Virus record (IMG/VR): IMGVR_UViG_3300020601_000007
Location: 32,001 to 96,000 of that record
Length of the DNA stretch: 64,000 nt
Reading direction: 5' to 3' (one strand)
DNA from: a virus
The notes under the pieces were generated by a model. The model saw nothing but the letters and a program-made list of their open reading frames with translations, had not been told where the DNA came from and made no database searches. Position numbers and translations under genes: made by a program. This document shows, one piece after another, positions 1 to 64,000 of the stretch. Every line of letters begins with the position of its first letter. Within the stretch, counting starts at the first letter, position 1.

Positions 1-36
1 GTCCACAGCGGAAGTGGATTGTTTTTGGGAGCAACC

Positions 37-489
37 ATGCAGACCTACACCTATTACCTGACAATTGAAGTTGAAGCGATGAATGATGAATCAGCCGAAA
101 ACAAACTCGAAGGGCTGTTGAAAGGGCTTGATTTGAAGAAAAACAAGCACCTGACCCTGACGAGCCTCGAATTGGATGACGGCGGCGAGGGCGAAGGAGA
201 CACCGGAGACGAGGAAGAAGAGGAGTCCTCTCCGACCACCAAAAAAGAGCGCCCCCCTATCCGCCTGCCCAAAGGAAAGGGCTCCGCAAAGTGGGACGAT
301 GAATTTGAGGATGCTGATTGGGACGAACTCGATGAAGAAAAGAAGGAGAAAGTCAAGGTCAGCGCAGAAGAACTTGCCAGTGACGATGATGACTGGGAGT
401 GGGAAGACGACGACTGGGATGCTGAGGAAGACGATGATGAAGACGATGATGAAGACGACGACATCAGCGGGCTCCTGAAGGGTCTTTGA
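37..489 (+). CDS. Hypothetical protein with a very acidic D/E/W-rich C-terminus
   Basis: ATG at 37 in frame with ORF 19..489; long D/E tracts (DDDWEWEDDDWDAEEDDDEDDDEDDD); stop overlaps the next start. Confidence 0.75.
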   Translation: MQTYTYYLTIEVEAMNDESAENKLEGLLKGLDLKKNKHLTLTSLELDDGGEGEGDTGDEEEEESSPTTKKERPPIRLPKGKGSAKWDDEFEDADWDELDEEKKEKVKVSAEELASDDDDWEWEDDDWDAEEDDDEDDDEDDDISGLLKGL

Positions 490-725
490 TGTATTCCGCT
501 GACGACCCGTGGGGAGAAAACGCTCTTCTCCGGGCGGATGAGCCGCCGCTCAAAGCCCATGCTATTCTGTGCGCAATTTCTGCCTTTGTTTTCGGGATTT
601 ATTTTCTGCTGAGTGTTTTCGTTGACGGTGCTCAAGTGGGGCAGGTTGGGTGGCTTTTGCTGACCGTGTATTTCGTTTGGCGTAGCATCACGTATTTCCA
701 AGAACTGAATGCTGATTTGGATTAA
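486..725 (+). CDS. Small membrane protein (2 predicted TM helices)
   Basis: Two hydrophobic stretches; coupled to the upstream stop. Confidence 0.65.
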   Translation: MMYSADDPWGENALLRADEPPLKAHAILCAISAFVFGIYFLLSVFVDGAQVGQVGWLLLTVYFVWRSITYFQELNADLD

Positions 726-755
726 CCCTTTATCCGAAGAGGTATTGCGTAATCC

Positions 756-1010
756 ATGGAAGACGATTCGTTGTTCCGTGTTAAGGGGCACCCACTCCAG
801 TGTAAGCACCGCCCGTTGAGCGATGCCGAGGCAGCGCTTTTGCTCAGGGAAGAGGGAATTGAATTGAGTCAAATCCCTCCAATTTTCGCAGACGACCCCG
901 CTTTGGAGTCAATTCGTGTCCCGGTAGGGACTGTAATCGAGGTGACACGGCCTGAAGTCTTCGGATTTCCCGAGCACAGGTATTATCGTCGCATTGTCAT
1001 TGGATGGTGA
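756..1010 (+). CDS. rpo5: RNA polymerase subunit Rpo5 (RpoH / Rpb5 C-terminal domain)
   Basis: HPLQCKHRPLS...LL...I...QIPPI...DDPAL...GTVIEVTR...YYRRIV matches the Rpo5 pattern; 84 aa like the archaeal subunit; TATA-like CCTTTAT at about 727-733. Confidence 0.9.
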   Translation: MEDDSLFRVKGHPLQCKHRPLSDAEAALLLREEGIELSQIPPIFADDPALESIRVPVGTVIEVTRPEVFGFPEHRYYRRIVIGW

Positions 1011-1011
1011 T

Positions 1012-1455
1012 GTGAAGTTGGAGATATGGACGGACGGGTCGTGCTACAAGAGCGACAGCACGGATGCGATTGGCGATGCAGGCTCCGGTATCGTCTGCAT
1101 TGATGCTGACAATGACAAAATCCTGTTCCTCTTGGGAGAATACATCGGAGTGGAGTCGAACAACTACGCAGAATACCGAGCAATCGAACTTGGCCTTGAA
1201 GAGGTGAACCGCCGATATGAGGTGGACGAGTCCTTTGAAATTGAAGTCGTTTCCGACTCAAAATTGGCAGTCAATACCCTCTCTGGAAATTGGAAGACCG
1301 ATAAGCCACACTTGAGAGAAATCATGGCCCGCATTCAAGAAATTGAAGCAGACATGGGAGTCATTCTTCAATATTCGTGGGTCAAAGCCCACATCGGGAT
1401 TCACTACAACGAACTGGCCGACTATCTGGCATACAACGCTGCGAGGGGAGATTGA
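1012..1455 (+). CDS. rnhA: Ribonuclease HI
   Basis: WTDGSC, SNNYAEYRA, VVSDSKL, WVKAHIGIHYNELAD give the D-E-D-D catalytic set; GTG start at 1012 follows a GGTGA RBS. Confidence 0.93.
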   Translation: MKLEIWTDGSCYKSDSTDAIGDAGSGIVCIDADNDKILFLLGEYIGVESNNYAEYRAIELGLEEVNRRYEVDESFEIEVVSDSKLAVNTLSGNWKTDKPHLREIMARIQEIEADMGVILQYSWVKAHIGIHYNELADYLAYNAARGD

Positions 1456-4400
1456 TGGTTATCATGGAGCCGGAAGAGGACTCGCTGCGAGTCAGCAAAT
1501 TCTTCTGGTTCCTTCCGTATGCAGAAATCAAGGATACCGTGGAGCGAGGCCGTGGTCAACGGGTTTTTTCTTTCGACCAACGCTTTGTGCCCAGTGACAA
1601 ATTTTCAGCAGCAAAGTGGTTTTACACAGACGAAGCCGCTGGCCTGAGGGCTCAATCTGACCACATGGTCATGGTGTCTGTTCAAAACAAGACCTTCGAG
1701 CCAACTGTCAACACGCCTGTGAAGCCGGATGACTATTTGGACGCTGACATTTTCCACACAGGAGAAGAAACCGAATACCCCGGATACATCATCGAAGCAT
1801 TTGAGGCTGAACTCCGCTTCTTCGTCGTCGACAACTTCTCCATGTTCTCGAAGGTTCATGAGTGGCATTCCCTTGACATGGGCTTCCTGAGCCCTGAAGA
1901 GGTTCTGGCGATGTCCAAGGTCAAAGTCACAGACCCTGAGATTTACAACGAGGATGCCGAGCGCTCACCACGAAGGAACGGTCCAGAGGACATTCGGATG
2001 GGAACCTTCGAGAAGGACACCGCCTGCGGAACCTGCCAAAAAACATGGAAGAACAATTTCCTTCAGTCGTGCCCCGGTCACTTTGGACATATCTCACTGG
2101 AGGTCCCGATTCCCAACTGGATGTTCATTGGCGGTGACAAGGAGCCGCTATCGGCGTCCCCGCTGTTGTATGCCCTCAACAGCACTTGTATGCATTGTAG
2201 TGGTCTCCTGATTGCCAAGAAGGAGAATTTGGAACTGCTGGAGGAAAAGGTCACAGCCGTGCGAGAAAGCAACCTGCTGAACACCGCAGGATACGACATC
2301 ATCCGAAAAACGGTGAAAATGCTCATCAATGTGGAGCACAGTGCGCGCTGGAGCGAGGCTGGGCTCAAAAAGAAGGATGTCCCTAAGAACATCACATGCC
2401 CGCACTGTGAGCAAGTCTCTCCTCAACTCACGTTCCATTTGTCGTATTCTGCTGGGCAACAGTTCGTATTTGCGCCGAAGGAAGGTGCTTATGACCCTGA
2501 GAAAGACGAAATGGTGTATTATCCGTATAAGCAGGTCCACGATTGGCTGCAAGACATCAGCGAAAAAGACGCCTCAATGCTCGGCTTTTCTTCTGGCTCT
2601 CGTCCTGCTGACATGTTTTTCACAAACCTACCTGTTATCCCAGTGGTAGCACGACCACCTGCGTCAACGCCCAGTGGGGGGCTCGTCCCCAATGACCTCA
2701 GCGACCTTTATTCCAACGTGGTCAAAATCAACAACCGAATCAAGCGGGACCGCGCCGCCGCCTCGCAGGTTGAGCGGTTGAGCAAGAAATTGTTTCAGGC
2801 AGTCAGCCAGTTGTTGACAGGACAGAAGTCCTCCATCGGTTCCGGCGGCATGAGGACAGCCTTGACGAAGGCTGGGCTTGCTCCACAGAACCTTCGTGGT
2901 TTGTTCGACCGAATCACAGGGGTTGGCCGCCAGAAAAACACCATGCGGCGCAACCACCAAGGGAAAGTGAACGAGGGCGTTGCGTATTCGGTCATCACGC
3001 CTGACCCCTCGTTGGAAATCAACGAAGTCGGCGTTCCGTATCCAGTCTGTCTTGAATTGACCATCGAAGAGGAAGTGACTGAAAGCAACATCGAGTTCCT
3101 CCGTCAATGCGTGCTCAACGGCAAGCAAACCGCCATCAGGAAGGGCCAGAAATACAAGGACATCGACCCTTCTCGATACCCCGGAGCACATTACCTTCGA
3201 CCCCCATCGAGCAGTGGCTATGACCTCGGTTTCGAGGACGTGCCAGAGCGATACCGAGCCAGCACACGGCGGGTCGTGAGCGCTGAAGTCCAAATCGGGG
3301 CAAAGGTCAAGCGAAACATCATCGCTGGGGACATCATTCTTTTCACACGCGCACCGGCCCTGCACCGTCAAAACATGATTGCGTTCAAAGTGGTTCCGAG
3401 CAAGAGCCGAAGCCTTTCATTCAATCCGTCCGTGTGCATACCGTTCAACGCAGATTACGACGGAGATGCCATGCGTATGTTCGTTCCACAAACCAAGGAA
3501 GCCATTGAAGAGGCACGCACAACCATGATGCCATCACACCAGATGTTGCACACACGATACGGACGGACGTTCCTCACGTTCGACCAAGACGAAATCAGCG
3601 GTTCGTATTTGCTCACATTCAAAAACAAAGAAGCCGAAGGTGGAATCCATCCAGACAAAAGGAATGGCTGGGGCTTTGACGAGGATGGCTATCCCATCCT
3701 TTCTCGGAATCGCGTCCTCAACCTGCTCTCACGGGCGTTCACACGCACAGACGACGGCCTTGATTACATGACTCAGTTGCCCAACCCGATTTCCAAGGGG
3801 CCTTACAAGGGGTGCTATCGTGGACGAGACATTGTCTCAATGTTTATCCCTGATGGAATCAACGCAGAATACAAGGCCAAGGACGGGGAAACGAACGTTG
3901 TGATTGAAGACGGAATCGTCAAAGAGGGCGTTCTGGATGAGAAGTTCTTTGGAACAAAATCAGGAGTCCTCGCTGCTGCATTCGTTTATCGCTTTGGCTG
4001 GGACGAGGGACATCGACAGTTGGAACGGATGACCAACCTTCTGTCTCGGGTTGTTTTCGCAGCGCACATGGAATACGGTTTCTCTCTGGGCATCACTGAT
4101 ATTTCATTCAAGGGACGGCAGGCTGAGTGGATTGGCGACCCCATCCTCGGAGGACCGGTAGGGAGGTTTTACGACGGAATTGACGAGAAGTTCGAGGAGG
4201 TCAACGAACGGGTCTCTGAAGTTGAGCGCTTGTTCCGTTCTCGCCGTTTGAATGAAATCGAGGGTATCACCGAAGCAGACCTCAAAACCGCTCTCAAGGA
4301 CCCTGTTCTGGCAAAAGAGCAGGTCATTGGACGAATCACCAAGGAATACGAGGACTACGCACAGAAAAGTGTTCTGGATGAGCAGCCAAGCACAAACGCC

Positions 4401-6212
4401 ATGAACATCACAGTGAACTCAGGGGGGCGTGGAAACAAAAGCCAACTTCAGCAGATGACTGCGGTTTATGGTCAACATCAACTGACAGGCGAAGGGCGCC
4501 CTCGCCACGGCATCAACCCGGACAGGACACTCGCCCACTTCAAGGGAGGACAGGTTATTGTCCCAGCAGATGCGGGTGATGAGGACGCCTTCTTTGACAT
4601 GGATGGGAATTTGGTCAAACTTGTCGTCCACCCGATTGAGCCGAATGCAAAGTCTCAGGGGCTTGTCAGCCAGTGTTATGCTCGTGGTCTTGACCCAGCC
4701 GGATATTGGTTCGCTTCGACCGCAGGGCGGCGCAAACTGATGGAGTCTTCGCAGGGTGGAATCCAGAAATCGGGATACATGGAGCACAAAATGAAGCGTG
4801 CCATGGAGAACCTCATGGTCGATGAAAAGCAGCGTGTGATTGACATTCGTTCAGGCAACATCGTTTCTTTTGCTGTGGGCGGCGATGGCCTTCGGCCATA
4901 CCGAGCACGAGGCCCAGATGATGACAAAGGAGAGGGTCTTGACTTCCAACCACTGCTTCTCGACCACCAATGTATTCACGACAGGTCCCTTTATGACCAC
5001 TGCGAAACCTGTGCAAATGGACCTCAGTCCCGGCTGCAATTCGATTTTTTGCCTCAAAACCTTGAGAAACGGATGTTAGAACTGTTTTCCGGCAGGAAAG
5101 TCGACCTCAAGACGGCTGCAAGCCTGAAGAAAGAAGCCAAGCGGTATTATCAAGAGTCCATCGTTCCGACTGGTGAAATGATTGGGTCCACAGCAGCAGC
5201 AAACCTTGGTGAGCCTGCAACACAAGCCGGGTTGCGAGCATTCCACGGTGGTGGAAAGGGAAGCGTCCCAACAGTCGACCGGCTGGTGCAATACCTTGAA
5301 CTCAAGCGAGCAGAACAACAGCAGCCTGTGACCACGGTTTATCTGAAAGACGAATACAACAACGAAGAAAACGCCAAGCGTCTGGCGAATTTCAGCACGG
5401 GCATCAGGCTCAGTGAAATCGTCAAGTCCGTGGAATACGACACGGAAAATTACCGCATCATTGTCAGTTTCAACGAGCAATACAGCGAACTCTTCACCAT
5501 TGATTTCGACTACGTCTACCACACCCTCAACAAGCAAATGAAGAAGTTCGGGAGGGAAATCATTGAGATGACAGCAGGAAACGATGTCATCATTCAATGT
5601 CACGGCGAATACCGAGACCTTTTGCTCGCGAAAGAGTCGCTATCAGCCATTCCAATTTCCGGAATCAGGGACTCAGGATTGGCTTTTGCTGTCCAGAACA
5701 ATGACAACGGACGTTGGGGTGTTGAATTGAAAGGCCCAATCAAGGGAAACGACGAAATCAAAATCCCCACCTTCTGGAAGGACATCGTTGGTGTTCTTGG
5801 GCCGTATTGCGACTTGAGCCTGACTGAGTTCAGTGATTCTTGGATGGTCTACAACATCATGGGACTTGAGGCTTCGCTGATGCATCTGACGCAGATGCTC
5901 TCACGACAAATGAACGGTGCACCCGGTGTGAGCGGCATTGGTCCGCTTGACTATCGCTACATTCGCACGATGACGGACTACATGGGCGTGTTTGGTCGCC
6001 CTGTCGGTCTTGGTGTGGCTGGTCACATGGTGAAATACAACCGTTCGGTTCTTGCTGCGATGGGTGGGGAGAATCCGTGGATGAGCATCATCCCCGGTGC
6101 AGCCGTAGGGAACAGCGACAAATTGCTCGGGCCTGTTGAGGCGGTTTCGTCAGGAAAGACGCTCAATGTTGGGCAGGTGTATCGAGAAAAGACTCAAGCA
6201 GATGATGTTTGA
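1455..6212 (+). CDS. rpo1: DNA-directed RNA polymerase largest subunit, fused Rpo1N+Rpo1C (A'+A''), highly divergent
   Basis: GFLSPEEV, CGTC...CPGHFGHI Zn site, RAPALHR, catalytic PFNADYDGDAM, bridge helix GLDPAGYWF...SGYMEHKM, trigger loop GEPATQAGLRAFH; ATG 1455 overlaps the RNase H stop and follows GAGGGGAG. Confidence 0.95.
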   Translation: MVIMEPEEDSLRVSKFFWFLPYAEIKDTVERGRGQRVFSFDQRFVPSDKFSAAKWFYTDEAAGLRAQSDHMVMVSVQNKTFEPTVNTPVKPDDYLDADIFHTGEETEYPGYIIEAFEAELRFFVVDNFSMFSKVHEWHSLDMGFLSPEEVLAMSKVKVTDPEIYNEDAERSPRRNGPEDIRMGTFEKDTACGTCQKTWKNNFLQSCPGHFGHISLEVPIPNWMFIGGDKEPLSASPLLYALNSTCMHCSGLLIAKKENLELLEEKVTAVRESNLLNTAGYDIIRKTVKMLINVEHSARWSEAGLKKKDVPKNITCPHCEQVSPQLTFHLSYSAGQQFVFAPKEGAYDPEKDEMVYYPYKQVHDWLQDISEKDASMLGFSSGSRPADMFFTNLPVIPVVARPPASTPSGGLVPNDLSDLYSNVVKINNRIKRDRAAASQVERLSKKLFQAVSQLLTGQKSSIGSGGMRTALTKAGLAPQNLRGLFDRITGVGRQKNTMRRNHQGKVNEGVAYSVITPDPSLEINEVGVPYPVCLELTIEEEVTESNIEFLRQCVLNGKQTAIRKGQKYKDIDPSRYPGAHYLRPPSSSGYDLGFEDVPERYRASTRRVVSAEVQIGAKVKRNIIAGDIILFTRAPALHRQNMIAFKVVPSKSRSLSFNPSVCIPFNADYDGDAMRMFVPQTKEAIEEARTTMMPSHQMLHTRYGRTFLTFDQDEISGSYLLTFKNKEAEGGIHPDKRNGWGFDEDGYPILSRNRVLNLLSRAFTRTDDGLDYMTQLPNPISKGPYKGCYRGRDIVSMFIPDGINAEYKAKDGETNVVIEDGIVKEGVLDEKFFGTKSGVLAAAFVYRFGWDEGHRQLERMTNLLSRVVFAAHMEYGFSLGITDISFKGRQAEWIGDPILGGPVGRFYDGIDEKFEEVNERVSEVERLFRSRRLNEIEGITEADLKTALKDPVLAKEQVIGRITKEYEDYAQKSVLDEQPSTNAMNITVNSGGRGNKSQLQQMTAVYGQHQLTGEGRPRHGINPDRTLAHFKGGQVIVPADAGDEDAFFDMDGNLVKLVVHPIEPNAKSQGLVSQCYARGLDPAGYWFASTAGRRKLMESSQGGIQKSGYMEHKMKRAMENLMVDEKQRVIDIRSGNIVSFAVGGDGLRPYRARGPDDDKGEGLDFQPLLLDHQCIHDRSLYDHCETCANGPQSRLQFDFLPQNLEKRMLELFSGRKVDLKTAASLKKEAKRYYQESIVPTGEMIGSTAAANLGEPATQAGLRAFHGGGKGSVPTVDRLVQYLELKRAEQQQPVTTVYLKDEYNNEENAKRLANFSTGIRLSEIVKSVEYDTENYRIIVSFNEQYSELFTIDFDYVYHTLNKQMKKFGREIIEMTAGNDVIIQCHGEYRDLLLAKESLSAIPISGIRDSGLAFAVQNNDNGRWGVELKGPIKGNDEIKIPTFWKDIVGVLGPYCDLSLTEFSDSWMVYNIMGLEASLMHLTQMLSRQMNGAPGVSGIGPLDYRYIRTMTDYMGVFGRPVGLGVAGHMVKYNRSVLAAMGGENPWMSIIPGAAVGNSDKLLGPVEAVSSGKTLNVGQVYREKTQADDV

Positions 6213-8916
6213 ATCCACTATCCAAGGTTCGGATGTCCCACCCCATCGCACGATAAATCGTTGACATGACGTTCTTGACGTGCCGCTGTGCGACTGCTTC
6301 GTAGTCGACGGTGTATTCTGCGATTTCTTCTGCTTCTCGGAAAGCGATGATGCCGTTCGTTGGGATTGGCGTCGGGCCGTCCTTCACAAAAATCCAAGAC
6401 ACAGAGTCGCCCTTCTGGATGTTCTCAGTGCTGTTTGGTGAAAGGTGCTCGTTATACCACAGGCTGATTGTCGAGGACCAATAATTGTCCACGTAGCAAG
6501 CATCCTCGTCCTTTCCTTCGTCTCCTGTTTTGGGGAGGGGGCAGACACCACAATCGCAATTGATTTCCAAGCCACGCCAGTCCAAATGATGTGGGAGGTG
6601 CTTACCGACCTTGACGTTGGCCTTCATCTGTGAGATGTCCTGCTGCCCGCTGACAATGCTCCGCACCAATTTCTTGACATCACGCTGTATCAGTCGCTCG
6701 GACTTCCCGTCAAACAGTTTCTTCAAGGTTTCAATCTGCACATCACGACCCACAGGAGCAGTGTTCGTTTGCTTTGCTTCCATGCCGCTCATTTTGATGC
6801 GGGCCCATGGGTCGGTGTTGATGTCGTAATCCAGCACCTTGAATCCCTTCTTGTCGTCCCACACCTTGCGCCCTGCGTATCGGTTCTTCTTGGCGATGAA
6901 ATACCGGTCCATGATGACCTCAAGGTCAACCACAACAGCGTCGGATTGAAGTTTTTCTTGAATGCTTTCCGTCAAGAGTGTGCAGACGCGCTCAGATTCT
7001 TCCAGAACCTGCTCCTTGGTCCATTCTGATGGCATCGTGACGAAAATCGAATCAGTGTGACCGAACACCACTCGGTGACCCTCCTTCTCAGCGAGGTCTT
7101 TGATGAACAGCAGCGAGTCCCTTCCACCTTTGGTGATGGTTGCAGCAACGTCTCGGTCATACCAACTGAATTTGTCAAAGGCCATGATACCGTAAAAGGA
7201 TGCACGAAGACGCTTGACGTTCAATTGCATGGTGTTCCACTTGAGGGCACCCTTCTTGTCGCCATTGGCTTCTGCCTCCTTGAGAAGCGCTTTGTATTCA
7301 TCACGCTTCTTGTCAAGGTCGAGAACGATGCGTGGAAGCACACCCATAGGGCTGCGACGGAAGCGAACACCGTTGTGTCCAATGATGTCATCCGGCAGGT
7401 GTTCCATCCCGGGACGAACCTTGGTGCTGGAACAGGTGTTTTGCGAAACCATCATTGAGGGGTAAAGGCCAGCGAAGTCTTTGATGACAGTCCAATCGTG
7501 CAGACCGACAGAATCAGTGTAGACATCGTAGTCATCTGGCTCTCGTTCCTGAGGTTCTTTTTCTGGGTTCATCACGATGGCACCTCGCAGTTTCTCTTCC
7601 TCGTCTTCATCATCCTGCTGCTCCTCATTCCACCCCGGTGTTTCGCTCTTCCAGTCGGCGTAGCGCTCGAATTGAGTGCGAGCGAGATAGGTTGCATAGA
7701 AGGTGGATTTGAACTGACAACCAGCAAAGGCCTGCATGGACTTGAAGGAATTGATGACGTTGTATGCGTTGTCAATTTCAACCAGCAATTCGACGTCACG
7801 GATGTTGTATTGAAGGAACTCGTCCCAGTCCTTGTCGTAGTCCTTGGAGAAGAAGTCGGGGCTCGGTTGCTTCCCTCGTCCAAAGAGTGTTTGGGCAACG
7901 GTTTCCAAGCGATTCCCGGGCAGTTCGTTGTTTGTGCTGTCCTTATACAGACGACGGAAGGCCACCATCATGTCCAGCGTGTCGATTCCTCGGATAGGCT
8001 GGTATTGCCACTTGTATTCTCGGCCACCTTTGAAGGACGGTGGGTCGACGATACCGTATGGTGAAAGAACAGCACCACCGAACACCTGTCGGCGGAATAG
8101 ACCGTTCTCGCACTGACCCGCCATGCTGTTCATTGGGTGCGGGATGTCCAGTGATTCCATGCGATGATACAGAACAGGGAAGTCGTATCCAGCACTGTTC
8201 CACCCTGTGAGAACATCGAAGTCCATGGAAAAGACCCAATCAGCAAAGTGCGTGAGCATTTCCCGCTCGGTAGCGAAGCGGTATTCAAAGCCCCATTCAT
8301 GCTTGGTGTTCTGACGCTCCCACTTTGGGTGGCAGGCAAAGGCAGTGTATTGCTTGGTGAAATTGGAATACACCACGATGGAGTTCACCATTTGATTGTC
8401 CTGCCAGATGTTCAGCCGGGTGTTTTCCAACCAGTCCATTTTGTCTGGGTCGTCACCACGGAATTGGAGTGCTTCGATGTCAAAATACCCCACATGGTAG
8501 TCGGAGTCGTGCGATTCAAGGTCGAGTTTCTGGTCAATGACGACAGCGTCCTCCTGTGGGAGGTCAGCCCCATACACAGGCCCGTAATTGTTGAGGAAAT
8601 AGCGCACCTTCGCAGACGTGTAGCATTCGACACGATACAGCGGCTGCTTGTCCTCGGTCTGTCCGTCTTGAACAAAGGAATGAATCTCCTCATTGTTCTT
8701 GAAATATGCAAGCACTTGGTCAGTCGTCTCGAAGTCGATACCGCGCCCGTTGCGAAGCAAACGGAAGGTCTTGGGAGACATGAAGAAGCGAGGGTATTGG
8801 TCATAGAAATCCACCTTTCGGCAACCGTCCTCACGGTATCGCACTGCAACACGATGTCCGTCAGTCGGGCGTCCTTTCCACCCCGGCGATTGTTCACAGA
8901 TGCTGATGTTGGTCAT
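6163..8916 (-). CDS. polB: Family B DNA polymerase with 3'-5' exonuclease
   Basis: ExoI YFDIE, ExoII GWNSAGYDFP, ExoIII YNIRDV, motif A DFAGLYPS, motif B KRLRASFYG, motif C FGHTDS, KKNRYAG; ATG 8916 follows GAGGAGG. Confidence 0.96.
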   Translation of the reverse strand: MTNISICEQSPGWKGRPTDGHRVAVRYREDGCRKVDFYDQYPRFFMSPKTFRLLRNGRGIDFETTDQVLAYFKNNEEIHSFVQDGQTEDKQPLYRVECYTSAKVRYFLNNYGPVYGADLPQEDAVVIDQKLDLESHDSDYHVGYFDIEALQFRGDDPDKMDWLENTRLNIWQDNQMVNSIVVYSNFTKQYTAFACHPKWERQNTKHEWGFEYRFATEREMLTHFADWVFSMDFDVLTGWNSAGYDFPVLYHRMESLDIPHPMNSMAGQCENGLFRRQVFGGAVLSPYGIVDPPSFKGGREYKWQYQPIRGIDTLDMMVAFRRLYKDSTNNELPGNRLETVAQTLFGRGKQPSPDFFSKDYDKDWDEFLQYNIRDVELLVEIDNAYNVINSFKSMQAFAGCQFKSTFYATYLARTQFERYADWKSETPGWNEEQQDDEDEEEKLRGAIVMNPEKEPQEREPDDYDVYTDSVGLHDWTVIKDFAGLYPSMMVSQNTCSSTKVRPGMEHLPDDIIGHNGVRFRRSPMGVLPRIVLDLDKKRDEYKALLKEAEANGDKKGALKWNTMQLNVKRLRASFYGIMAFDKFSWYDRDVAATITKGGRDSLLFIKDLAEKEGHRVVFGHTDSIFVTMPSEWTKEQVLEESERVCTLLTESIQEKLQSDAVVVDLEVIMDRYFIAKKNRYAGRKVWDDKKGFKVLDYDINTDPWARIKMSGMEAKQTNTAPVGRDVQIETLKKLFDGKSERLIQRDVKKLVRSIVSGQQDISQMKANVKVGKHLPHHLDWRGLEINCDCGVCPLPKTGDEGKDEDACYVDNYWSSTISLWYNEHLSPNSTENIQKGDSVSWIFVKDGPTPIPTNGIIAFREAEEIAEYTVDYEAVAQRHVKNVMSTIYRAMGWDIRTLDSGFKHHLLESFLDTPAQH

Positions 8917-9116
8917 TTTGAAACCTCCTCGCCACTCGGTAGCGAAGCACCCGTGAATCGCCACTCATGAGCAGTCACCTTGAGGTTTTTGAGGAACAGC
9001 AACTCCAAAGCCTCACCGAGGTGCTTTTTGCAGACGTGAACAGTGGATACCAAATGGGTTTTGCCCTCAGTGACGGCTGGGTCGCCACAAAAATCGCACT
9101 TGGGGAAAAAGGTCAT
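8913..9116 (-). CDS. Small Zn-finger protein
   Basis: CDFC...CKKH; ATGA-coupled to polB. Confidence 0.65.
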   Translation of the reverse strand: MTFFPKCDFCGDPAVTEGKTHLVSTVHVCKKHLGEALELLFLKNLKVTAHEWRFTGASLPSGEEVSK

Positions 9117-9250
9117 TTCTTCCCCTCCCTCTTGTAATAGGCGTCGGCCTCACGCAATTGCTTGAGGAACCATTTCTGCACCTCAGATGATGCTTTCGGG
9201 TCGTGGTATCCTGCACGCAATTTTGCCAAGTCGTATTTTTGCTTCTTCAT
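9113..9250 (-). CDS. Small hypothetical protein (45 aa, not in the ORF track)
   Basis: MKKQKYDLAKLRAGYHDPK...; AGGTGA RBS; overlaps both neighbours by 4 nt. Confidence 0.55.
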   Translation of the reverse strand: MKKQKYDLAKLRAGYHDPKASSEVQKWFLKQLREADAYYKREGKK

Positions 9251-10101
9251 GGTGTCACCTCGTCAGCGATGCGCACAACGCTCCCGTCGTGGTTGTATTC
9301 GATTGCGCGATGGTGAGCGAGCCACAGAAGGGGGTAATAATGGCCCTCGAAATATTCAGAACGATGAGCGTGTCCTGCCCATGCGTCCGTTGAGACGCCG
9401 AAGAACGGTGCGATGTATTCACGGATTTCTTTGGAGGTGATGACATGTCCTTTCTCAAAGCGTTGCAGCCAAACCCACATGATGCGAGCGTAGCGTTTGT
9501 TGACGCGATGAACCTGCTCTTTGACCTCGCCCGTTTCCCTGTTCTTTCGGAACACGGTGAGGTAAATGTCTCCCTCTTTGTTGTCAATGCGGGTGTATCG
9601 TTCCTTCTTTTCTGTCTGCAAAAGCAAACGGGCGCCTTCGATACCTTCGGAGATGGGAAGCACTGTCTGCCCGGGTAGCAGTTCGATTTCTTCGGGCACA
9701 TCCTCCATCATGTCTTGCGTTGCCTGTGCGACTTCTTTTGCAGTGCAGCCAGCGACACATTTGAAGCCGACCAAAGCGACTTGGAGGTTGTTTTGCTTGT
9801 TGTCCTTCCCCTTGGCAGCACACGAAGGGCACTGAGCGGAATACCAACCATCACCACCAGAGCGGGTGAGGTTCACCAAATGCTCTCGTGCCTCCCACAC
9901 GCTGTTCTCACCGCGTGCGTCAAGGAAAGGCAGTGGTTTGCCTGAATTGTGGGCTTCGACCAGTGCCTCGAGTCGTGCAAGTTCAGCCTCGCTTGAAAAC
10001 AGGACGAAGCCATTGGACACCCGCTGGTGTTTCAGTTTGTAGTCGGCCCGGGGAACATCCCCTGCCATCTCCAAGTAAGTCATCACTGGAACGCTGAACA
10101 T
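9247..10101 (-). CDS. Protein with a primase-type Zn-binding domain and an uncharacterised C-terminal domain
   Basis: WYSAQCPSC..KGKD...NLQV...FKCVAGCTAKEV resembles primase Zn-binding domains; no catalytic primase motifs seen. Confidence 0.6.
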   Translation of the reverse strand: MFSVPVMTYLEMAGDVPRADYKLKHQRVSNGFVLFSSEAELARLEALVEAHNSGKPLPFLDARGENSVWEAREHLVNLTRSGGDGWYSAQCPSCAAKGKDNKQNNLQVALVGFKCVAGCTAKEVAQATQDMMEDVPEEIELLPGQTVLPISEGIEGARLLLQTEKKERYTRIDNKEGDIYLTVFRKNRETGEVKEQVHRVNKRYARIMWVWLQRFEKGHVITSKEIREYIAPFFGVSTDAWAGHAHRSEYFEGHYYPLLWLAHHRAIEYNHDGSVVRIADEVTP

Positions 10102-10139
10102 AGGCGGCTCTCATCGCCTCAAGCACATAAACCTTCAGG

Positions 10140-10685
10140 TCAGACTTGCGTATCCTCATCATCGGGAACGGTGTCCTGCGAGCCCTTGCCGACTTTGGGA
10201 ACAGCCGAGACGACTGTTTTCAGGGTCTTGTCAACAGCACCCATGGCGGAACCAGCAACGTATCGTGCAGGGTTGATTTTCTCGTCTGCATCCTTGTCTC
10301 GGAGGGCAGATGGGACACCTTGGTTGGTCATGTGGTGAAGCATGAGCCATGCTTGCGCATCGGTCAGTTCTTCACCGTGGCCTTCACGGACCCAGTGCTT
10401 GATGGTCTTCAGAACTGCACGGTATCCGTGCTCAGCGAATTGCTTGTTCATCGTGTCAATCCAGTCTTCTTGCAGAATGACGATGTTCTTGAACGTCTTT
10501 GCCAGAATACCGACTTCTTTTCCTTCGTAATCGTAGCGGACCTCTTTGCCCATGAAGTGGGCTGGAACGCAGCGGCCATATAACTTACCGAAGAATCGCA
10601 CGAAAAATGTCGAAATCATAGAGCGGTCGGATTTCACTTTGCGGTTCAGTTTCATTACCACACTGATTGCCTCGTGATTTTGCAT
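10140..10685 (-). CDS. Hypothetical protein (start uncertain)
   Basis: 181-aa ORF in the minus-strand operon. Confidence 0.6.
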   Translation of the reverse strand: MQNHEAISVVMKLNRKVKSDRSMISTFFVRFFGKLYGRCVPAHFMGKEVRYDYEGKEVGILAKTFKNIVILQEDWIDTMNKQFAEHGYRAVLKTIKHWVREGHGEELTDAQAWLMLHHMTNQGVPSALRDKDADEKINPARYVAGSAMGAVDKTLKTVVSAVPKVGKGSQDTVPDDEDTQV

Positions 10686-10832
10686 CAGTGTCTTTCAGTG
10701 CAGCGTTTGTGTGGAGATTCACCCCCAGCCAGTCATAAAGAACCCAAAAATCGTCATCCCGTTTTTTGTTCTCAAAACACTCATAACGTCCGTTCTGCAT
10801 GCTCATTTTGCGATGTTTTTTTTGAAGAGCCA

Positions 10833-11168
10833 TCAAATCACCTTGCAGCGCAGAGTCTCCTGCCCGCACTTTGGACACTGCGTAGGCGTATGAAGTTCTT
10901 TGGGCTCCCCGAGCCCTGTCATTTGGTTGCGGTAGTCGCAGGGACCGGTGCAGATGAACAGAAATGTCCGTGCCTTTCCGAGGAGCACCTCGCCAAAGCG
11001 CTCGAATTGTGCACACACCTTCAGCATCTCCGAATCGGTGATTTCCAGTTCAGCCACCTTGATTCCCTTTGCTTTCACGATGAAATTCCAGCCGTTTGCC
11101 ACCTGTCCGACATTGAAACTCATTCCGTTCTTCTCAAGAATTTTCTCGCTCACAACAATGCCTCCCAT
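10833..11168 (-). CDS. Hypothetical Zn-ribbon protein
   Basis: C-terminal CTGPC...CPKCG. Confidence 0.6.
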   Translation of the reverse strand: MGGIVVSEKILEKNGMSFNVGQVANGWNFIVKAKGIKVAELEITDSEMLKVCAQFERFGEVLLGKARTFLFICTGPCDYRNQMTGLGEPKELHTPTQCPKCGQETLRCKVI

Positions 11169-12007
11169 TCGTATTCGTGATTTTCTCCATCCTCAGTCTG
11201 ATATTTTCCTTTGTAGAATTCTTCCTTTTGGATGATGCCTCGGATTGTTGGGCCGGTCCAAACCTTCCCCTCCTGACGGGTGGGAACGTTCCTTTCATCC
11301 AGCGCCTTTGCCACCTCAGAATAGGTCATCCCTGAGCGATGGAGAGCGAATATTTCTTTCAAAATGGGAACCTCTGAAGGCTCTGGAACCAGCATTCCCT
11401 TGTCCTCACTTTCCTCCGTCTTAGCGAAGAGCGATGCATAGCCGTATGGTGGACGGCCAGTGTGTTTCCCAGCGTTCTTTTTGCCTCGCAGTCCTGCTTT
11501 CGTGCGTGCCTTGATGAGGTCCACCTCCATGGCCGCAAAGGCTGTCATGATGCGGAAAATAAGCATCCCAACCGGGGTCGTAGTGTCAACTTGAATGTCA
11601 AGAAAAGCGAAGTCTCGGTCAGCCGTTCGCAGCGTATCCGCCCACTCACCAGCGTTCCTGACGTTGCGGTGGAGGCGGTCCATTTTGGCCCCGACAACCA
11701 CATCCCATTCATTCATTTCCTCCATCATCTGCTGATAGGCTGGCCGTGAAACGTTCGTTCCTGAGAAACCCTCATCCCGATACACCTTGACGACCTCCCA
11801 GCCTTGCATGGCGCAATAGGCACGGCACTCTCGCACCTGCTGGTCGATGGAGGTCTCCGATTGAAGGTCGGTTGATACCCGTCCGTAAATGACGGCTCGA
11901 ATCGGTTCCTCAGATGTTTCAGAACCCCCCCTTGTCAGAAGGGGGGCAAATGACAGGATTCCAACAGGGATGGTATAAGCAAGTGAATGAATCAGGTATG
12001 CAATCAT
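11150..12007 (-). CDS. Serine recombinase (resolvase catalytic domain plus recombinase DNA-binding domain)
   Basis: AVIYGRVST..Q, YRDEGFSG...RPAY, KMDRLHRN, GRPPYGY, C-terminal HTH; start uncertain, hydrophobic N-terminal extension. Confidence 0.9.
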   Translation of the reverse strand: MIAYLIHSLAYTIPVGILSFAPLLTRGGSETSEEPIRAVIYGRVSTDLQSETSIDQQVRECRAYCAMQGWEVVKVYRDEGFSGTNVSRPAYQQMMEEMNEWDVVVGAKMDRLHRNVRNAGEWADTLRTADRDFAFLDIQVDTTTPVGMLIFRIMTAFAAMEVDLIKARTKAGLRGKKNAGKHTGRPPYGYASLFAKTEESEDKGMLVPEPSEVPILKEIFALHRSGMTYSEVAKALDERNVPTRQEGKVWTGPTIRGIIQKEEFYKGKYQTEDGENHEYEWEALL

Positions 12008-12061
12008 CGGTTTGCCCTCATAATCAGGGGGTAAAGCGGTGGAAATAAAGGTTGGTGCCAT

Positions 12062-12327
12062 GTAATGTGGGCACTTTACATCTGGCCATGAACCCTTTCC
12101 TTTACCATTTCACCCTTTACATCTCCACTTTTTGCTGTTTTTTGCCCCTTTAGGGGGGGTATGAAGGGGTAAAATCAGGATTCTTGAAAAAATCTGCTGA
12201 ATTCTGGCCAAAAAGAGGGATTTCGGGGGTTCGACACCCGAACTCCCCCTATTTCCCTTGAAGGGTGGGTTTGCACAAGGGGCCTTTCTGCAAAAGGTTA
12301 TAGGCCTTTGAGCCTGAGACAAAATTC
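12062..12327. promoter_or_regulatory. Divergent intergenic region with inverted repeats and TATA-like boxes; candidate origin or recombination site
   Basis: Gene strand switch; TTTTGCCCCTT...AAGGGGTAAAA imperfect inverted repeat at about 12140-12174; AAAAGGTTATA about 30 nt upstream of ATG 12328. Confidence 0.5.
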
Positions 12328-12573
12328 ATGGCTCGACACAAGAGGACGCTTCGGTTCATTCACCGCATCCTCGAGGAAAGCGATAGGCCCCTGACGGCAG
12401 ACGCCATCCGAGACCTCATGGCATTGATGCAACATGGTTACAAAGGAACAGCATCCAGCACCCCCTCTACGAGGGTCATCGCTCAATTGCTCTGTCGGAA
12501 GCAATTCGAGAAAGTCGACACCCTGCCTTGTCGGACAGGGCTATATACGCTCGCCACGGAGGAATCATCATGA
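12328..12573 (+). CDS. Winged-helix DNA-binding protein
   Basis: RILEESDRPLTADAIRD...STRVIAQLL...FEKV...GLYTL wHTH-like pattern. Confidence 0.6.
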   Translation: MARHKRTLRFIHRILEESDRPLTADAIRDLMALMQHGYKGTASSTPSTRVIAQLLCRKQFEKVDTLPCRTGLYTLATEESS

Positions 12574-12737
12574 ACGAAGTGAGCGTTTTCATTGGCGTCC
12601 TTGCGGCTGTCCTGACATATTTTTTCGCTCCGTTTTTGTTCCGAAAGGAACCAACGGAACGCGTCGTTTATTCGAGGGGATACGTCCCAGCCCGCTGGAT
12701 GTGGGAAATCGAACTGATGGAAAAGGAGGAGGAATGA
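12570..12737 (+). CDS. Small membrane protein
   Basis: N-terminal hydrophobic helix; ATGA coupling. Confidence 0.55.
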   Translation: MNEVSVFIGVLAAVLTYFFAPFLFRKEPTERVVYSRGYVPARWMWEIELMEKEEE

Positions 12738-12961
12738 TGTATCACGAATCTGAAGAAGGAAAGCGAGTCAAAGAGTGGGAGAGTGAATTCAAGGAAAACC
12801 TTGACGCTTTTGACAGGCATGAGGAGGCCCACATGCAGTGCCCCACATGCTACGAATTGTTTCCAAATGCGGCGCCAGCGTTCATCTCACTGTTGCTCAG
12901 TGTTGAGTGCATCCCCTGTTGGACAGCAAGGAAATACCCCGGGAAGGTGGAAGACGAATGA
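12734..12961 (+). CDS. Small Zn-finger protein
   Basis: CPTC...CIPC; GGAGGA RBS. Confidence 0.6.
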   Translation: MMYHESEEGKRVKEWESEFKENLDAFDRHEEAHMQCPTCYELFPNAAPAFISLLLSVECIPCWTARKYPGKVEDE

Positions 12962-13287
12962 AATATTGGGTGAATTTTGACAAGGTGCTGAATGCGAAGG
13001 ACGCCCGAAAGCAGGGCCTCAATCCTGTTATTCGGTGGCACAGCCCCGGTATGAGACTGGGCAAGAGCGTGATTTTCAAGTCCGAATCCGGTTGGAAATA
13101 CCCTCTTTGTGAGGTCTGTGATGAACAGGATTGGCCGGGTGTTGACGGTATCGCCAACGGGTGCGGGCTGATTGAATACCCAAAACGTTCCATGAACTTT
13201 TGGTGCACGTTTTGTTTCATGAACAATCACGCAGAAAAGGTCGTTCATCGGATTTTAGGAACACCGGAAGAACGGGGGTGGGATTGA
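12958..13287 (+). CDS. Hypothetical Zn-finger protein
   Basis: CEVC...CTFC; ATGA coupling. Confidence 0.6.
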   Translation: MKYWVNFDKVLNAKDARKQGLNPVIRWHSPGMRLGKSVIFKSESGWKYPLCEVCDEQDWPGVDGIANGCGLIEYPKRSMNFWCTFCFMNNHAEKVVHRILGTPEERGWD

Positions 13288-13485
13288 ATGACCGAAGTGC
13301 TTGACGCCAAAATGAAGGACGAGTGTCACATCATGCTCCTTGTGCGCCGAGACAGCGGTGACGTGTGGGAAGACTACGGTTCCATCCTGCGCGTTGAGCG
13401 GGCCATTTTCGACGGTCTGCTCGACTGGGTTGGAGACAAAGAGCCACCTGAGTGGTGGGAGGGAAAGAAGCATGGGATTGCATGA
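13288..13485 (+). CDS. Hypothetical protein
   Basis: Abuts both neighbours in the operon. Confidence 0.55.
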   Translation: MTEVLDAKMKDECHIMLLVRRDSGDVWEDYGSILRVERAIFDGLLDWVGDKEPPEWWEGKKHGIA

Positions 13486-14014
13486 AAATTTCGGAAGCGG
13501 GAACGCAGATGCGAACCCTGAACTCAAGCCAAACGATGTCATCATGACACCACGACATATCGCCAAGCAGATGATTGACTTCTACGAAATCAAGGACTGT
13601 GAGAGGGTGCTTGACCCCTGCGCAGGCGACGGAGCGTTCTTCGACCAATACCCCAAGGAGGCCATCAAATACCGTATGGAAATCAGTGAGGGTTTGGACT
13701 TCTTCGATTGGGATGTCAATCGCAGCCCGCATATTGACTGGATTATCACCAATCCGCCATACAGCATTTTCCCGCAGTTCCTTGAGCACTGCTTCAAAGT
13801 CGCAGACAACGTGTGTTTGCTGATTCCCTTGGCCAAATTGGTGTCAAGCCTGAAGCGAATCAACATGGTGATGGACTACGGCGGCATTGTTTCCATGCGT
13901 GTCATCGGTGCCAGCCGCTGTGGATTCCCATTTGGTTTCCCTGCTGCCGCTATCCACATGAAGCGAGGATACACAGGGGAGACACTGATTGAGATGTGGG
14001 AGGACAGCCAATGA
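13472..14014 (+). CDS. Orphan DNA N6-adenine methyltransferase
   Basis: MTPRHIAK, VLDPCAGDGAF (motif I), IITNPPYS (motif IV). Confidence 0.9.
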   Translation: MGLHENFGSGNADANPELKPNDVIMTPRHIAKQMIDFYEIKDCERVLDPCAGDGAFFDQYPKEAIKYRMEISEGLDFFDWDVNRSPHIDWIITNPPYSIFPQFLEHCFKVADNVCLLIPLAKLVSSLKRINMVMDYGGIVSMRVIGASRCGFPFGFPAAAIHMKRGYTGETLIEMWEDSQ

Positions 14015-14256
14015 CCTTCCCGAGGAAGCAACAGCGAGAGTGTGCCAACCTTCACTGCCGACGGCTGATTTCCAACCACTACAAGAATTGCGTGAGGTGC
14101 GGAACATGCGCACGCTTGGAGAGGGAGGCGAATGAATGATTGTCAAGCGCTGGTGCCGCCGTTGCGGTCAACAGAAGCCCCTCAAGGATTTCGATGAGGC
14201 AGGAGACCACCTCCGCCGATATTGCAGCGAGAGATGCGTCTCAGGAATCAAGTGAG

Positions 14257-14330
14257 CGCCCCTGCCCGGATTTGAACCGGGGTTATCGGCTCCGCAAGCC
14301 GATGTGATGTCCAAACTACACTACAAGGGC
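14257..14330 (-). tRNA. tRNA-Arg(GCG), intron-less, CCA not encoded
   Basis: Acceptor stem GCCCTTG/CAGGGGC, anticodon arm TCGGC-TTGCGGA-GCCGA, T arm CCCGG-TTCAAAT-CCGGG; upstream CCTTTATG box. Confidence 0.93.
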
Positions 14331-14365
14331 AACGGACGTTGCTCATACGGCTCGGCCATAAAGGT

Positions 14366-14584
14366 TCACTTGTGAAAATTGCAGCGCCCACCAAAACGGA
14401 CACGACCGACCTGACGACACGGTTTCCCCTGAGAATTGATAGCGCCACAGCGGTATCGTTCAGGTGGGTTCCGATGGCAATTGTAGCACAGGAGAGGCTC
14501 TTCCTTGTCCTTCCTCTTGTTCACGGAGGACGCTGACACACCCTCACCACAAGCCACACAATGGTTCGCATGAATACGGTGCAT
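14366..14584 (-). CDS. Double Zn-finger protein (C4 plus C3H)
   Basis: CVAC...CYNC...RCGAINSQGKPC...CNFH. Confidence 0.7.
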   Translation of the reverse strand: MHRIHANHCVACGEGVSASSVNKRKDKEEPLLCYNCHRNPPERYRCGAINSQGKPCRQVGRVRFGGRCNFHK

Positions 14585-14820
14585 GCAACCTTCGCTTGAA
14601 GCAACGGACTTAACCTTCACGGGTGGTTCGGACAGAACGTATATATGCGAGATACCTGCGAGCGCATACACATGAACCAAGAGTGGGCATACGGGGTCCT
14701 GATAATTGGCCTTTGCATGGCTTGGATGTGGTGGTTGAGCACGAAACTCGAACCTCATAGTGAGCATCCTATTACCCCCGAACCGTGGTCAATTCACCCG
14801 AAAAAGGAGCGTGAAGAAGA

Positions 14821-14979
14821 ATGATGGGGATGAAATTTCGGATTGAATGCTACAATCAGGGGCTTGATGACTGGATTCTGTATGCTTTTGCCAAGACCGA
14901 AAATGACGCCCGCCAGAAAATGTCGATGGCCATTTTGAAAACACAACACACGGCTGTCCGTATGACGGAGGTGGCCTGA
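14821..14979 (+). CDS. Small hypothetical protein (not in the ORF track)
   Basis: MMGMKFRIECYNQGLDDW...; ends immediately before ATG 14980. Confidence 0.5.
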   Translation: MMGMKFRIECYNQGLDDWILYAFAKTENDARQKMSMAILKTQHTAVRMTEVA

Positions 14980-15207
14980 ATGCCCTCCATACCATGTGGT
15001 TCCTGCGGTAAATACATCACAGTGAAGCCTCGCAGTGTGCTTGAACATCGCCCTAACCTATGCAGTGCCTGCTACCGCCCTCAACTTGAGTCCGGGCATT
15101 TCCGGTGCAAGGCAACAAATCGGCACGGAAAGCGCTGTTCACTTCCGACCAAGCCCGGGCACGAGACATGCACGGTCCACCTTGGAGCGATGGAGGTGAG
15201 GGTTTGA
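14980..15207 (+). CDS. Double Zn-finger protein (C4 plus C3H), paralog of 14366..14584
   Basis: CGSC...CSAC...RCKATNRHGKRC...CTVH; GGAGG RBS. Confidence 0.7.
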   Translation: MPSIPCGSCGKYITVKPRSVLEHRPNLCSACYRPQLESGHFRCKATNRHGKRCSLPTKPGHETCTVHLGAMEVRV

Positions 15208-15416
15208 CATATATCGAACCACCAAAGAAGCATTCTCACCACCCCTGCTGGTATTGTGGTGGACGAGTCATTTGGTCGTGCGACTACGACCCAGAAGGTC
15301 TGGGCTACGATGAAGGAACAGAAGGGATTGTTTCGCACCTGCACTGCATGGACTGTAATGCGTTCATCGAATACCGACGAATTCAAGGGGAGCAATACGA
15401 CGAGGATGATGCCTGA
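15204..15416 (+). CDS. Small Zn-ribbon protein
   Basis: CWYCGG...LHCMDCNA; TTG start after GGAGGTGA. Confidence 0.6.
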   Translation: MTYIEPPKKHSHHPCWYCGGRVIWSCDYDPEGLGYDEGTEGIVSHLHCMDCNAFIEYRRIQGEQYDEDDA

Positions 15417-15637
15417 TGCCACTTTCCCGTAAGAGCGAGTTCTTTTGTGGCCGTATTCTTGCTGTTCTTGAGCACCATCGGGGTCAGTGGATGACCTCAA
15501 AACAGGTTGCTGAAAGTCTTCCCGATGAAACAGTGTATGCTTGGAACAGCAGCACGGTAGCCATGCTGCTTGGCATCATGGGCAGGAAAGGGCAGATTGA
15601 GGTCCAAACGACGTCACCAAAAAAATACAGGGTGTAA
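15416..15637 (+). CDS. Winged-helix protein
   Basis: ILAVL...WMTSKQVAE...VAMLL...GQIEV...KKYRV. Confidence 0.6.
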   Translation: MPLSRKSEFFCGRILAVLEHHRGQWMTSKQVAESLPDETVYAWNSSTVAMLLGIMGRKGQIEVQTTSPKKYRV

Positions 15638-15639
15638 GC

Positions 15640-16242
15640 ATGGGCCTTTACGTCTTCAAATCAAGTCATGCAGACTACATCAAAGTGGGGTTCACCTCTT
15701 GGGATAACCCGTGGTATCGTGTGAACGGCTCCGCTGGCGTTCCTTTGGGTTTCAGCAGCGTCCGACACCCCGAGAGCCTCAAGGGGCGCGTTGGTCCGAG
15801 CGACCTCGAACTGTTAGGTTGGTGGCCTGAATGCACGCATGAGCAGGAGAATGCGATACACACACTGTTGCGGCGCATCAGCGTTGTCGGCGAATGGTAT
15901 GCGCTGGAGGAACTACCGCTCTTCTTTTCGTTAATGAAGGCCTCCTGTGGCTCCTCAAAGCATGAGTCGGTGAGGACGCCCGAGAAGCCCCTCAAGTCCG
16001 AGGAAGTGGCCCCTGAGCCCCCAAAGAACCCAACGCCAAGGAGTGGGCAAAGGTGGAGCCCAGAAGAGGACCAGAAACTGCGGAGCCGTGTTGGGCAGCA
16101 GTGGAAAGAAGTGAGCCCTGTTGATTTTGTCAAGCAGAATCATGAGTGGTTTGGCCGCTCAAAAACCGCACTGATGGCTCGGCTCAAAAAACTCGGAAAG
16201 GTCGTGTGGGAAGAAAATAAGGCCAATTGGAAGGTGTCATAA
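15640..16242 (+). CDS. GIY-YIG (T5orf172-like) nuclease fused to a Myb-like HTH
   Basis: LYVF...YIKVGFT...R...ENAIH...GEWY; C-terminal RSGQRWSPEEDQKL...GRSKTALMARL. Confidence 0.75.
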   Translation: MGLYVFKSSHADYIKVGFTSWDNPWYRVNGSAGVPLGFSSVRHPESLKGRVGPSDLELLGWWPECTHEQENAIHTLLRRISVVGEWYALEELPLFFSLMKASCGSSKHESVRTPEKPLKSEEVAPEPPKNPTPRSGQRWSPEEDQKLRSRVGQQWKEVSPVDFVKQNHEWFGRSKTALMARLKKLGKVVWEENKANWKVS

Positions 16243-16247
16243 CCTTC

Positions 16248-16601
16248 ATGTCCAATGGGGTGCTTGCATTGACCATGGAGGAGGATTGGGATGATGAGAC
16301 TCCCGCTTGGACGGTATCCGAAGAACCCGAATACAACCCAGTCCAAGCCCTCAAGGATTTAACACCCCTTGCTGAGTTCCTGATGTCCAGTGCGAGTTCA
16401 CTTTCCTTCAAGGGCGTGCGCACGGGCGTGGAATTCGATGGGGAGTTCCTCTTCGAGACCATTGAATTGAAAGACTTCAAACAGGCTTACATCAAAATGT
16501 GTTACCACAAAGGAGACCTCGTTTCTGTCGCCGTTTGCCACAAGGACTACGATGCCCCACAAATCATTCTGCCAGCGCCGGATGTCTTCGTTGAAGGCTG
16601 A
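16248..16601 (+). CDS. Hypothetical protein
   Basis: ORF in operon; start uncertain. Confidence 0.55.
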   Translation: MSNGVLALTMEEDWDDETPAWTVSEEPEYNPVQALKDLTPLAEFLMSSASSLSFKGVRTGVEFDGEFLFETIELKDFKQAYIKMCYHKGDLVSVAVCHKDYDAPQIILPAPDVFVEG

Positions 16602-16865
16602 ACAAACGAAACCACAGGAATGGTTAAAGGGCGTATCCCCTTGGTTTGGAATCCCGGTGATACAATGGCAACAGGAGTCGAAGAATATCTGGCTGAAATG
16701 GGAATGACAAAGGCGATGCTTGAGGTCCTTGACCCAACGCTGAGCAACACACGACAGGTGTCGCTGAAGACATTTGGCATGGTTGAAGACCAGAAACAAA
16801 CCACACTCCTGAATCTCCCCGTGAAGACCGCTTGATTTAATTCCACGACGTGGAAAGAGCAACAC

Positions 16866-17078
16866 ATGGGACGAAAAAAGCGCGGTGACCTGAGAAGCAG
16901 GGAACTCTCCTTGCATCTGCGAATCCAAACCAAAAAGGACCTCATCAGCAGGCTTCTGGAACAGTTCGCTGACCTCAAAGAAAAAATTTCTGAGGAAAAG
17001 GCCGACCTGCGCTCAATGCTCGAGGAGCATCGGGACATACGAAACGAATTGAAAGAACAAGAGGGATACCAATGGTAA
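16866..17078 (+). CDS. Small coiled-coil protein
   Basis: Heptad-like charged sequence. Confidence 0.55.
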   Translation: MGRKKRGDLRSRELSLHLRIQTKKDLISRLLEQFADLKEKISEEKADLRSMLEEHRDIRNELKEQEGYQW

Positions 17079-17240
17079 ATACGAAAGTGACAGAAGGAGA
17101 AAGGGCAGATGCTGAATGGTGGCTCGGGTATTGGAAGAACGTTGCATCGTGGCTCGTTCATCAACTTGAGGACGAAGTGAAGCACGAAGGGTCAATCGCA
17201 GCGACCATCCCTATCATCAAGCGAGAACTGGCTGGTCAAT

Positions 17241-17510
17241 ATGGGAATCAGTGATGTTCTGAAGGATTTTGGAGACAGCGTTGTCTCCGGTGCAGCAGAA
17301 ACGATACGCACAGAAGGGAAGGACTTCACTGTCCGAGTCAACCTCGACATCCCTGTGGATGACAAGGCGATTATCGCCCTTGCATTCAGCCAAATCAAGG
17401 AGCAAGCAAAAGAGGCAGCGGAGAAAATAGACCGGCGCTGGAAAATCACACAGGCCATGTTCGGTGTGGCCATCGTCCTTCAGTTCGCAGCCACCATCCT
17501 AAACGTTTAA
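17241..17510 (+). CDS. Small protein with a C-terminal TM helix
   Basis: AMFGVAIVLQFAATIL. Confidence 0.6.
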   Translation: MGISDVLKDFGDSVVSGAAETIRTEGKDFTVRVNLDIPVDDKAIIALAFSQIKEQAKEAAEKIDRRWKITQAMFGVAIVLQFAATILNV

Positions 17511-17692
17511 GACCACGTTGCAGAAGGGACGGTTCATGAAATACGTGGTGATTGACAAAAGTGACATGGACGCCGTCAGGGTCCTTTTCATTGGGAACGA
17601 CAAGGCAGAAGTGCAAGGGTGGCTCGGTGGCTACAAGAAAATGACCGATGCTGCTGGACTTTGGAACGCAGGGGACATCGTGGTGGCTCCCT

Positions 17693-18598
17693 ATGACGAC
17701 GAATGAGAGCATTCGCTCAAACGGGAAGCGGTGGCAAAACAACCACATCTCACCGAGCAAACTGAATGTTTGGCTCAAGTGTCCTGCTGCCTTCTGGTTC
17801 CACTACATCAAGCGTCTACCCCGTAAGAACAAGGTGTTCTTCCCGCAGGGAACGGCTGTTCACTTTGGTGTTGAACTCCTCAATAAAGACCTCAACATGG
17901 GGAAGACCCCGGACTACGACTATTACGTCCTGAAAATGGAGGAGGTTTGGAATGAGGAAATCGAACGTGGAGGAGAACTCTTCGACTCAAAGGACAACGA
18001 AATCGCTCCCAGCCGATATTCCTACCACTTCAACGAGGTGGAGCGCTGGTTCAAAATTTATTTTGATGCTGCCGAGCGAGGCGCTGTCCCAGACTTTGAC
18101 CCCACCTCAGTCATTGAGACAGAACTGGACGTGATGCGCCGTGTCATCCACCCTGTCCATGGTGACCTCGGTGTGTTCATTCGTGGCAAAATTGACTGGG
18201 TCATCGACCTCGACAGCGACGTAGCGCGCCTTGCTGACCTGAAAACAGCCTCGACCCATTGGATGGGTCAGTGGAGCGAAACCAAGGCGAGTTCACAACT
18301 CCAAGCAACCGCATACGGCTACGCCGTGGGCAAGGACCTCGACTTTTCCTACATGGTCATCCCAAAGGCATCAGCAAAGGATGCACCCTCGACAAGGCTG
18401 GAGCACTACCGCACGAAGCGAGGTGCTACCCAATACGCAAAATTGGAAGACCTCATCTACAACTTCGTTCAGCAAACGGACGTTTTGAACAACTACGAAG
18501 GGTTTGTCCCGTATCCGAACCCTGACCCGAGCAAATACAAGCACTGCAACAAACTGTGCGACTACAAGGCCGCCTGTCAGAAGGAATTCTTTGAGTGA
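17693..18598 (+). CDS. PD-(D/E)XK nuclease, RecB/AddB/Cas4-like with an Fe-S staple
   Basis: HISPSKL..WLKCP, GTAVH, RGKIDW, ADLKT, QATAY, C-terminal HCNKLCDYKAAC. Confidence 0.9.
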   Translation: MTTNESIRSNGKRWQNNHISPSKLNVWLKCPAAFWFHYIKRLPRKNKVFFPQGTAVHFGVELLNKDLNMGKTPDYDYYVLKMEEVWNEEIERGGELFDSKDNEIAPSRYSYHFNEVERWFKIYFDAAERGAVPDFDPTSVIETELDVMRRVIHPVHGDLGVFIRGKIDWVIDLDSDVARLADLKTASTHWMGQWSETKASSQLQATAYGYAVGKDLDFSYMVIPKASAKDAPSTRLEHYRTKRGATQYAKLEDLIYNFVQQTDVLNNYEGFVPYPNPDPSKYKHCNKLCDYKAACQKEFFE

Positions 18599-18603
18599 TA
18601 TGA

Positions 18604-18840
18604 ATGCTGTTTTGGGATGAGTGGCTCGGCTTTGACTGGATGGCATTCCGCCAGTTCCTGTTCAGTGTTGGTTGCCTCAGCCTGATGATTTCCCTTATCG
18701 CTACAACCGAGGGACATGCGTGGTGGCAGCCATACGCTTCTGTCTGGGGCTTCTTTGCCTCAAACGCTACAATCTCCATCATCGGGGCCATGTTTGCCAT
18801 GACAGCGCTCTTTTGGTTTTGGAGGTTCAAGGTGGTTTGA
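18604..18840 (+). CDS. Small membrane protein
   Basis: Two hydrophobic helices. Confidence 0.6.
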   Translation: MLFWDEWLGFDWMAFRQFLFSVGCLSLMISLIATTEGHAWWQPYASVWGFFASNATISIIGAMFAMTALFWFWRFKVV

Positions 18841-19448
18841 TGAAAGCGATATATCTGCATAACACCAACAAGTCGACACCGATTGACTTCTTCCTACCTA
18901 TCGCACAGGAGTATGCGTTGAAACTTGGCTGGACGAAACCAGTGGTTTTTTCTGACGGATGGGACGAGCCAGAGGACTGGAACATGATGGTGGAATACGC
19001 CACGCACAAAACGAACCGCCTGACGGATGTCATTTTGATAAATTTGAGCCGCTGGCATGGGCGACTTGAGCAAGCAAAAGAGGAACTCACGCACTTGGAA
19101 AATCATGGAATTGTGGTGCACGTGGTTCAGACCAGTCACTTTTTGCCCAAAATACACGACAAACGGACGTTGGAGAGGGCTTTTGACATTATTTCGAGTT
19201 GGACCTATTTCACGGACGTTATGTCGCTCAAAACACGGGAGGGCATGAGGCACCGAAAAGGCGGTCGCCTCCCCTACGGGCTCACGCGAGAGAACGGAAG
19301 CGTGGTCCAACACCCAGAACACTATCCAATCGTCGAGCGAGTGATGGGCATGTATGAAAGAGAAGTCGCTGTCCCTGAGATAGCACGGGACATGAACATC
19401 TCACAGTCAAAGGTCCGCTCAATCATCCGGGCTTGGAAAGACCGTTAA
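18840..19448 (+). CDS. Degenerate serine recombinase lacking the catalytic R-x-S
   Basis: KAIYL.., VFSD, LINLSRW, KTREGMRHRKGGRLPYG, C-terminal HTH; collinear with resolvases but no YxRVS. Confidence 0.7.
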   Translation: MKAIYLHNTNKSTPIDFFLPIAQEYALKLGWTKPVVFSDGWDEPEDWNMMVEYATHKTNRLTDVILINLSRWHGRLEQAKEELTHLENHGIVVHVVQTSHFLPKIHDKRTLERAFDIISSWTYFTDVMSLKTREGMRHRKGGRLPYGLTRENGSVVQHPEHYPIVERVMGMYEREVAVPEIARDMNISQSKVRSIIRAWKDR

Positions 19449-20551
19449 GCGAAAATGTCCAGTGGATTATTGCCACGGCCACGACGGGTGCCACGCTGCT
19501 TTGTGAAATATCGCATGGCCAACAAATAGGCGACCACAGCAGCCGGGATGGCATAAGTCCCGGTCGTGCGCACGGCTGAACCGACGATGCTCCGTGGGGC
19601 TGGTTCAGACACGCCGAGTTCGCCCATCAATTTACTGCGCTGAGCATGAAGTGCGCTGATTCCTTTTCGGACGTTAATGGCCATGTTGCGAAGTCCCTGT
19701 GAATTGCTGTCACCATTGAGAAGAACAGATTTTTGGTTGTAATCAGTCTGCAACACAGTCACCAACAGAGAGAGGCCACCAATCGCACCGGGTTCCAGTG
19801 CCTCGGGCTTGGTTTTCTGCAAGTGTCGAGCGTAGTTGAGATTCTTCCTCGCAGCATCAAGTTCCTGCTTCTTTGCGATGAGTATTTCCTCCTGCTCCTT
19901 GATTTGCTCGTTGATGACTACCAAGGATTTGTCCAATTTCGTGATGCCGTCCTGAACTTCGGCTAATTGCTTGGTTTTGGTAAAGGTCTCCCTGTCTGCT
20001 TGGTCGAGGTTATCGGGGATGTGGGAAACCATCATTGTGGATTCCTCGAATGGACGTGCGCTCCTACCGTATCTCGTCTTGAACCTGCTTTTGTATTCTG
20101 CGTGGACCTTGGCCTTGGAAGCCTTGGGACCAAGGTCCTTTTCAACCTGCAAATACAGTTCCGTGCCTTTGATTTCCCCTGTGTTCGTAGGGGTGGCATC
20201 TGATTCCCAGTCCCTCACTGAAAGAGACCAATCGTCATCCAGACCGTCCCCACCCTTAACGATGGTCGGGTCATCAAACACGCTGGATGTTCGTGTCATG
20301 AACTGGTTGGAGATGTCCACATCATTTGCGATATTGCGCGCTGTTTCGTATTGCAGGCGTCGTGCCCTGTCGTTTCCAAAGTCGATTGCACCCATGGCGT
20401 TGAATCGGGCCTTCTTGATGCTCTCGTTTGCCATCTGGCGAACATAAGTGGGTGGCCCACTGATTGCTGAGATTTGGTTTCGGATGGCTCGCTGTCGGTT
20501 CCGAGCCTTGTGAACGTGAGCCAATTGTGCATTGAATTCTGCTCGCTTCAT
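19445..20551 (-). CDS. Coiled-coil protein with a C-terminal TM anchor
   Basis: Long heptad region; YAIPAAVVAYLLAM followed by a basic tail. Confidence 0.75.
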   Translation of the reverse strand: MKRAEFNAQLAHVHKARNRQRAIRNQISAISGPPTYVRQMANESIKKARFNAMGAIDFGNDRARRLQYETARNIANDVDISNQFMTRTSSVFDDPTIVKGGDGLDDDWSLSVRDWESDATPTNTGEIKGTELYLQVEKDLGPKASKAKVHAEYKSRFKTRYGRSARPFEESTMMVSHIPDNLDQADRETFTKTKQLAEVQDGITKLDKSLVVINEQIKEQEEILIAKKQELDAARKNLNYARHLQKTKPEALEPGAIGGLSLLVTVLQTDYNQKSVLLNGDSNSQGLRNMAINVRKGISALHAQRSKLMGELGVSEPAPRSIVGSAVRTTGTYAIPAAVVAYLLAMRYFTKQRGTRRGRGNNPLDIFA

Positions 20552-20868
20552 TCGTTCCACTTCCTTGTCAGGTATGAAAGCAACATCATGCCTCCAGCAG
20601 TGCCCAAATACGACATGCTGAACAGCGCTCTGAAACTGTTGTCTCCCAGTGCTTTTCCAACGGCGAAGCCTAAAACACCTGTTCCTACGCCGAATGAAGC
20701 GTAGTGCGTGACTTTTCCGACCTTTTTGAGTGCTGGGGACACGCCACTGAGAGCGTTAGCGAGTTGTGCTGCTTGGTGGACGTTTCCCATCATTCCTTCA
20801 CTCTCCGGCATTTTGTATGTTGATGATTTGACTGTGTGTGCTTTGACCTTTGACATGTCCCGGCTCAT
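20548..20868 (-). CDS. Small membrane protein
   Basis: Two Gly-rich TM segments; ATGA coupling. Confidence 0.7.
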   Translation of the reverse strand: MSRDMSKVKAHTVKSSTYKMPESEGMMGNVHQAAQLANALSGVSPALKKVGKVTHYASFGVGTGVLGFAVGKALGDNSFRALFSMSYLGTAGGMMLLSYLTRKWNE

Positions 20869-21152
20869 GCATTCAGCACCCCAAGCGTGATGATATACAA
20901 CCCGGCAACTGTTGTAGCACCCTTTGCTGTTGCGACTTTACGGAACTTGAGCGTCCTCTTGAGTTCCTTGACAACATTTTCTGCCCCGGGGAAACCAAGG
21001 CCAGCGTAGACCAAGGTTGCTCCAAGAAGTAATTTCTGTTGGCGGGGAGAACGGATGTTGATGATGGGGAGGTCAACGAATCCGAGACCGTTGTTTCCCA
21101 TCGAACCGAACGCTCGTGCCCGTTCAAATTGGACGTTGCGTGCGCTGCTCAT
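20865..21152 (-). CDS. Small membrane protein
   Basis: Hydrophobic segments; ATGA coupling. Confidence 0.65.
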   Translation of the reverse strand: MSSARNVQFERARAFGSMGNNGLGFVDLPIINIRSPRQQKLLLGATLVYAGLGFPGAENVVKELKRTLKFRKVATAKGATTVAGLYIITLGVLNA

Positions 21153-21171
21153 GGTCCTCGCATGCCATCCA

Positions 21172-21624
21172 TCAAATTAACCGTTTCGTTGACAAGTCGA
21201 ATACTGGCATGGGCATCTCGGTCAGTGCGTATTGAAATATTGCTTCACCTCTGCGGGTATTCAGATTCCAGCGAAGGTAAGAATATTCAGCAAAGAAGGC
21301 GCTGCCGTCCTCGTAATAGGTGCCGTATTTGTATGCCCTTGCCATGCGTTCGAGGGCTTGACGGTGTAATATTTTGTCCGCACCAGAAAAATATGGGAGT
21401 GCCATGGCGCGCTGAACGAACGTGTCGATGTCAGTCACGTCCGAATATTCGCTTGTGACGCCCTCGTCCCTCCACAATGTTGGTGGGTGCGGGACTTCAC
21501 TACGGCGCCCATAGCGACCCGTTTGGTATTGGATGGTCGGTATCGCCGCAGCGACATTCCGTGTCTGGGAAACGAACAGCAAAGCAACCGCAAGGATGAG
21601 CACCGTGCGCCTGCTTGACATCAA
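21172..21624 (-). CDS. Membrane-anchored/secreted protein
   Basis: N-terminal basic plus hydrophobic signal. Confidence 0.65.
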   Translation of the reverse strand: MMSSRRTVLILAVALLFVSQTRNVAAAIPTIQYQTGRYGRRSEVPHPPTLWRDEGVTSEYSDVTDIDTFVQRAMALPYFSGADKILHRQALERMARAYKYGTYYEDGSAFFAEYSYLRWNLNTRRGEAIFQYALTEMPMPVFDLSTKRLI

Positions 21625-21625
21625 A

Positions 21626-21988
21626 TCACGCCTTTGGGATTGGCCATGTCAAGTCGACTTTACGGTTGTAATACACTGCTTCGTTGATGGCATTCTCCAA
21701 AGCATCTCCGTTTGCGAACGTGTATCCGTATTGGTAATTCAACATCGCCCGGTCAACGTATTCACGGATGGAGGAAGAGGAAGCCGTGTATTGGGGCCAG
21801 CGCTGCGTGAGGTATCGGTAGGTCGAAAGGCTCATCTCGGTGCCATACCCGGGCCATATTTCAGTGGAAAAAGAAATACGGTCTCGCTCACCGTATTGCC
21901 CGGGAACGTATTTCGGTCCAAAAACGGTGTTTGCGACACCAATCAGTGCTGCTGCGATGACGATATTCCGAATGCTCAGGAGTTTCAT
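21626..21988 (-). CDS. Membrane-anchored/secreted protein, likely paralog of 21172..21624
   Basis: Same signal architecture; shared G.YG.R and Y.YG...G motifs. Confidence 0.65.
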   Translation of the reverse strand: MKLLSIRNIVIAAALIGVANTVFGPKYVPGQYGERDRISFSTEIWPGYGTEMSLSTYRYLTQRWPQYTASSSSIREYVDRAMLNYQYGYTFANGDALENAINEAVYYNRKVDLTWPIPKA

Positions 21989-22026
21989 GTCAGGCCGCCC
22001 TGACACCTTGGAGGTAGGCAGTCAAA

Positions 22027-22767
22027 TTAAGCGTTTTGTCCCATGTGCCCAAAGCGTCCGGCTTGAGGGTTCCCCGGTTGCTGTGGCATCATACCGGGCT
22101 GCATTTGGTTCTGCGCAGGGGGGAGGCCGAGGGTTCCACGGATGAGAGAAGAGCCGAAACCACCCAACGCTGCACCCATCCCCGCCCGTTGTGGCTGCAT
22201 CATCTGTTGCTGTTGCATCATCTGCTGTTGCATCATTTGTTGCTGCATCTGCTGCTGCATCATGTTCTGTTGGTGTCCACCCATCAACTGCATGGCTTGC
22301 ATGTCTGCCTGAGAGACAGCCATCTGCATTTCTTGGGTTGGGACGACCTTTGACACCTGCATGTCGATGTTCTCCTGCGTGATGGAGGAATATTCCGTTG
22401 CTGCTTCAGCGTTCACGGTGAGTGCCCCACCTCGCTCGCTTGATGAGACAATGGCTCCGCTCTTGAAGAGAGAATACATTTCCTTCCGCACAACAAGGGC
22501 GATGAGGTTAGCGAATTCCGTCATGAAATTGGGGTATGAGAGGAAGAAAAGGGCAACTTGATTCGGATGTGCTGCCATCAAGTGGTAAAACAGCGCCACT
22601 TGGTCCTCGTTGTTCATTCCGTTGGTCATGCTGTCGACCTGACTCATCGCAGCCTGTCCGGCCATAGCCGTCAAACCTGATTGATTGGCAGCAGCCGCAA
22701 CTTGTCCGAGGCCATTCGGCATCAGAGATTGTGAGTTATTCGAGTTTCCAAAGAGTCCCATTTTCAT
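22027..22767 (-). CDS. Q/M-rich low-complexity protein
   Basis: QQNMMQQQMQQQMMQQQMMQQQQMMQ tract; GGAG RBS. Confidence 0.8.
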   Translation of the reverse strand: MKMGLFGNSNNSQSLMPNGLGQVAAAANQSGLTAMAGQAAMSQVDSMTNGMNNEDQVALFYHLMAAHPNQVALFFLSYPNFMTEFANLIALVVRKEMYSLFKSGAIVSSSERGGALTVNAEAATEYSSITQENIDMQVSKVVPTQEMQMAVSQADMQAMQLMGGHQQNMMQQQMQQQMMQQQMMQQQQMMQPQRAGMGAALGGFGSSLIRGTLGLPPAQNQMQPGMMPQQPGNPQAGRFGHMGQNA

Positions 22768-22810
22768 TCGCTCCTACCTAACGCACGTATGTCATGGACT
22801 TGAACATTCC

Positions 22811-23587
22811 TCATTGATATGCCTCCCTCATCGCTGTGTCAAAGGCAGCGTCAAACATCTGCTCTTGGCTTTGTTCTTGCTCCATGTATTCATTGATGGT
22901 TTCCGCATGGCCGTAGGGACGTCCGTCTGTCCCGACGCCATTGATGTAGTCGTAATCGAAAATCAACATCGAAATGCGGTTTCGCCCGACCGAGTCTGGG
23001 ACACGCACGATGGGAATCCCATCCTTCTCGGCTTCAATGAAGGCTTCTCCCCACTTGGAGGCAAGGGGTGTTTGCGGCTTTTCTGCGGGTTTCTTGATGG
23101 GGATGAACGAAACCCCCTTCTTCCTCATCTGACGGAAAAAGCCGCGCTCGTTTTCCCTTTCTTCTTGCTCCATCCACTCACTGAGCAATTTGAACAACTG
23201 AAGTGCTTGTGGGCAATACGTTCCCGACATTGGTCGTCCACGCCCCGGGATGACACCGGTCCATGGTGTGAACTGGATTGTTCGGCCACGGTCGTCGAGA
23301 AGGTATTCTCGCTTAAGGTCCCCGTAGTCTTGATTGCGACAATCCACCCCAGTGACGACGCACTGGTATGGTTTGTTGTGCTTGTAGCCGAAGAACCCAA
23401 TGGTTCGCTTCACTGGCTTCAGCGTCTTGACAGCGCGCTTGATGTTTTTCTTTCGCGCACGCACGGGGTCGGCGTGTCGGCTAAACTCAAAGTCGATGAC
23501 AGGCGTCACCGCATCCCAGTCCATGTTTCGGTTCTGTGGCAAGGTGCCAAACAGTTCTTTCATTCGTTCCTCTTGGTAGTTGTTCAT
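22811..23587 (-). CDS. Hypothetical protein coupled to the GTPase
   Basis: ATGA overlap with the GTPase stop; scattered Cys residues. Confidence 0.75.
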   Translation of the reverse strand: MNNYQEERMKELFGTLPQNRNMDWDAVTPVIDFEFSRHADPVRARKKNIKRAVKTLKPVKRTIGFFGYKHNKPYQCVVTGVDCRNQDYGDLKREYLLDDRGRTIQFTPWTGVIPGRGRPMSGTYCPQALQLFKLLSEWMEQEERENERGFFRQMRKKGVSFIPIKKPAEKPQTPLASKWGEAFIEAEKDGIPIVRVPDSVGRNRISMLIFDYDYINGVGTDGRPYGHAETINEYMEQEQSQEQMFDAAFDTAMREAYQ

Positions 23588-24318
23588 AGGTCACTCATCC
23601 CTTTCATTATCGCGTCTTCCACGTTCCAGCCAACCATGGCCGATACAGCGTCCACCCTTGCCGGGATGCGCATTTCTTGGAGTTGGTAAAGGTGTTCCTT
23701 GAAAGGAGCGAAAATCGGGTGTTCTGAAATCAAACCCCGCTCCCATTGAGAATAACCCTGTTCATCCATCCATTCGTCAGCCTTGTTTGCGAGAATAATG
23801 ATGCGTGAAGGACGCCACTTTCGCGCCTTGAAGCGCCGAATGAGACCGATTCCCCGTGGTTTCTTTCCTGTCATGAGGGACTCCACGATGTATCCGAGAG
23901 CCAATTGATTCGATGTGTCGTCTGGATTGAGGAGATGACGGTGGTCAATCATGATGATGAGCGTTTTGATTCGACGCTGATACATGTCTCGCAACCACAT
24001 GGGGAAATATTCCTTGTGCCCACCAATGTCCCTTGAAACGACCGTTTTGTGGAGGCCATCTGAACGGACCCTGTGGATTTGCTTTGTCGGCATTTTGTGG
24101 TTTCTGGTCAGCCAAGAGCGCCGGTGATGCGTCCTCTCATTTTCCCCCAACGGGCGAACCTTTCCTTCTGTCATCAATTGGCGGTCGAGGGTTGACTTCC
24201 CCGTCTCGCTGAAACCATACACACCAATGTTGTGCGTGACGTATGTCCCTGCCTTGTCAAAAAACCGCCAGAAACCGTGAGCAACAACAATTGCGCTGGT
24301 TGAGATGGGGTCGACCAA
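23584..24318 (-). CDS. Ras/Arf-like small GTPase
   Basis: G1 GFSETGKST, G3 DIGG, G4 NKAD, G5 VSA. Confidence 0.88.
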   Translation of the reverse strand: MVDPISTSAIVVAHGFWRFFDKAGTYVTHNIGVYGFSETGKSTLDRQLMTEGKVRPLGENERTHHRRSWLTRNHKMPTKQIHRVRSDGLHKTVVSRDIGGHKEYFPMWLRDMYQRRIKTLIIMIDHRHLLNPDDTSNQLALGYIVESLMTGKKPRGIGLIRRFKARKWRPSRIIILANKADEWMDEQGYSQWERGLISEHPIFAPFKEHLYQLQEMRIPARVDAVSAMVGWNVEDAIMKGMSDL

Positions 24319-24322
24319 TCAA

Positions 24323-24541
24323 TCACCCCAGAATCCATCCGATGATACCAGCGTGACCCGATGCCTTGTAGATGGCGTAGTCGGTGACCGCTGTCACGAC
24401 CACGCCAGTGCCTGTGAGAATCAGGGACCAGAAGGCGTATTTGATGCGCAGGTATCGCATCGCCCATGTTGTCCCCAAGTGCGTGTTTTTCATCAGGGAT
24501 TCCACTTGAGCGTCCTGACTGTCGTTGAAAATGATGCCCAT
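24323..24541 (-). CDS. Small membrane protein
   Basis: FWSLILTGTGVVVTAV TM segment. Confidence 0.65.
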   Translation of the reverse strand: MGIIFNDSQDAQVESLMKNTHLGTTWAMRYLRIKYAFWSLILTGTGVVVTAVTDYAIYKASGHAGIIGWILG

Positions 24542-24650
24542 TTCACTCTCCCCTGCTGTTCATTCCACAATCATCGGTGTTGATAACACCGTTGGTCTCC
24601 ACGGACCATGCGCTTGCATGTGCCCCCAGAGGCCGTTGGTGCACCGCATC

Positions 24651-25382
24651 TCACTCCGCTGCTTCGGTCATCGGCTCGGTCCCGCTTGGTGTCAAGTCGA
24701 GCGAACTCGTCGCGGATGATGGAGCGGAGGGTTGCGTAGTCGGGATAGGGGAGTTCAGCGTCAGTTTCGGGCCTATCGGGATTCCCATGATTCGGTGCCG
24801 GTCGATTCCGAACTGCTCCGGGGTCAGGGGTGCTTGCGGTGCTGATTGGCTTTGTAATGCCTGAATCTGCGCCATCACCTGCTGAATCCCTTCCAAGTTT
24901 CCCATCAGTTGCTGAGATTCTGTTGGGGTGATGACATTGTCTGCCATCGCTGCTGAGAGGTTTCCCTGATACATGGCCATCTGTTGTCCAAGAACCACCT
25001 CAAGTTGTGCCTTTTCCTGCTCGAACTTCAATTGTGCCATGCGGCGTCGGTTGGAGTTCCGCATTCGCTTGAGTTGTCGGCGGTGCTGGGAGGAATCCTC
25101 AAACATCGCTCGGTAGATGAAATAGAACGCTGCTTGGACTGAAAACCCAGCGAACCCGTAGAAAATAGCGCTCTCGTATGCAGTGTTGAAGTGGCTCCAT
25201 GTCCAGTTCACATACAGCAGAATACAAAACGCAAGCAAAATTGATTGGAACAACATGGTTCCAAGCAATCGCAACTCGCTCTCTCGCAACTGGTCCCGGT
25301 AGTCCTGCTCTTCGTCACTGACTTCACCCAAAAGGGTGTTCAGGAGCGGGTTGTTCCCAATGATGTCAGGACTGACAACCAA
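24651..25382 (-). CDS. Two-TM membrane protein with a cytoplasmic coiled coil
   Basis: Two TM helices followed by an R/Q-rich helix; TTG start after GGAGGTGG. Confidence 0.75.
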   Translation of the reverse strand: MVVSPDIIGNNPLLNTLLGEVSDEEQDYRDQLRESELRLLGTMLFQSILLAFCILLYVNWTWSHFNTAYESAIFYGFAGFSVQAAFYFIYRAMFEDSSQHRRQLKRMRNSNRRRMAQLKFEQEKAQLEVVLGQQMAMYQGNLSAAMADNVITPTESQQLMGNLEGIQQVMAQIQALQSQSAPQAPLTPEQFGIDRHRIMGIPIGPKLTLNSPIPTTQPSAPSSATSSLDLTPSGTEPMTEAAE

Positions 25383-25536
25383 TTCGTGCCACCTCCAAAA
25401 GTCCAAGCATTTCAATCCGGTCTGCTGGTTCATGCGTGAAGAGTTCAACCCCTTCGGGGCCCTCCACAATCACCAGAAACCTTGCCTCGGAACCTCGCAG
25501 GGCCCGGATACCTTCCTGTATTTGTTTCACATTCAT

Positions 25537-25815
25537 TCAATTCACCTTGTAGGTTTTGAGGATAACCTGAACATCCTTCATTGAGTCAGAACTGAGATTC
25601 CCCTCCATCACTTCAAACAACTTCATGGCAGTTTTGAGGGATTTGGGAAACCAAAAGAGGTCGTATTTCGGACTTTTCTCGATGGTAATGCCGTTCCCAT
25701 CGAAATTGTATTCCTTCGTGCTGAACCACTCATCGGGGAGTGTCATTTCCCAGTCTCGCGCCTCTTGAAGACCACGGACAGACTTCACCAACTTGACACA
25801 GACTTGATTCGTCAT
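25537..25815 (-). CDS. Hypothetical protein
   Basis: Directly downstream of the thermosome, with RBS. Confidence 0.6.
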   Translation of the reverse strand: MTNQVCVKLVKSVRGLQEARDWEMTLPDEWFSTKEYNFDGNGITIEKSPKYDLFWFPKSLKTAMKLFEVMEGNLSSDSMKDVQVILKTYKVN

Positions 25816-25819
25816 TTGC

Positions 25820-27358
25820 TCACTCTCCGAATTCGTCCGGTTCACGGGCGATGATGATGTTGTCAATACGCAAGAGCATGGACGCCGTGGACGTAGCAGA
25901 CTCAAGAGCGCGTAGAACGACCTTCATCGGCTCCACGACCTTTTCTGCTGCCATGTCGACGACCTCCCCAGTGTAGACGTTGAGGCCTGCGGTCTTGTTG
26001 CCCTCTGCGTGTGCCTTGCGAAGTTCTCGAAGGGTGGCGATAGGCTGCATCTGCCCGCTGTTCTCGGCAAGGGTCAGGGGGATGATTTCCAGTGCATCTG
26101 CGAATGCTTCGACTGCGAGGGACTCAAGTCCACCGACGCTCGTAGCGAATTCACGCAGGCGAATAGCCAACTCAACTTGAGATGCTCCTCCGCCCGCCAG
26201 AACCTTGCCCTCTTTGCGAGCAACGTGAACGACACCGATTGCATCATCCATGGCACGAGCGATTTCTTGGGATGCCTGCTGGGTAGGGGCTTGGACCACG
26301 ATGGAAACAGCGTTCTTGTTTGGTGTTCCTCGTAGCAAAAAGAAACCGCGCTGTCCGTTGGTGGACTCGACCTCTTCAATGGCCTCGCATGTTCCGAGGT
26401 CGTCAGACTCAAGGTCTTCGAGTTCTGCCACGATGAGAGCGTTGGTCGCATCAGAGATGGCCTCAAGGTTGGAGGCGGAACAGCGGCGACAGGCGATGAT
26501 GCCGTTGCGAGCGAAAATTTCAGCAAGGGTCGGGTGAATGTCCTTCATTGTCAGAATAACGTTCGTTCCAAGGTTGGCGATGTGTTCAGCCATGTTGGCG
26601 ATGAGAGTGCGCTGGCGCTGACGGAAGGCTTCGGCTTCTTCTGCACTGTTGAATTGGAGGTTGGTCCCCTTCGCCATGGCAGGTAGGTCAAGAGCACCTT
26701 CAATGAGAGCGATGCGCGCATTGTCAAGGCTGGAAGGCATGGCGCTGTGCATTTTCATTTGACCGACGAGAATGCCGTCAGGAGCATAGGACTCCGAAAC
26801 GGGAGAACCGTAGCGAGAAAGGACATTGATGGAACCCGGTGCAGCCTGCTCGGTTGCCTTCACGCACAGTTCAGCCAGATGTTCTCGTTCCACTTCTGCG
26901 GTTTTCCCTGTCATGGCGGTCATAGCGATGTCCAAGAAATATTCGTCAGCAGGGATGGTCAGGTCCTCGATGATTTCTTGGCACTTAGCAAGGGCGATTT
27001 GGTATCCATTGACGATGGTTGTTGGGTGGACTCGCTTTGCGAGAAGGTCTTCCGCTTGCTTCAGCAGTTCTCCGGTCTTGACAATGGCTGATGTGGTTCC
27101 GTCGTAGCACTCTTCTTCCTGCGTGCGTGCGACTTCCACCATCATTTTTGCAGTGGCGTGCGTGAAGTTCGTTTCTTTCAGGATGGTTGCACCATCATTG
27201 GTGATGACGGTTCGGCCAGTGGCATCGACCAACTGCTTGTCCATCCCCTTTGGTCCAAGTGTTGAGCGAACGAGTTCAGCGACAAATTTGCCGATGCTGA
27301 TGTTCACTTCTTGGGCGGTTTGCTGCTTTTGCTGCTTCGCGTCGGTGGGTTGACTCAT
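25820..27358 (-). CDS. ths: Group II chaperonin (thermosome subunit)
   Basis: STLGPKGMDKQLVD, ITNDGATIL, YDGTTSA, LAGGGA, AFADALEIIP.TLAENSG, VVEP..V, LLRID. Confidence 0.96.
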   Translation of the reverse strand: MSQPTDAKQQKQQTAQEVNISIGKFVAELVRSTLGPKGMDKQLVDATGRTVITNDGATILKETNFTHATAKMMVEVARTQEEECYDGTTSAIVKTGELLKQAEDLLAKRVHPTTIVNGYQIALAKCQEIIEDLTIPADEYFLDIAMTAMTGKTAEVEREHLAELCVKATEQAAPGSINVLSRYGSPVSESYAPDGILVGQMKMHSAMPSSLDNARIALIEGALDLPAMAKGTNLQFNSAEEAEAFRQRQRTLIANMAEHIANLGTNVILTMKDIHPTLAEIFARNGIIACRRCSASNLEAISDATNALIVAELEDLESDDLGTCEAIEEVESTNGQRGFFLLRGTPNKNAVSIVVQAPTQQASQEIARAMDDAIGVVHVARKEGKVLAGGGASQVELAIRLREFATSVGGLESLAVEAFADALEIIPLTLAENSGQMQPIATLRELRKAHAEGNKTAGLNVYTGEVVDMAAEKVVEPMKVVLRALESATSTASMLLRIDNIIIAREPDEFGE

Positions 27359-27404
27359 GTTTCTCAGAAGGGCCCGTTTGACAAGTGGGCTTAAAGGAAG
27401 CGGC

Positions 27405-27872
27405 TCAAACCGCAATCCAATGAAGGGTCTGACTGCCACTGGCTGCACACAAGAAAATGGATGAACCACGTGTGATTTCAAGGGTCAGCGAACCACCTGC
27501 CGCAATTGGGAAGCCGACGGTTGCTGAAGTCGCTGAATTTCCTACCCGAATGACTTGCCCGTTTCCAGAATCTGCGCTGAGCGTGATGCTACGTTGCGCG
27601 ACAATCGGGATGATTTGATTGTTGGTCCCGCTTGCATAGGCGTCGGAATAATAGTCGTCAAGAGAACGTGCGGTGTTCGTGATGGTCATCGACACGAAGC
27701 CGTATTCAGTCCCTCCTGCACTGCGCAGTGATGGGAACTTCTCAACGCCACTATCTACGGTCTTCAATTTGGCGTAAGCGGAATCAGAATCAACCACGCC
27801 TTCGAGGGGGTAATTGTCAGCCCCACCCGAACTGGGTCCTTTGCGCTTGACGCTTATGGGTTCTCCTGCCAT
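27405..27872 (-). CDS. Small beta-rich virion protein (single jelly-roll/penton-like, tentative)
   Basis: ITLSADSGN..VIRVG.....GFPIAAGGSLTLEI...IFL......LHWIAV all-beta pattern. Confidence 0.55.
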   Translation of the reverse strand: MAGEPISVKRKGPSSGGADNYPLEGVVDSDSAYAKLKTVDSGVEKFPSLRSAGGTEYGFVSMTITNTARSLDDYYSDAYASGTNNQIIPIVAQRSITLSADSGNGQVIRVGNSATSATVGFPIAAGGSLTLEITRGSSIFLCAASGSQTLHWIAV

Positions 27873-27953
27873 GATGACAATGCAGGGTGCTCTTGCTCTT
27901 GAGTGTTTCTGAACATGGGATGCTTTATGACCACAACGTCAAGAGCGTGCAGC

Positions 27954-28391
27954 ATGAAGGTCGTAAGCCGCCCGGAAGTCAAAGGTCCAACAGGGAACTG
28001 CAAAGCATGTGGGTCAGTGACTCGCTCACACATCCTCGAGAAAGCCACTTATGAGGAATACGAAATCGTCACATCGGAAGAATACGAAGAATACGTTGAC
28101 GACTTTGAAGAGGAAACCGGAGAGGAGGAAATTGAACTCCGATACCGTTTGCTTGACCGTCCGACTGTCATGTGTCATCGTTGCTGGGTTCCCTTCCGAG
28201 AGGCTCAGTGCACTCACCTTGAAGAGCACCTCGAAGAATGGCTGGAGGCCCCGCTGGAACACACTCCAAAAATCAAAGTGTTCCTTGCCCGATGGAAATA
28301 CCACTGCTTTGACGAAATTGCAGACAAAGGCAAAGACAACGTCCGTTCTCTTCGCACTGCCATCAAGGAGGCGATGTTGAATGTCGAATGA
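27954..28391 (+). CDS. Zn-finger protein with an acidic insert
   Basis: CKAC...CHRC. Confidence 0.65.
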   Translation: MKVVSRPEVKGPTGNCKACGSVTRSHILEKATYEEYEIVTSEEYEEYVDDFEEETGEEEIELRYRLLDRPTVMCHRCWVPFREAQCTHLEEHLEEWLEAPLEHTPKIKVFLARWKYHCFDEIADKGKDNVRSLRTAIKEAMLNVE

Positions 28392-28611
28392 AAAAGCCAT
28401 GGCCATCATTGACGACTGTCGTGCTCGTCTCCAAGAAGCCGGGGTCGAGGATGTCATGATTGCGATGGGCGGGGAGGGCGGGGTTGCTTTCTCCTTCAGT
28501 GGCGCTACGAAGACACTCGCCTACCTCTCAATGTCTGCATGGCTTGAAGTCATGATGTCGTCCATGGCGAGTCAGCATGTGGAATCAGGACCACTGACAG
28601 ATGATATTTGA
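28381..28611 (+). CDS. Hypothetical protein
   Basis: Overlapping member of the operon. Confidence 0.6.
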   Translation: MSNEKAMAIIDDCRARLQEAGVEDVMIAMGGEGGVAFSFSGATKTLAYLSMSAWLEVMMSSMASQHVESGPLTDDI

Positions 28612-29248
28612 GGTTGGTAACATGGCAAAAGACGAACGAATCAAAGCAAACGAATGGGAGGTCAAAAAGCGGTGCCCGATTTGCAGCGACATCGCTGCGA
28701 ACAAAATCGACCTTGAAGGAGAACAACTGTTTGATGACCCTGAGAAGAAGAAGCCGATGTTCTGTCCCAACATTCTGGACAAAGAAACCGGGCAAATGTG
28801 TGGGCACACCGACATCCGTATTTTCCACGAAATTGGTTCAGTGGAAATCGCACGCACGTCCACGCGTGGGGACACGCAGCCTTGGGCACACATTACGGTT
28901 GTCCGATGCATGTCCTGCGACTGGCGGCATGTTGTCGCCACCAACCCCTGTTTGGGCAACCCGTGGGACGAAGTGATGGGCTTTGCACGCCCGATGGACC
29001 AATCGAAGGAGACCAAGCGCAAGATTCGGTTCTCCAACGAGCAGGCGGTCGGACTGCGAGCGCATGATGAGAAATACGACAAGAAAACGGCTCTCCGGAA
29101 CAAAAGGTATAAGTCCACGCGTAAGGTGCGTAATCATGAGGAGGGTGGAAAGGCATCCCAAGGAACAGAAAGTGAGTTCACCTATGTCCCGACAAAAGAA
29201 GAGAAGCGCCTCCCCCGATTCAGCAAAAACAAAAAGAAAAAGGATTGA
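28601..29248 (+). CDS. Multi-Zn-finger protein with a basic tail
   Basis: CPIC, CPN...CGH, CMSC; K/R-rich C-terminus. Confidence 0.7.
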   Translation: MIFEVGNMAKDERIKANEWEVKKRCPICSDIAANKIDLEGEQLFDDPEKKKPMFCPNILDKETGQMCGHTDIRIFHEIGSVEIARTSTRGDTQPWAHITVVRCMSCDWRHVVATNPCLGNPWDEVMGFARPMDQSKETKRKIRFSNEQAVGLRAHDEKYDKKTALRNKRYKSTRKVRNHEEGGKASQGTESEFTYVPTKEEKRLPRFSKNKKKKD

Positions 29249-29430
29249 TTGAGATGGCAAAAGAAATCAAAGAAACGAACATCAGCGTGAGCATGAACTA
29301 CAAAGGACTCGAATTCACCTTGTCCCAGCAAGTCAGCAACTACGAACTCGAAGAGCGACTCGACATTTTGGTCGCTCAAGTCAAGGCGTTGTCTGCTGCC
29401 TCCGCTGGCTTGGCAGACCCCGAAGCCTGA
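29245..29430 (+). CDS. Small hypothetical protein
   Basis: Coupled to the upstream stop. Confidence 0.55.
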   Translation: MIEMAKEIKETNISVSMNYKGLEFTLSQQVSNYELEERLDILVAQVKALSAASAGLADPEA

Positions 29431-29431
29431 T

Positions 29432-29779
29432 TCAAGCACGCTTTTTTGCGTAGCGGTATGCCAGCAAAGGCAGACCGATTAAAATCGTCAGATTTACCAC
29501 TGTTTTGGCCACAGCGCCAGCGTTCTCGCTGACCTTTTCCCTGACCTGCTCAACCGGTGTTGGTTTGTCGGGTGGGGCTAACGGGCCAAAGAAACCACTG
29601 GCTGACATGTCTACGCCTTGATACACTCCACCTCGACGCTTCGAGAATGGCGCAGCGCTCTTCTCATATCGGTTGTCGAGAGCGAGACTGTTGAAATCAT
29701 CTGCCCACGTCCTTGACATCGGGTCATGAGCGTGCGGGCTGAACCGTGTGGTCTTACGGTGCATGTCGTCGTGTCCCAC
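29432..29779 (-). CDS. C-terminally anchored membrane protein
   Basis: VVNLTILIGLPLLAY plus a basic tail; GAGGTGGGAG RBS. Confidence 0.65.
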   Translation of the reverse strand: MGHDDMHRKTTRFSPHAHDPMSRTWADDFNSLALDNRYEKSAAPFSKRRGGVYQGVDMSASGFFGPLAPPDKPTPVEQVREKVSENAGAVAKTVVNLTILIGLPLLAYRYAKKRA

Positions 29780-29788
29780 GCTCCCACC

Positions 29789-29953
29789 TCACTTTTGATT
29801 CCTTTCTACCAAAAACATCCCGGTGTGGGCAGCACTGTATCCAAGGAACGCCACTGCGAGACCCCTGCGCCCTCCCTTGAAGTGGTAAGCGGATAGGCCA
29901 AGGCAAGCGGCGGTGACGCTAAGCGTGAGCACCTGAGTGACTGAGAGAGCCAT
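29789..29953 (-). CDS. Small two-TM protein (not in the ORF track)
   Basis: MALSVTQVLTLSVTAACLGLSAY...LAVAFLGYSAA; TGATG coupling. Confidence 0.55.
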   Translation of the reverse strand: MALSVTQVLTLSVTAACLGLSAYHFKGGRRGLAVAFLGYSAAHTGMFLVERNQK

Positions 29954-30183
29954 CACCAGAAACCTCCCAAATAGCCCTCAGAATACGCTCGGTGCCTGAA
30001 AGGTGTTCCGGTTTCTTCACCGGAGGATGAGACCCTGTGGGCGTGCTCGTAGAAGTCATTTGAGTTATTAAACGTGACATAAGCGTTGGCTCCCCAAGCA
30101 ACAAGCAAGATGGCCAAGAGCCCGTAGAAAGAAACCATGTCTCTTTCCTCGAGATAGTCGTGGCCGTGGTCAAAATACCCCAT
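29953..30183 (-). CDS. Small membrane protein
   Basis: FYGLLAILLVAWGA TM segment. Confidence 0.6.
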   Translation of the reverse strand: MGYFDHGHDYLEERDMVSFYGLLAILLVAWGANAYVTFNNSNDFYEHAHRVSSSGEETGTPFRHRAYSEGYLGGFW

Positions 30184-30855
30184 TCAAATCACCACCATGT
30201 CTTCTGCGGTCTCAGGGACGAAGCCATCCATCGAATACAGGTTAGCGACTGCACCCTCGAGTTTGATTTCTTCTCGCTTTGCTCCGAATTGCTGTTTCCC
30301 AGTGAAGTGGGAAGGAGCAGAACCGAGACCGACGCTCTGTGCGATACGGCGTCGTAGAGAAGGCGGAGTGGACCTCATGCGGCCAAACATACCAGAGGAG
30401 GCTCCAGTGCGCTCCAGAAGCGTAGGAGCGGCTTCCTTGGGCATCATGGCGTGGGAGGCACTGGTCGATGTGGTCGTGGAGGTGGAAGCGCCGAGGCCTC
30501 CGAGTTCCTTCAGGCGGTCGGCTTGACCGGAGTGCATTTTCGAGGCGGCTTTCAATTCCGTCTGGATTTTCTCCAATTTCTCTTTTTGAGACTTGGACAG
30601 GTGAGCGAGAGAGGAAGCCTTCTCATGCTTTAGCCATGCTTCAGGTCCTTCTGCTGCGATTCCCATGTTGGCCACGCCATTGGTGTAGGATGCGGAATAC
30701 GGAGAAGAGCCTTTGGGGGCAGTGAGTGCTTTGATGAGACTGGTGCCAGCATAATACAAGGCGACAGCACCACAAAGAGAGACGATGGGGTGTTCATCCA
30801 CGAAACGGTCAAGTTCCGATGCGGTCGGGATAATCGTTCCAATAAATTTCACCAT
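30184..30855 (-). CDS. Membrane protein with short segments joined by Gly motifs
   Basis: N-terminal TM; ANMGI, LGGLGA, GMFGR, GLGS linkers. Confidence 0.7.
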   Translation of the reverse strand: MVKFIGTIIPTASELDRFVDEHPIVSLCGAVALYYAGTSLIKALTAPKGSSPYSASYTNGVANMGIAAEGPEAWLKHEKASSLAHLSKSQKEKLEKIQTELKAASKMHSGQADRLKELGGLGASTSTTTSTSASHAMMPKEAAPTLLERTGASSGMFGRMRSTPPSLRRRIAQSVGLGSAPSHFTGKQQFGAKREEIKLEGAVANLYSMDGFVPETAEDMVVI

Positions 30856-31265
30856 CAGTTATCACTCCTAAAGGGGTCGTTGCTTTGCTGGTAGAGGTAA
30901 TATCCGCCAGCCCCACCACCGAACACAAGCGCACCAATCCCAGCAGCAAGTGCTGCTTTCTTCAGGGTGTAGGTGTTCAGTCGAGTGGAAAGGGAGGGGG
31001 CTGCCATGATGAGGATGAGACCAAGAAGCGCTCCACCGGCACCGATGGCACCGACTTGAGGAGCATTGAGGGCACCAAGGCCACTCATCTGACGATATGT
31101 CAGGTAGTCGTGAACGGCGTTCAATCGGTCATCTGCCGTAGCAACGTATGTTTGTGCCCACTCATCCACTTTGGTTTCAGGGCCGACGATGTCTTTCAAG
31201 CGAGATGCATTCGCATCTATGGAGCGTATTTGTGAGCGGACCATGTAGTTTGAGTGGCGGCTCAA
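30855..31265 (-). CDS. Helical-hairpin domain plus two TM helices
   Basis: MVRSQI...DEWAQTYV..A.DRL..VHDY, MSGLGA linker, two TMs; TTG start after GGAGGGG. Confidence 0.7.
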   Translation of the reverse strand: MSRHSNYMVRSQIRSIDANASRLKDIVGPETKVDEWAQTYVATADDRLNAVHDYLTYRQMSGLGALNAPQVGAIGAGGALLGLILIMAAPSLSTRLNTYTLKKAALAAGIGALVFGGGAGGYYLYQQSNDPFRSDN

Positions 31266-31750
31266 ACACGTCCCCTCCACAACTTCTGAACGCCTGACAG
31301 ACCGGCGAAGACAGAAGCCCCAGTGTGGAGGTCAACAAGAGAGGACGGTGCTGGCTTCGCAATCGGTTGCTCTCCGTATCGTTGACGCATAGGGGCCGTT
31401 CCGGTCTTGTCAAAGAACGCTGACTCATAGGCTTGTGGGGTTGGTTTTGTTGGAGTCTTGAAACGGGTGTCAACATACAGGGAAGGGTTTCGGATGGGTG
31501 CAGCGTTCAAGTGCTGGGTGTCCCTGTAAAAATCACCCTTGTATTGCCCCTCATCGGGGGATGGAGCATAGGCACGGCCAAGGTTGCCGAGAGCCGCATC
31601 ACCGTATAGGATGCGTCGGTAGTTTCGCCCGATGAAATTGCTCGTGCCTTCAAGGACCATTGGGATAATAACTGCTCCAGAAAGAGCGGCCCACAGGATG
31701 TCTCGGTCAGCAAGTCGAAGCAACGGATGTTTATACGCCATTTTCATCAC
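31262..31750 (-). CDS. Membrane-anchored protein
   Basis: ILWAALSGAVIIPMVL TM; ALGNLG and AGLSG motifs. Confidence 0.65.
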   Translation of the reverse strand: MMKMAYKHPLLRLADRDILWAALSGAVIIPMVLEGTSNFIGRNYRRILYGDAALGNLGRAYAPSPDEGQYKGDFYRDTQHLNAAPIRNPSLYVDTRFKTPTKPTPQAYESAFFDKTGTAPMRQRYGEQPIAKPAPSSLVDLHTGASVFAGLSGVQKLWRGRV

Positions 31751-32967
31751 CCATCAAAGGAAACCCGCTTCAGCCGACGGACTTCTGCACTATAAATCTG
31801 AACAGTCGGATTGTTGTCAGCAGGCGTTGTGAGGTTGCCGAAGGAAGTTCCGTTGTTATTCGTGTCAGTCGGACCGGCTGTGGTGTTTGTCGGGTCATAG
31901 TTTTGAAACACCATCGTTGGTGGCGGTGATGCAAGACCCGGAGCAACCGTCACTTTGCAGACGCCAGTGTATGCTGAGCCCCCGTTTGCTGCAAAACGTG
32001 TCGGCAAGGTTTGGGAGTCTGCGACTGCGGTCACCTCACCAGCGAAGTAGATGTTGTTCCTGTCCTTGAACCAAATGCGCTGTCCCACTTGCAGACCAGC
32101 GCCAGCAGTGATGGTTTTCCCTCCAATATCGACGAAGTAAATGTCCTGTCGTGTATCGCGCGGCCAGACGTATTCGTCGATTCCGAACCCGGTGAGTTCA
32201 TCAAAAAAAATGTGAAGTGTTTCTGGCATCGGGGCACTGGGGTCTACCGTAATGATGTTCAACGTGTTCAGAACCGGTAATCCCGCACTTCCAACGTATG
32301 GGTGAAGAGCCCCTCGCTTTACCCTGCTACCACCTGCATCAAGGAACGTCATGTTGAGTGCCCCCGGAACGTTGTTGAATGCCTCCGAGGCCACAGCATG
32401 GTGCGCCACAGCGGTTAGGGCGCGTTTGCTTGAACGGGAGAAGTTATGGGGAACCACAGCGCCACCGCTAAAACCAAGGTTTGTTGGGGTCGCCAAGTCA
32501 CCTCGTGAACGATACGAGCCACTTCCCCCGGTTGGGTTTCCAAAAACGTCATTGTTTGGACGGATGCGGTTGCGTAATACAATGCGGATTCGCCCCTGAT
32601 AGTCCTCGGGGATGTCAGGGTTATACAGCAGCGTGTATCCACGCGAAGGACTCCCTCCGTCAATGACCTGAAAATTCGACAGGAGCCTCCCTGTGTTTGG
32701 TTGAGCCAACAATTCAGCAGCACAGGTGTTTTCATTACGGTAGTCATCCAATTCGATGTAGACCTCGAGGTATGGGTTGTCGGAGACAACTCGCACTTCG
32801 TAAAGGTCGCCACGCTCTTTTGCGTCGACAAGGACAAACTCGTCTCCCGTGCTGAGAGACAGGTTCTCAACGGCTTCACGGACCATCCGGCGGTCTACAC
32901 GACCTTTTTGCCCGGACTTCGGTGCGCTGTCAGAAACGCTTCCGATAAAGGTGAATTCGTCAGCCAC
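31747..32967 (-). CDS. Beta-rich virion structural protein (vertex/penton candidate)
   Basis: Alternating hydrophobic beta strands; located in the structural operon. Confidence 0.55.
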   Translation of the reverse strand: MADEFTFIGSVSDSAPKSGQKGRVDRRMVREAVENLSLSTGDEFVLVDAKERGDLYEVRVVSDNPYLEVYIELDDYRNENTCAAELLAQPNTGRLLSNFQVIDGGSPSRGYTLLYNPDIPEDYQGRIRIVLRNRIRPNNDVFGNPTGGSGSYRSRGDLATPTNLGFSGGAVVPHNFSRSSKRALTAVAHHAVASEAFNNVPGALNMTFLDAGGSRVKRGALHPYVGSAGLPVLNTLNIITVDPSAPMPETLHIFFDELTGFGIDEYVWPRDTRQDIYFVDIGGKTITAGAGLQVGQRIWFKDRNNIYFAGEVTAVADSQTLPTRFAANGGSAYTGVCKVTVAPGLASPPPTMVFQNYDPTNTTAGPTDTNNNGTSFGNLTTPADNNPTVQIYSAEVRRLKRVSFDG

Positions 32968-32981
32968 GATTTATCCCCCCA

Positions 32982-33926
32982 TCACTTGGGGAAATATTCC
33001 GCAAGCAGACTGCCAGAAGTCGGGATACCCGCTGGGTTGATGATTTTGAACGAAAGTCGTCCGCCCGTGCGAGCCTTGATTTCTTGGAGTTGAGCCATTG
33101 AGAGTTCAACGATTCGGTATTTCCAACCAATGAGGCGAATGCGACCGTCCACGATGTATTCTTCCGAGTCGTTGACAAGGCGGAAGGTGGGGAGGTTGTT
33201 CTCACCATGCTCAATCCAAATGCTGTATTCCCAGTTCGGGTCGTCGCACGAGGAAATCTGTCCGTCGATAAATCCTGAAAGGCCCAAAAGGGAAGAGGTC
33301 GAGGCGGAGCCAGATTCAGTCTCTGGAGCCTCGTCAAGGACATATTTAGGGACGCCCGATGGGTGACGCAAATACATTTTGGGTGAAATGAGACCGGTGG
33401 TTGTGCCACGGAATCCGATGGGAATCGACTGGTCAGCGTCTTCGTCAGACGGGGGCAGGCCGGGGTCAGTTGCTGTGCTGGCAACCAACCACTCGCCGTT
33501 GGTCAAATCGAGACACTTTGGTTGAAGTGGGATGGTCGGGCACAACTGATACAGGTGTCCGAAGAAGGGCTCAAGGTCATCGAATTTGATGTGGCCAGAG
33601 TCGTAATTCGGGGAAAGCACCGTGCTGGTGGTGCTGCCCGTTGCGGGAGACCCGTTGGGGAACATGGCTGCCGTCATGGAATTCTGTCCATAGCGGACCA
33701 GCGCAGCGTCCGTAATTTGACTCGAGGACACTGTAACACTGTGGGTGTCGGTGAAGAAGAGGTCGACGGTAAGCGCCTCCACACTCTCGACCATCACGAA
33801 GCGGTCCCTGATTTTCAGGAGGAAGCCCGGTTTGAGGGCCACTCCATCGCCATTGTTTCCGTGTCCTTGCCCAAAGGGGGAACCGAATACGTTCCCTGAG
33901 CGGACTCCTTGGTTGTTGTTTGCCAT
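32982..33926 (-). CDS. Beta-rich virion protein, candidate large single-jelly-roll major capsid protein
   Basis: Beta-strand pattern (SIWIEHG..LPTFRLVN...IRLIGWKYRI); own promoter-like CTTATA and GGTGA RBS; near the A32-like ATPase. Confidence 0.5.
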   Translation of the reverse strand: MANNNQGVRSGNVFGSPFGQGHGNNGDGVALKPGFLLKIRDRFVMVESVEALTVDLFFTDTHSVTVSSSQITDAALVRYGQNSMTAAMFPNGSPATGSTTSTVLSPNYDSGHIKFDDLEPFFGHLYQLCPTIPLQPKCLDLTNGEWLVASTATDPGLPPSDEDADQSIPIGFRGTTTGLISPKMYLRHPSGVPKYVLDEAPETESGSASTSSLLGLSGFIDGQISSCDDPNWEYSIWIEHGENNLPTFRLVNDSEEYIVDGRIRLIGWKYRIVELSMAQLQEIKARTGGRLSFKIINPAGIPTSGSLLAEYFPK

Positions 33927-34146
33927 ATTGCATCACCTTTTTTCTGTCTTTGCGGTGTTGGCCCTCTCGGACCTGATGGGTGGTATCCCACTCATTGGTA
34001 TAAGCCTGCCGAAAGACAGACTGCGCCAATGTGCGGCACCCATCAGGGCCGAGTTGACACTGGGAAGGGACTTCACCGGGGCCTTGGCCCCAGTGGAGTC
34101 GTTGTTCACCCCAGAGGGGTGGAAAGGTTGCTGTGCGTGTTCACAC

Positions 34147-35031
34147 TCAGGCCACGCGGCAGAGCGACACGACGCTGATGATGGCCGCATTGTTGGCCAA
34201 TTCGTCGTCGATGTCGTCCCAAGCGTAGTTGGTCGAAGCACCAGCCGAGCCGTCGTTGAGTTGGCCCAGCGTGATGTTTCCGTTGTTGAGTGTGTCCAAG
34301 TCGCCTGCGCCGAAGTTGGCACCGGTTCCTGCAAAGCCAGCGGTGATGTGTTCACCGACACCCGACAAATCAAGCGTTCCGACACCGCCGCCGGGTGCAC
34401 CAGCAGCAGCCATCGTTGCGTTGATTTGCGAGTTCTCGAATGACATCTCCATGGCTCGCGAGAACACGTTGTTGCCATCAACACCAGCCACAACACCCGT
34501 GTTGGGTCCGGCGGCGAAGGTGTTGGGGGCTCCCTCAGCCAGCGTGTATGGGTTGAGCAGCGTTGCCGCTGGGCTCGCACCATCCATCGTGGTCAGTTCG
34601 ATTGCGCCGACACTGAGAATGGCTTCCACGTTGAACTTGCCGCCAGTGAAGCCGACCACAGTGCCGAGGGCAGTGGTTGCTTGCTGGGGGGTCACGCTGC
34701 CAACCGCAAGGGGAACCTCACGGATGTCACGGACAAGTCCGTGGTTGTCAGCGGTCGTGAAAGTCGTCGAGGTTCCGGCAACGTCGCGACTGTCTTGGAA
34801 GATAGTCGCAGCGCTCCAGCCCACGTCTTCAATGTCTGCGTCAGCGTCGTCGGTGCAGTAAATCATGTCCGGCTTCAGCATGGCAGGGAGACCCTGCCGT
34901 GCGAGTTCAAGCACATTTTTTCCGCCGTTTTCGGTGACGTTGTTGGCAGTGACTTCAACCAACAAAACGTTCGTGCGAACGATTTGCAGTTGAGCACCGT
35001 ATGCAACGTCGAGTCCACCAATTGCTCCCAT
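34147..35031 (-). CDS. G/A/T/N-rich virion structural protein (spike/cement candidate)
   Basis: Small-residue beta-rich composition; strongly biased codons. Confidence 0.55.
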   Translation of the reverse strand: MGAIGGLDVAYGAQLQIVRTNVLLVEVTANNVTENGGKNVLELARQGLPAMLKPDMIYCTDDADADIEDVGWSAATIFQDSRDVAGTSTTFTTADNHGLVRDIREVPLAVGSVTPQQATTALGTVVGFTGGKFNVEAILSVGAIELTTMDGASPAATLLNPYTLAEGAPNTFAAGPNTGVVAGVDGNNVFSRAMEMSFENSQINATMAAAGAPGGGVGTLDLSGVGEHITAGFAGTGANFGAGDLDTLNNGNITLGQLNDGSAGASTNYAWDDIDDELANNAAIISVVSLCRVA

Positions 35032-35067
35032 ATCATCGTCCTCCTGTTGAGTCCTCCGAAAGGGACC

Positions 35068-35682
35068 TCACGACAATTCGCCGATGGATTGGCGTTGCTG
35101 AATCAATTCGTGATGTTGTCCGACCACACAGCCGATGACGCGCCACTTCTCGGCGCCAGCGATGGTGCTGTTGCCGTAGGTAGCAGCGCCGCCGACGACA
35201 CGGTGGGCACAGACGATGGTCTTCTCAGGCTCGATGACGATGGGCTCTTCATACCAGACGAAGGGCTCTTCGAGAACCTCGAAAATCTGCTGGTCAACCA
35301 CAGGGGTTTCGATACCAGAGATTCGCCACTGGTGCTCGGTCACGAGGAGAGGCGTCACGGGGTATTGGATGCCCATGAGGACGTAGTAAAACTCCTCGAG
35401 GGTCTTGAAGTCCAACACGCGCTGGGCCCAGCCGAAGCCGTCCACAGTCACGCTGTTGGGGGCACCGGTGCTGCCCGAGGAGGGCACGAGCCACTGACCG
35501 AAGGTTCCGAGAACGGAGAATTGGTCTGCACGAAGCACACCTTTTCCGTATTCGCCCTTTGGCCAGACGCCTTTGTTTTCAAATCCCCAGTGGGGATAGT
35601 TCGCTTTGACCTTTTGGTCGATTCGCATCAGGTAATCACTGATGACCGACGTTGGTCGGTCGTAGTATGGTCGTAGTTCCAT
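35068..35682 (-). CDS. Candidate small single-jelly-roll major capsid protein (204 aa)
   Basis: All-beta pattern ending EEPIVIEPEKTIV...WRVIGCVVG; first gene after a TATA-like box; strongly biased codons; ATG 35682. Confidence 0.55.
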   Translation of the reverse strand: MELRPYYDRPTSVISDYLMRIDQKVKANYPHWGFENKGVWPKGEYGKGVLRADQFSVLGTFGQWLVPSSGSTGAPNSVTVDGFGWAQRVLDFKTLEEFYYVLMGIQYPVTPLLVTEHQWRISGIETPVVDQQIFEVLEEPFVWYEEPIVIEPEKTIVCAHRVVGGAATYGNSTIAGAEKWRVIGCVVGQHHELIQQRQSIGELS

Positions 35683-35731
35683 GTTTTTTTCACTTCCTTT
35701 GTTTTGTTGCCCTGTGGGCTGACCTTGGGAT

Positions 35732-35754
35732 ACCCCTTCGGTATATGAAGGGGT
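35732..35754 (-). promoter_or_regulatory. TATA-like box within an 8-bp inverted repeat
   Basis: ACCCCTTC-GGTATAT-GAAGGGGT; core GTATATGAAG is identical to 38570-38579. Confidence 0.55.
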
Positions 35755-35833
35755 GATTGGTTTTGGGATTCCCTTTTCAGACTGGGAGTGTTTCGGGCAA
35801 CCTTTATGCCACCGGAGGGGCTGCCCCAACACA

Positions 35834-36034
35834 ATGGCTCGAAAGACGAAGGCAGTCACTGTCAAGTTCGATGAAGAGCAAATCTCCGTTCTGACAAAGG
35901 CTGCTGAGGAAAACGGTATGACGTTGGCAGCGTATGTCCGCTCGTCCTGTATCATGCGAGCAAACGGGAAATTGATTCTGACCAACTCCGAAGCCATGCG
36001 GCGAGAGGAATATTTCAAGAGTCGTGGCATGTGA
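35834..36034 (+). CDS. Ribbon-helix-helix transcription regulator
   Basis: KTKAVTVKFDEEQISVLTKAAEENGMTLAAYVR. Confidence 0.8.
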   Translation: MARKTKAVTVKFDEEQISVLTKAAEENGMTLAAYVRSSCIMRANGKLILTNSEAMRREEYFKSRGM

Positions 36035-36052
36035 TGCTCATCACAGCAAATA

Positions 36053-36520
36053 TCACTGTGCCACCACATTGACAGTGTAGTCTGCCGTGGCCGTGTCTCC
36101 GTTTCCATCAGTGACGGTGCACCTCAGACGATATGTTGCCTGACCGAAATTGGGAGGTGGGTTCACTGGTGCGGGAGGAACCCCCGCTAACTGGGCACCA
36201 ACAGTCACACGAAACGTGGCCGTGTTGTATCGAGCGTTGGTTTTTGTTCCTTCGCTGAGAATGGCACAACTGCTACCATTGGCACCATCATCTGCTGTTT
36301 CCGTGACTGTCCAAGCAAACGAATAGGAGCCATCCCCTCCGCTCGCAGTCGCAGTGGAATCTGCGTCTCCTGCATTTGTATCTACCGTGCCACTTTGGTC
36401 AGGTGGCACAGAATTTAGGTCCACAGCGATATTGGTGCTGCTTACGTTGAGTGAAAGCCCCAGCGGTGCTGGACCAGAGCCTTGCTGAGCACACCCAATC
36501 ATAGCCGGTAGCATTGGCAT
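36053..36520 (-). CDS. Ig/PKD-like virion surface protein
   Basis: ASGGDGSYSFAW...TYRLRCTVTDGNG.TATADYTVNV. Confidence 0.65.
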   Translation of the reverse strand: MPMLPAMIGCAQQGSGPAPLGLSLNVSSTNIAVDLNSVPPDQSGTVDTNAGDADSTATASGGDGSYSFAWTVTETADDGANGSSCAILSEGTKTNARYNTATFRVTVGAQLAGVPPAPVNPPPNFGQATYRLRCTVTDGNGDTATADYTVNVVAQ

Positions 36521-37143
36521 CAACCTACGATGAACCACTTTGAAGTGGTGACGGCAACGACAGTGACTGCTTTACCGTCGTCGACGGTTGTGGTTCCAAC
36601 GATGGTGTCGCTGGCGTCCTTGGTAATGGTAATCTGGCCTCCCGAGTCATTCAAGATGACAAACTGCTCACCCTTGGCGCTGATGTTTGGCAGGGCTACG
36701 TTTCCAGCCGTGACATGAAGGTAAGAACCTCCTTGATTGAACCATGAAGGGGTGTTTCCGCCGCCAGTGTTGAGTTCAACAACCGATGCCTTTGCCAATC
36801 TGGTCTCACCATAAACGAGAGCGTCGTTGGCGACCTCGAATTTGGAATTGACATGAACAGGCAAGACACTGCCTTTGGCTTCGAGTCTCAACGAGATGTT
36901 ACCGTCAGAACCATTTGCTGAAATTGCCACAGGGCTTCCCGACGCCGCGTTTGTGATTTCAACGAAGTTTGCTGCGCTTGACACTTGTTGGAAAATCAAG
37001 TGTTCGTTGCCGTTGCTATCCCGCAAACCCGTGGCGTCATCAAAGTCGATGAAGTGTGCGTTGGTATCCAAGTTACCGCCCAATTGTGGGCTTGTATCAT
37101 CGACAACGTCTCCGCCACCGGAGGGAGGATTGTATCGGGGCAT
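36520..37143 (-). CDS. Fibre/spike-like protein
   Basis: DDTSPQLGGNLDTN fibre-type motif; C-terminal beta domain ending KWFIVG. Confidence 0.7.
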   Translation of the reverse strand: MPRYNPPSGGGDVVDDTSPQLGGNLDTNAHFIDFDDATGLRDSNGNEHLIFQQVSSAANFVEITNAASGSPVAISANGSDGNISLRLEAKGSVLPVHVNSKFEVANDALVYGETRLAKASVVELNTGGGNTPSWFNQGGSYLHVTAGNVALPNISAKGEQFVILNDSGGQITITKDASDTIVGTTTVDDGKAVTVVAVTTSKWFIVG

Positions 37144-37267
37144 AGTGACAACCAAACCGTTTCAGGACATAAATCCACCGAAGACATTGGGCGCCCCGCC
37201 CGAGACAAGGCTCAAGCAGGACACCCGTTGTCCCCCGTGCAGAACACGGGTGGAAAGGTCGGTGAAC

Positions 37268-37480
37268 TCAGCGTTTGTAGAAGCCAATCCCAAGGGTGCT
37301 GGCAGCGCCGAGTCCGAGAGCGATGTGCCCGACGTCAAGGCCAGCAACGACCTCGGTGTTGAGCGTATTCGTCACGGAACGGCCCAAGCCAGTGAAGCCC
37401 ATGGTCCCGATGAGGCCAAGTCCCAAGAGGAGGTGACCGTAGTCAAGACCAAAGGCTGCTTCCCTGTTCAGGCTGCGCAT
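37268..37480 (-). CDS. Small membrane protein with an internal repeat
   Basis: GLDYGHLLLGLG / GLDVGHIALGLG; start may instead be TTG 37495. Confidence 0.6.
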   Translation of the reverse strand: MRSLNREAAFGLDYGHLLLGLGLIGTMGFTGLGRSVTNTLNTEVVAGLDVGHIALGLGAASTLGIGFYKR

Positions 37481-37505
37481 CAGTTGGGAATACAAGGTGA
37501 CCGCC

Positions 37506-38537
37506 TCAGAAGAGGTTGATTTCCTTGCCACCAAGGCCAAACATGTCGCCAGCACCCATGACAGGCATGGAAGCACCAGCGTGCATGCCTTCGTGGTAGC
37601 CACCGAACATTGGTTCGTCCATCACTGAGGGGGCGTTGCCGAGGAGTCCGAAGAGACCAGCGGTGCCGTTTGCCAAGGGGTTGCCCGAGACGTGGATGGT
37701 TGGCAGGAAGGACAAGCCAGCCTGATTCAGGATGCTCAGAGCAGCAGGCACCATGGCAGCCACGGTGAAGAGGCTGGCAGTGGAGTTGCTGACGCCACCG
37801 AAGGTGGAGAGGGCGTAGCCACCGAGACCGGCCAACACGAGACTCGAAACACCAGCACGGTAGCCGGAGGTCAAGTCAAGGGAGATGCCGAGACGGGAGA
37901 TGGTGCGCTGAGCCAGACCGGGGAGAGCAGCGGAGACTGCGAGACCACCAGCAAGGGCGGCCATAGCCTCGAACTTCATCAGGTTGGTGCGCGTCCACTT
38001 CATGGCACCTTTGAGGGAGCCACTGCGGGTGGTGCGTCGGCGGCGAGTCGTGCGTCGGCGAGAGGTGCGTCGGCGGGCAGGGGACTTGCGGCGTCGAGTC
38101 GTCTTGCGGCGCGTGGTGCGGCGCTTGGGGGACTTGCGGCGTCGGGTCGTCTTGCGGCGCGTGGTGCGGCGCTTTGGGGACTTGCGGCGTCGGGTCGTCT
38201 TGCGGCGCGTGGTGCGGCGCTTTGGGGCCTTGCGACGGCGCGTGGTCGTCTTGCGACGAGCCGTCTTGCGACGGGTCGTCTTGCGACGAGCAGGTGCCTT
38301 GCGACGACGGGTGGTCGTCTTCCGCTTCGTCGTCTTGCGACGGGCGGGCGCCTTGCGGCGGCGGGTGGTCGTTTTGCGCGCCGTCTTGCGGCGGGCAGGC
38401 GCCTTGCGGCGCGCAGTCGTCTTGCGTCGGGAAACTTTCCTTCGTGCCATATTTTTCACTTTCCTTTTGTTGGTGCGGCGGCGCTTCGTAGTCTTCCGGG
38501 TTGGGTTCACAATTACCAACTCCTGAAGTGCCACCAT
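37506..38537 (-). CDS. Protamine/histone-H1-like Arg/Lys-rich protein fused to three TM helices (candidate nucleoid/core protein)
   Basis: About 160 aa of RRKTT/RRKSPK repeats, then hydrophobic helices; AGGTGG RBS. Confidence 0.8.
   Translation of the reverse strand: MVALQELVIVNPTRKTTKRRRTNKRKVKNMARRKVSRRKTTARRKAPARRKTARKTTTRRRKAPARRKTTKRKTTTRRRKAPARRKTTRRKTARRKTTTRRRKAPKRRTTRRKTTRRRKSPKRRTTRRKTTRRRKSPKRRTTRRKTTRRRKSPARRRTSRRRTTRRRRTTRSGSLKGAMKWTRTNLMKFEAMAALAGGLAVSAALPGLAQRTISRLGISLDLTSGYRAGVSSLVLAGLGGYALSTFGGVSNSTASLFTVAAMVPAALSILNQAGLSFLPTIHVSGNPLANGTAGLFGLLGNAPSVMDEPMFGGYHEGMHAGASMPVMGAGDMFGLGGKEINLF
38083..38226. repeat. 48-bp coding tandem repeat (3 copies; degenerate copies continue to about 38430)
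   Basis: GACTTGCGG recurs at 38083, 38131 and 38179; encodes RRRKSPKRRTTRRKTT. Confidence 0.9.
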
Positions 38538-38569
38538 GACCACCTGTGAAACGAGAGGAACGACATTGA

Positions 38570-38579
38570 GTATATGAAG
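38570..38579 (-). promoter_or_regulatory. TATA-like box CTTCATATAC upstream of the core-protein gene
   Basis: 33-42 nt upstream of ATG 38537; identical to 35741-35750. Confidence 0.55.
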
Positions 38580-38687
38580 AAAATGTGATGGAATGTGTTT
38601 CTATGTGATACGCATGCCTGAAAAGTAGGTCAAACGTATGCGTTTTGACGGAAGCAACCTTCATACCCACTGCCCCACTCCACCCAG

Positions 38688-38948
38688 ATGATGAGCAATA
38701 GGCACGCTGTCCGGGTGCGAAAAATACCGGTCAGCGTGACACTATCACCTGAAGACTACGAATTCATTGAAATGCTCATCTCAACAAGACGATACACCAC
38801 TCGTGTTCAAGTCATTGAACGGGCACTACAACTTCTCAGACAGGACTTTGAACGCTATCAAGCATTTCTGGCCCAGCAAGGAAATCAACAATCCCTTCCG
38901 CAAGGGCAGCAGCCATCATCTCATAATTCAAGCCGTCACCGTCGTTGA
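38688..38948 (+). CDS. Ribbon-helix-helix (CopG/ParD-like) regulator
   Basis: KIPVSVTLSPEDYEFIEMLIS..RY.TR..VIERALQLL. Confidence 0.75.
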   Translation: MMSNRHAVRVRKIPVSVTLSPEDYEFIEMLISTRRYTTRVQVIERALQLLRQDFERYQAFLAQQGNQQSLPQGQQPSSHNSSRHRR

Positions 38949-39420
38949 CCTCGATAAGGACTGATGGTGTGTCAAACAGCACGGACGCTGCGTTGGTGAG
39001 GTAATTCTCAAACCCTGCTCCCTGAACGAGTGTCTTCACCCCGCTTTCCTCGAACTGATTCAAAAGTGCCTTCAACAAGGACTCATCTGTGACTTCAGGG
39101 ATGCTGAACAAAACGAACTGGTGTTGTGACCAGATTCCGAGGTCGTAGCCGAACTCGGTCTCTTCATCCAACTCGGGGAATGAGTGCAAATCAATATGAA
39201 CGGACGTTTGCTTTAACATCTGGAAAAATTCTTCGGCGAACTCACTTGATGCAGCAGCAGTTCGATTCAAATCAAGGATGCTACGAGCGTTGTCTCCAAT
39301 GATAACATGGAAATCCTCGCCCATGGATTCCAGTTTCTCCTCAAGGAGAGGGAGAAACAGAACGGCTCCGTCATCCCGGCCTTCACCGGAACCTGCGTGG
39401 GGGACGGTGATGAGAATCAT
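38836..39420 (-). CDS. Zn-dependent amidohydrolase/peptidase (N-formylglutamate amidohydrolase-like fold)
   Basis: ILITVPHA, DLNR, IDLHSF, VLIEV motifs. Confidence 0.65.
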   Translation of the reverse strand: MILITVPHAGSGEGRDDGAVLFLPLLEEKLESMGEDFHVIIGDNARSILDLNRTAAASSEFAEEFFQMLKQTSVHIDLHSFPELDEETEFGYDLGIWSQHQFVLFSIPEVTDESLLKALLNQFEESGVKTLVQGAGFENYLTNAASVLFDTPSVLIEVNDGDGLNYEMMAAALAEGIVDFLAGPEMLDSVQSPV

Positions 39421-40133
39421 CGTTTCAGATGCAAACGCTTCGGGGCTTTAGGCCTACCGCTCTTTTTGGCGGGCTTTGACCCGATGGGACGGGCTTTCTG
39501 CCATGTCCCGTTTCCAGCAGTGTAGTAATACCAATATTGGTATTCAGGTGACATGAAGAATGGAACGTGCTCAACGTAGTGCTCAAGGTTCCTTCCCTTG
39601 AGGTAGTCGGGACGGTCGTCAATCCGGAAAACGACCTTATTTTCTGACTGACTCCACACCGTCTCGGACATCAACTGAAGCCGCTGTGTCATGCCGATAC
39701 CAACGATGCCCTTTCCAGCACCCACCAAATACAGGTGTTCGATGGCGTCGTTGCTTCCCTTACGAACGAACGTTTGAATTTCATCAATGGCGATGACGCG
39801 ACGTATTCGCTTGAACCCCGGCTTGTTAGCGAGTGTGAAAATCAAATCCATCAACTTGTTCAATGCTGCGACTCGCTCGTCTTTCGCTGCTGGAGGGTGG
39901 AAAACGATGTTCTTTGTTTTGGAGAGCAGAGCAGCGTATGCTTCCATCGGTGTTTTGCAGATTCGACCGAGGTCCTTGATTTCTGATTTGGGGTCAACGA
40001 AAATCGTATGGATGCCTTCGCGCTGAAGTTGACGGAAAACCTCGGAGACGAAATACGTCTTTCCGCTTCGTGTCATTCCAAGAACGGCAGTGTGCCGCTT
40101 CTTCATGTTGTCAATGAGGCTACGAGAAACCAT
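39417..40133 (-). CDS. FtsK/HerA-superfamily A32-like genome-packaging ATPase
   Basis: Walker A VLGMTRSGKT, FVDPK, Walker B IAIDEIQ, GAGKGI.GIGMTQR.Q, SQSENKVVF; 238-aa single domain beside virion genes. Confidence 0.85.
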   Translation of the reverse strand: MVSRSLIDNMKKRHTAVLGMTRSGKTYFVSEVFRQLQREGIHTIFVDPKSEIKDLGRICKTPMEAYAALLSKTKNIVFHPPAAKDERVAALNKLMDLIFTLANKPGFKRIRRVIAIDEIQTFVRKGSNDAIEHLYLVGAGKGIVGIGMTQRLQLMSETVWSQSENKVVFRIDDRPDYLKGRNLEHYVEHVPFFMSPEYQYWYYYTAGNGTWQKARPIGSKPAKKSGRPKAPKRLHLKR

Positions 40134-40593
40134 ACATCCACCCGATGAGCCCTACACCAGCAAGGGCAATCATACCGGAATGTGGAGCGGCCATAAAGGT
40201 GTAGTCTGGAAAATTCTGCTTGAAACGTTGGCGGAGGTTGTGCTTGTCGCCGACACGCATCCAGTTGACCGGGTTCATCACGTCGGGGCTCAGGTTGTTC
40301 GTGTGCTGCAACCCAAGTGCGTGACCGTATTCGTGCGCAAGCAAGTCAAGGTTCCCTTTGGACTTCTCGTGAACAACGATGGTCTTTCCGATGGTCACTC
40401 CTTGAGGGAAATATCCCTTCCCGGTGTGATTGTAAAGCGTCTTTGCGGCTGGGGTCATATACCACTCCACGGGACCAGATGCAGCAACAACGTTCACCAA
40501 GTCTGCCCAGTCTTTGCTCGAAAGGATGGCAATCTGCGTCCCGTCAACACCGGTAGCGATGATGTTGAATGACGGATACGCTTCTGGGTTCAT
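40120..40593 (-). CDS. Metzincin (matrixin-like) Zn metalloprotease with a C-terminal TM
   Basis: AHEYGHALGLQH plus Met-turn DVMNP. Confidence 0.85.
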   Translation of the reverse strand: MNPEAYPSFNIIATGVDGTQIAILSSKDWADLVNVVAASGPVEWYMTPAAKTLYNHTGKGYFPQGVTIGKTIVVHEKSKGNLDLLAHEYGHALGLQHTNNLSPDVMNPVNWMRVGDKHNLRQRFKQNFPDYTFMAAPHSGMIALAGVGLIGWMYGFS

Positions 40594-40597
40594 GCAT

Positions 40598-41026
40598 TCA
40601 CCCCACATACAACAGGTGTCGCTTTCCTGACTTGAGTGAGCGTATCATTTTCTTTACGAGTTTTTCAAGTTCTCCACCAATCAATTCTCCTTTGGAATTC
40701 ACCGGCTTCTTGAGCATTTTTTCAAGCGACTTCGCAAGCGATTTCGACTCCCTGACATTGAGCGTGACGGTGAGGTGTGGCTCTTCTGTTTTGAAGTGTT
40801 TCAGAACAGTTGGGAGCACATAGCGGCTCCGGAAATCAACCACATTCGGGAGCGAATTGCAGAGGGCGTAAATCCATTCCGAACAGGCATCATACACCCA
40901 TTCATCCACATTTTGGCCCCTCATCATGGAGTCTTTGTTCTCAAGGATTTCCTTGAGGACGTAACCTTTCTTCCCGATGAAGTCGTTCTTCTTGTCGATG
41001 GTGTAAAGTTCGATGTCGTATCCCAT
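40598..41026 (-). CDS. Hypothetical protein
   Basis: Operon member; GGAAGTGA RBS. Confidence 0.6.
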   Translation of the reverse strand: MGYDIELYTIDKKNDFIGKKGYVLKEILENKDSMMRGQNVDEWVYDACSEWIYALCNSLPNVVDFRSRYVLPTVLKHFKTEEPHLTVTLNVRESKSLAKSLEKMLKKPVNSKGELIGGELEKLVKKMIRSLKSGKRHLLYVG

Positions 41027-41030
41027 GCAT

Positions 41031-41306
41031 TCACTTCCTGCTGTTCCCCAACCACCAACCAAGCATGGCGAAAATTGTGTCAGTTGCGATGTTCACTGGA
41101 CTGTCCATCACAGAGCGGTCCCACCCGATTGACTTCAGAACATTGGAGCCACCTTTGGTGTTTTCAACAATTTCACTGGCGGTGTGGATACCCAAGGTCT
41201 GCACTGCTGAGAAACCGGTCTGCGCCAAAACGATACCGGCAGCAAAGTGAACAAACGACCACTCATCAAGCGCAGCACGGTTTCGACGTCCGAAGAGTTC
41301 CATCAT
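41031..41306 (-). CDS. Small membrane-embedded metal-dependent hydrolase candidate
   Basis: DEWSFVHF..G, EIVEN, DS..N...D within hydrophobic helices. Confidence 0.6.
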   Translation of the reverse strand: MMELFGRRNRAALDEWSFVHFAAGIVLAQTGFSAVQTLGIHTASEIVENTKGGSNVLKSIGWDRSVMDSPVNIATDTIFAMLGWWLGNSRK

Positions 41307-44300
41307 CGCACCCCTGCTTCAACGGCCAACTTGTTGTCTGGCTTGCCCGGACCGGTGGACGAATCAGCACCAACGACAAACGCATAGACGCGCCCTGCCG
41401 CCCACTGATGTTGCTGAACACCCGGCCTGTGACCCACGCGCCATGCTGCGAGCCCCTTGTCGTAAATTTTTTCCAGAATCGACTTCTTGATTCCTGTCTC
41501 CTTGCGGATGCGGTTCAGAAACTTCTGCTTGGAGGAACTGCCGCTTGGCTTGTAGTCCTCGTCGATGTTCTTCCGGTAGAGCCGGTAATATTTCTCCTTG
41601 TGCTTGGACGGACCGATTTTCAGACCACGGGCTGTTGCCTTGATGTCGGACTTCCAGAACTTGTATGCTTCCGGGTCGTTGACGTCGTATTTGTAGCCCT
41701 TGTCAATCTCGTCTTCCGCAATCATTTTCTCCAGTTTGGTCAGTCCCTTGAGGTAGCGTTTGGGGAACTTTTTGCCACCGGGTGTGCGGGGGTTGCTGAA
41801 CAGACTCCCCAATGAATCAAAACCGGAACCTTCGTCATCATCATCCTCTTTCAGGCGGGCGATGATTTTGGGGTGGTCAGACTTCCTCCATTCGTCGAAC
41901 CACTTGATTTTCCGCTTGTCTCCGGGTGGCGAGAATGTGCCGTCGATGATTCTGCTCGAGACTGGAATGGCCCCAATGGGTTTCCAAGTTTCCGACCACG
42001 CTTCGATGTCTGCCTCTGTCCATCGTCCAGAGCGAATGTCCTGCAAAATCGTGTCCTCAAAGGTGCCAAGGTATTTAATATTCCATGGCATGATGTTTCC
42101 TTCGATGATGAACTCCTCATGTAGCACCCCGACCTCGTAAGGAACAGGCCTGAACTGTTCCGGGTCAACTTTCACTTTCAGCATCACCATGTTGGCGATT
42201 GCTTCCTCAAATTCTTCTCGTGTGGGCATCCGGTCCCGCTTTCCCGTGTCAAAAAACATCCCGTCGATTTGACCACCCATGACCCACGCTTGGTAGGGAG
42301 CATCGGGGTAAAAGAGGAAATTGAAATCAGCAGTGAGCCCCTTCTGCATGATTGAATTCAAGTTGTTCTTGTGCGTGAAGTGGTAGCCGAACTCGGGGAT
42401 TGGCCTTGGGGGGTTTGCCATCGAACCCATGAAGCCTGAGTCGAATGAAACGAACGGTGTCACCTTGATAGGGAGACCGGGCTCGAACGGGTCATCTCCG
42501 CCAAAGTCATCGCCCATTTCACGGAAGTAGATGTTCCCAATAGGAGACCATCGGAATCCCATCCTTTCAATATTCACCTCGTTCATTTCCTCTTGAACAA
42601 AAACCACCTCGATACCAACACCGTGGACACGCTCAAGGTATTCTTTGGTCTGTGCAACCAGCGGGCGGTATTGCTCGAAGAATGGCAAGTCACCACGCGC
42701 GACCTTGTATGCCTCGTATTGCACGTCGGGGAACATTTTCCCCTCAATCTCTTCCATGCTCTGTCCCATTCGCCTCCTGACCACCGTCTTCATCAAAAGT
42801 GCACGGGGGAGTGCTTCGGCGTAGTAATCACCGACCTTCTCTGCGGGGATTTCCAAAAACGGGGAGGGGGGATTGGGTGCGACTGGGTCAAAAGAAATGC
42901 CATTGATGACATCACTCCATGTTTGGTGTTCTGATTCGTATAGGTCTGAGGATTCACCAATATCGCCCCAATCCAGTTTCTGCTCTTCAGAGTCAATCAA
43001 CCATTGTCCTGCGTATTCAACATGTGTTGATGTCGCTGGGTCGTCTCGATAAGAGTAGCGGCCTTTCCTGTAATGGAAGCCTTTTCCTGCTAACCCCTTG
43101 ACACGCTCAATGCTCATCAAGTTCTCAGCAGAATCAAAAACAAATGTGGCTGTTTCCTTGAAATCATTTTCACTTAGACCGTGAAAGGTTTCGCCCGTAG
43201 GCAGGTTCTTCTTCATCCAAGCGTATGTTCGTGGAGCCTTTTCCTCCAGTTTCGCAAGTCCCTCTCCGATGCCGGGGATGAAATACACGTTATCGAACTT
43301 GAGCGAGCGTGCTGAGATTTCCTCAAGGTCCTCCTTCATTTTCCTGATGTTCTCACTGTATTCATCGTCTGTGTAATATGCGGAAGCAAACCTGCTTGGG
43401 GACTTCTTGGTTCGGAACCCGATGGCGTTTGGCTCGTCGCGAATGATGGCCTGCCCCTTCTTCCCCTTCCTTTGGTCGTTGTCTCCGAAAACAAACAGCG
43501 TGTCGGGCCGAGAACGAACATGTGCTGGCGTGATTTTTTCCGGGTGTGGCTCGAGTCGGGGCTTCAGGTCAGAAAAACCTCCGATGAACTTTCCGTTGAC
43601 GAAAATAGCCGGAATGAACTGATAATTCTCAGTGAGGGGGCCGATTGTTTCTTGATAACCAGACACCTTTTCGATGTCAACATACCGGTGCTTGAGATTC
43701 TTCTTCTCCACCAGTTTCTTCGCTTCCTTGCACCACTTGCAGTATTCCGCCCCGTAAATCGTAATTCCCTTCTTCAATGGCAGCGGCACAGGCTTCGGCG
43801 GATTCGACAACTGCGTGATGGAGATGGTCTGGTCAGTGAGCCCCGGAGCGTAGGAGGCATCTGAAGGGAACCATGGGTTTGGCCTCACCTCAGAATTTTC
43901 GAGTAGGTATTGGAGTCCGAAGTGCAGCGGCTGAGGGAAGTCATCGAGAGCAAACCACTGAGCCCTCTCGGTTTCCCAGTTCAGCGTCGGTTCAAATTCG
44001 TCTTCGACCACGGCCAAGAAGTTGTGATACCTGAACGTGCCACTCTCAAAAACAACCAGTGGAACCATTTCAATTGGTCCTCGGTAGCCAGCCTCCTCGG
44101 TCAGTTCTCGTCGGGCTGCTTCAACAGGGACTTCACCCGAATCAATCGCCCCGCCCCAGACACCCCATGTCCCGGGTTGTTCAACGTGTTGGGACCTGAG
44201 CGGCAGGAGGTAGCGCCCCGTCTTCTTCGCAACGACCAGACTTCCTGCGCCCTGACTCCCCCAGAATCCTGTTTTTTCCAGAGTCTCCTGATGCTCATCG

Positions 44301-47300
44301 TCACTGGTTGGGTTTGCCACTGCGGCTTGACCGACTTCTTTGAGGCCCCAATCATGAGCCCCCAACGAAATGTCCATTATCTCGGGCATTGAGTCGGTTG
44401 GCTCCTGCTGTGCTTCCTTTTTCTTCTGCTTTTTCCACTTCTTCCAGAAAGCAGCCGTCCCCCTTTCTCCTGTCATCATTGGTTTGAGTGTCCACAACGC
44501 ATGCTCCACGTGCGAGTCACGCCATAAGCCGACTTCCTTGGCAGGCTTGAGTTTGGTCATCCCTCCCAACTCGGTCTGGTTTTTCTTCACTGCTTTCATG
44601 AATTTTACCATCACAGCCTCCAACATTGGGTAGGCTCGGTTGTATTCTGCGTTTGCCTGCTCCCACTGTTTCCATGCGGTTTTGTAGCGGCGTTTGTCTG
44701 GGTCTTTCTGGCTGAGCAATTCTTTGCGAACAGCATCCAGCCTGAACCTCATGCTATTCATCGCAACGGCACCAGACAGTTGCTCAAGAGACTCGCTATC
44801 GAAGTATTTGTTCCCCGTCCCCCGTGGGCCGTCCTCCCACCACCAATCAATCAGGTGCATGCTTTTGTCCCCCACCAAGAAATTCGGTGGGTTCCGGTCA
44901 GGCGTTAGGCCCATTCCCACCACGTCGATGTAAGCCTTGACAAAGCGGTCAAAGACTGGCTGCTTGAATTTGCTAACCTTCCTGAGATATTGAATCGTCT
45001 GCTTCATTTGGAGATGTGGTTTTTCCATCCCCCGCCACAGAGAGGAACCAACCGGCAGCAGGTCAGGAAGCGGCTCGGCATCAAGGCGTTTCATGATGGT
45101 GTGGTATCGCTCAACCTTTCCATCACCGAGCCCGTAAAGAGGGAAGCCAAACAGTTCTGAAGCACTCTTGGGCCATGGCGGGTATTTGTGGACGATGGTG
45201 TGTGTGCTGGGAAACACTGGCTTGCTCGAACCCTCCTTGCCTGCCAACCACTTTTTCATTTCTCGGTAATATTCTGGGCTTGTGTTTCGGTCCACTTTGA
45301 ACACAAAGTCTGTCCCGGGGATGTTGAATACGGTTCCGAAAGCACCAGACCCAACCAAGTTCTTTTTGAGGACCGAGTTGATTGCTCGTGCTGCCAAGTC
45401 GGGCGCCTTCAGCATTTTCTTTGGTGGGTTGGCTTTGGTGTATCCAGCAGTGTGAGATTTTTCGGGAGGGTTCATTTTCACTTCTGTTTTGCCCCACTTG
45501 CGCTTCTCTGTCATACCGACCCACGGGACGTCGGGACAGGGCGACATACGCTCGTAGCCGTTCTTTCGTGCCCACCGCCAAGGGTCATGTCCCCAAACCC
45601 ACAGGGAAAGGAGGCGGCGTGATGGCTTGGACTGCGTCTTCTGTGCACGGACAAGGGGGCCTTTGCGCTCCTCAGCATTCGGATTGTATGGGAAGGCACT
45701 CGTCCGCTTGACGAAACGGACCTGACGCTTGCACCAGTCCCAATCGGTCTCGCCCTTGAGTGGGTCATCAGATGGACCTGTCCACTTGCTCAGTGCTTTC
45801 TCGTAGTAGTCCTCAATGATACGAGGACCGGGTTTGATGTAGTCCTTCGGCCCGGTCAAACCGAGTTTGGCTCGCATTTTCAGGATGCGTCGGCCACTGA
45901 CACGACCACTCTTGATGTTGTTCCAGTCTTTCGCTTGCTGCTTGGAAAGGCCAGCCTTCTTGCCCAGTGGTGAATCAAGGAAGGCTTTCAGTTCCTTGTT
46001 CTTCATGTTGATGAGGTGAACCCACTCCTCGAACCAGTCGAAGAGGTCTTTGGGGTTTTCAAATTCATCGTCATCATCAAATGATTCCTTCGGTGAAACG
46101 AATGCGAAATAGGATTCATTCACATTCCAAACATTGACAGGCTTTACCGCTGGGTCGGTCCATGGCTTTTGGTATCGTCCTCCTAATCCCTCGAGCCCGA
46201 GATATTTCTCCCGGGCCTTCTGGTCCAACTTGTAGAATTCGACTTTGTCCACCTTGACCGTTGAGTCGGAGAACATCCTCACTTCACTTTCTGCAATCCC
46301 GAATGTGACGTTGGCCAGAAGGGTTCCGAACCAATTGACGTCACCAAAGGGAACGGTCCCCATGAGGAAGGCGATTCGACTGCTTGGGTGGAATTTGAAC
46401 TGGCGGCTCATGGCCCCCCCGAATTGGTCAGCCCCGTCTCGTGCGTTCGACCAATACAAGCCGACCCCGTATTTATTCCACAGTTCATTCAGAATTTCAG
46501 GAGGCTCTGATGTGAACATGGCCCGATACACCTTGACACGTTCACCACGGAACTTCTTGAGGTGTTCTTGAAAAATGTGCTCGGCAGCGTTTGCTGGAGA
46601 GACTCCAGTGTATCCCCAGCCCGCCAACAGTTCCCTGAACATTTTCTTTCGCCTTGCGATAATGTCCTTTTGCTTTTGAGTTGCTTTGGATGCATTGAAA
46701 TTGGGGGGAGGCCTTCCAGCGAATCGCCAAGCGATGTTGTCAAGGAGGCCCTTGTAATCGGCAGAAAGGATGACGTCCTTCAAGCGGAGGCCTTCCGGGG
46801 GGTTCGCCTTCGCTTCAGGCTCAATAAAGGTGTTCTCGGTTCTCCCGAGGGAGTAGCCCAAGGAAACCGGAGATACGTCGTAAGGGACCGGTTTCGCACC
46901 ACGTTCTCGGACTCGCCCAGCCGAATCAATATACGTGCCGGAGTGATTCCGAACAACCATGGTCTGCCCCAATTTGTTCGCTGATGTTTGTGCGAAATCG
47001 AACGCTTCCGCTTTTTCATAGAAATAGCCAACGTATTGCTTGAGACTCGGTGGTGGGGGAGGTGGTGGGCTTCTGCTACGCTTTGCGGGTGGTGGGGGAG
47101 GTGGGGGTTGAGGATTCGAGATGAAAGCATCGAGAGAAAATCGACTCTCCTTCGCTTCGAGTTCTGCTACACCCTCCACCGGAACAAGTGCCTGAAGTGG
47201 CGGGGGGATGACCTTCGTTTTCGGTGAACGAAGGTCTGCGCGAGTTTTGGGGGATAAAGTGGAGCCTTCTGGTAGTGGGCGGTTGTCAGGGGAAGTGACA

Positions 47301-50170
47301 AAGGCAACGTGAGTGCCAGCATCAGTCGTGCGAATCACTTGCTGGTTCCATTCAATCAGCCTTTGACGCTTTGCTTCATAAGCCTCATTGTTGTTCTCAA
47401 AAAGCGCCTCCAGCATGTTGAATGGCACTCCCGCTTTGCTGTTGAAAAATTCATTTTTTCGAGTGTGTCGCTCGAACTCGCTCATCTCATTTAGGGCGGG
47501 TTCAACCACAGCGAGAATTTTCGACTCGTGCACGCGAGGATTCGTCAGAATGTTCCCCATGCTTTTGGCCATTTTGTCAAACAGTTGCTCGTATGAACCA
47601 CTCTTCACCGTGACGAACTGGTCGAAGGGAATGCTCTTGGCTTCAGCGACTTGTGCTGCTCCCTCTTCGGCTTGCTTCTTTGCTTCTTCCAGCGACATGC
47701 CGCCACGGCGCATGATGCGCTGCACCATCTCTTTCCCAGACACATCGGGCTTGAGAAAAATGGTGTAGGCCTGTGGGAAGACCTTCTTGTAGGCTTTCAC
47801 CCCTTTCAGGTCTGCTGAAATCACGTTGACGGGGTAGTTGAAATCAACCCACCTGCGCCCGTAGTAATGTCCGTTCTCTCGGAGAGCCCACTCAACGAAC
47901 TGGTCGCTCTCAATCATCTGCTCGAACTCGGCCTTGCTGGTGAAAATCGCATCGACGCCGTCTTTTTCTCGTGAGCGACGGGGGCGGCTGGTGACTTTGA
48001 TTGGCTCACCCGCTACCTCGAACTTCTCAGTCATGTGTCGGATGAGTGTGCTTTTGCCAGAGCCGGTTGGACCGCTGACGATGACCAGACCGACCTTTTT
48101 CGCTTTCCGTGGGTTGATGCGAATGGCAGCCTCCACTTTGTCAATGACGATGCGGTCATCAAAGCCCTTCAGGATTTCCCCGACTTCCTCGTAAATCGTC
48201 TGAGCGACTTCTGCACCGAAGTCATCGACTTGATGCTCACGCTTGATGCTAACCCACAAAGAGGAAGTTGCAGGAATCAAGCGGACCGAAACATCGACCC
48301 CGTCGGGAATCATGCCAGTCAACGCCGGGAGGGTGTCAGTGTTGAACTTGAAGTATGCAGTGGACCCACCCTGTCGCTCACGAAAGACCCCGTCGAGATT
48401 GTCCGTGAATTGCTCAAACGAGGCTCCGACCAAAGCACTGCTGATTTCTTTGGTGCCGTAATCGCCCTGCCAATTGATGAACATCATGGACGGGCGGGGG
48501 TTGGGAAGTGGCTTCTCAAGGAATTTTTTCAGTTTCTCCACAAGCCCGCTCATGGCCCACTCCTTGTATGCTCGGCCATCACCCTTGAACTGAGTAGAAT
48601 TGCGGGCTTGCTTTGCATAGTCAGTGAACATGTGCGGGTGATGCGTCACAATGTCTGCCATCTGCATGATGAGGGCGACACCGTAATATTCGCCGACTTG
48701 CGTTTGAAAGAAGTCGTCGCTGATGTTTCGTCGCCCAACATCGGATTCCAACATCAACGAAACGATTTCCTCGAATGCATGGGGAACGTCCAGTGCGTCT
48801 GCGATGAATTCGTCCCACATGTATTTGCCTTCACGCGAATGGTGTTCACCGTCCTTTTCACGCACCTTCCCGATGTCATGGTAAAGAGCCACCGTGTAAA
48901 GCAGGTCAAGGAAGGACCAGTTTGCAGTGATTCGCTGATTGAGATACGCTCGGGTTTTCTTGCGGAGTTCCGAATCGAAGCCGAGTGACTCCAGTTTCCA
49001 CAATCTGCTGATTCCCCTGCTGTCTGGCTCGAAGTGATGACTCAGCCAATAGTAGACGTAAAGCGTGTGTGCGAACTCATCTCCACCATAGTGAACGTAG
49101 TCGTAGTCAACTCCCTGAAGGTCGGTGAGCGAATGGTGATGGTATTTGCCGGGGATGGTTGGCTTTGTCGGGTTGGGGAGCGGATTGGCTAAAGGGCCCT
49201 CGTCCCCCTTCTTGTATTTCGGATTGACGAAGTGCTGGTAGGTGATTTTCATCAGGCCCTTGTATTTGTCATTGAACATCCGCACCATCTCAGCGGTGAC
49301 CAAGTTGCAGTATTCGACAGGGCCGAGGCTATCGTCGTCCTTGTATTTCATTTCAGCCTGCTCAATCATGGCGTCAACATCGTCGATGAAATGGCCCTCG
49401 TCAATGTCGAGGTATTCATCCACCTTCTTCTTCTTGACATCAAAGCGGAAGTAGTCGATTCGGTCTCGCATCACCGTGTAGTTGTGCTTCACGCCCGGGG
49501 CGAATGCAAGGTCTGCATAGAATTGAATATCGTCAGCGGATGTCAGGGAGGGCTCGTCCTTTGATGGGTGCGTGTGGTAAAAGGCGACTTCATTGTCTGG
49601 TCGCTTGTTGATTTTGATTTTGGGCATGATGAGCGATGCACGACGGTGGAACACCTTTCCGTTGGAGGTGGCCCACCCGTAGGACTCACCACTGAACGAG
49701 ACGAAAGACCACAATTGGTCAAGGAACTTCTTGTCATTCAACCGCTTGTAGGGGAATTCTCGGAATACCTTGTGCGGGTTATGCGTCACCATGTCGTTCA
49801 TTTCTTTGGTGAAGTCGCTGGCCGAAACGGGGTTCTTGAGCACACCGTCGAAAGAGAGGTGTCCTTTCGCAATCGTGACACGGCCACTTGGATTGGAACG
49901 AACCGTTGTCACCTCATCACACATCAACTTCACCGGGACGACCCGTGGGCTGCTGAAGGAACGTGTGTTTGTTGGGACCGTGGCCGTCCGGTCAATGAAA
50001 TGACTCATCGCTTTTCGAGCCTGCGAGCGAGAGACCTTTCCGTTGAACATGACGAACCACGTGCCGTTCTCCATGTCCAAGGTCGCTTCCTTGATGTCGA
50101 GGCCACCCAACACAGACCCGCTCTTTGGGAAGCGCGTGTATTTGCGGACGACAGAGGGGGGCAAGTTCAC
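41303..50170 (-). CDS. 2955-aa multidomain (polyvalent) protein/polyprotein: JAB, HD, guanylate kinase, ART-like, DUF3140-like, kinase, Nudix, glutaredoxin, macro-like, second ART-like, DUF5824-like
   Basis: YHTHPS...SADD; LYHDIGK; SGPTGSGKST; VYRAM...GLYWS...ESEV; LINM...SGRRI...WGHDPW; VGSGAFGTVF...FKV...HLIDW; GG.IDSGE....AARRELTEEAG; CKWC...IPAIF; FVFGDN...G..GQA; YHFT...L.SI...GL; IYDKGLAAW..GHRPG...QWA.GRVYAF. Confidence 0.9.
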   Translation of the reverse strand: MNLPPSVVRKYTRFPKSGSVLGGLDIKEATLDMENGTWFVMFNGKVSRSQARKAMSHFIDRTATVPTNTRSFSSPRVVPVKLMCDEVTTVRSNPSGRVTIAKGHLSFDGVLKNPVSASDFTKEMNDMVTHNPHKVFREFPYKRLNDKKFLDQLWSFVSFSGESYGWATSNGKVFHRRASLIMPKIKINKRPDNEVAFYHTHPSKDEPSLTSADDIQFYADLAFAPGVKHNYTVMRDRIDYFRFDVKKKKVDEYLDIDEGHFIDDVDAMIEQAEMKYKDDDSLGPVEYCNLVTAEMVRMFNDKYKGLMKITYQHFVNPKYKKGDEGPLANPLPNPTKPTIPGKYHHHSLTDLQGVDYDYVHYGGDEFAHTLYVYYWLSHHFEPDSRGISRLWKLESLGFDSELRKKTRAYLNQRITANWSFLDLLYTVALYHDIGKVREKDGEHHSREGKYMWDEFIADALDVPHAFEEIVSLMLESDVGRRNISDDFFQTQVGEYYGVALIMQMADIVTHHPHMFTDYAKQARNSTQFKGDGRAYKEWAMSGLVEKLKKFLEKPLPNPRPSMMFINWQGDYGTKEISSALVGASFEQFTDNLDGVFRERQGGSTAYFKFNTDTLPALTGMIPDGVDVSVRLIPATSSLWVSIKREHQVDDFGAEVAQTIYEEVGEILKGFDDRIVIDKVEAAIRINPRKAKKVGLVIVSGPTGSGKSTLIRHMTEKFEVAGEPIKVTSRPRRSREKDGVDAIFTSKAEFEQMIESDQFVEWALRENGHYYGRRWVDFNYPVNVISADLKGVKAYKKVFPQAYTIFLKPDVSGKEMVQRIMRRGGMSLEEAKKQAEEGAAQVAEAKSIPFDQFVTVKSGSYEQLFDKMAKSMGNILTNPRVHESKILAVVEPALNEMSEFERHTRKNEFFNSKAGVPFNMLEALFENNNEAYEAKRQRLIEWNQQVIRTTDAGTHVAFVTSPDNRPLPEGSTLSPKTRADLRSPKTKVIPPPLQALVPVEGVAELEAKESRFSLDAFISNPQPPPPPPPAKRSRSPPPPPPPSLKQYVGYFYEKAEAFDFAQTSANKLGQTMVVRNHSGTYIDSAGRVRERGAKPVPYDVSPVSLGYSLGRTENTFIEPEAKANPPEGLRLKDVILSADYKGLLDNIAWRFAGRPPPNFNASKATQKQKDIIARRKKMFRELLAGWGYTGVSPANAAEHIFQEHLKKFRGERVKVYRAMFTSEPPEILNELWNKYGVGLYWSNARDGADQFGGAMSRQFKFHPSSRIAFLMGTVPFGDVNWFGTLLANVTFGIAESEVRMFSDSTVKVDKVEFYKLDQKAREKYLGLEGLGGRYQKPWTDPAVKPVNVWNVNESYFAFVSPKESFDDDDEFENPKDLFDWFEEWVHLINMKNKELKAFLDSPLGKKAGLSKQQAKDWNNIKSGRVSGRRILKMRAKLGLTGPKDYIKPGPRIIEDYYEKALSKWTGPSDDPLKGETDWDWCKRQVRFVKRTSAFPYNPNAEERKGPLVRAQKTQSKPSRRLLSLWVWGHDPWRWARKNGYERMSPCPDVPWVGMTEKRKWGKTEVKMNPPEKSHTAGYTKANPPKKMLKAPDLAARAINSVLKKNLVGSGAFGTVFNIPGTDFVFKVDRNTSPEYYREMKKWLAGKEGSSKPVFPSTHTIVHKYPPWPKSASELFGFPLYGLGDGKVERYHTIMKRLDAEPLPDLLPVGSSLWRGMEKPHLQMKQTIQYLRKVSKFKQPVFDRFVKAYIDVVGMGLTPDRNPPNFLVGDKSMHLIDWWWEDGPRGTGNKYFDSESLEQLSGAVAMNSMRFRLDAVRKELLSQKDPDKRRYKTAWKQWEQANAEYNRAYPMLEAVMVKFMKAVKKNQTELGGMTKLKPAKEVGLWRDSHVEHALWTLKPMMTGERGTAAFWKKWKKQKKKEAQQEPTDSMPEIMDISLGAHDWGLKEVGQAAVANPTSDDEHQETLEKTGFWGSQGAGSLVVAKKTGRYLLPLRSQHVEQPGTWGVWGGAIDSGEVPVEAARRELTEEAGYRGPIEMVPLVVFESGTFRYHNFLAVVEDEFEPTLNWETERAQWFALDDFPQPLHFGLQYLLENSEVRPNPWFPSDASYAPGLTDQTISITQLSNPPKPVPLPLKKGITIYGAEYCKWCKEAKKLVEKKNLKHRYVDIEKVSGYQETIGPLTENYQFIPAIFVNGKFIGGFSDLKPRLEPHPEKITPAHVRSRPDTLFVFGDNDQRKGKKGQAIIRDEPNAIGFRTKKSPSRFASAYYTDDEYSENIRKMKEDLEEISARSLKFDNVYFIPGIGEGLAKLEEKAPRTYAWMKKNLPTGETFHGLSENDFKETATFVFDSAENLMSIERVKGLAGKGFHYRKGRYSYRDDPATSTHVEYAGQWLIDSEEQKLDWGDIGESSDLYESEHQTWSDVINGISFDPVAPNPPSPFLEIPAEKVGDYYAEALPRALLMKTVVRRRMGQSMEEIEGKMFPDVQYEAYKVARGDLPFFEQYRPLVAQTKEYLERVHGVGIEVVFVQEEMNEVNIERMGFRWSPIGNIYFREMGDDFGGDDPFEPGLPIKVTPFVSFDSGFMGSMANPPRPIPEFGYHFTHKNNLNSIMQKGLTADFNFLFYPDAPYQAWVMGGQIDGMFFDTGKRDRMPTREEFEEAIANMVMLKVKVDPEQFRPVPYEVGVLHEEFIIEGNIMPWNIKYLGTFEDTILQDIRSGRWTEADIEAWSETWKPIGAIPVSSRIIDGTFSPPGDKRKIKWFDEWRKSDHPKIIARLKEDDDDEGSGFDSLGSLFSNPRTPGGKKFPKRYLKGLTKLEKMIAEDEIDKGYKYDVNDPEAYKFWKSDIKATARGLKIGPSKHKEKYYRLYRKNIDEDYKPSGSSSKQKFLNRIRKETGIKKSILEKIYDKGLAAWRVGHRPGVQQHQWAAGRVYAFVVGADSSTGPGKPDNKLAVEAGVR
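42410..42874 (-). repeat. Copy 1 of a duplicated NP-bounded coding module
   Basis: Shares GGGTCATCTCCGCCAAAGTCATCGCCCA and AAAAACCACCTCGATACC...CACGCTCAAGGT with 58475-58888. Confidence 0.9.
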
Positions 50171-53100
50171 TCTTCTTCACCTTCCCCTTCAAAGACCATG
50201 AACGCGTCAAATGGGCGAATGACGCCCCGCTCTGAACGGGCGATGCTCTTCTTGCTCTTGGAGTCTTCCGTGTGTTCGGGGTTGGCAAGCACCCTGCGAC
50301 GACTTTCATTACGCTTCTCATTGTCGGCTTTCGAGTCAAGGGCAAGGCGTGCAAATTGAGACGCGATGTTTTCTGCCTGCTGGTCATAGAACGTTGCATC
50401 GAACTCCTCGTCGGGGAGTTCACCAACAGGAACGGGGAAGGATTGGAAGGAACGCTGGTCAAGGTTTGCGAGTGCTGCCACTTCGCCATCACGGGCCTTC
50501 TGCTCCTCATCCACCATGTAGTCCATCAGCAATTGATTGTGGTAGCGCACTTCTTCACGGTTTTTGTCGCTGACAACGCCACCGATGTTCGGTCCCTCTT
50601 CATCGTAAATGGCATCGTCACTACCAAGCGCAAATCCGGGGATGTCGAGGAAGTAAGCGATTCCATCCTTGTCCTTGGGGAAACGAATTTTTTGCGGGTC
50701 GTAGTGCAATCCCCACTTCCCCTCTTCTGACTGCAATTGGTCTGCGAACTCCTGCTTCAGCGTCAACCAATCATCAGGGGCGGATGTCCGGCCACCTTGC
50801 TTGCCTGCTGGTTGCACCGGTTTGTGCCCGATAGGTGTCTCTTCAAAGACAAGGCCCGGATGTTCTGGGAGCATGAAAGGGCGTCGGCCACCACTGACCC
50901 AACGGGGTCCGGCAGCATATCCGTAGAAAGGATTCGGCATAACGGACGTTAGACCTGTTTTTGAGACAAAAAGTGGTGTCGCTGCGCTGGGAGAATCATC
51001 TGGAGAAACCATCAAAGCAGGATTGACCATAGGGTCAGCCCTCACACCGATTTTGAATCCACCCGCTCCGTCACCTTGACGGAACGAATAGTCGGCTGAA
51101 TCCTCTATGTCCTTATCGTAGCGAACACGAAGGAAGTTCGCTGGGCCGACCAGTTTGCGGACATACCGTTCGCTTTTCGTGACCGAAAGCCCCATCTGAA
51201 AACCGGTATGCCCCCGGGTTGGTTTGCGAAGAAGCGTAGGACCGGCGATGGACCGCCTGTTGGATAACTTCTGGAAATCAACCTCAACAATCACCCGAGG
51301 GTCGACAATTTGAATGTCGGGGTATCGCTCTTCCAAACCCGGGTTGCGGACAGCGTGCTCGAATTGCCCGTATTCACCGGTCTGCTCACCTAAAACCTCC
51401 TTGAACAACTTCTTTCCTTCCTCATGAGGGATGTTGATGGCCCGACCGACTGGAACAAAGGCCATCCCCTCGTTTGTTTTCTTGGAAACACCAATCAAAA
51501 TGGAGGCGAGGCGTGGCTTCTTATCCTGCCAGACCTTTCCCTTGTAAATGCCCATGATGACGCCGTCGATGGTGTATTTGCGCTTGACCTTGTATCGACG
51601 GTCGCCTGCGTAGACAATGAGGCCTTCATTCATTCGTTCCTGCACTTGAGAACGCCAGATGGCTTGAACTGTCGCCTCGTAATCGTCCTCAACAACAGTC
51701 GGGTCAACGCATCGAATGCGGTCTCCTTCCAAGTCTGCGGCCTTCATGATGCGCTCCTCGAAGGGCAGAGAGGAAACATCCTTTCCGTCAACAGAAAGCA
51801 CATCGACGATAACTGCCTTCAGTCGGCGGAAGGTGGTAGGGTCGTGGTTGTCTGTTCCCGTTGCGAGAATTGAGCGAGACTCTTCATTACCCATCACACG
51901 TCCATTTCCATCTACTACGATGGACTCCACAACCACCTCGATACTGTCCACATCGTTGTCCTGACAGATGCGCTCGAACTCACGGGTCAGGTAATTGTCC
52001 CACCCGATAACGCCACCTCTTGCAGTCACCATGACGCTTCGCTCGACATCCATCCCTGCTCGGCTTGCACCTTTTCGTGAATCGAGGCGCTTCCCATGAA
52101 CTTTGAAGCCACCCCTTTTGTTGAATGCAAGGAGCCCGACATTACCGTCATATTTCGGTGTCACGACAAGCCGGGGGTGTTGAAGAAGTTCATTCCCGAT
52201 GTCCCGGTATCGGATGCCACCGGAACCACCTGTCCAAGGCTGCTTTTTCCATGCTTGCAGTTTGACAACCAGTGGGTTCTCCTTGTCTGGGTTATCGGTA
52301 GGAATGCGGAAGCAGGGGGGTGCAGCCTCCGTCTCCTCAAAACCATCTCCGACTTCAGCGGAAATGAACCAAGCGTCAGCCATCCCTTTCAGTCGTTCAA
52401 AGTCGCGCATCACAGCGACAGGATGGGCTTCTTGCGGGTTGAACTTCTTCACTCGGTCAAGCGCAACCGGGATTGCGCAATAACCAGTGGAATCCTCAAG
52501 AGCAGGCTTGTAGTGCATGCCGAAGAGCATTCGTGTCATCGTTTTGCCACTCATTGGGCTCTTGTCAACGAAAGGCACCCGACGAGTGATGGCTTCTTCT
52601 CGGTTGAATGCTACGTCCGGCGTTGCTTTCATGATGGCGCTGTATGTGTAATCCCAGCACTCCTGCACCGTCTCAAAGGTCATTGGTTTGGTAGCGAACC
52701 AGATGTGAAAGGTCTTGCCTGTGAACAAAACGAGCGTTGAGTGGATGAGGCTGAGTCGCTTTGCGATGTCGTAAGTCACCCGAGCAAGTTCATCAAATGG
52801 CATTTCTGCCGGATTGTCAAGGTCAATGACGCCGACCTTTGGGTGGTTCCCTGAGGGATTGGGGCGCCACCAAATGTCCCGCAGGCCTTTGTTTGACCCA
52901 CCGTGCTTTCCCATTCCTGTTCCGTAACTGGTTGCGTCGATGTATTCCCGAATCTCCTTCTCAGAGTGAAGCGTGAACCGCTGGCTGGTCATAACCTGAG
53001 CGTTGCGGAACAACACCGCTTGCAGTTCGTGATGCATCGTCTTGCGAAGACGGAATGGGAGCGTCAGTTGATTGTAGCGGTAAGCCATCGCCTTCATGCT

Positions 53101-53478
53101 TTCATGGAGCATCTGCTCCTCATTGGTGGAAGGAACGATTGGCTTCGGGTCGAAGTTATCCACTGGAACCCCGAAGGACTTGTGCTCACGAAGGAAGGCT
53201 TCGTGAAGGACGGGGCGAATCTCGTCAATGTTTTCCTTGGTGGTCTTCTTTGTGTCGATGACGTAAAGCGGTTTGCCCGTTTGCTTGTCCCGATAGTTGG
53301 CACCACGGAAAACAGTCGTCTTTGCGTCCCACGAGACCGTCCCCATTTGGAACATGGTCTGCTTGAAGAACTTGACCATGAACTCTTCAATGTCAGCACG
53401 GGAAGGCTTGAGCCCTGCTGTGGCGAATTCATTGGCGTATTTTGAGAACTGGAACAACAGTCCGTCGTATTTGCTCAC
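50167..53478 (-). CDS. LigD-like fusion: AEP primase-polymerase domain plus ATP-dependent DNA ligase, with N- and C-terminal extensions
   Basis: VIDLD, FTGKTFHIW, PFVD (AEP); PKYDG, NEGLIV, YKVK, DGVIMG, IVEVDF, RVRYDK (ligase plus OB fold). Confidence 0.85.
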   Translation of the reverse strand: MSKYDGLLFQFSKYANEFATAGLKPSRADIEEFMVKFFKQTMFQMGTVSWDAKTTVFRGANYRDKQTGKPLYVIDTKKTTKENIDEIRPVLHEAFLREHKSFGVPVDNFDPKPIVPSTNEEQMLHESMKAMAYRYNQLTLPFRLRKTMHHELQAVLFRNAQVMTSQRFTLHSEKEIREYIDATSYGTGMGKHGGSNKGLRDIWWRPNPSGNHPKVGVIDLDNPAEMPFDELARVTYDIAKRLSLIHSTLVLFTGKTFHIWFATKPMTFETVQECWDYTYSAIMKATPDVAFNREEAITRRVPFVDKSPMSGKTMTRMLFGMHYKPALEDSTGYCAIPVALDRVKKFNPQEAHPVAVMRDFERLKGMADAWFISAEVGDGFEETEAAPPCFRIPTDNPDKENPLVVKLQAWKKQPWTGGSGGIRYRDIGNELLQHPRLVVTPKYDGNVGLLAFNKRGGFKVHGKRLDSRKGASRAGMDVERSVMVTARGGVIGWDNYLTREFERICQDNDVDSIEVVVESIVVDGNGRVMGNEESRSILATGTDNHDPTTFRRLKAVIVDVLSVDGKDVSSLPFEERIMKAADLEGDRIRCVDPTVVEDDYEATVQAIWRSQVQERMNEGLIVYAGDRRYKVKRKYTIDGVIMGIYKGKVWQDKKPRLASILIGVSKKTNEGMAFVPVGRAINIPHEEGKKLFKEVLGEQTGEYGQFEHAVRNPGLEERYPDIQIVDPRVIVEVDFQKLSNRRSIAGPTLLRKPTRGHTGFQMGLSVTKSERYVRKLVGPANFLRVRYDKDIEDSADYSFRQGDGAGGFKIGVRADPMVNPALMVSPDDSPSAATPLFVSKTGLTSVMPNPFYGYAAGPRWVSGGRRPFMLPEHPGLVFEETPIGHKPVQPAGKQGGRTSAPDDWLTLKQEFADQLQSEEGKWGLHYDPQKIRFPKDKDGIAYFLDIPGFALGSDDAIYDEEGPNIGGVVSDKNREEVRYHNQLLMDYMVDEEQKARDGEVAALANLDQRSFQSFPVPVGELPDEEFDATFYDQQAENIASQFARLALDSKADNEKRNESRRRVLANPEHTEDSKSKKSIARSERGVIRPFDAFMVFEGEGEEE

Positions 53479-56159
53479 GGTGGAACCTCCGTCTGCAAAA
53501 TCGGCGGGGCCTGTGGGGGAGCAATCGCTGGTTCGGCTGGAACAGTGAAGCCCTCTGCTGCCGTTGCACGGGCAGCAATACGAGCCCGAATGTCAGCGTT
53601 CAGTTGGGTCGCCACGAACTGCTGGGTTTGAGCAGCGGGGATAATGATGTAGTCTCGGAGGATTTCAGTCGCTACCGCAAGAGCAGGGAAAGTGACCGTT
53701 CCGATGGCCTTCATTTTGAGATGCTTCTTGATGTCAGTGATGAACATCTCTTCAACCTGCTGTATGTCTGCCGTGTTGTCAATACGCATACGGTCGACAG
53801 CCGTGCTGAACGCTGCAAGGAACATGGTGTTGCTATCGTAAAGGCCACTGATGAAATCAAGGTAGGTGTTCAGGTCATTGGCGCCACCGGGAGGAATCGT
53901 TGGGATACCTGCCAGATACGTGGCTTGGGCTAAACCGGGCAGCATCGGACCCATAACGGGCGCTGTCAATCGGTTCACTTCTTCTTGCAGGACCTGAATG
54001 ATTTGCTCGTCAGTGACATCCAAGTTCCTCAGCGAGAGGATGGAGGCACGCACCATGTTCCACGCCTCTTTGACAGCACCAGACATGGACTCGCGTGCAC
54101 TTTTGATTTTCTTGGCTTTGTTGTTCCCACTTGGCCCCGCTGGACCAAACGGCTGCTCGTAAAGGAAACCACGGTTGGCCCCAACAAGAAGGGAAGCGAA
54201 CCACTCGTTGAACTGTCGAGAATATTCGAGGTAGGCGTCGCGCAGCAAGGGAGATTCCAACTTCAATTCAATGTCCTTCATTTCAAGGTTGAATGTCATC
54301 TGGGGGGCGACCCCTGCGGGGAAAGCAGCCGCAGGTGGAACGAGAACGGCTCGGGTGGGGAGTTTGTTCTGGGACATCGCTGGGATGAGAGCAGGATTCA
54401 GGTGCTTTGACACAATCTGCGAATACCACTGAATCTCAGCAAGGGCGAAGTTGTCGTCCTTGAACAGGTTTTCCAATGTCTTGCGCAGCCCTTTCTTTTT
54501 GTGCCACATGTTGGCGAAGAACGCGGTGGTGTGGTCTGTGCGTGCATCAATGAACCAGTCTCCAAAGAACTTCGACCCATCGCCCGTTTGATTGCGCACG
54601 CCACCTATTCCTGCGGTGGCACCTGCTGCGAGAGGAGGAGCGCCCCGTGGCCGAGGAATGGAATAGATACCGCTGTTTGGTGGGCTGTTTGTCCCATCGT
54701 AATCTCGGAAATGTTCCTTGGTAAAGCGGCTGTGATTGATTTTTGACAAAGCGAGCGTGTTCATGTGCTCGATGTAAATGAAAGCGTCAACGACACGTTC
54801 AAACAGAGCAAGAGCAGCACTGTTTCGCAAGTCTGCTGATTGCCTCAGGTCCGGCTGACCCACTGGAACGAAGGTGTTGGAAACGAGAACAGCCCTGTAA
54901 ATGTAGTCAGGGTCGACTGTGCTTGCCACATCCACGACTGGTTTGTTGTCGCGGCGGCCAGTGCGAGTGACCCGCCAAGTCCCCTCCCTGACGGCTTGAA
55001 GGGGGTCAGGCTGGTTTGCGGGCGGCTTCCAAGTGGCAGGAGGGACTGCACGAACTCGATTGCCTTGCTGACGAGCAGGACGCACTCTGTTCGTTTCCAG
55101 AATACCAAGGACCTGCCCAATGGGCATTTTCGCATCAAGGCGGTCAAGAAGCGGTTTGAGGAATTGCTTGATGGAATTGCGGAACTTGTCCGGCTCGATG
55201 TCTTTGAAATCCTCAAGTTCACCCTCGTATTGAACAGAAAGCGTGTTGGTCGCTTGCCTTGTCTTGGGGAACTGGTTGACACCCGGACCTTGGTATCCGG
55301 GTTGACCGAAATTAGCGTGGCGGCTGTGAAGACGAGACTCAACGTTTGCGTTGTCGAGCATGGCGTCGAGTTCCGCCTCACCTGCTGGCGCAGCGATGAC
55401 ACTCTCCCAAAGTTGGAAAAAATTGTATTTCGTGACACCACCGTCAACAAACGTGTCGAAAATGTTCGTCCTGTTTCGGTCTGCGCCCCGTGGACCGGGT
55501 TGCTTTTGGTCAAACGTGAGCAAAGTGACAGCCATCCACTCGACGATGTCGTTTGGTGTGGCGAGACCGAGGCGAATGTTGTCAACCATCATACGGGCCA
55601 AAGAGGGGAGAAGGAAATAGACACTTTGTCCGCCTTGACGCAAGTCTGCTTGAAGGGGGGCCGCTGCCTCAAAAACAGAGCCACCGGGGTCTTCTCTCAT
55701 CCGGAGTTCATCTGGCCTCTTGTTGAAATTACCGGCCAATACACCGAACCATGCTGGCCCTGCGTCGTCACGCTGGAAGAAGGTGGCGAAATGGGGGTGT
55801 CCAAACGCGTCCTGAGGCCTTGCCCCTACGCGCGTGTGTTTGATTGGTGGATAAATTCTTTGGAATGGCAACTCGTCAAGCCCCGCCTCAAGGAATCTGA
55901 AAATCCTATTGGTAGTGAAAGCACCCAACGTTGGGACGTTGTCTTCGTTGGTGAAATATTCGCCCTGTAAGTGGTGGGTCAACATGAACCCGGGCTCAAT
56001 CTGGTGTGAACCGGGAAATCCCCGTGGAGGAGGCTGGAACGAGCGACGGAAGCGCTCGTAGTGGTTCTTAACCCACCTGCGGATGGACGGGCGTGCGACT
56101 CGAAGGAACCCTTTCACACCGTTGTCATTGGGTGCAGTCAGAAACACGGATGGGTCCAT
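53475..56159 (-). CDS. Large hypothetical protein (894 aa)
   Basis: Long ORF; GGGAGG RBS; coupled to the ligase gene. Confidence 0.85.
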   Translation of the reverse strand: MDPSVFLTAPNDNGVKGFLRVARPSIRRWVKNHYERFRRSFQPPPRGFPGSHQIEPGFMLTHHLQGEYFTNEDNVPTLGAFTTNRIFRFLEAGLDELPFQRIYPPIKHTRVGARPQDAFGHPHFATFFQRDDAGPAWFGVLAGNFNKRPDELRMREDPGGSVFEAAAPLQADLRQGGQSVYFLLPSLARMMVDNIRLGLATPNDIVEWMAVTLLTFDQKQPGPRGADRNRTNIFDTFVDGGVTKYNFFQLWESVIAAPAGEAELDAMLDNANVESRLHSRHANFGQPGYQGPGVNQFPKTRQATNTLSVQYEGELEDFKDIEPDKFRNSIKQFLKPLLDRLDAKMPIGQVLGILETNRVRPARQQGNRVRAVPPATWKPPANQPDPLQAVREGTWRVTRTGRRDNKPVVDVASTVDPDYIYRAVLVSNTFVPVGQPDLRQSADLRNSAALALFERVVDAFIYIEHMNTLALSKINHSRFTKEHFRDYDGTNSPPNSGIYSIPRPRGAPPLAAGATAGIGGVRNQTGDGSKFFGDWFIDARTDHTTAFFANMWHKKKGLRKTLENLFKDDNFALAEIQWYSQIVSKHLNPALIPAMSQNKLPTRAVLVPPAAAFPAGVAPQMTFNLEMKDIELKLESPLLRDAYLEYSRQFNEWFASLLVGANRGFLYEQPFGPAGPSGNNKAKKIKSARESMSGAVKEAWNMVRASILSLRNLDVTDEQIIQVLQEEVNRLTAPVMGPMLPGLAQATYLAGIPTIPPGGANDLNTYLDFISGLYDSNTMFLAAFSTAVDRMRIDNTADIQQVEEMFITDIKKHLKMKAIGTVTFPALAVATEILRDYIIIPAAQTQQFVATQLNADIRARIAARATAAEGFTVPAEPAIAPPQAPPILQTEVPP

Positions 56160-56170
56160 TCATTCCTCCC

Positions 56171-56665
56171 TCACAACCGGTAAGCGAAGCGATACGTCGG
56201 GTAGGATTTCCCTTCCTTCGGTATGCCGCCGGTTTGAGGTGGCAACACTTCGACAGTGAAGTCCACACGGTCAGCACCCATAGAGGTTGCGCCGTATTCG
56301 CTGGGTTCAACGAAGAACTCGCCCGTTTGACCGGGCGTCAGGGTGAATGTCCGGGTGTTGGCAGTGACTGTCGCACCAGACTTCTTGGAATTGTAGGTGA
56401 TGCGGACGACGGAGCCGTTGTTGCTATCATCCCTGAAGCGCAACTGAATACCCATCGCTGAACCGTGGTAGGTGCCACCGTTCGCAACATTCGCTTCTGT
56501 CACCTGATTTGTGCTTTTGTTGTAGTAAGTGATGCGGAGAGAGGAAATGTTCGGAGCAGGATTGCTGATGACCCGCTGCCCTCCATACAGGAAGAGTGCT
56601 GCAACGGCAGCAATACCGAGCAGTTGCTTGTTTCGCTTTTTCTTTGATGGGCCAAATGGATACAT
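56171..56665 (-). CDS. Membrane-anchored Ig-like protein
   Basis: Basic plus TM N-terminus, then ISNP and a beta-rich domain. Confidence 0.7.
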   Translation of the reverse strand: MYPFGPSKKKRNKQLLGIAAVAALFLYGGQRVISNPAPNISSLRITYYNKSTNQVTEANVANGGTYHGSAMGIQLRFRDDSNNGSVVRITYNSKKSGATVTANTRTFTLTPGQTGEFFVEPSEYGATSMGADRVDFTVEVLPPQTGGIPKEGKSYPTYRFAYRL

Positions 56666-56674
56666 GTCATCACC

Positions 56675-57025
56675 TCAATATCGGTATCGGTATTGCCACG
56701 GAATGAATCCTTCACCCGGGCTGATTTCTTTCTTGAACAGGTCGGTCTTTCGCTCCAGCGTGTCGATGGCCGACTTCGCCAGCAACATGAAGCCAAGGAC
56801 AGTTGAGAGCGTGTTGAGTTCGCTCCATGTTGACTTCTTCAACCCAAAGCGGGATGCTTTGACGAGTTTGGATGACTTCCCGTATCCAAACACACCTTTG
56901 CTCCCGACAGTGTCCAAAGCACCCCGTGCTGCGGTAGCAACGACGACGCCAAGGGATGCGAGTTCGATTTTGTCCCACGTTTTGACAGGGACGCCGAAGT
57001 AGGTCTGTCGCTTCTCCGCTGCCAT
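56675..57025 (-). CDS. Small membrane protein
   Basis: Two hydrophobic helices; GAGGTGGGTG RBS. Confidence 0.65.
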   Translation of the reverse strand: MAAEKRQTYFGVPVKTWDKIELASLGVVVATAARGALDTVGSKGVFGYGKSSKLVKASRFGLKKSTWSELNTLSTVLGFMLLAKSAIDTLERKTDLFKKEISPGEGFIPWQYRYRY

Positions 57026-57034
57026 TCACCCACC

Positions 57035-59524
57035 TCAATCAATCAACCATGCTTTGCCGTCTCGCATACCGATTTTCATGCTCCCGCCTTTGATGATGAG
57101 CATCGGCTCACCACTTTCAGGCATCGTTGCATACAGCGTCGGGAAGTTGCCATCCTTTGACTCCTCGTTCATTTCGTGGATGAACTTTTGCTCCTCGTCA
57201 CCGTTTTCCTTGGGCGACTTGTAGCCAATGGTCCAGCACTCTCCCAGTGAATACCAAACATCACCGACGTCAATTTTCTCAGTCGTGATTTCGTCCGGGG
57301 TCTTGCCACCGTGGAACTTCTTGTAAGCGTCTTTGGCCTTCTTGACCTTTGCAGGCTTCGCAGGGTTCTTCTTCACCCCGCCACGAAGTTTGATTGCATC
57401 AGCATTCGCAACGATGGTGATTGTTGCGGAACCCTGAATGATTTCGTAGTCCATTTTTAGGTTGGCGACTGCGTTGCCACCGAGGGCCTTTGCGTTATCA
57501 GAGAGTTCCTTTTGCATTGACGCAATACCCAACGCCAGACGCTTTTCAGCCATTGACGTTCGGCCACCAATGAGCCCTCGGTAGATGGCCTGAACCACTT
57601 CACCGACGTCTTTCACAACGTTCCTGCCAATCACAACTTCAGCGAATATCGCACCGAGGTTCTTGGTCATGGCTTTCGGTTCACCCGAATAGATGGGAAC
57701 AATACCAGACGGGTTGTCAATCGGGTTCCACGTCTTCGTCACCGAGTTCACGCCACGCTGACCGTATTCCTCTTTGACGTAGCGAAGAGCCACAGCAGAA
57801 CGCTGGGAGTTGTCAGGGAACTCTTCGTTCATCATTTTGTTGCCCATGAGGCGGTCGAAATATTTCTTCGCTGATTCACGGCGCTTCTTCCCGGTCTTCT
57901 TGCTGGTCTGGCGACGGGGCTTCGGGGGAGGATTGCTGAGTGTGGGAATCCTCATGCCTGATTTGAGGATAGGTTGCAGTGGAGCCGAACCATCTGTCCG
58001 TTCTGGAATCGTGTTTCCGGCTTGAATCCACGCCTCCAGTTCTTCGAGTGAAGTCCAATCGGGGATGCTGAATCCCCAGTGGTTAATGGAATGCTCTCGA
58101 CTGTAATTCTGCAAACCTTCCCATTGATGGGTTTTCAACATCGTGTTTCCAATTTCAAATGGATATGGATTGAGTTCCAACGACTCTGGCCCGATGTTCC
58201 AAGTAAAAACTTGGTGTTGCCCGTTTCGGTCATAGTGCAGACTCCCGTCTGGGTTCAAGGGGGAAATCCGCATCTGGAACGATTCCTGTCGATAAGGGTG
58301 CTTCTTGTTGTATTGGTTGAAGATTGAGAACTGCTCAAGCAGCAGATTACCGAGGCCCCCTTGAGCGACTGACAGGGCAATTGAGTTTGGAGTCGAATAC
58401 ACCCCCACTCGGGGATTCTCCATAACGGCGCTCGGGCCGTAGGTGACACAGGGGTTCTTCCCGCAACCACAGTTGGGGTTGCTGAGTGAAGGGCTGGAAT
58501 CGAACGGAGTCACCTTGATGGCGTTGCCGGGACGGAGTGGGTCATCTCCGCCAAAGTCATCGCCCACTTTTCGGAAGTAAATGCTGCCATAAGGATTCCA
58601 CTGCATACCTCGTGATTCATCCCCTTTGTGTTGGACAAAAACCACCTCGATACCGACGCCGTGAACACGCTCAAGGTGTTCTTTGGTCTCCATAATCAAC
58701 GGCTTTCTTTCTGTCTGAAAATATTCCAAGACGCCTGCTGCGGGCAAGTATGCTGGGTAAATCCCACCCGGAGTGTAACTTTGGCCCATCTGGTATTCAA
58801 TCAAAAATGCACGGGGGAGTGATTCGGCATAGTAACTGGGAACCTCTTCGGGTTTGATTGCGTTCCAAAATTTGCGCTTCGATGGATTCGTCAGCGTGTA
58901 AGGACCCGGCGTCGGTGCAGGATGGAGGCCTGAGAGCGTGTATGACCCGGGCGTTGGTTCAGGTGCAAGGTAGGGGTTCTTGCTGTCGCCGATGTAGTCG
59001 TTGACCGTTGCATAAACACCCGGAACGTCCATTTCCTTTGCAGCGGCAGCAGAACTGCTCCCGAAGGAGAACACGATGTCGTAGCGGTTGCCCAAGGAAC
59101 GGATGTTCTTTGCAGCATCGCCCATCAGCACGAGCGGTCCTGAACTGTCTGCCGTCACTGGGTATCCAAGTTGGCGTAGGCGGTCCTGAAGTCGGAACTG
59201 GTATGAGTCTTCGAGGGAACTGATGAAAGCAATCACATGGTTCTTCCGCCCCAATTTGTTGACGAAGTCTTTGACACCCGTGCGAGAGACTGCCTTCTCA
59301 AGGTTGTTTGCCACCTCGCGCTCAAACCGCTTTCCAGACAGTCCCTTGCGACGAGCGATGCGCTCACCCGCTGAGTTGCTGAGAAGAGCCTCTTCCACAT
59401 GGAAGACTGCCATTTTCCCCTTGCTCAAAGCATGATTTGGGTTGCTCTTTGGCAGGTTAGCACCACAGACAATGCAAAACACCACGCCGTCGGCGTTGTC
59501 AGCGTTGCAGGATGGGCACTCCAT
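57035..59524 (-). CDS. 829-aa modular protein: Zn ribbon, degenerate HAD-like domain, duplicated module, unknown domains, YbjQ/UPF0145 domain, C-terminal beta domain
   Basis: CPSC...CIVCG; HAD-like core; EVVIGRNVVKD...IGGRT...AKALGGNAV..LKMDYE (YbjQ); YKKFHG...FIHE...LIIKGG. Confidence 0.85.
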   Translation of the reverse strand: MECPSCNADNADGVVFCIVCGANLPKSNPNHALSKGKMAVFHVEEALLSNSAGERIARRKGLSGKRFEREVANNLEKAVSRTGVKDFVNKLGRKNHVIAFISSLEDSYQFRLQDRLRQLGYPVTADSSGPLVLMGDAAKNIRSLGNRYDIVFSFGSSSAAAAKEMDVPGVYATVNDYIGDSKNPYLAPEPTPGSYTLSGLHPAPTPGPYTLTNPSKRKFWNAIKPEEVPSYYAESLPRAFLIEYQMGQSYTPGGIYPAYLPAAGVLEYFQTERKPLIMETKEHLERVHGVGIEVVFVQHKGDESRGMQWNPYGSIYFRKVGDDFGGDDPLRPGNAIKVTPFDSSPSLSNPNCGCGKNPCVTYGPSAVMENPRVGVYSTPNSIALSVAQGGLGNLLLEQFSIFNQYNKKHPYRQESFQMRISPLNPDGSLHYDRNGQHQVFTWNIGPESLELNPYPFEIGNTMLKTHQWEGLQNYSREHSINHWGFSIPDWTSLEELEAWIQAGNTIPERTDGSAPLQPILKSGMRIPTLSNPPPKPRRQTSKKTGKKRRESAKKYFDRLMGNKMMNEEFPDNSQRSAVALRYVKEEYGQRGVNSVTKTWNPIDNPSGIVPIYSGEPKAMTKNLGAIFAEVVIGRNVVKDVGEVVQAIYRGLIGGRTSMAEKRLALGIASMQKELSDNAKALGGNAVANLKMDYEIIQGSATITIVANADAIKLRGGVKKNPAKPAKVKKAKDAYKKFHGGKTPDEITTEKIDVGDVWYSLGECWTIGYKSPKENGDEEQKFIHEMNEESKDGNFPTLYATMPESGEPMLIIKGGSMKIGMRDGKAWLID
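58475..58888 (-). repeat. Copy 2 of the duplicated NP-bounded coding module
   Basis: YYAESLPRAFL...TKEHLERVHGVGIEVVFVQ...IYFR..GDDFGGDDP..PG..IKVTPF is shared with the 2955-aa protein. Confidence 0.9.
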
Positions 59525-60999
59525 CAGTTCATCCCCTTCTGAAGAATTTGCTTCAAAGCACGCTTCTGAGTGCGGAGTTCCTTCGCTTTTGCTTTATCCT
59601 CTGGAAAGGTTGAGCCTTTGATAGCAGCCAATTGCTGGTCGATGTCAGAAATTTGTCGCTCAAGAACAGATGCTGCTGCCTGTGCTTCGTCGTCGTAGAT
59701 GACCTTGCCTTCAAAGGACGCAGCAGCCTCTTGGGCTGCTCGCTCGCTCTCCTCCGCTTCAGTCAGTTTCCTGTTCGAGCGGTTAAGACTCTGGCGGAGC
59801 GTCTGCTGCGTTCGTCGAGCCCTTTGCTCGGTCATCTCAAGTTGGCCTTGTAGTCGCTCCATTTCCTTGGGAGGCTTTCCACCAAAGAGTCGGATGCGGT
59901 CGTAATGCTCGTCTGCGAACTCCTTTGCGACATCTGTTGCTTTGTCGACGATGTCATTCTCCCAACTGCCAGAATATGGGACCCTGTTAGCCGCTCGGGC
60001 TACGACCCTGTTTCGGACGTCTTCAAATTTAAGTTTGGCGACATCTGCTTCTTTCAGGCCAGTGGCTGGCCCGAGGTAAATGCGCTTGATTTCAGCAGCA
60101 CTGATGAGTTCAACAACCCTTTGTTGGTTCTCATGATGCTGGTCAGCGATGCGCTGAATCCTGTCTGCGTCCCAGTTCACATCAAAGGCATCGGAGATGT
60201 CGTGGCGGGCTGGTCGGTCGAATGGGACCATGCCACCTGCCATCGAAATTTTGCCGAACTCGCTGTGCTTTTTGATGCGCGCCATGGCCAGTTCTTGTGA
60301 TTCCAAAAGGCCACCCAAAACGGTCTTCATCTGAATCCAAAACGACATGTTGGTGTTTCCTTTGAGGTCGAGGTGCCACTTACGGAGTGCTTCCTCGTAT
60401 GCCATCAAAGCCTGCACCTGCTTCTCCAACTTGGTGATGTGCGGGGTGTCCTGCATTCCCGTGTATTGCTCCTTGATGTTGTCTACCGACCTGCGGATGT
60501 TGAGCATCTCGCTCGGACTCAAAATGTCACGGAGGAGTGCTTCTTGCTCCCCTGAAAGTGCTGGGTTGGGGAAGTTGTCCTTCACCTTTTCGTGAAAGTT
60601 CAAAACGTCATTGTGCATTTCTCCGACCTTCGATTCGAGGACTCGCTGGTTCGCTGCGACGTCTGGTGGTGCTTCTCCCTCTTCCATGAACATCTGGAGG
60701 TCCACCTTTTCGGCGATGATTTGGGTCAACTTCTTGGCCGCCAGTTCACCAAGAATGTCTGAAAAACGACCAGCCTCTTGTTCAAACGCGTTAAACACCT
60801 TTTCGTCCAGTCCGGACGTTTTCTTGATGTTTTCTCGTTCAACGGCGATTGCTTTCTGAATCTCCTTGATGAGGTCTCGCTTGTCAGACGGGCTCAGATT
60901 CAGTGGCCCAAGCGAGTCGGTGAGGTTTTTGAATTCGTCCTTGGTGAAAGGGTCTGGGGCGAAAGTCCCCTCTGAGAAAAAAGGAAAGAGGTCTACCAT
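59524..60999 (-). CDS. Alpha-helical/coiled-coil protein
   Basis: Charged heptads; TGATG coupling at both ends. Confidence 0.8.
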   Translation of the reverse strand: MVDLFPFFSEGTFAPDPFTKDEFKNLTDSLGPLNLSPSDKRDLIKEIQKAIAVERENIKKTSGLDEKVFNAFEQEAGRFSDILGELAAKKLTQIIAEKVDLQMFMEEGEAPPDVAANQRVLESKVGEMHNDVLNFHEKVKDNFPNPALSGEQEALLRDILSPSEMLNIRRSVDNIKEQYTGMQDTPHITKLEKQVQALMAYEEALRKWHLDLKGNTNMSFWIQMKTVLGGLLESQELAMARIKKHSEFGKISMAGGMVPFDRPARHDISDAFDVNWDADRIQRIADQHHENQQRVVELISAAEIKRIYLGPATGLKEADVAKLKFEDVRNRVVARAANRVPYSGSWENDIVDKATDVAKEFADEHYDRIRLFGGKPPKEMERLQGQLEMTEQRARRTQQTLRQSLNRSNRKLTEAEESERAAQEAAASFEGKVIYDDEAQAAASVLERQISDIDQQLAAIKGSTFPEDKAKAKELRTQKRALKQILQKGMN

Positions 61000-63092
61000 C
61001 ACGGACCCCCCAGATTTTGAAGTGCTGTGCTCAACGCTTGAAGTGCCATGAGCCGCTGGATTGCGGTGAGAGAGGGACCACCAGCCGGTGGAAGTGCCGT
61101 CAGGGTGTTGATAGCCGTTTGGACGGTCTGACGATTTGCCCTCCCCTGTGATTGTGCGATTCGAGCAAGTCGTCGTGCAAGAGTGGTCACCGACACTGTT
61201 CCTGACGCATTCTGAATTTGAGGCAAGGACTTAAGCATCAGAGCAGTGACAAAGCGGATGTCTTCTGCTGATGATTCATATCCGTATTTGGTAATCGCGA
61301 GAGACACCGCTTCGAGCATGACGTCGCCCATTGAAACCGGATTTGTTCCACCCATCATCAGGTTGTTGAAATTCATGTTGCGTAAGCGCTGCTGTATCGC
61401 CAAAGTGTAGGCTTCAAAGGCCGGTGGAGGGGGAGCGACTGCTGCTGCTCCGCCGAGAGCAGCCATAGCAGCCGCAATATCAGTTTCAACTTGACCGCCG
61501 GGAATAAGGTCTGGGGCGGCGAGGTCAGCGATGGTGATGGTGATGGGGGGAACCGCTGCTCCCGCTGCACCGACAGGAACTGTGACTGTCTCTGGGCCAC
61601 TGACATCGGCATTGAAATTGAAGTCGAGTGTTGCGTTGGCTCCCACGTTCGTGCGGTATTTTGCGACCACTTGCATGGCAGCAAGCACGAGAGAGTCCGG
61701 CCAATCGGTCGGTCGAGGACGCATCCCCACCAAGTCCATCACCCAAACGACCGGTGGGAATTTTGCCTGACCTCGTTGCAGAATGTCTGCCTGCTGTTTG
61801 CTGGTAAGCGTTTGATAGGCTTCGACATAGGCTCCGGCATCGTCAGCAAGCGGGGCATCGGTAGCATCGACGAGCCCTGCTTTTGCGAGGTCGTCAAAGG
61901 CTCCAACGATAGCACCGATGTCCAACTTCTTGGCTCGCTCCTTGATGAAGTCCCAATTGAAGTCGCCACCGCGCTGTGAGCCACCGAGCATGTAGTCCCC
62001 GAGGAAGTCGACTGCGTATTTCTCGGGTCGTGCTGGCTGGGGACCAGCAGGACGCATACGCCGAGGTGGACGCAGTGCTTTCTCATTCTTGTCTGTCCGA
62101 CGAACAAACGTCCCGCCTCGGTATTGTGGTGGATTCCCTGCGTTCATGAAGAGGTCATTGACACGAGCAATCATGAACTCGTTCTCGAAGTAAGCATCAT
62201 CTCGCTTGCTGAGTGTCTTCGGGTCAACAGGGGGAGGAAGGACAACGACACCGAAACCCGGGAAAAGGAACGCTGGGTGAGCATTGATGCTGAAGTCCTT
62301 CCCGTTGTAGAAGTCTGCTGGGTCAGTAGCCATGTGCTTGACCATGTAGTCGAACTCGCGTTGAAGCGCCTTTCCACGGATTTTGAGTTCCTTTGCGACG
62401 GGCAGAATGTGCTGGCGAATGTATTCAATGGCCCTGCGGTTTGCTTCTGCCGCAAGCAGATACGGCGTGAAAGCAGAATCAACGAAGTTCCTGACTTCAC
62501 CTGCGGTAGCAAGACCCTGAACGTTTGCCGCTGGTGCCATCGCCTCCTTGACGTATTTCATCATCGCTGCATCTGTCTCAGCGACCTCTTCACCCAAAAG
62601 TCGGCCACCGAAGGAACGGCCAAAGCCAATAGGAGGTGTTGGATTTCGCAGTGGGAGGGCGCCGCCCTTGTAATCGTAAAACCGAGCACGGAGAAGTTCT
62701 TCTGCCATAGGGGAGGAAGCCGTGAAGGCGTTGAGTGGGCGGGCCATCAGCATGGACAGCGACTGAACAGCACCGAAAAGACCGTGCTCTCGGACCATCG
62801 CTGAAACCAATGCTGGCTGCACTTCTTCAGGAAGAACGTGCGTTAGGTTGGTTGTGTGGCGATTGGCACCAAAGCGGCGTGAAGTGAACGTGGCTGGATG
62901 AGCAGGATTTTGCTTGACACTTCCGACGATTCGCACCTCAGTGGTGGTGCCGTTGGTCAAGTCCCCGAGTGAAATGGATTCACCGCTTGGATTCTCCAGT
63001 GCGTATTCACGGGAATCAGTGATGCTTCGGACCCACTGGTGAGCCTTTCCGAGGGATGCTCCACGAAGGGTTTTGGGAACGGTGTGCATCAT
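60999..63092 (-). CDS. Large Ala/Pro-rich hypothetical protein
   Basis: 697-aa ORF; three NP motifs in the N-terminal 150 aa. Confidence 0.8.
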   Translation of the reverse strand: MMHTVPKTLRGASLGKAHQWVRSITDSREYALENPSGESISLGDLTNGTTTEVRIVGSVKQNPAHPATFTSRRFGANRHTTNLTHVLPEEVQPALVSAMVREHGLFGAVQSLSMLMARPLNAFTASSPMAEELLRARFYDYKGGALPLRNPTPPIGFGRSFGGRLLGEEVAETDAAMMKYVKEAMAPAANVQGLATAGEVRNFVDSAFTPYLLAAEANRRAIEYIRQHILPVAKELKIRGKALQREFDYMVKHMATDPADFYNGKDFSINAHPAFLFPGFGVVVLPPPVDPKTLSKRDDAYFENEFMIARVNDLFMNAGNPPQYRGGTFVRRTDKNEKALRPPRRMRPAGPQPARPEKYAVDFLGDYMLGGSQRGGDFNWDFIKERAKKLDIGAIVGAFDDLAKAGLVDATDAPLADDAGAYVEAYQTLTSKQQADILQRGQAKFPPVVWVMDLVGMRPRPTDWPDSLVLAAMQVVAKYRTNVGANATLDFNFNADVSGPETVTVPVGAAGAAVPPITITIADLAAPDLIPGGQVETDIAAAMAALGGAAAVAPPPPAFEAYTLAIQQRLRNMNFNNLMMGGTNPVSMGDVMLEAVSLAITKYGYESSAEDIRFVTALMLKSLPQIQNASGTVSVTTLARRLARIAQSQGRANRQTVQTAINTLTALPPAGGPSLTAIQRLMALQALSTALQNLGGP

Positions 63093-63107
63093 TTTCTGTC
63101 TCCCCCA

Positions 63108-63566
63108 TCACAGCGCATACTTCGGGTCAATAACAAGATACCGGCTGTCGGCGTTCTCAACCCAGAGGTAGTTTTTGGGGGCGGGCAGGTTCTTGGACAC
63201 GTGAGGCATGTCTGCCTTGTGCGATGAACTGCTTTCGTTTTTCATGTCCTTGGTATGCATCGGAGAACCAAGTCCGAAAAGACGCGGTTGATTGCCAGTC
63301 TCTTTGAGGAGGTAAATGATGGCACCCACCCCAACAAGGCCAACCAACGAACCCCGCAAAAAGGCCGAAGCGGCTGAGTCCTTCTTTTTGAACCCAAGAC
63401 GGCCTTTGAGGAACTTTTCGTCCACGATATTCGCTACTCCTGCTGCTCCAGCAAAGCCGCCAATCACTGCTGCTTGACCAAGGGTCCTTTCAGTTTCACG
63501 GCTCACGCCACGTGTGCCGCTCTCCCATATTCGTTGTATCAGTGGTGGTCCAGACAATTCACTCAT
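63108..63566 (-). CDS. Membrane protein
   Basis: Two Gly-rich TM segments; LFGLGS linker. Confidence 0.7.
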   Translation of the reverse strand: MSELSGPPLIQRIWESGTRGVSRETERTLGQAAVIGGFAGAAGVANIVDEKFLKGRLGFKKKDSAASAFLRGSLVGLVGVGAIIYLLKETGNQPRLFGLGSPMHTKDMKNESSSSHKADMPHVSKNLPAPKNYLWVENADSRYLVIDPKYAL

Positions 63567-63570
63567 TCAT

Positions 63571-64000
63571 TCACTTCCTTTTGTAATACCGTCCTCGGTT
63601 CTTCCGGCGGATGCGGAAGAGAGAACGCTTCTTCGGGTTCTCTGCATAGATGGGCTCACCGTAAAGGGCGATGAACTTCTCCCATGCTGCCTTGATTTTC
63701 TTGTTGGCCGTGAATGGTTTGATGGTCGAATACGAGCGACCGGTGTCTTTGTCGGTCACCCGAGCCTTCTTGAAAAGGATTTTTCCTGCTTTGCCCTTCT
63801 TGCGTGGCAACTGAATAATCCAAGGCATGCGTGTGCCACTGTCCTTGTGTTCGGCTTTCCAAGCAACGTAGCCAGCGTCCTCGAAGCCACCGAGCAAATC
63901 ACGAAGACCTGTGTTGTCTGTCCCCGGTTTGCCAGCGATGGCCATCGTTCCCTTGGAACGCTTGGCGTTCTTCTTTTCTGCCGCAGTGAACTTGAACTGT
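63571..64000 (-). CDS. Basic protein, 5'-truncated by the window edge
   Basis: Frame is open to the window end; ends YAENP followed by a K/R-rich tail. Confidence 0.7.
   Translation of the reverse strand, partial: QFKFTAAEKKNAKRSKGTMAIAGKPGTDNTGLRDLLGGFEDAGYVAWKAEHKDSGTRMPWIIQLPRKKGKAGKILFKKARVTDKDTGRSYSTIKPFTANKKIKAAWEKFIALYGEPIYAENPKKRSLFRIRRKNRGRYYKRK

What the first reader, a model, noticed from the sequence alone, without database searches (positions are those of the whole stretch)
756..6212. Virus-encoded archaeal-type multisubunit RNA polymerase (Rpo5 plus fused Rpo1)
Seen: Rpo5 and a full-length largest subunit with an intact NADYDGD, separated by RNase HI. In the cellular rpo5-rpo2-rpo1 operon that position is occupied by Rpo2. 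The context is viral (packaging ATPase, virion genes). Established: characterised archaeal viruses use the host RNAP, whereas Nucleocytoviricota and some jumbo phages encode their own; most euryarchaea split Rpo1 into A' and A''. Inference: a transcriptionally autonomous archaeal virus, or one that swaps subunits into the host RNAP. Rpo2 is not in this window.
Basis: partly seen in the sequence, partly recalled or inferred. Interest (0 to 1): 0.88.

Follow-up and report, generated by a model that had tools for sequence, protein, structure and literature searches.

The report
Archaeal virus-like element encoding half an RNA polymerase
A roughly 110-140 kb marine or salt-marsh archaeal virus-like element ("magrovirus group D" type) carries a conserved operon for an unsplit, very divergent RNA polymerase largest subunit and subunit Rpo5, but has no second large subunit, so it most likely rebuilds the host's polymerase rather than owning a complete one.

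Summary
The window holds a co-directional operon: Rpo5 (756-1010), an RNase HI with all four catalytic acidic residues (about 1012-1455) and a 1585-aa fused A'+A'' Rpo1 (1455-6212). Rpo1 keeps NADYDGD, the trigger loop and the clamp zinc motifs. PolB lies convergent to it.

This is not a chimera. The same Rpo5-RNaseH-Rpo1/PolB synteny recurs in eight independent contigs. Five whole relative records carry Rpo1, a packaging-type FtsK/HerA ATPase and a highly conserved beta-rich protein on one contig.

The Rpo1 family (25 clusters aligned) is monophyletic on a long stem. It sits outside all sampled archaea and eukaryote/giant-virus sequences, and a host-clade origin is rejected (AU p=1e-5).

No Rpo2, Rpo3, Rpo6, Rpo10 or TBP was found in 110 kb here. 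None was found in a roughly 135 kb two-contig relative that bridges the contig ends, or in four other records. The sister clade adds a true TFB.

The element matches "magrovirus group D" (Philosof 2017), where "RNA polymerase A" was noted in one sentence.

Best reading (about 50%): viral Rpo1+Rpo5, plus TFB where present, replace the host's A'/A''/H on the host Rpo2 platform. Full transcriptional autonomy is not supported.

The parts
37..489 (+). Acidic (Asp/Glu-rich) protein, conserved first gene of the cluster; function unknown
   Evidence: Homologues lie directly upstream of Rpo5 in L002, L003-L007, L011 and L012 (BLASTP E 5e-39 to 8e-3). No Pfam hit.
486..725 (+). 79-aa hydrophobic small protein
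   Evidence: ORF; translation; no Pfam hit. No homologue detected in the relatives at E<=0.01.
756..1010 (+). Rpo5 / RNAP subunit H (Rpb5 C-terminal domain only)
   Evidence: PF01191 E 3.7e-12, 46 bits against a 23.5-bit cut-off. NCBIfam subunit H scores 41 bits, below the equivalog cut-off of 83. Homologues sit at the same position in seven relatives.
1012..1455 (+). RNase HI (start codon uncertain: TTG 994, TTG 1000 or GTG 1012)
   Evidence: PF00075 E 8.8e-13. The motifs TDGS, AEY, SDS and ELAD carry the catalytic D-E-D-D. It is 39-77% identical to the gene at the same position in all eight relatives.
1455..6212 (+). Fused Rpo1 (A'+A''), 1585 aa, highly divergent
   Evidence: Rpb1 domains 1-5. 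NCBIfam A' scores 422 bits (cut-off 819) and A'' 99.8 bits (cut-off 420). Best PDB matches are archaeal Rpo1N, E 9e-83. 25 family clusters were aligned, with an invariant catalytic core.
1455..1859 (+). Family-specific N-terminal extension of Rpo1 (about 135 aa)
   Evidence: Pfam domain 1 begins at residue 164 of the long ORF. The extension is conserved across the family. A profile search of 1.84 billion representatives found 33 hits, nearly all family Rpo1 N-termini or short fragments, plus one 746-aa repeat protein.
3447..3467 (+). Catalytic Mg-binding loop NADYDGD
   Evidence: N665, A666, D667, D669, G670 and D671 are invariant in 25 sequences.
4716..4808 (+). Bridge helix, divergent (GRRxxxES..G.I.KSGY; one extra residue; the cellular DTA is replaced)
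   Evidence: Alignment with archaeal, eukaryotic and bacterial sequences.
4971..5012 (+). Invariant Cys/His cluster (C1173, H1175, C1183, C1186) in the segment joining the A'-like and A''-like parts
   Evidence: Invariant columns. The region 1034-1199 is not aligned by the NCBIfam A' or A'' models. Zinc binding is inferred.
5208..5255 (+). Trigger loop (GEPATQ..LR.FH)
   Evidence: Q1257, L1260, R1261, F1263 and H1264 are invariant.
6163..8964 (-). Family B DNA polymerase, convergent with Rpo1 (conserved neighbour)
   Evidence: PF00136 E 2e-29 and PF03104 E 2e-11. Same position in all eight relatives, 27-54% identity.
11150..12061 (-). Serine recombinase/resolvase (context; group D marker)
   Evidence: PF00239 E 5e-38.
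25820..27481 (-). Thermosome subunit (context; group D marker)
   Evidence: PF00118 E 2e-140. NCBIfam thermosome alpha scores 489 bits against a cut-off of 450.
32982..33926 (-). Highly conserved 314-aa beta-rich protein, candidate jelly-roll capsid protein (context)
   Evidence: 217 clusters at 47-90% identity, on contigs up to 143 kb. AF2 pLDDT 56, mostly strands. Best fold match is the SPV1 capsid 6oj0_T, Z 5.5, with many jelly-roll capsids at Z 4-5. Foldseek found nothing significant.
39417..40133 (-). 238-aa FtsK/HerA-type P-loop ATPase, candidate genome-packaging ATPase (context)
   Evidence: phrog_2666 E 1.6e-17. Pfam AAA_22 and DUF87/HerA hits are weak. 51-78% identical in all five related records.

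Best explanation
The locus is a conserved transcription module of a large (about 110-143 kb) archaeal virus-like element of the 'magrovirus group D' type. It encodes a catalytically intact but very divergent, unsplit Rpo1 and its direct binding partner Rpo5. An RNase HI lies between them.

The element has no second large subunit and no assembly-platform subunits. The most likely mechanism is therefore a hybrid enzyme. Viral Rpo1+Rpo5 would take the place of host A'/A''/H on the host Rpo2-Rpo3/10/11/12 platform, giving an RNAP whose clamp, dock, cleft and jaw are viral.

In the sister clade a virus-encoded TFB is present, and TFB docks on Rpo1. That would make the system promoter-selective, the archaeal counterpart of a phage sigma factor but at the level of the catalytic subunit.

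What is shown: the gene identities, the intact catalytic motifs, the conservation, the synteny, the absence of detectable Rpo2, and the phylogenetic isolation. What is inferred: assembly with host subunits, promoter redirection, and the role of RNase HI (R-loop or primer removal).
For: - Identity and integrity.
- Conserved operon in eight independent contigs spanning Rpo1 identities of 32-51%.
- The exact protein is recorded on 12 contigs.
- Independent DNA assemblies tile window 1-20000 with almost no differences.
- Rpo1, the ATPase and the 314-aa protein are co-linear in five whole records.
- No PF00562 hit in the 110-kb contig, in four IMG/VR relatives of 65-105 kb, or in G006. G006's contigs C22 (101 kb) and C2 (34 kb) together make about 135 kb of one element.
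- C2 and L055 bridge homologues of this contig's two ends. The bridging stretch encodes MCM, PriS, ERF, a ligase and a TFIIB-like protein, not Rpo2.
- Five Rpo2 signature motifs are absent from all element DNA but all present in the cellular control.
- hhalign of 39 ORFs against an Rpo2 catalytic-domain alignment gave probabilities of 1.1% or less.
- No Rpo3, Rpo6, Rpo10, TBP or TFS.
- A true TFB (two PF00382 repeats, 70-86 bits) lies next to PolB in the sister clade.
- Established knowledge: Rpb5/H binds the largest subunit; the TFB ribbon, reader and linker contact the Rpo1 dock, lid and clamp; the catalytic centre needs double-psi barrels from both large subunits.
Against: - No direct evidence exists that the viral protein binds host Rpo2.
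- Identity to any cellular Rpo1 is only about 26%, and the bridge helix is altered. Compatibility with a host platform is therefore not obvious.
- The window's own contig has no TFB and is incomplete (CheckV 79%).
- A very divergent, unrecognisable second subunit among the many large ORFans (1103, 894, 933, 923 aa and others) cannot be excluded. The hhalign queries were single sequences.
- The host is not identified. The thermosome is only 40-46% identical to the cellular copies (54% to one stop-interrupted ORF on a separate contig, G005:C12), with no clear lineage signal.
- Contigs from RNA libraries cover the locus, but evenly and without strand information, so transcription is not shown.
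Confidence: 0.5

Rival explanations
1. Autonomous viral RNAP. The element encodes a second catalytic subunit that has diverged beyond recognition (as in crAss-like phage gp66 or the phiKZ non-virion RNAP), hidden among its large ORFans.
For: Many large proteins have no family hits: 1103, 894, 697, 492, 923, 933 and 526 aa. The Rpo1 bridge helix and several motifs are atypical. There is a family-specific N-terminal extension, and the sister clade has a conserved 212-236-aa unknown protein X between RNase H and Rpo1.
Against: Rpo1 itself is still easily recognised (E 1e-43). A co-evolving Rpo2 of similar divergence should be recognisable too. None is seen by Pfam in six frames, by motifs, or by hhalign. 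Platform subunits are also absent.
Confidence: 0.17
2. Rpo2 exists but lies in the unassembled part of this genome.
For: The contig is linear and estimated 79% complete. Related contigs reach 137-143 kb.
Against: The relative's contig G006:C2 and L055 (the last 22 kb of a 143.6-kb record) cover the stretch that joins this contig's right and left ends, and hold no Rpo2. G006 C22+C2 (about 135 kb) is negative.
Confidence: 0.05
3. The module serves replication rather than gene expression. The RNAP makes R-loop or primer RNA that RNase HI trims for the adjacent PolB, in the manner of ColE1 or mitochondrial priming.
For: RNase HI is invariably embedded between Rpo5 and Rpo1, and PolB is the invariable convergent neighbour.
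Against: The element and its relatives encode a PriS-type primase and an MCM helicase, so priming does not need an RNAP. The TFB in the sister clade points to promoter-directed transcription. This model would also still need Rpo2.
Confidence: 0.08
4. The element is a megaplasmid or other non-viral mobile element of an archaeon, so the RNAP genes are not 'virus-encoded'.
For: The literature finds no HK97 capsid, portal or terminase in group D, and reports enrichment in the cellular size fraction (PMC10160649). The capsid-fold evidence here is weak. A serine recombinase is present.
Against: A small FtsK/HerA ATPase matches a phage packaging family. Extremely conserved, abundant beta-rich proteins lie next to it. 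A 345-aa protein combines an Arg/Lys/Thr-rich repeat with a membrane anchor. IMG/VR classifies the record as viral. Either way, the RNAP conclusions stand.
Confidence: 0.2
5. Assembly chimera, or a recent capture of a host operon.
For: None found.
Against: The synteny is reproduced in eight or more independent contigs and two clades. DNA contigs from other runs tile the locus with almost no differences. The AU test rejects grouping with the candidate-host clade (p 1.2e-5). Identity to cellular Rpo1 is about 26%.
Confidence: 0.01

Closest known systems
Magrovirus group D (Philosof et al. 2017, PMC5434244; Xu et al. 2023, PMC10160649)
   Same: [quoted passage not shown] No tailed-virus capsid module is present. 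Family members occur in Tara Oceans data.
   Different: The papers give one sentence on the RNAP gene. They do not describe Rpo5, the A'/A'' fusion, RNase HI, the absence of Rpo2, TFB, the phylogeny or a packaging ATPase. Identity with group D is inferred from gene content, not from a sequence comparison with their contigs. This sample is from a salt marsh.
Multisubunit RNAPs of Nucleocytoviricota
   Same: A virus-encoded Rpb1-type largest subunit and an Rpb5 homologue, alongside PolB and an FtsK/HerA-type (A32-like) ATPase.
   Different: To my knowledge, those giant viruses that encode an RNAP carry RPB2 and several small subunits. Here RPB2 and all platform subunits are missing. The Rpo1 here does not group with the eukaryote/giant-virus-type sequences. 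The host is apparently archaeal.
Jumbo-phage (phiKZ-like) and crAss-like phage RNAPs
   Same: Prokaryotic viruses with their own beta/beta'-related enzymes.
   Different: As far as I recall, those are extremely divergent, split or single-chain enzymes containing both double-psi barrels. Here there is one canonical full-length beta'-type subunit and no second barrel.
Phage sigma factors and archaeal-virus RNAP regulators (e.g. ATV ORF145/RIP, PMC5123050)
   Same: They reprogram the host RNAP instead of replacing it. This is the proposed logic here, with a viral TFB in the sister clade.
   Different: Those are small accessory factors. Here the catalytic largest subunit itself would be exchanged, and I know of no characterised precedent for that.
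Cellular archaeal rpoH-rpoB-rpoA'-rpoA'' operon
   Same: Gene order H ... A is kept. The best family matches are archaeal H, A' and A''.
   Different: rpoB is replaced by rnhA (plus protein X in one clade). A' and A'' are fused through a Cys/His-bearing linker. Scores fall far below the equivalog cut-offs.

Membership tests
RNAP largest subunit, archaeal/eukaryotic type (Rpo1/RPB1) | Rpb1 domains 1-5 in canonical order in one reading frame | tested here: met
   PF04997, PF00623, PF04983, PF05000 and PF04998 are all above their cut-offs.
RNAP largest subunit, archaeal/eukaryotic type (Rpo1/RPB1) | Mg-binding NADFDGD loop, trigger-loop His and clamp zinc motifs | tested here: met
   NADYDGD is present. 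Trigger-loop Q1257, L1260, R1261, F1263 and H1264, and C191/C194/C206/H209, are invariant in 25 sequences.
RNAP largest subunit, archaeal/eukaryotic type (Rpo1/RPB1) | Canonical bridge helix (G-R-E/D-G-L-x-D-T-A-x-K/R-T) | tested here: inconclusive
   A helix-like segment is present at the right place, but DTA is replaced by ES(S/G) and there is one extra residue.
Archaeal Rpo1 orthologue (NCBIfam equivalogs A' and A'') | Score above the curated equivalog cut-offs | tested here: not met
   A' scores 422.6 against 819. A'' scores 99.8 against 420.65. A real fused archaeal Rpo1 (P0029) scores 1297 and 415.
Rpo5 / subunit H | Rpb5 C-terminal domain | tested here: met
   PF01191 scores 46.3 bits against 23.5. 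The NCBIfam equivalog cut-off is not reached (41 against 83).
Complete virus-encoded multisubunit RNAP (Nucleocytoviricota or jumbo-phage kind) | A second large subunit (Rpo2/RPB2/beta) with the second double-psi barrel | tested here: not met
   There is no PF00562 hit, no Rpo2 motif and no hhalign signal in the window's contig, five related records, or the contigs that bridge the ends.
Complete virus-encoded multisubunit RNAP (Nucleocytoviricota or jumbo-phage kind) | Further subunits (Rpo3/Rpo6/Rpo10-type) | tested here: not met
   PF01000, PF01192 and PF01194 are absent from all element records.
Magrovirus group D | PolB + thermosome + resolvase + RNAP A on one element, with no tailed-virus morphogenetic block | tested here: met
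   Searches give the four genes. No portal, HK97 capsid or tail hits appeared in the Pfam and PHROG scans.
Magrovirus group D | Sequence relatedness to the published group D contigs; Poseidoniales host | not testable with these tools
   The published contigs are not held. One relative is binned in a 'Methanobacteriota archaeon' MAG. The thermosome gives no clear host signal.
Varidnaviria-like virion module (vertical jelly-roll capsid + FtsK/HerA ATPase) | Small FtsK/HerA-type packaging ATPase | tested here: met
   phrog_2666 E 1.6e-17, with weak DUF87/HerA, AAA_22 and TraG P-loop hits.
Varidnaviria-like virion module (vertical jelly-roll capsid + FtsK/HerA ATPase) | Jelly-roll major capsid protein | tested here: inconclusive
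   The 314-aa model has pLDDT 56. The best match is the SPV1 capsid at Z 5.5, below the tool's noise guide of 7-8. Foldseek was non-significant. The 204-aa model has pLDDT 42.

The most novel reading that the evidence does not exclude
An ancient lineage of archaeal viruses runs an orthogonal transcription system. It supplies only the Rpo1-side module (a fused Rpo1, Rpo5 and one or two TFB paralogues) and borrows the host's Rpo2 platform and TBP. This would be the first case of a virus exchanging the catalytic subunit of a cellular multisubunit RNAP. Its Rpo1 would be a third deep lineage beside the archaeal and the eukaryote/giant-virus lineages, and so relevant to the origin of viral and eukaryotic RNAPs.
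Probability: 0.35. Interest if true: 0.88.

Novelty: new variant of a known kind. Interest (0 to 1): 0.74.

Why it matters
Reviews state that archaeal viruses encode no RNAP and depend wholly on the host enzyme (PMC5569661). This family breaks that rule in an unusual way, with half an enzyme. If the hybrid model holds, it would be a new takeover strategy: swapping the catalytic subunit.

It would also give a natural experiment on RNAP subunit compatibility and on TFB-Rpo1 co-evolution. It adds a new deep branch to the trees used to debate the origin of eukaryotic and giant-virus polymerases.

It also bears on what 'magrovirus group D' is. These abundant marine elements have had no recognised virion module. 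A packaging-type ATPase next to very conserved beta-rich proteins gives concrete candidates to test.

Tried and rejected
Contexts of the 120-140-kb database contigs could therefore not be read directly. I worked around this with IMG/VR loci, MAG contigs and a walk from an MCM query.
- The site-heterogeneous tree (63 rows, C20) did not finish on one CPU. The trees reported are quick LG+G4 searches and are exposed to long-branch attraction.
- Chimeric assembly and recent host capture are rejected.
- Rpo2 in the missing part of the genome is made unlikely.
- Capsid identification: the 314-aa model is low-confidence and its fold matches are only suggestive. The 204-aa model is unusable. A profile-versus-PDB search and the ESM Atlas gave nothing.
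- Protein 37506-38543, first considered as a capsid candidate, is instead a basic-repeat, membrane-anchored protein.
- Host assignment through the thermosome gave no lineage-specific signal (40-46% to every cellular copy).
- Expression: four RNA libraries hold parts of the locus, but the contigs are short, evenly scattered and unstranded. Carry-over of DNA cannot be excluded.
- No shared upstream promoter motif emerged from a k-mer scan.
- Protein X and the N-terminal extension have no detectable relatives outside the family.
Full report
**What is there**

The window is bases 32001-96000 of a 110,123-bp IMG/VR virus record. The record is linear and CheckV estimates it 79% complete. On the + strand, five genes form a tight co-directional cluster:
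- an acidic protein (about 37-489);
- a small hydrophobic protein (486-725);
- Rpo5/subunit H (756-1010; PF01191, E 3.7e-12);
- RNase HI (about 1012-1455; PF00075, E 8.8e-13, with the catalytic D-E-D-D present);
- a single 1585-aa Rpo1 (1455-6212), whose ATG overlaps the RNase H stop as ATGA.

Public gene callers record this exact 1585-aa protein on 12 contigs. A family B DNA polymerase (6163-8964, minus strand) is convergent with Rpo1.

**Nature of the Rpo1**

All five Rpb1 Pfam domains are present in order. NCBIfam's archaeal A' model covers residues 136-1034 and the A'' model covers 1199-1573. The protein is therefore a fusion of the two halves. The scores (422 and 99.8 bits) are far below the equivalog cut-offs (819 and 420), whereas a genuine fused archaeal Rpo1 (P0029) scores 1297 and 415. 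The best solved relatives are archaeal Rpo1N chains (E 9e-83), followed by Rpb1, RPC1 and bacterial beta'.

An alignment of 25 family clusters (30-97% identical) shows the following as invariant:
- the Mg loop (N665, A666, D667, D669, G670, D671);
- the trigger loop (GEP.TQ..LR.FH);
- the clamp Cys/His motifs;
- the PxLHRQ barrel motif (P634, L636, H637, R638, Q639) and the PFNAD segment.

Several features are unusual:
- The bridge helix is altered: the cellular DTA is replaced by ES(S/G), and there is one extra residue.
- Some motif states resemble bacterial beta' (RAPxLHR, DLxxLY).
- There is a family-specific extension of about 135 aa at the N-terminus. A profile of it found 33 hits among 1.84 billion representatives, nearly all family Rpo1 N-termini or short fragments, plus one 746-aa repeat protein.
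- An invariant Cys/His cluster sits in the segment that joins the A'-like and A''-like parts.

Invariant catalytic residues across such divergence argue for an active enzyme.

**The locus is real and conserved**

Relatives were found in six IMG/VR contigs (50-144 kb) and two MAG contigs. One MAG contig is binned in a 'Methanobacteriota archaeon' MAG, which also has its own rpoH-rpoB-rpoA' operon on another contig. The other is mis-binned in a Flavobacteriales MAG.

All eight carry acidic protein, Rpo5, RNase H and Rpo1, with PolB convergent. In the clade about 33% identical to the window's Rpo1, an extra 212-236-aa unknown protein X lies between RNase H and Rpo1.

Five whole relative records hold Rpo1, a 238-aa FtsK/HerA ATPase (51-78% identical) and a 314-aa protein (55-88% identical) on the same contig, at comparable spacing. 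DNA contigs from two other salt-marsh runs tile window 1-20000 with almost no differences (one letter among the listed pieces). They bridge the Rpo5/RNase H/Rpo1 junctions and the Rpo1/PolB junction. A chimera is excluded.

**Phylogeny**

In a 45-sequence tree (LG+G4, quick search, bacterial outgroup) the family is monophyletic (support 100) on a stem of 0.78. It lies outside a supported clade (96) that holds all sampled archaeal and eukaryote/giant-virus-type sequences. Without bacteria, it attaches to the branch between the archaeal and eukaryote-type clades.

Forcing it together with the clade of the candidate-host MAG costs 95 log-likelihood units (AU p 1.2e-5). Its two subclades are as far apart as the sampled archaea are from each other. 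Between the subclades, Rpo1 (about 33%) is less conserved than the candidate structural protein (about 55%) and the ATPase (about 52%).

The deep position may therefore reflect either antiquity or fast evolution, and long-branch attraction cannot be excluded. What is firm is that this is not a recent copy of a host gene. All 16 sampled genomes of the candidate host phylum have split A'/A'' genes.

**What is missing**

The Rpb2 catalytic domain (PF00562) was sought in six frames and not found in:
- the 110-kb contig;
- four IMG/VR relatives of 65-105 kb;
- the MAG G006, apart from its own bacterial rpoB.

G006 holds two contigs of one element: C22 (101 kb, with Rpo1) and C2 (34 kb). C2 contains homologues of both the left-end and the right-end genes of the window's contig. 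An MCM query from C2 retrieved the last 22 kb of the 143.6-kb IMG/VR record that also carries Rpo1.

The stretch joining the two ends is therefore covered. It encodes MCM, a PriS-type primase, ERF, an ATP-dependent ligase and a divergent TFIIB-like protein, but no Rpo2. Five Rpo2 signature motifs are all present in the cellular control and absent from every element locus. hhalign of 39 ORFs of 250 aa or more against an Rpo2 catalytic-region alignment gave probabilities of 1.1% or less. Rpo3, Rpo6, Rpo10, TFS and TBP were not found either.

By contrast, the 33% clade encodes a genuine TFB (zinc ribbon plus two TFIIB repeats, 70-86 bits) right after PolB. It also has the second, divergent TFIIB-like protein near MCM. 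The window's own contig shows no TFB. If the genomes are collinear, its unassembled junction would be the place for the divergent one.

**Interpretation**

A multisubunit RNAP needs two double-psi barrels, one from each large subunit (established knowledge). The module here corresponds to the 'Rpo1 side' of the enzyme: Rpo1, its direct partner Rpo5 and, in relatives, TFB, which docks on Rpo1.

The most economical reading is a hybrid polymerase. Viral Rpo1+Rpo5 would assemble on the host Rpo2 and platform subunits, use host TBP, and be directed to viral promoters by viral TFB where present. I put this at about 0.5.

The rivals are:
- an unrecognised second subunit (about 0.17);
- a role in replication priming (about 0.08). 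This is weakened by the primase and MCM, although the conserved RNase HI and PolB neighbours keep it alive;
- Rpo2 in unassembled DNA (about 0.05).

Whether the element is a virus or a plasmid-like element is a separate question; I put virus at about 0.75-0.8. The ATPase matches a phage packaging family. The adjacent 314-aa and 204-aa proteins are extremely conserved and abundant. A 345-aa protein combines about 190 residues of Arg/Lys/Thr-rich repeats with a hydrophobic tail. But the capsid-fold evidence is only suggestive.

**Relation to the literature**

Philosof et al. [quoted passage not shown] They found no morphogenetic block and left the nature of the group undetermined. Later papers repeat that group D lacks an MCP and may be plasmid-like. 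The window has all four markers, so the bare existence of the RNAP gene is already known.

Searches of the held library found no description of the following:
- Rpo5 and the A'/A'' fusion;
- RNase HI in the rpoB position;
- the demonstrable lack of Rpo2 and other subunits;
- the TFB paralogues;
- the phylogenetic isolation and the altered bridge helix;
- the packaging ATPase with candidate capsid genes.

**Earlier scan notes**

Notes on the same genome had proposed a jelly-roll/A32-type module and described the giant multi-enzyme protein. I partly tested the first: the ATPase holds, the capsid is inconclusive. For the second I confirmed several of the enzyme domains (HD, guanylate kinase, NUDIX, glutaredoxin).

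**Verdict**

'Transcriptionally autonomous' is not supported. The subunit-swap reading is the best available, but it is inferred.

Noticed in passing
L003:18096-19031(-), L004:14503-15549(-), L005:12622-13554(-), L007:17980-18903(-), L012:18091-19029(-): The sister-clade elements encode a bona fide TFB (zinc ribbon plus two TFIIB cyclin repeats) directly after PolB, a few kb from Rpo1. None is on the window's contig or on its 51% relative.
   Followed up: yes
L053:16202-17152(+) and L055:6898-7833(-): A second, divergent 316-aa TFIIB-like protein (PDB TFIIB E 1e-4; ribbon and first cyclin repeat aligned in order) lies next to MCM, in the stretch that joins the two ends of the window's contig in relatives.
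   Followed up: partly
window 37506-38543 (-): A 345-aa protein whose first ~190 residues are Arg/Lys/Thr-rich repeats (RRKTT/RRRKAP-like) and whose C-terminal part is Gly/Ala-rich and hydrophobic. It could be a membrane-anchored DNA-condensing protein.
   Followed up: no
window 41303-50170 (-): A 2955-aa protein that strings together HD, guanylate kinase, NUDIX, glutaredoxin, DUF7831 and DUF5824 domains. It is followed by several large ORFans (1103, 894, 829, 492 and 697 aa) on the same strand.
   Followed up: partly
window 25820-27481 (-): A full-length thermosome subunit (above the NCBIfam cut-off). It is 40-46% identical to the cellular copies in all 41 sampled genomes of the candidate host phylum, so it is not a recent host copy.
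   Followed up: partly
G005:C12:3945-5591: The best thermosome match (54%) in the euryarchaeal MAG is an ORF interrupted by 3 TAG and 1 TGA codons, on a separate contig. It could be another element, a pseudogene or a recoded gene.
   Followed up: no
G006:C22 and G006:C2 (L012, L053, L054): Two contigs (101 kb and 34 kb) of one such element are mis-binned in a 'Flavobacteriales' MAG. Another family member is annotated in a 'Halieaceae bacterium' MAG. Public taxonomic labels for these proteins are unreliable.
   Followed up: yes
L003:9352-9993(+) and homologues (alignment A4): In the 33% clade a conserved 212-236-aa protein X of unknown family sits between RNase H and Rpo1. It is absent from the window's clade.
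   Followed up: partly
G005, G011, G023, G043: In a subset of the candidate host phylum the cellular A' has a large insertion that splits the Rpb1 domain 2 match in two. These genomes form a tight clade in the tree.
   Followed up: no
window 17648-18598 (+) and 18672-19448 (+): A PD-(D/E)XK nuclease and an adjacent 258-aa unknown protein are conserved, in inverted orientation, in all sister-clade loci near PolB.
   Followed up: no
window 57035-59524 (-): An 829-aa protein with an N-terminal zinc ribbon and a YbjQ-like domain, lying among the large ORFans.
   Followed up: no

What the first reader, a model, noticed from the sequence alone, without database searches (positions are those of the whole stretch)
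41303..50170. Giant viral protein whose enzyme domains are delimited by Asn-Pro (NP) motifs: candidate new polyprotein/cargo system
Seen: by manual count the 2955-aa ORF has about 22 NP dipeptides, versus about 4 in the 1585-aa Rpo1 and about 1 in PolB. Most fall at domain junctions: JAB (about 49780-49230) LANPLPNP, HD (49170-48500) PLPNP, unknown, RINP, guanylate kinase (48110-47545) LTNP, unknown, ISNP, poly-Pro segment, KANP, ART-like (46800-46060) FENP, DUF3140-like (46050-45480) KMNP/KANP, kinase (45420-44320) VANP, Nudix (44310-43880) RPNP/LSNP, glutaredoxin plus macro-like plus unknown, APNP, duplicated module, MANP, ART-like (42410-41795) FSNP, DUF5824-like. The loose consensus is hydrophobic-x-N-P-[P/R/K]. 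Established: Asn-Pro bonds self-cleave by Asn cyclisation in FlhB/YscU (NPTH) and reovirus mu1, and phage polyvalent proteins combine ART, Nudix and kinase domains. Inference: NP is either a cleavage site that releases individual enzymes or a repeated docking tag that loads the chain into the virion. Either way it would allow plug-and-play assembly of an injected enzyme kit.
Basis: partly seen in the sequence, partly recalled or inferred. Interest (0 to 1): 0.92.

Follow-up and report, generated by a model that had tools for sequence, protein, structure and literature searches.

The report
Asn-Pro seams in modular viral polyprotein
A 2955-residue protein of an uncultured marine archaeal virus-like element is a chain of swappable enzyme modules joined by a nearly invariant Asn-Pro pair; this looks like a new cut-here code, perhaps read by a protease domain in the same protein, but no cutting has been shown.

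Summary
The ORF 41303-50170(-) has exactly 22 NP against 7.6 expected. No global or local-composition shuffle reaches 22.

All 84 long homologues show the same roughly 3-fold excess. At seven module junctions Asn is kept in 248 of 250 cells and Pro in 245 of 250, inside linkers that otherwise vary, among relatives of 25-70% identity.

Homology breakpoints fall on the NP sites. Relatives gain, lose and reorder modules exactly there. Free-standing copies of modules have no NP. The codons vary, so selection acts on the protein.

Four neighbouring large ORFs carry the same seams; the rest of the 110-kb genome does not.

My best reading, at about 0.5, is that the seams are processing sites of a polyvalent polyprotein. 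The favoured agent is the JAMM/MPN-like domain at residues 115-325. It has an intact metal site and is found only in NP-rich proteins (72 clusters among 1.84 billion). A small metzincin next to the packaging ATPase is a second candidate, but a complete relative lacks it.

Cleavage, packaging and injection are all unshown. The docking-tag reading is disfavoured.

The scan noted NP seams before in at least 14 other genomes.

The parts
41303..50170 (-). Giant modular ORF (2955 aa) with 22 NP dipeptides, about 17 of them at module junctions
49835..50170 (-). Module 1, residues 1-112: N-terminal mostly beta domain of unknown family, ending in the invariant seam ...VLK-NP (N113)
   Evidence: AF2 secondary structure. 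N113 and P114 are invariant in 34 of 34 homologues. No Pfam or Atlas match.
49196..49828 (-). Module 2, residues 115-325: JAMM/MPN-like (JAB) metalloprotease-type domain with E162, H199-x-H201, S211-x-x-D214
   Evidence: AF2 pLDDT 93.5. The 16 best VIA matches are all JAMM/MPN (JAB-fold) chains, Z 5.5-6.9. Foldseek returns mostly the same family at E 0.015 and weaker. Motif residues are invariant. No Pfam JAB hit.
48503..49171 (-). Module 3, residues 334-556: helical HD-like domain, bounded by seams N329/N333 and N557
   Evidence: Pfam HD at E 4.4e-4, just under the cut-off. All-helical in AF2. Seam conservation 32/34 and 34/34.
48116..48499 (-). Module 4, residues 558-685: conserved alpha/beta module of unknown family
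47543..48112 (-). Module 5, residues 687-876: guanylate kinase, bounded by invariant seams N686 and N877
   Evidence: Pfam PF00625 at 9e-16. Foldseek guanylate kinases at E 5e-13. Seams kept in 34/34 and 30/34 homologues.
46805..47539 (-). Residues 878-1122: variable region with seam N1019 and a poly-Pro run (1021-1042)
46058..46801 (-).
   Evidence: HSP starts at 1119-1122. No significant Pfam or PDB match.
45473..46054 (-). Conserved core module, residues 1373-1566 (weakly DUF3140-like), bounded by N1372 (40/40) and N1567
44315..45427 (-).
43880..44311 (-). Module of residues 1954-2097: Nudix hydrolase between seams N1953 and N2098
   Evidence: Pfam PF00293 at 1e-13. Breakpoints.
42875..43801 (-). 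Residues 2124-2432: glutaredoxin, DUF7831 and a tail, joined without NP between them
   Evidence: Pfam PF00462 and PF25176. Breakpoints near 2208 and 2319 have no NP. In P0090 the DUF7831 module is NP-flanked.
42416..42871 (-). Module of residues 2434-2585, a paralogue (53% identity) of residues 223-346 of the 829-aa ORF; NP-bounded in both
41795..42412 (-). Module of residues 2587-2792, weakly DarT/ART-like
   Evidence: Pfam DarT at E 0.019 only
41306..41791 (-). C-terminal DUF5824 module, residues 2794-2955, starting at invariant seam N2793
   Evidence: Pfam PF19141 at 1.6e-17. Seam kept in 33/33.
50167..53478 (-). Neighbouring 1103-aa ORF, NP-rich (9 against 2.3 expected), sharing a module with giant ORFs of relatives
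57035..59524 (-). Neighbouring 829-aa ORF, NP-rich (13 against 3.6 expected), sharing NP-bounded modules with giant ORFs
60999..63092 (-). Neighbouring 697-aa ORF, NP-rich (5 against 2.3 expected; 3 full-motif sites)
63571..64000 (-). 3' end of a 923-aa NP-rich ORF (8 against 2.4 expected) that runs beyond the window, to genome position 98342
40120..40608 (-). 162-aa metzincin-type ORF (HEYGHALGLQH, a candidate Met-turn M-N-P, C-terminal hydrophobic helix); second candidate protease
   Evidence: Syntenic in L002-L006. Absent from the complete relative G003.
39417..40133 (-). FtsK/HerA-type (A32-like) packaging ATPase, same operon
38836..39420 (-). Free-standing 194-aa homologue of a module that is NP-flanked inside the giant ORFs of relatives; it has no NP itself

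Best explanation
The ORF encodes a polyvalent polyprotein. It is a string of independently folding enzyme modules: a JAMM-like domain, an HD-like domain, guanylate kinase, Nudix, glutaredoxin-DUF7831, DUF5824 and several unknowns. The modules are joined by short flexible linkers that carry the motif [V/P/A/I]-[R/K/L]-x-Asn-Pro-(Pro).

I read this motif as a proteolytic processing site. After translation the chain, and the NP-rich products of four neighbouring genes, would be cut at the seams into separate proteins.

The favoured agent is the JAMM/MPN-like metalloprotease domain at residues 115-325, acting in cis and in trans. The motif hydrophobic-basic-x-Asn would play the part that Leu-Arg-Gly-Gly plays for ubiquitin-type JAMM substrates. 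The small metzincin encoded two genes downstream is the second candidate.

Shown: the seam motif, its near invariance, its place in disordered linkers, module exchange at the seams, and the fold and intact metal site of the JAB-like domain.

Inferred: cleavage itself, the scissile bond, the agent, and any packaging of the products into particles.

My odds: cleavage by any agent about 0.6; by a virus-encoded metalloprotease about 0.5; by the JAB-like domain specifically about 0.35.
For: (1) NP is about 3-fold enriched in this protein, in all 84 long homologues (1330 against 412 expected) and in every carrier of the JAB subfamily (457 against 153).

(2) At seven junction columns, Asn is kept in 248 of 250 cells and Pro in 245 of 250, among relatives of 25-70% identity. 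Asn is never replaced by Asp, Ser, Gln or Gly, while the flanking residues vary. This is the conservation expected of a recognition or chemistry residue, not of a spacer.

(3) Codons at the seams vary, and AAYCC is enriched only in frame 0 (22 against 8 and 5). The constraint is on the protein.

(4) Seams lie in low-confidence coil between folded domains.

(5) Modules are inserted, lost, permuted and exchanged between genes exactly at seams.

(6) Free-standing homologues start 5-8 residues after the seam position and have no NP. Where DUF5824 is internal (G003), an NP follows 3-4 residues after the point where this protein ends at its stop codon. Seams therefore mark where natural termini lie.

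(7) The full motif occurs 16 times in five adjacent large ORFs and 0 times in about 105 other ORFs of the genome. That is the pattern expected of the substrate set of one protease.

(8) Residues 115-325 fold with pLDDT 93.5. Their best structural matches are JAMM/MPN chains: PfJAMM1 Z 6.9, Rpn11 6.9 and 6.6, Cap3 6.5, BRCC36 6.5. E162, H199, H201, S211 and D214 are invariant.

(9) This JAB subfamily has only 72 cluster representatives among 1.84 billion, all in NP-rich proteins. It sits N-terminally in one clade and C-terminally in another.

(10) The JAB domain is present in all 3 related records searched, whereas the metzincin is missing from a complete 127.6-kb relative. That relative's seams keep the same consensus.

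(11) Established knowledge: polyvalent proteins of phages and plasmids are proposed to be autoprocessed by embedded peptidases (PMC5512222).
Against: - No experimental or proteomic evidence of cutting exists.
- No split-gene relative with boundaries at seams was found. The short homologues mostly look like frameshifted or truncated gene calls.
- Pro at P1' is unfavourable for most endopeptidases. To my knowledge, no JAMM enzyme is known to cut next to Asn-Pro.
- The JAB-like domain gets no Pfam JAB hit, and its structural Z scores of 6-7 are moderate. RadC, a JAB clade suspected to act on nucleic acids, scores nearly as well (Z 6.1).
- The link between JAB and NP richness is partly phylogenetic, because all carriers are homologous polyproteins.
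- Two domain junctions lack NP.
Confidence: 0.5

Rival explanations
1. The seams are not cut. NP(P) is a structural joint, such as a helix N-cap, a polyproline-II start or a secondary-structure breaker, that insulates the folding of neighbouring modules. The protein then works as a beads-on-a-string multi-enzyme.
For: - Linkers around the seams are Pro-rich, and Pro follows NP in 26% of sites.
- N686-P687 sits exactly at the start of a helix in the model.
- Large uncleaved multidomain proteins are common.
- No cleavage has been shown.
Against: - A spacer does not need an invariant Asn. No Asp, Ser, Thr or Gly replacement occurs in 250 cells.
- The model of residues 1-900 has about 30 helices, and only one of them starts at an NP (N686-P687).
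- An upstream consensus at positions -3 and -2 is shared by unrelated junctions and by distant clades.
- PP is not comparably enriched.
Confidence: 0.22
2. The seams cleave themselves without a protease. The Asn side chain attacks its own carbonyl and forms a succinimide, as in the asparagine peptide lyases FlhB/YscU (N|PTH) and reovirus mu1 (N42|P43). This might happen slowly or after assembly.
For: - Asn is the one residue that can do this chemistry, and Asn is conserved even more strictly than Pro.
- Five of the ten lyase families are viral coat proteins that mature inside particles (PMC3207474).
- Pro after Asn blocks the competing deamidation route (established chemistry, from my own knowledge).
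Against: - Known lyases place the Asn inside a conserved fold that supplies the catalytic partner. Here the seams lie in disordered linkers between unrelated domains.
- No NPTH motif and no homology to families N6 or N7 was seen.
- Uncatalysed Asn-Pro cleavage is slow (my own knowledge).
- The conserved residues at -3 and -2 suggest recognition by a partner.
Confidence: 0.12
3. The seams are cut, but by the membrane-anchored metzincin (40120-40608) or by a host protease during particle maturation. The JAB-like domain then has another role, for example removal of ubiquitin-like modifiers or nucleic-acid processing as proposed for RadC.
For: - The metzincin has an intact HExxHxxGxxH motif and a candidate Met-turn.
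- It sits between the polyprotein and the packaging ATPase in six relatives.
- Astacin-type metzincins favour an Asp-like residue at P1' and Pro at P2' (my own knowledge). This would fit a cut before Asn-Pro.
Against: - No metzincin motif or homologue was found in the complete 127.6-kb relative G003, which still has NP-rich polyproteins with the same seam consensus.
- Pfam scores for the metzincin are below the cut-off (22.3 against 24 bits).
Confidence: 0.12
4. NP is a repeated docking or packaging tag. A capsid or membrane receptor would bind it to load the chain, or each module, into the particle.
For: The motif is confined to a block of genes next to the morphogenesis genes. Short linear motifs in disordered linkers are typical docking sites.
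Against: - Seams number modules minus one. Terminal modules carry no NP at their free ends.
- Free-standing homologues lack NP, including one in this same genome.
- One tag per chain would suffice for loading.
Confidence: 0.06

Closest known systems
Polyvalent proteins of phages and conjugative elements (Iyer, Burroughs, Anand, de Souza, Aravind 2017; PMC5512222)
   Same: - Many unrelated enzyme domains in one polypeptide of a mobile element.
- Rampant domain shuffling among relatives.
- An embedded peptidase proposed to release the domains.
- A location next to virion genes.
   Different: - That paper describes no conserved junction motif.
- Its usual peptidase is a zincin-like MPTase, not a JAB-like domain.
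- Its domain vocabulary (ParB, ArdC-N, methylases, helicases) was not found here.
- Nearly all of its large examples are bacterial, whereas this element is of the archaea-linked 'magrovirus group D' type.
Polyprotein maturation codes of large dsDNA viruses: African swine fever virus pp220/pp62 cut at Gly-Gly-X by pS273R, and adenovirus protease sites (my own knowledge)
   Same: A dsDNA virus makes polyproteins that are cut at a short repeated motif. The protease belongs to a family that normally removes ubiquitin-like modifiers.
   Different: - Those proteases are cysteine proteases of the Ulp/adenain type, and their motif ends in Gly-Gly.
- Their products are structural proteins.
- Here the motif is x-[R/K/L]-x-Asn-Pro, the candidate is a JAMM-type metalloenzyme, the modules are enzymes, and cutting is unproven.
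JAMM/MPN+ metalloproteases that cut after ubiquitin-like tails (PfJAMM1 with SAMP2, Rpn11, AMSH, CBASS Cap3)
   Same: The fold matches (Z 6.5-6.9). The Glu...His-x-His...Ser-x-x-Asp metal-site motif is invariant.
   Different: - No HMM-level match to Pfam JAB families.
- The spacer between His-x-His and Ser is two residues longer.
- The presumed substrate motif ends in Asn-Pro, not Gly-Gly.
- The subfamily is confined to these viral polyproteins.
Asparagine peptide lyases: FlhB/YscU (Asn|Pro-Thr-His) and reovirus mu1 (Asn42|Pro43) (PMC3207474)
   Same: An Asn-Pro bond is the maturation site. Several families act in virus particles.
   Different: Those sites sit once per protein inside a dedicated fold that catalyses the reaction. 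Here 15-20 sites per protein sit in flexible linkers between unrelated folds, with no NPTH motif and no homology.
2A / StopGo peptides (D-[V/I]-E-x-N-P-G-P) of RNA viruses
   Same: An NP-containing motif separates the products of one ORF.
   Different: The obligatory Gly-Pro after NP is absent from all 22 sites. 2A is known only with eukaryotic ribosomes (my own knowledge).

Membership tests
Polyvalent proteins (Iyer et al. 2017) | Two to fifteen disparate enzymatic or binding domains in one polypeptide of a virus or plasmid | tested here: met
   Guanylate kinase, Nudix, glutaredoxin, DUF7831, DUF5824, HD-like and JAB-like domains plus several unknown modules
Polyvalent proteins (Iyer et al. 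2017) | Mosaic architectures: relatives differ by domain gain, loss and reordering | tested here: met
Polyvalent proteins (Iyer et al. 2017) | Embedded peptidase domain (typically a zincin-like MPTase) for autoprocessing | tested here: inconclusive
   There is no MPTase in the protein. A JAB-like domain with an intact metal site is present instead. In that paper, JAB (RadC) domains are read as acting on nucleic acids.
Polyvalent proteins (Iyer et al. 2017) | Delivered into the host with the DNA, or packaged in the virion | not testable with these tools
   The only indication is the operon context with a packaging ATPase
JAMM/MPN+ metalloproteases | MPN fold | tested here: met
   AF2 pLDDT 93.5. 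The 16 best VIA matches are all JAMM/MPN (JAB-fold) chains, Z 5.5-6.9, rmsd about 3 A over 87-129 residues. The Z scores are moderate.
JAMM/MPN+ metalloproteases | Glu ... His-x-His-x(7)-Ser-x(2)-Asp metal-binding and catalytic motif | tested here: met
   E162, H199, H201, S211 and D214 are invariant. The spacer is x(9) rather than x(7).
JAMM/MPN+ metalloproteases | Match to the curated family HMMs (Pfam JAB, Prok-JAB) | tested here: not met
   No such hit at E up to 1. phmmer against PDB sequences also finds none.
JAMM/MPN+ metalloproteases | Peptidase or isopeptidase activity after a C-terminal tail motif | not testable with these tools
   The complex prediction gave no verdict (see Tried and rejected)
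Asparagine peptide lyases (MEROPS N6 FlhB/YscU, N7 reovirus mu1) | Scissile Asn embedded in the family's own catalytic fold (for N6, an NPTH loop) | tested here: not met
   The seams lie in low-confidence linkers between unrelated domains. None of the 22 sites is NPTH. There is no family match.
2A / StopGo peptides | C-terminal N-P-G-P | tested here: not met
   No NP site is followed by Gly
Metzincins (for ORF 40120-40608) | HExxHxxGxxH zinc site followed by a Met-turn | tested here: inconclusive
   The motif HEYGHALGLQH and the M111-N112 pair are invariant in five relatives. Pfam M10 scores 22.3 bits against a cut-off of 24. No fold prediction was made.
Magrovirus group D elements (Philosof et al. 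2017, PMC5434244) | Contigs with archaeal-type PolB, a thermosome subunit, a resolvase and RNA polymerase subunit A, and no head-tail morphogenesis genes | tested here: met
   Rpb1-type RNAP, PolB, Cpn60/TCP1 and resolvase are present in the window. No portal, terminase or HK97 hits were found. No phylogeny was run.

The most novel reading that the evidence does not exclude
The Asn-Pro seam is a new proteolytic code. A virus-specific JAMM-family metalloprotease, carried inside the polyprotein, recognises hydrophobic-basic-x-Asn-Pro in linkers. It cuts its own chain and four sister polyproteins into about 30 separate proteins. This would be the first polyprotein expression strategy in an archaea-associated dsDNA virus and a specificity unknown for JAMM enzymes. 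The seam would also act as a universal adaptor that lets any domain be spliced into the cargo set.
Probability: 0.3. Interest if true: 0.9.

Novelty: new variant of a known kind. Interest (0 to 1): 0.76.

Why it matters
- It would give a simple, testable rule for how a large group of abundant but enigmatic marine elements expresses dozens of enzymes from a few giant genes. This group, 'magrovirus group D', has had no morphogenesis or expression biology described.
- It would extend polyprotein processing, familiar from RNA viruses and a few eukaryotic dsDNA viruses, to prokaryotic or archaeal dsDNA viruses.
- It could define a new protease specificity. A short, portable cut site with its cognate protease is also of practical interest for multi-protein expression.
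- If the seams turn out not to be cut, an invariant two-residue joint shared by hundreds of unrelated domain junctions would still need an explanation.

Tried and rejected
- DNA-level explanation (recombination site or nucleotide motif): rejected. The codons vary and the enrichment is frame-specific.
- Pro-rich-linker artefact: rejected by local shuffles, and PP is not comparably enriched.
- Genome-wide compositional habit: rejected. NP-rich ORFs are confined to one gene block.
- 2A-like skipping: no NPG at any site.
- Split-gene relatives with boundaries at seams: the 'shorter' homologue search returned mostly truncated or frameshifted calls and gene calls from internal Met codons. It gave no clean split.
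- Complex prediction of the JAB domain plus zinc with the 42-residue linker 1551-1592: 'no answer', score 0.02 against a mark of 0.32. This is no evidence either way.
- Sequence searches of the JAB-like, 'kinase' and 'ART-like' modules against PDB: nothing significant.
- ESM Atlas for the N-terminal domain and for a putative capsid protein: no usable hit.
- Foldseek on the 900-residue model found only guanylate kinases.
- Literature: no paper in the held library describes NP-delimited polyproteins or JAMM-processed viral polyproteins.
The HCIV-1 paper reports no internal processing.
Synteny was taken from the search for related loci instead.
- A wider search for the metzincin found only the same virus group.
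Full report
WHAT IS THERE

The window is bases 32001-96000 of a 110,123-bp IMG/VR virus record. It encodes an Rpb1-type RNA polymerase subunit, a family B DNA polymerase, a thermosome-type chaperonin and a resolvase. It has no recognisable head-tail genes. This is the gene set that Philosof et al. (PMC5434244) gave for the unresolved 'group D' magroviruses of Marine Group II archaea. Later papers still describe that group as lacking capsid genes and possibly plasmid-like.

The ORF 41303-50170(-) is open for 2955 codons. It lies in a long run of co-directional, overlapping genes. That run continues downstream into a small metzincin-type ORF, an FtsK/HerA-type packaging ATPase and several highly conserved unknown proteins.

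THE OBSERVATION

There are exactly 22 NP dipeptides against 7.6 expected. No shuffle out of 5000 reaches 22, and NP is the most enriched dipeptide. Shuffles that keep local composition in windows of 10-40 residues reach at most 19, so Pro-rich linkers are not the cause.

The codons for Asn and Pro vary freely. AAYCC is enriched only in the reading frame (22 against 8 and 5). Selection therefore acts on the protein.

The RNA polymerase subunit (4 against 3.5 expected) and PolB (1 against 1.7) are not enriched. Four other large ORFs of the same block are:
- 50167-53478
- 57035-59524
- 60999-63092
- a 923-aa ORF that starts at 63571 and runs off the window

The fuller motif [PVAI]-[RKL]-x-N-P occurs 16 times in these five ORFs and never in about 105 other ORFs of the genome.

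FAMILY-WIDE CONSERVATION

There are 84 homologues of 1650-4500 residues in marine metagenomes. All of them show NP at about 3 times expectation, 1330 against 412 in total. The context logo is [P/V/A] at -3, [R/K/L] at -2, any residue at -1, then N-P, followed by Pro in 26% of sites.

In alignments of relatives that share 25-70% identity, the junction seams are essentially invariant while their flanks vary:

| Seam | Kept in homologues |
|---|---|
| N113 | 34/34 |
| N329 | 32/34 |
| N557 | 34/34 |
| N686 | 34/34 |
| N877 | 30/34 for the NP pair (Asn kept in all 34) |
| N1372 | 40/40 |
| N2793 | 33/33 |

Over these columns, counting this protein as well, Asn is kept in 248 of 250 cells and Pro in 245 of 250. 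Asn is never replaced by Asp, Ser, Gln or Gly. An internal NP (1496) is kept in only 5 of 40.

SEAMS ARE MODULE BOUNDARIES

BLASTP breakpoints between this protein and 45 non-redundant homologues pile up on NP sites. For example, 33 alignments start at 2773-2793 (NP at 2793) and 47 breakpoints fall at 1337-1383 (NP at 1372). Overall 74% lie within 15 residues of an NP against 21% for random sites, and 0 of 2000 random placements reach that value.

Pfam domains start about 10 residues after a seam: guanylate kinase, Nudix, glutaredoxin and DUF5824.

An AlphaFold2 model of residues 1-900 (mean pLDDT 77.6) puts NP@113, 329/333 and 557 inside segments with pLDDT below 50, NP@877 four residues from another such segment, and NP@686 in coil just before a helix.

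Minimal relatives (P0086 and P0087, about 1360 aa) consist of the conserved core (residues 1-877 here), the conserved module 1372-1567 and DUF5824. These parts are joined through single NPs. This protein carries about 1200 extra residues of modules between two NPs at the place where P0086 has one. Other relatives permute the order, with DUF5824 before the 1372-1567 module or the JAB-like domain at the C-terminus.

Modules also move between genes. Residues 2434-2585 are 53% identical to residues 223-346 of the 829-aa neighbour, and both copies are NP-bounded.

Free-standing versions have no NP:
- ORF 38836-39420 of this genome starts with Met five to eight residues after the position where the homologous module of P0076 and of G003 follows an NP.
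- A giant-virus MAG encodes a solitary DUF5824 protein that starts seven residues after the seam position.
- Where DUF5824 is internal (G003), an NP follows three to four residues after the point where this protein ends at its stop codon.

The seams thus sit where natural termini sit, and their number is modules minus one. Two junctions, on either side of DUF7831, have no NP here, although P0090 has NP at both.

PROTEASE CANDIDATES

Residues 115-325 fold confidently (pLDDT 93.5). An exhaustive structural comparison lists JAMM/MPN proteins almost exclusively at the top: PfJAMM1 Z 6.9, Rpn11 6.9 and 6.6, Cap3 6.5, BRCC36 6.5, RadC 6.1 and AfJAMM 5.5. Foldseek lists mostly the same family at weak E-values.

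The motif Glu162 ... His199-x-His201 ... Ser211-x-x-Asp214 is invariant, with a spacer two residues longer than the classical one. Pfam gives no JAB hit.

A full HMMER scan of 1.84 billion cluster representatives finds only 72 proteins with this domain. All of them are NP-rich (457 against 153 expected for those of 500 aa or more). They include a distant clade in which the domain is C-terminal.

The second candidate is the 162-aa ORF 40120-40608. It has HEYGHALGLQH, a candidate Met-turn and a C-terminal hydrophobic helix. It keeps its place between polyprotein and ATPase in six related loci. It is absent, by homology and by motif, from a complete 127.6-kb relative with terminal repeats (G003). 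That relative keeps the JAB-like domain, NP-rich polyproteins and the same seam consensus. No other protease family was found among 41 further window ORFs.

INTERPRETATION

The invariance of Asn-Pro in otherwise free linkers, an upstream preference shared by unrelated junctions, restriction to one set of proteins, and the match between seams and natural termini all point one way. A single trans-acting reader of the motif is the most economical explanation, and a protease is the simplest such reader.

The concept is that of polyvalent proteins with an embedded processing peptidase (PMC5512222). It also resembles the Gly-Gly-X polyprotein codes of ASFV and adenovirus (my own knowledge). The motif and the candidate enzyme are new.

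I favour the JAB-like domain because it is universal and intact. I hold this loosely for three reasons: Pro at P1' is an awkward substrate, the structural scores are moderate, and RadC-type JAB domains may not be peptidases.

Self-cleavage through Asn cyclisation, as in the asparagine peptide lyases (PMC3207474), is chemically attractive. It lacks a common catalytic scaffold here.

A purely structural joint does not explain an irreplaceable Asn.

A docking tag is contradicted by tag-less free-standing modules.

RELATION TO EARLIER NOTES OF THIS SCAN

The same stretch was noted from an overlapping window. NP or R-x-N-P seams were reported and followed up in at least 14 other genomes, with the same caveat that no cutting has been shown. 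I re-tested the claims on this DNA.

For this element I report four further points:
- the fold-level support for the JAB-like domain
- its exclusive association with NP-rich proteins
- the metzincin and its absence from a complete relative
- the assignment to magrovirus group D

TOOL NOTES

The complex prediction gave no verdict.

Noticed in passing
window 1377-6212, 6163-8964, 25820-27481: The window carries the hallmark set of the unresolved 'magrovirus group D': an Rpb1-type RNAP subunit, PolB and a thermosome, plus a resolvase that I did not locate. It also has an FtsK/HerA packaging ATPase and conserved unknown proteins. Published work found no morphogenesis module for this group, so the block 31747-40133 may be it.
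   Followed up: partly
window 35068-36108 (C-terminal two thirds): This ORF is 83-95% identical in protein sequence across relatives whose other proteins are only 30-55% identical (L003-L006). That is unusually strong constraint. It has no Pfam or PHROG match. It could be a capsid or core protein.
   Followed up: no
window 47045-47110: Two runs of seven prolines (QPPPPPPP...SPPPPPPPS) lie directly after seam N1019. Such runs stall ribosomes without aIF5A/EF-P.
   Followed up: no
window 40120-40608: A mini-metzincin of 162 aa with a C-terminal hydrophobic helix. Its invariant, candidate Met-turn reads M-N-P, and a second NP sits at residues 7-8.
   Followed up: partly
window 42875-43801: Glutaredoxin and DUF7831 are fused here without NP seams, while in P0090 the DUF7831 module has NP on both sides. 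This looks like seam loss that produced a permanent fusion.
   Followed up: partly
homologues P0071, P0049, P0123: Public MAG labels for homologous polyproteins disagree: 'Euryarchaeota archaeon', 'bacterium' and 'Candidatus Marinimicrobia bacterium'. This suggests that viral contigs were binned into cellular MAGs. The host remains unproven.
   Followed up: no
window 57035-59524: The NP-rich 829-aa ORF starts with a zinc ribbon and contains a YbjQ_1 (putative heavy-metal-binding) domain.
   Followed up: no
L008 9932-10429 (giant-virus MAG contig): DUF5824 also occurs as a small free-standing protein in a contig labelled as a giant-virus MAG. The module is therefore shared between eukaryotic giant viruses and these elements.
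   Followed up: partly

What the first reader, a model, noticed from the sequence alone, without database searches (positions are those of the whole stretch)
42410..58888. One module duplicated between two genes with NP at both ends of both copies
Seen: 42410-42874 (APNP...IKVTPF...MANP) and 58475-58888 (LTNP...IKVTPF...LSNP) encode the same roughly 140-150 aa domain and retain long DNA identities, including a 28-nt exact match GGGTCATCTCCGCCAAAGTCATCGCCCA. The flanking modules are unrelated. Inference: the NP-to-NP unit is the unit of shuffling, which is the best internal evidence that NP motifs are functional boundaries.
Basis: seen in the sequence. Interest (0 to 1): 0.78.

Follow-up and report, generated by a model that had tools for sequence, protein, structure and literature searches.

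The report
Asn-Pro-bounded protein cassette in two genes
Two genes of an uncultured marine archaeal virus carry copies of one orphan protein module, and comparison with close relatives shows that such modules are gained, lost and swapped almost exactly at Asn-Pro pairs, which look like cut-here marks although no cutting has been shown.

Summary
Window 42410-42874 and 58475-58888 (minus strand) encode the same orphan module: 51% aa identity, E 1e-32, one 28-nt exact match. Homology stops inside the flanking Asn-Pro (NP) pairs. It is not an assembly artefact.

- A Tara contig 90-94% identical in DNA lacks exactly 136 codons, the unit [NP + module], in the 829-aa gene.
- The giant protein and its 90-96% identical relative differ by clean module indels at NP.
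- In 121 non-redundant homologues, 72% of internal ends of >=80%-identity blocks lie within 6 aa of an NP, against 11% expected.

NP is selected at the protein level. It is 3.2x enriched while DP, SP and TP are about 1.0, and its codons vary freely. It is conserved at orthologous junctions and absent from the free C-termini examined.

The two copies are old paralogues (dS 0.85). The second copy is therefore a cassette acquisition or loss, not a recent in-genome duplication.

Cleavage at NP is plausible but unshown. Candidate enzymes are a conserved neighbouring metzincin-like gene and a JAMM-like module. The module's fold and function are unknown. This scan has noted NP seams before on other DNA.

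The parts
42410..42874 (-). Copy 1 of the orphan module, NP to NP (P0001 aa 2433-2587)
   Evidence: Also present at 93% identity in P0004 and in P0003.
58475..58888 (-). Copy 2 of the module, NP to NP (P0002 aa 213-350). By the codon comparison with Tara contig L003 the inserted unit [NP + module] is 58481-58888 (408 nt).
42489..42516 (.). 28-nt exact match, first occurrence (encodes part of the GDDFGGDDP block)
58539..58566 (.). 28-nt exact match, second occurrence
41303..50170 (-). Gene of the 2955-aa multi-module protein: JAMM-like, HD, guanylate kinase, NUDIX, glutaredoxin, DUF7831 and DUF5824 modules. It has 22 NP against 7.6 expected.
57035..59524 (-). Gene of the 829-aa multi-module protein: zinc ribbon, the module, a YbjQ module. 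It has 13 NP against 3.6 expected.
41786..42409 (-). Module after copy 1 (P0001 aa 2588-2794). It is absent from P0004 by a clean indel: MANP|...|RTPGG.
   Evidence: Weak DarT-like N-terminal motif, E 0.019.
46799..47110 (-). Polyproline-rich module (P0001 aa 1021-1124). It is absent from P0004 by a clean indel: ISNP|...|PEGL.
57365..57712 (-). YbjQ module of P0002 (aa 605-720), NP at both ends. The same module occurs in giant proteins of relatives (P0048, P0052), again with NP at both ends.
49220..49774 (-). JAMM/MPN+-like module (P0001 aa 133-317), a candidate cis-protease or deconjugase
   Evidence: E162, H199, H201, S211 and D214 are invariant in 65 distinct homologues. AF2 pLDDT 88.9. All top fold matches are JAMM enzymes; best Z 7.6, rmsd 4.5, 136 aligned.
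40120..40608 (-). 162-aa metzincin-like ORF (HEYGHALGLQH) with a hydrophobic C-terminal tail, a candidate trans-protease
   Evidence: Peptidase_M10 scores 22.3 bits against a cut-off of 24. Homologues lie 4-7 kb past the JAMM module in 6 of 7 relative records.

Best explanation
The two stretches are old paralogous copies of one lineage-restricted module with a core of about 120-130 aa and unknown function. Each sits as a cassette in a different multi-module ('polyvalent') protein of a magrovirus-group-D-like marine archaeal virus. These proteins are chains of modules joined by a short linker that contains an Asn-Pro pair. The NP lies 1-13 residues after the preceding module in the cases examined, and 8-10 residues before the detectable core of this module. 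Cassettes are gained, lost or replaced as [NP + module] units. The copy in the 829-aa gene is such a unit: it is present here and absent from a 90-94% identical relative. It was acquired from a diverged source, or lost precisely in the relative, rather than copied recently from the giant gene. Shown: the homology, the exact breakpoints, and the amino-acid-level conservation and junction-only placement of NP. Inferred: NP is a recognition or cleavage mark by which the chain is cut into separate modules. I put cleavage at about 45%. The conserved neighbouring metzincin-like protein or the JAMM-like module would be the enzyme. Clean junctions then persist because only recombinants that keep an intact NP linker survive, possibly helped by the 6-nt AAYCCN microhomology.
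For: Homology and its limits. Exact 136-codon insertion relative to L003: the relative's junction codons are ACG AAC CCC AAC; the window has ACG AAT CCA TCG on the left and AGC AAC CCC AAC on the right. The relative's NP codons match the right-hand NP, so the inserted unit starts with NP. None of about 120 other P0002 homologues has the module. Clean NP-to-NP indels and a replacement separate P0001 from P0004. Block ends near NP: 528 of 677 against 65 expected, and 424 of 588 against 66 +/- 8 in a non-redundant set; no other dipeptide comes close. NP is 3.18x enriched, while DP, SP, TP and GP are 0.94-1.10. The RNA polymerase subunit, PolB and the 894-aa protein of the same window show no NP excess. 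NP codons follow background usage and vary at orthologous junctions. Junction NP is conserved: guanylate kinase start 79/79, HD 51/51 and 52/52, DUF5824 start 66/66. NP columns are nearly invariant in an alignment with 16% mean column identity. Free C-termini end AGVR or AGVRKE, whereas internal copies continue K-NP. dS 0.85, dN 0.36 between the copies. Protease candidates.
Against: No cleavage product, proteomic or biochemical evidence exists. Neither candidate enzyme has a known Asn-Pro specificity: by established knowledge JAMM enzymes cut after Gly-Gly of ubiquitin-like tails. The metzincin match is below Pfam's cut-off. Some breakpoints are not on NP: P0002 versus P0088 has a left end 6 aa after an NP, and P0001 versus P0004 has one at aa 2362 inside a unit. 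Some NPs are internal and unconserved (P0001 aa 1496; P0002 aa 310). The direction of the event (insertion or precise loss) rests on parsimony. Assigning NP to the downstream module rests on two synonymous sites plus the C-terminus comparison.
Confidence: 0.75

Rival explanations
1. NP is a structural hinge or cap (an Asx-Pro turn or helix N-cap) in a flexible linker, and the proteins work uncut as beads on a string. Breakpoints cluster there only because linkers tolerate recombination.
For: NP sits in linkers between folded modules. No cleavage has been shown.
Against: Only Asn is enriched before Pro. Asp, Ser and Thr, which by established knowledge cap equally well, are at 0.94-1.10x. NP is absent from the free C-termini examined, and free N-termini that align near a junction start about 10 residues after it, so NP is not part of a module's fold. 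Indels are clean to the residue, where a merely tolerant 10-20 aa linker should give ragged joins.
Confidence: 0.25
2. The breakpoints are set at the DNA level. The hexamer AAYCCN acts as microhomology or a recombination signal, and the NP dipeptide is a by-product.
For: The same 5-6 nt lie at both ends of the insert; L003 bases 2721-2725 align to both sides.
Against: Both Asn codons and all four Pro codons are used at background frequency, so no DNA motif extends beyond what the amino acids require. Orthologous junctions keep N-P while the codons change, and NP persists in homologues of 26-40% identity. Microhomology may help an event but does not explain the conservation.
Confidence: 0.1
3. 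NP acts during translation, as a 2A-like peptide-bond skip or as a programmed pause (NPP) that lets each module fold before the next is made.
For: By established knowledge 2A sites end in NPG-P. Here Pro is the commonest residue after NP: 360 of 1393 sites.
Against: Gly is not among the six commonest residues after NP, and the upstream 2A consensus D(V/I)ExNPGP is absent. About 74% of sites lack a following Pro. As far as I know, 2A skipping has been shown only on eukaryotic ribosomes.
Confidence: 0.07
4. The duplication is a recent in-genome copy, or a chimeric assembly joined through the 28-nt repeat.
For: A 28-nt exact repeat could confuse a short-k assembler. The copies share more identical codons than codon usage predicts: 48 of 70 against 28 expected.
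Against: dS 0.85 and 51% aa identity contrast with flanks only 6-10% diverged from a relative that lacks the insert. Independent protein clusters carry each copy. Contigs of other runs cross three of the four junctions, and no joints were reported. A run of about 9 identical codons in a strictly conserved peptide block is unremarkable at this divergence.
Confidence: 0.03

Closest known systems
Polyvalent proteins of phages and conjugative elements (Iyer, Burroughs, Anand, de Souza, Aravind 2017, PMC5512222)
   Same: Single polypeptides string together many unrelated enzyme or effector domains, here a JAB-like module, NUDIX, HD, a kinase and others. Architectures are highly mosaic between relatives. 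Proteolytic processing is proposed.
   Different: In the passages read, that paper proposes zincin-like MPTase, assemblin-like or LonC peptidase domains as processors. Searches of its text for cleavage, processing, linker and asparagine terms returned no Asn-Pro junction motif. Pfam found no MPTase in P0001. The host here appears to be an archaeon, and the junctions follow a strict NP grammar.
Virus polyproteins cut at short conserved motifs by a viral protease (ASFV pp220/pp62 at GG|X, adenovirus precursors at (M/I/L)XGG|X); from established knowledge
   Same: A two-residue mark recurs at every junction of a large structural or cargo precursor in a large DNA virus, and a protease gene lies in the morphogenesis block.
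   Different: The motif is Asn-Pro, not Gly-Gly. No clan CE cysteine protease was identified, and cleavage has not been demonstrated.
Asn-Pro self-cleavage by asparagine peptide lyases (FlhB/YscU N|PTH; reovirus mu1 N42|P43); from established knowledge
   Same: The scissile bond in those systems is Asn-Pro, so chain breakage at NP has a chemical precedent.
   Different: Those sites need a specific folded context (NPTH in a tight turn). Here only N and P are conserved, in linkers with variable neighbours, so autocatalysis at hundreds of different sites is unlikely.
Pro-Pro endopeptidase PPEP-1 of Clostridioides difficile (cuts VNP|PVP); recalled from memory, a lead only
   Same: It is a zinc metalloprotease whose site contains Asn-Pro followed by Pro. 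NPP is the commonest form here (26% of sites).
   Different: PPEP-1 belongs to a different metalloprotease family (M34, not a metzincin). About 74% of the sites here lack the second Pro. No homology was tested.

Membership tests
Polyvalent proteins (Iyer et al. 2017) | Two to fifteen unrelated catalytic or binding domains in one polypeptide of a virus or plasmid | tested here: met
   Pfam finds guanylate kinase, NUDIX, glutaredoxin, DUF7831 and DUF5824 above cut-off in P0001; HD scores 21 bits against a cut-off of 22. A JAMM-like module is supported by fold and motifs. The record is an IMG/VR virus record.
Polyvalent proteins (Iyer et al. 2017) | Mosaic, rapidly changing domain architectures among relatives | tested here: met
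   Of the 16 longer NP units of P0001, 6 are found in 50-80 of 83 other homologues, 7 in 1-30, and 3 in at most one close relative. Relative positions vary.
Polyvalent proteins (Iyer et al. 2017) | Zincin-like MPTase or another in-chain peptidase domain proposed for processing | tested here: inconclusive
   Pfam found no MPTase in P0001 or P0002. A JAMM-like module is present instead.
Polyvalent proteins (Iyer et al. 2017) | Packaged in the virion and delivered with the DNA | not testable with these tools
   This needs virion proteomics.
Protease-processed viral polyprotein | Short conserved motif at every junction between mature products | tested here: met
   NP is conserved at module borders: 79/79, 51/51, 66/66. 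It is nearly invariant in alignment A4 and absent from the free C-termini examined.
Protease-processed viral polyprotein | Cognate protease encoded by the virus | tested here: inconclusive
   There are two candidates: a metzincin-like ORF conserved next to the gene in 6 of 7 relatives and a JAMM-like module. Neither is linked to NP.
Protease-processed viral polyprotein | Cleavage products observed | not testable with these tools
   No proteomic data are available. RNA-library contigs show only that the DNA or RNA is present.
2A / StopGo peptides | Consensus D(V/I)ExNPG-P | tested here: not met
   Gly is not among the six commonest residues after NP, and the upstream positions are P/A/V, R/K/L and K/S/P rather than DxE.
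Asparagine peptide lyases of FlhB/YscU type | N-P-T-H motif in a conserved fold | tested here: not met
   Residues after NP vary (P, R, S, K, A ...) and the context is a linker.
JAMM/MPN+ metalloproteases (for P0001 aa 133-317) | E ... HxH ... S..D zinc and catalytic motif | tested here: met
   E162, H199, H201, S211 and D214 are 100% conserved in 65 distinct sequences.
JAMM/MPN+ metalloproteases (for P0001 aa 133-317) | MPN fold | tested here: inconclusive
   The AF2 model has pLDDT 88.9. The top 14 VIA rows, and most of the rest, are JAMM/MPN-fold proteins such as Rpn11, PfJAMM1, CSN5 and AMSH. Z is only 7.6-6.3 (best row rmsd 4.5, 136 aligned) and Foldseek E is at least 5e-3. There is no Pfam hit.
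Metzincins (for ORF 40120-40608) | HExxHxxGxxH zinc motif | tested here: met
   HEYGHALGLQH is in the translation. Pfam Peptidase_M10 scores 22.3 bits against a cut-off of 24, so family membership by profile is below threshold. The Met-turn was not examined.

The most novel reading that the evidence does not exclude
Asn-Pro is the cut site of an undescribed processing system of large archaeal (and some bacterial) viruses. Multi-enzyme cargo is made as chains of [NP + module] cassettes, cut apart by a virus-encoded zinc protease, and new cassettes can be slotted in at any NP without disturbing the rest. That would be a plug-in grammar for viral effector repertoires.
Probability: 0.4. Interest if true: 0.85.

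Novelty: new variant of a known kind. Interest (0 to 1): 0.62.

Why it matters
If NP is a true processing or recognition mark, these viruses have a simple two-residue grammar. It would let them assemble, exchange and release enzyme cargo as standard parts. That would explain how giant polyvalent proteins evolve so fast. It would point to a protease with an unusual Asn-Pro specificity, which could be useful as a tool. It would also let modules in thousands of unannotated viral giant proteins be delimited by eye. The event documented here is an exact [NP + module] difference between two viruses whose flanking DNA differs by only 6-10%. It is a clean natural experiment on the unit of exchange.

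Tried and rejected
- **Function of the module:** nothing was found. Pfam at E <= 10 gave no hit. PHROGs on the whole proteins gave nothing in that region. A PDB profile search gave only chance-level hits, E >= 0.23. The ESM Atlas gave no usable hit. HMMER against 1.84 billion representatives gave 0 hits. tblastn against 50,697 phage records gave none.
- **Fold of the module:** AF2 with the two-sequence alignment gave pLDDT 41.8, so no fold search was run on it.
- **Relatives carrying the module:** none in IMG/VR and none in JGI metagenome contigs.
- **Gene split in L005:** a split of the giant gene looked like a possible fission at a junction, but it lies mid-module (DTAEFLF|SEYDPR). It is most likely a frameshift or sequencing error.
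- **N-termini of shorter homologues:** they align near NP in only about 60 of 209 cases, which is not informative.
- **Gene conversion as the cause of the 28-nt match:** not needed at dS 0.85, because the match lies in an invariant peptide block.
- **Literature:** the magrovirus papers do not mention polyproteins. Searches for DUF5824, for Asn-Pro with polyprotein, and for archaeal virus polyproteins gave nothing relevant.

Full report
**What is there**

The window is bases 32001-96000 of a 110-kb IMG/VR virus record, estimated 79% complete. Earlier notes of this scan place it with 'magrovirus group D'. I did not re-test that beyond seeing an archaeal-type Rpb1-like RNA polymerase subunit and a family B DNA polymerase.

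On the minus strand lie a 2955-aa ORF (41303-50170, P0001) and an 829-aa ORF (57035-59524, P0002).
- P0001 holds guanylate kinase, NUDIX, glutaredoxin, DUF7831 and DUF5824 domains above Pfam's cut-offs, and a near-threshold HD domain.
- P0002 holds a zinc ribbon and a YbjQ domain.

- BLASTP gives 51% identity, E 1e-32, and nothing else significant between the two proteins.
- The 28-nt string occurs twice, against none in shuffles.
- All DNA repeat blocks lie inside the intervals.
- Homology begins 8-10 residues after the upstream NP, and the last conserved block ends 7-12 residues before the downstream NP.

It is not an assembly artefact.
- Independent protein clusters carry each copy: P0003 and P0004 for copy 1, and P0087 for copy 2.
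- Twenty DNA runs hold at least 83% of the sampled words of the copy-2 stretch, and nine of them are not flagged as the possible source.
- Contigs from two of those nine runs cross three of the four module junctions, and no joints were reported.
- No listed contig spans the N-side junction of copy 2, which therefore rests on P0087.

**The decisive comparisons**

(a) The 829-aa gene. Its closest relative, P0088 (697 aa), is 97-99% identical in the flanks and lacks the module.
- Its DNA is Tara contig CEUH01142759.1 (L003), 90-94% identical to window 61629-50000, and it lacks exactly 408 nt.
- The codons are ACG AAC CCC AAC TGC in the relative. The window has ACG AAT CCA TCG... on the left and ...AGC AAC CCC AAC TGT on the right.
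- The difference is therefore one unit of 136 codons. On codon identity, that unit begins with NP.
- None of about 120 further homologues of P0002 has the module, so gain in this lineage is the parsimonious reading.

(b) The giant gene. P0004 is 90-96% identical to P0001 where they align. They differ as follows:
- ISNP|104 aa|PEGL in P0001 versus ISNP|PEGL in P0004.
- MANP|207 aa|RTPGG in P0001 versus MANP|RTPGG in P0004.
- A replacement bounded by KMNP| and ...ANP|TSDDE.

(c) Module exchange between the two gene families. The YbjQ module of P0002, NP-bounded, recurs with NP at both ends in giant proteins of other relatives.

**Family-wide test**

Eighty-four homologues of P0001 (1,647-4,540 aa) share a backbone: a JAMM-like module, guanylate kinase, two further modules and DUF5824. 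Variable cassettes sit between these.
- NP is 3.2 times more frequent than composition predicts. It is the most enriched dipeptide that does not contain Cys.
- DP, SP, TP and GP are at 0.94-1.10.
- Other large proteins of the same window (the RNA polymerase subunit, PolB and an 894-aa protein) show no excess.
- Of 677 internal ends of blocks with at least 85% identity, 528 lie within 6 aa of an NP, against 65 expected by random placement.
- In a non-redundant set of 121 proteins from both families, the figure is 424 of 588 against 66 +/- 8.

These counts are not independent events, because related sequences share breakpoints. The effect is nevertheless large, and no other dipeptide approaches it.

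**Nature of the constraint**

- NP codons follow background usage, with both Asn codons and all four Pro codons in use. Orthologous junctions keep N-P while the codons and the neighbouring residues change.
- Junction NPs are conserved in homologues down to about 26-40% identity: guanylate kinase start 79/79, HD 51/51 and 52/52, DUF5824 start 66/66.
- They stand out as nearly invariant columns in an alignment with 16% mean column identity.
- Where the DUF5824 module ends a protein it stops at AGVR or AGVRKE. Where another module follows, it continues K-NP-....

NP is therefore a junction-only, amino-acid-level feature. It is not a DNA signal and not part of a module's fold. It is also not perfect: the NP at P0001 aa 1496 and the one at P0002 aa 310 are internal and unconserved, and two breakpoints fall off NP.

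**Age of the duplication**

Over 118 aligned codons of the core, dS is 0.85 and dN is 0.36. Of 70 identical residues, 48 use the same codon against 28 expected.

The flanks of copy 2 differ by only 6-10% in DNA from the relative without it. Copy 2 therefore did not come recently from the resident copy 1. It was brought in from a diverged source, or it is an old paralogue that the relative lost precisely. The 28-nt match needs no gene conversion, because it lies in an invariant peptide block.

**How it may work**

The cassette behaviour is shown. That NP is a cut or recognition site is an inference. Two candidate enzymes exist.
- **Metzincin-like ORF.** A 162-aa ORF three genes downstream (40120-40608) carries HEYGHALGLQH and a hydrophobic tail. 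It scores just below Pfam's matrixin cut-off. It is conserved 4-7 kb beyond the JAMM module in 6 of 7 searchable IMG/VR relatives.
- **JAMM-like module.** P0001 aa 133-317 is present in 77 of 83 other homologues. It has an invariant E...HxH...S..D set and a confident model, pLDDT 88.9. All its best structural matches are JAMM enzymes, at a middling Z of 7.6.

Neither enzyme type is known to cut at Asn-Pro. The 2A-type and FlhB-type mechanisms fail their motif tests.

**What is known**

The closest described class is the polyvalent proteins of phages and conjugative elements (PMC5512222). In the passages read, that paper proposes zincin-type processing, and targeted searches of its text returned no Asn-Pro junction motif. 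The magrovirus papers do not mention such proteins. This scan has reported Asn-Pro seams before on other DNA; those are unchecked notes, not independent evidence.

**Module function**

This remains unknown. There were no hits in Pfam, PDB, PHROGs, the ESM Atlas or 1.84 billion protein representatives, and the AF2 model is unusable.

Noticed in passing
window 37506-38543 (-): A 345-aa ORF starts with a 14-residue leader ending in NP (MVMVALQELVIVNP). It continues with about 170 residues of Arg/Lys/Thr repeats, then a hydrophobic Gly/Ala/Leu-rich C-terminal part. It looks like a protamine-like DNA-condensing protein with an NP-terminated propeptide.
   Followed up: no
window 41786-42409 (-), P0001 aa 2588-2794: The module after copy 1 begins GYHFTHKNNLNSI, a weak match to the N-terminus of DarT ADP-ribosyltransferases (Pfam E 0.019, below cut-off). 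The whole module is absent from P0004 and from all other homologues.
   Followed up: partly
protein P0088 / locus L003 (Tara contig CEUH01142759.1): NCBI labels the close relative's protein as from a 'Halieaceae bacterium' MAG. The contig is syntenic with, and 90-94% identical to, this virus record, so it is probably a mis-binned viral contig.
   Followed up: partly
L005:9539-15281: In one IMG/VR relative the giant gene is broken into two overlapping frames in the middle of a module (DTAEFLF|SEYDPR). This is probably a frameshift or sequencing error, not a natural split at a junction.
   Followed up: yes
window 44311-45424 (-), P0001 aa 1583-1953: The stretch between NP 1581 and NP 1953, whose start (GSGAFGTVF ... 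FKVDR) looks like a protein kinase by eye, is replaced in the 90-96% identical P0004 by an unrelated stretch of about 85 aa. Both ends of the replacement lie on NP. Pfam reported no kinase match.
   Followed up: partly
window 58430-58474 (-), P0002 aa 351-365: Some NP-bounded units are very short: NCGCGKNP (8 aa) and CVTYGPSAVMENP (13 aa). The first is conserved in the Tara relative. They may be spacer peptides or leftovers of earlier exchanges.
   Followed up: no
window 41000-60000: Contigs from two metatranscriptome libraries of the same salt-marsh series lie on parts of both genes, including copy 2. This is compatible with transcription, but DNA carry-over cannot be excluded.
   Followed up: partly
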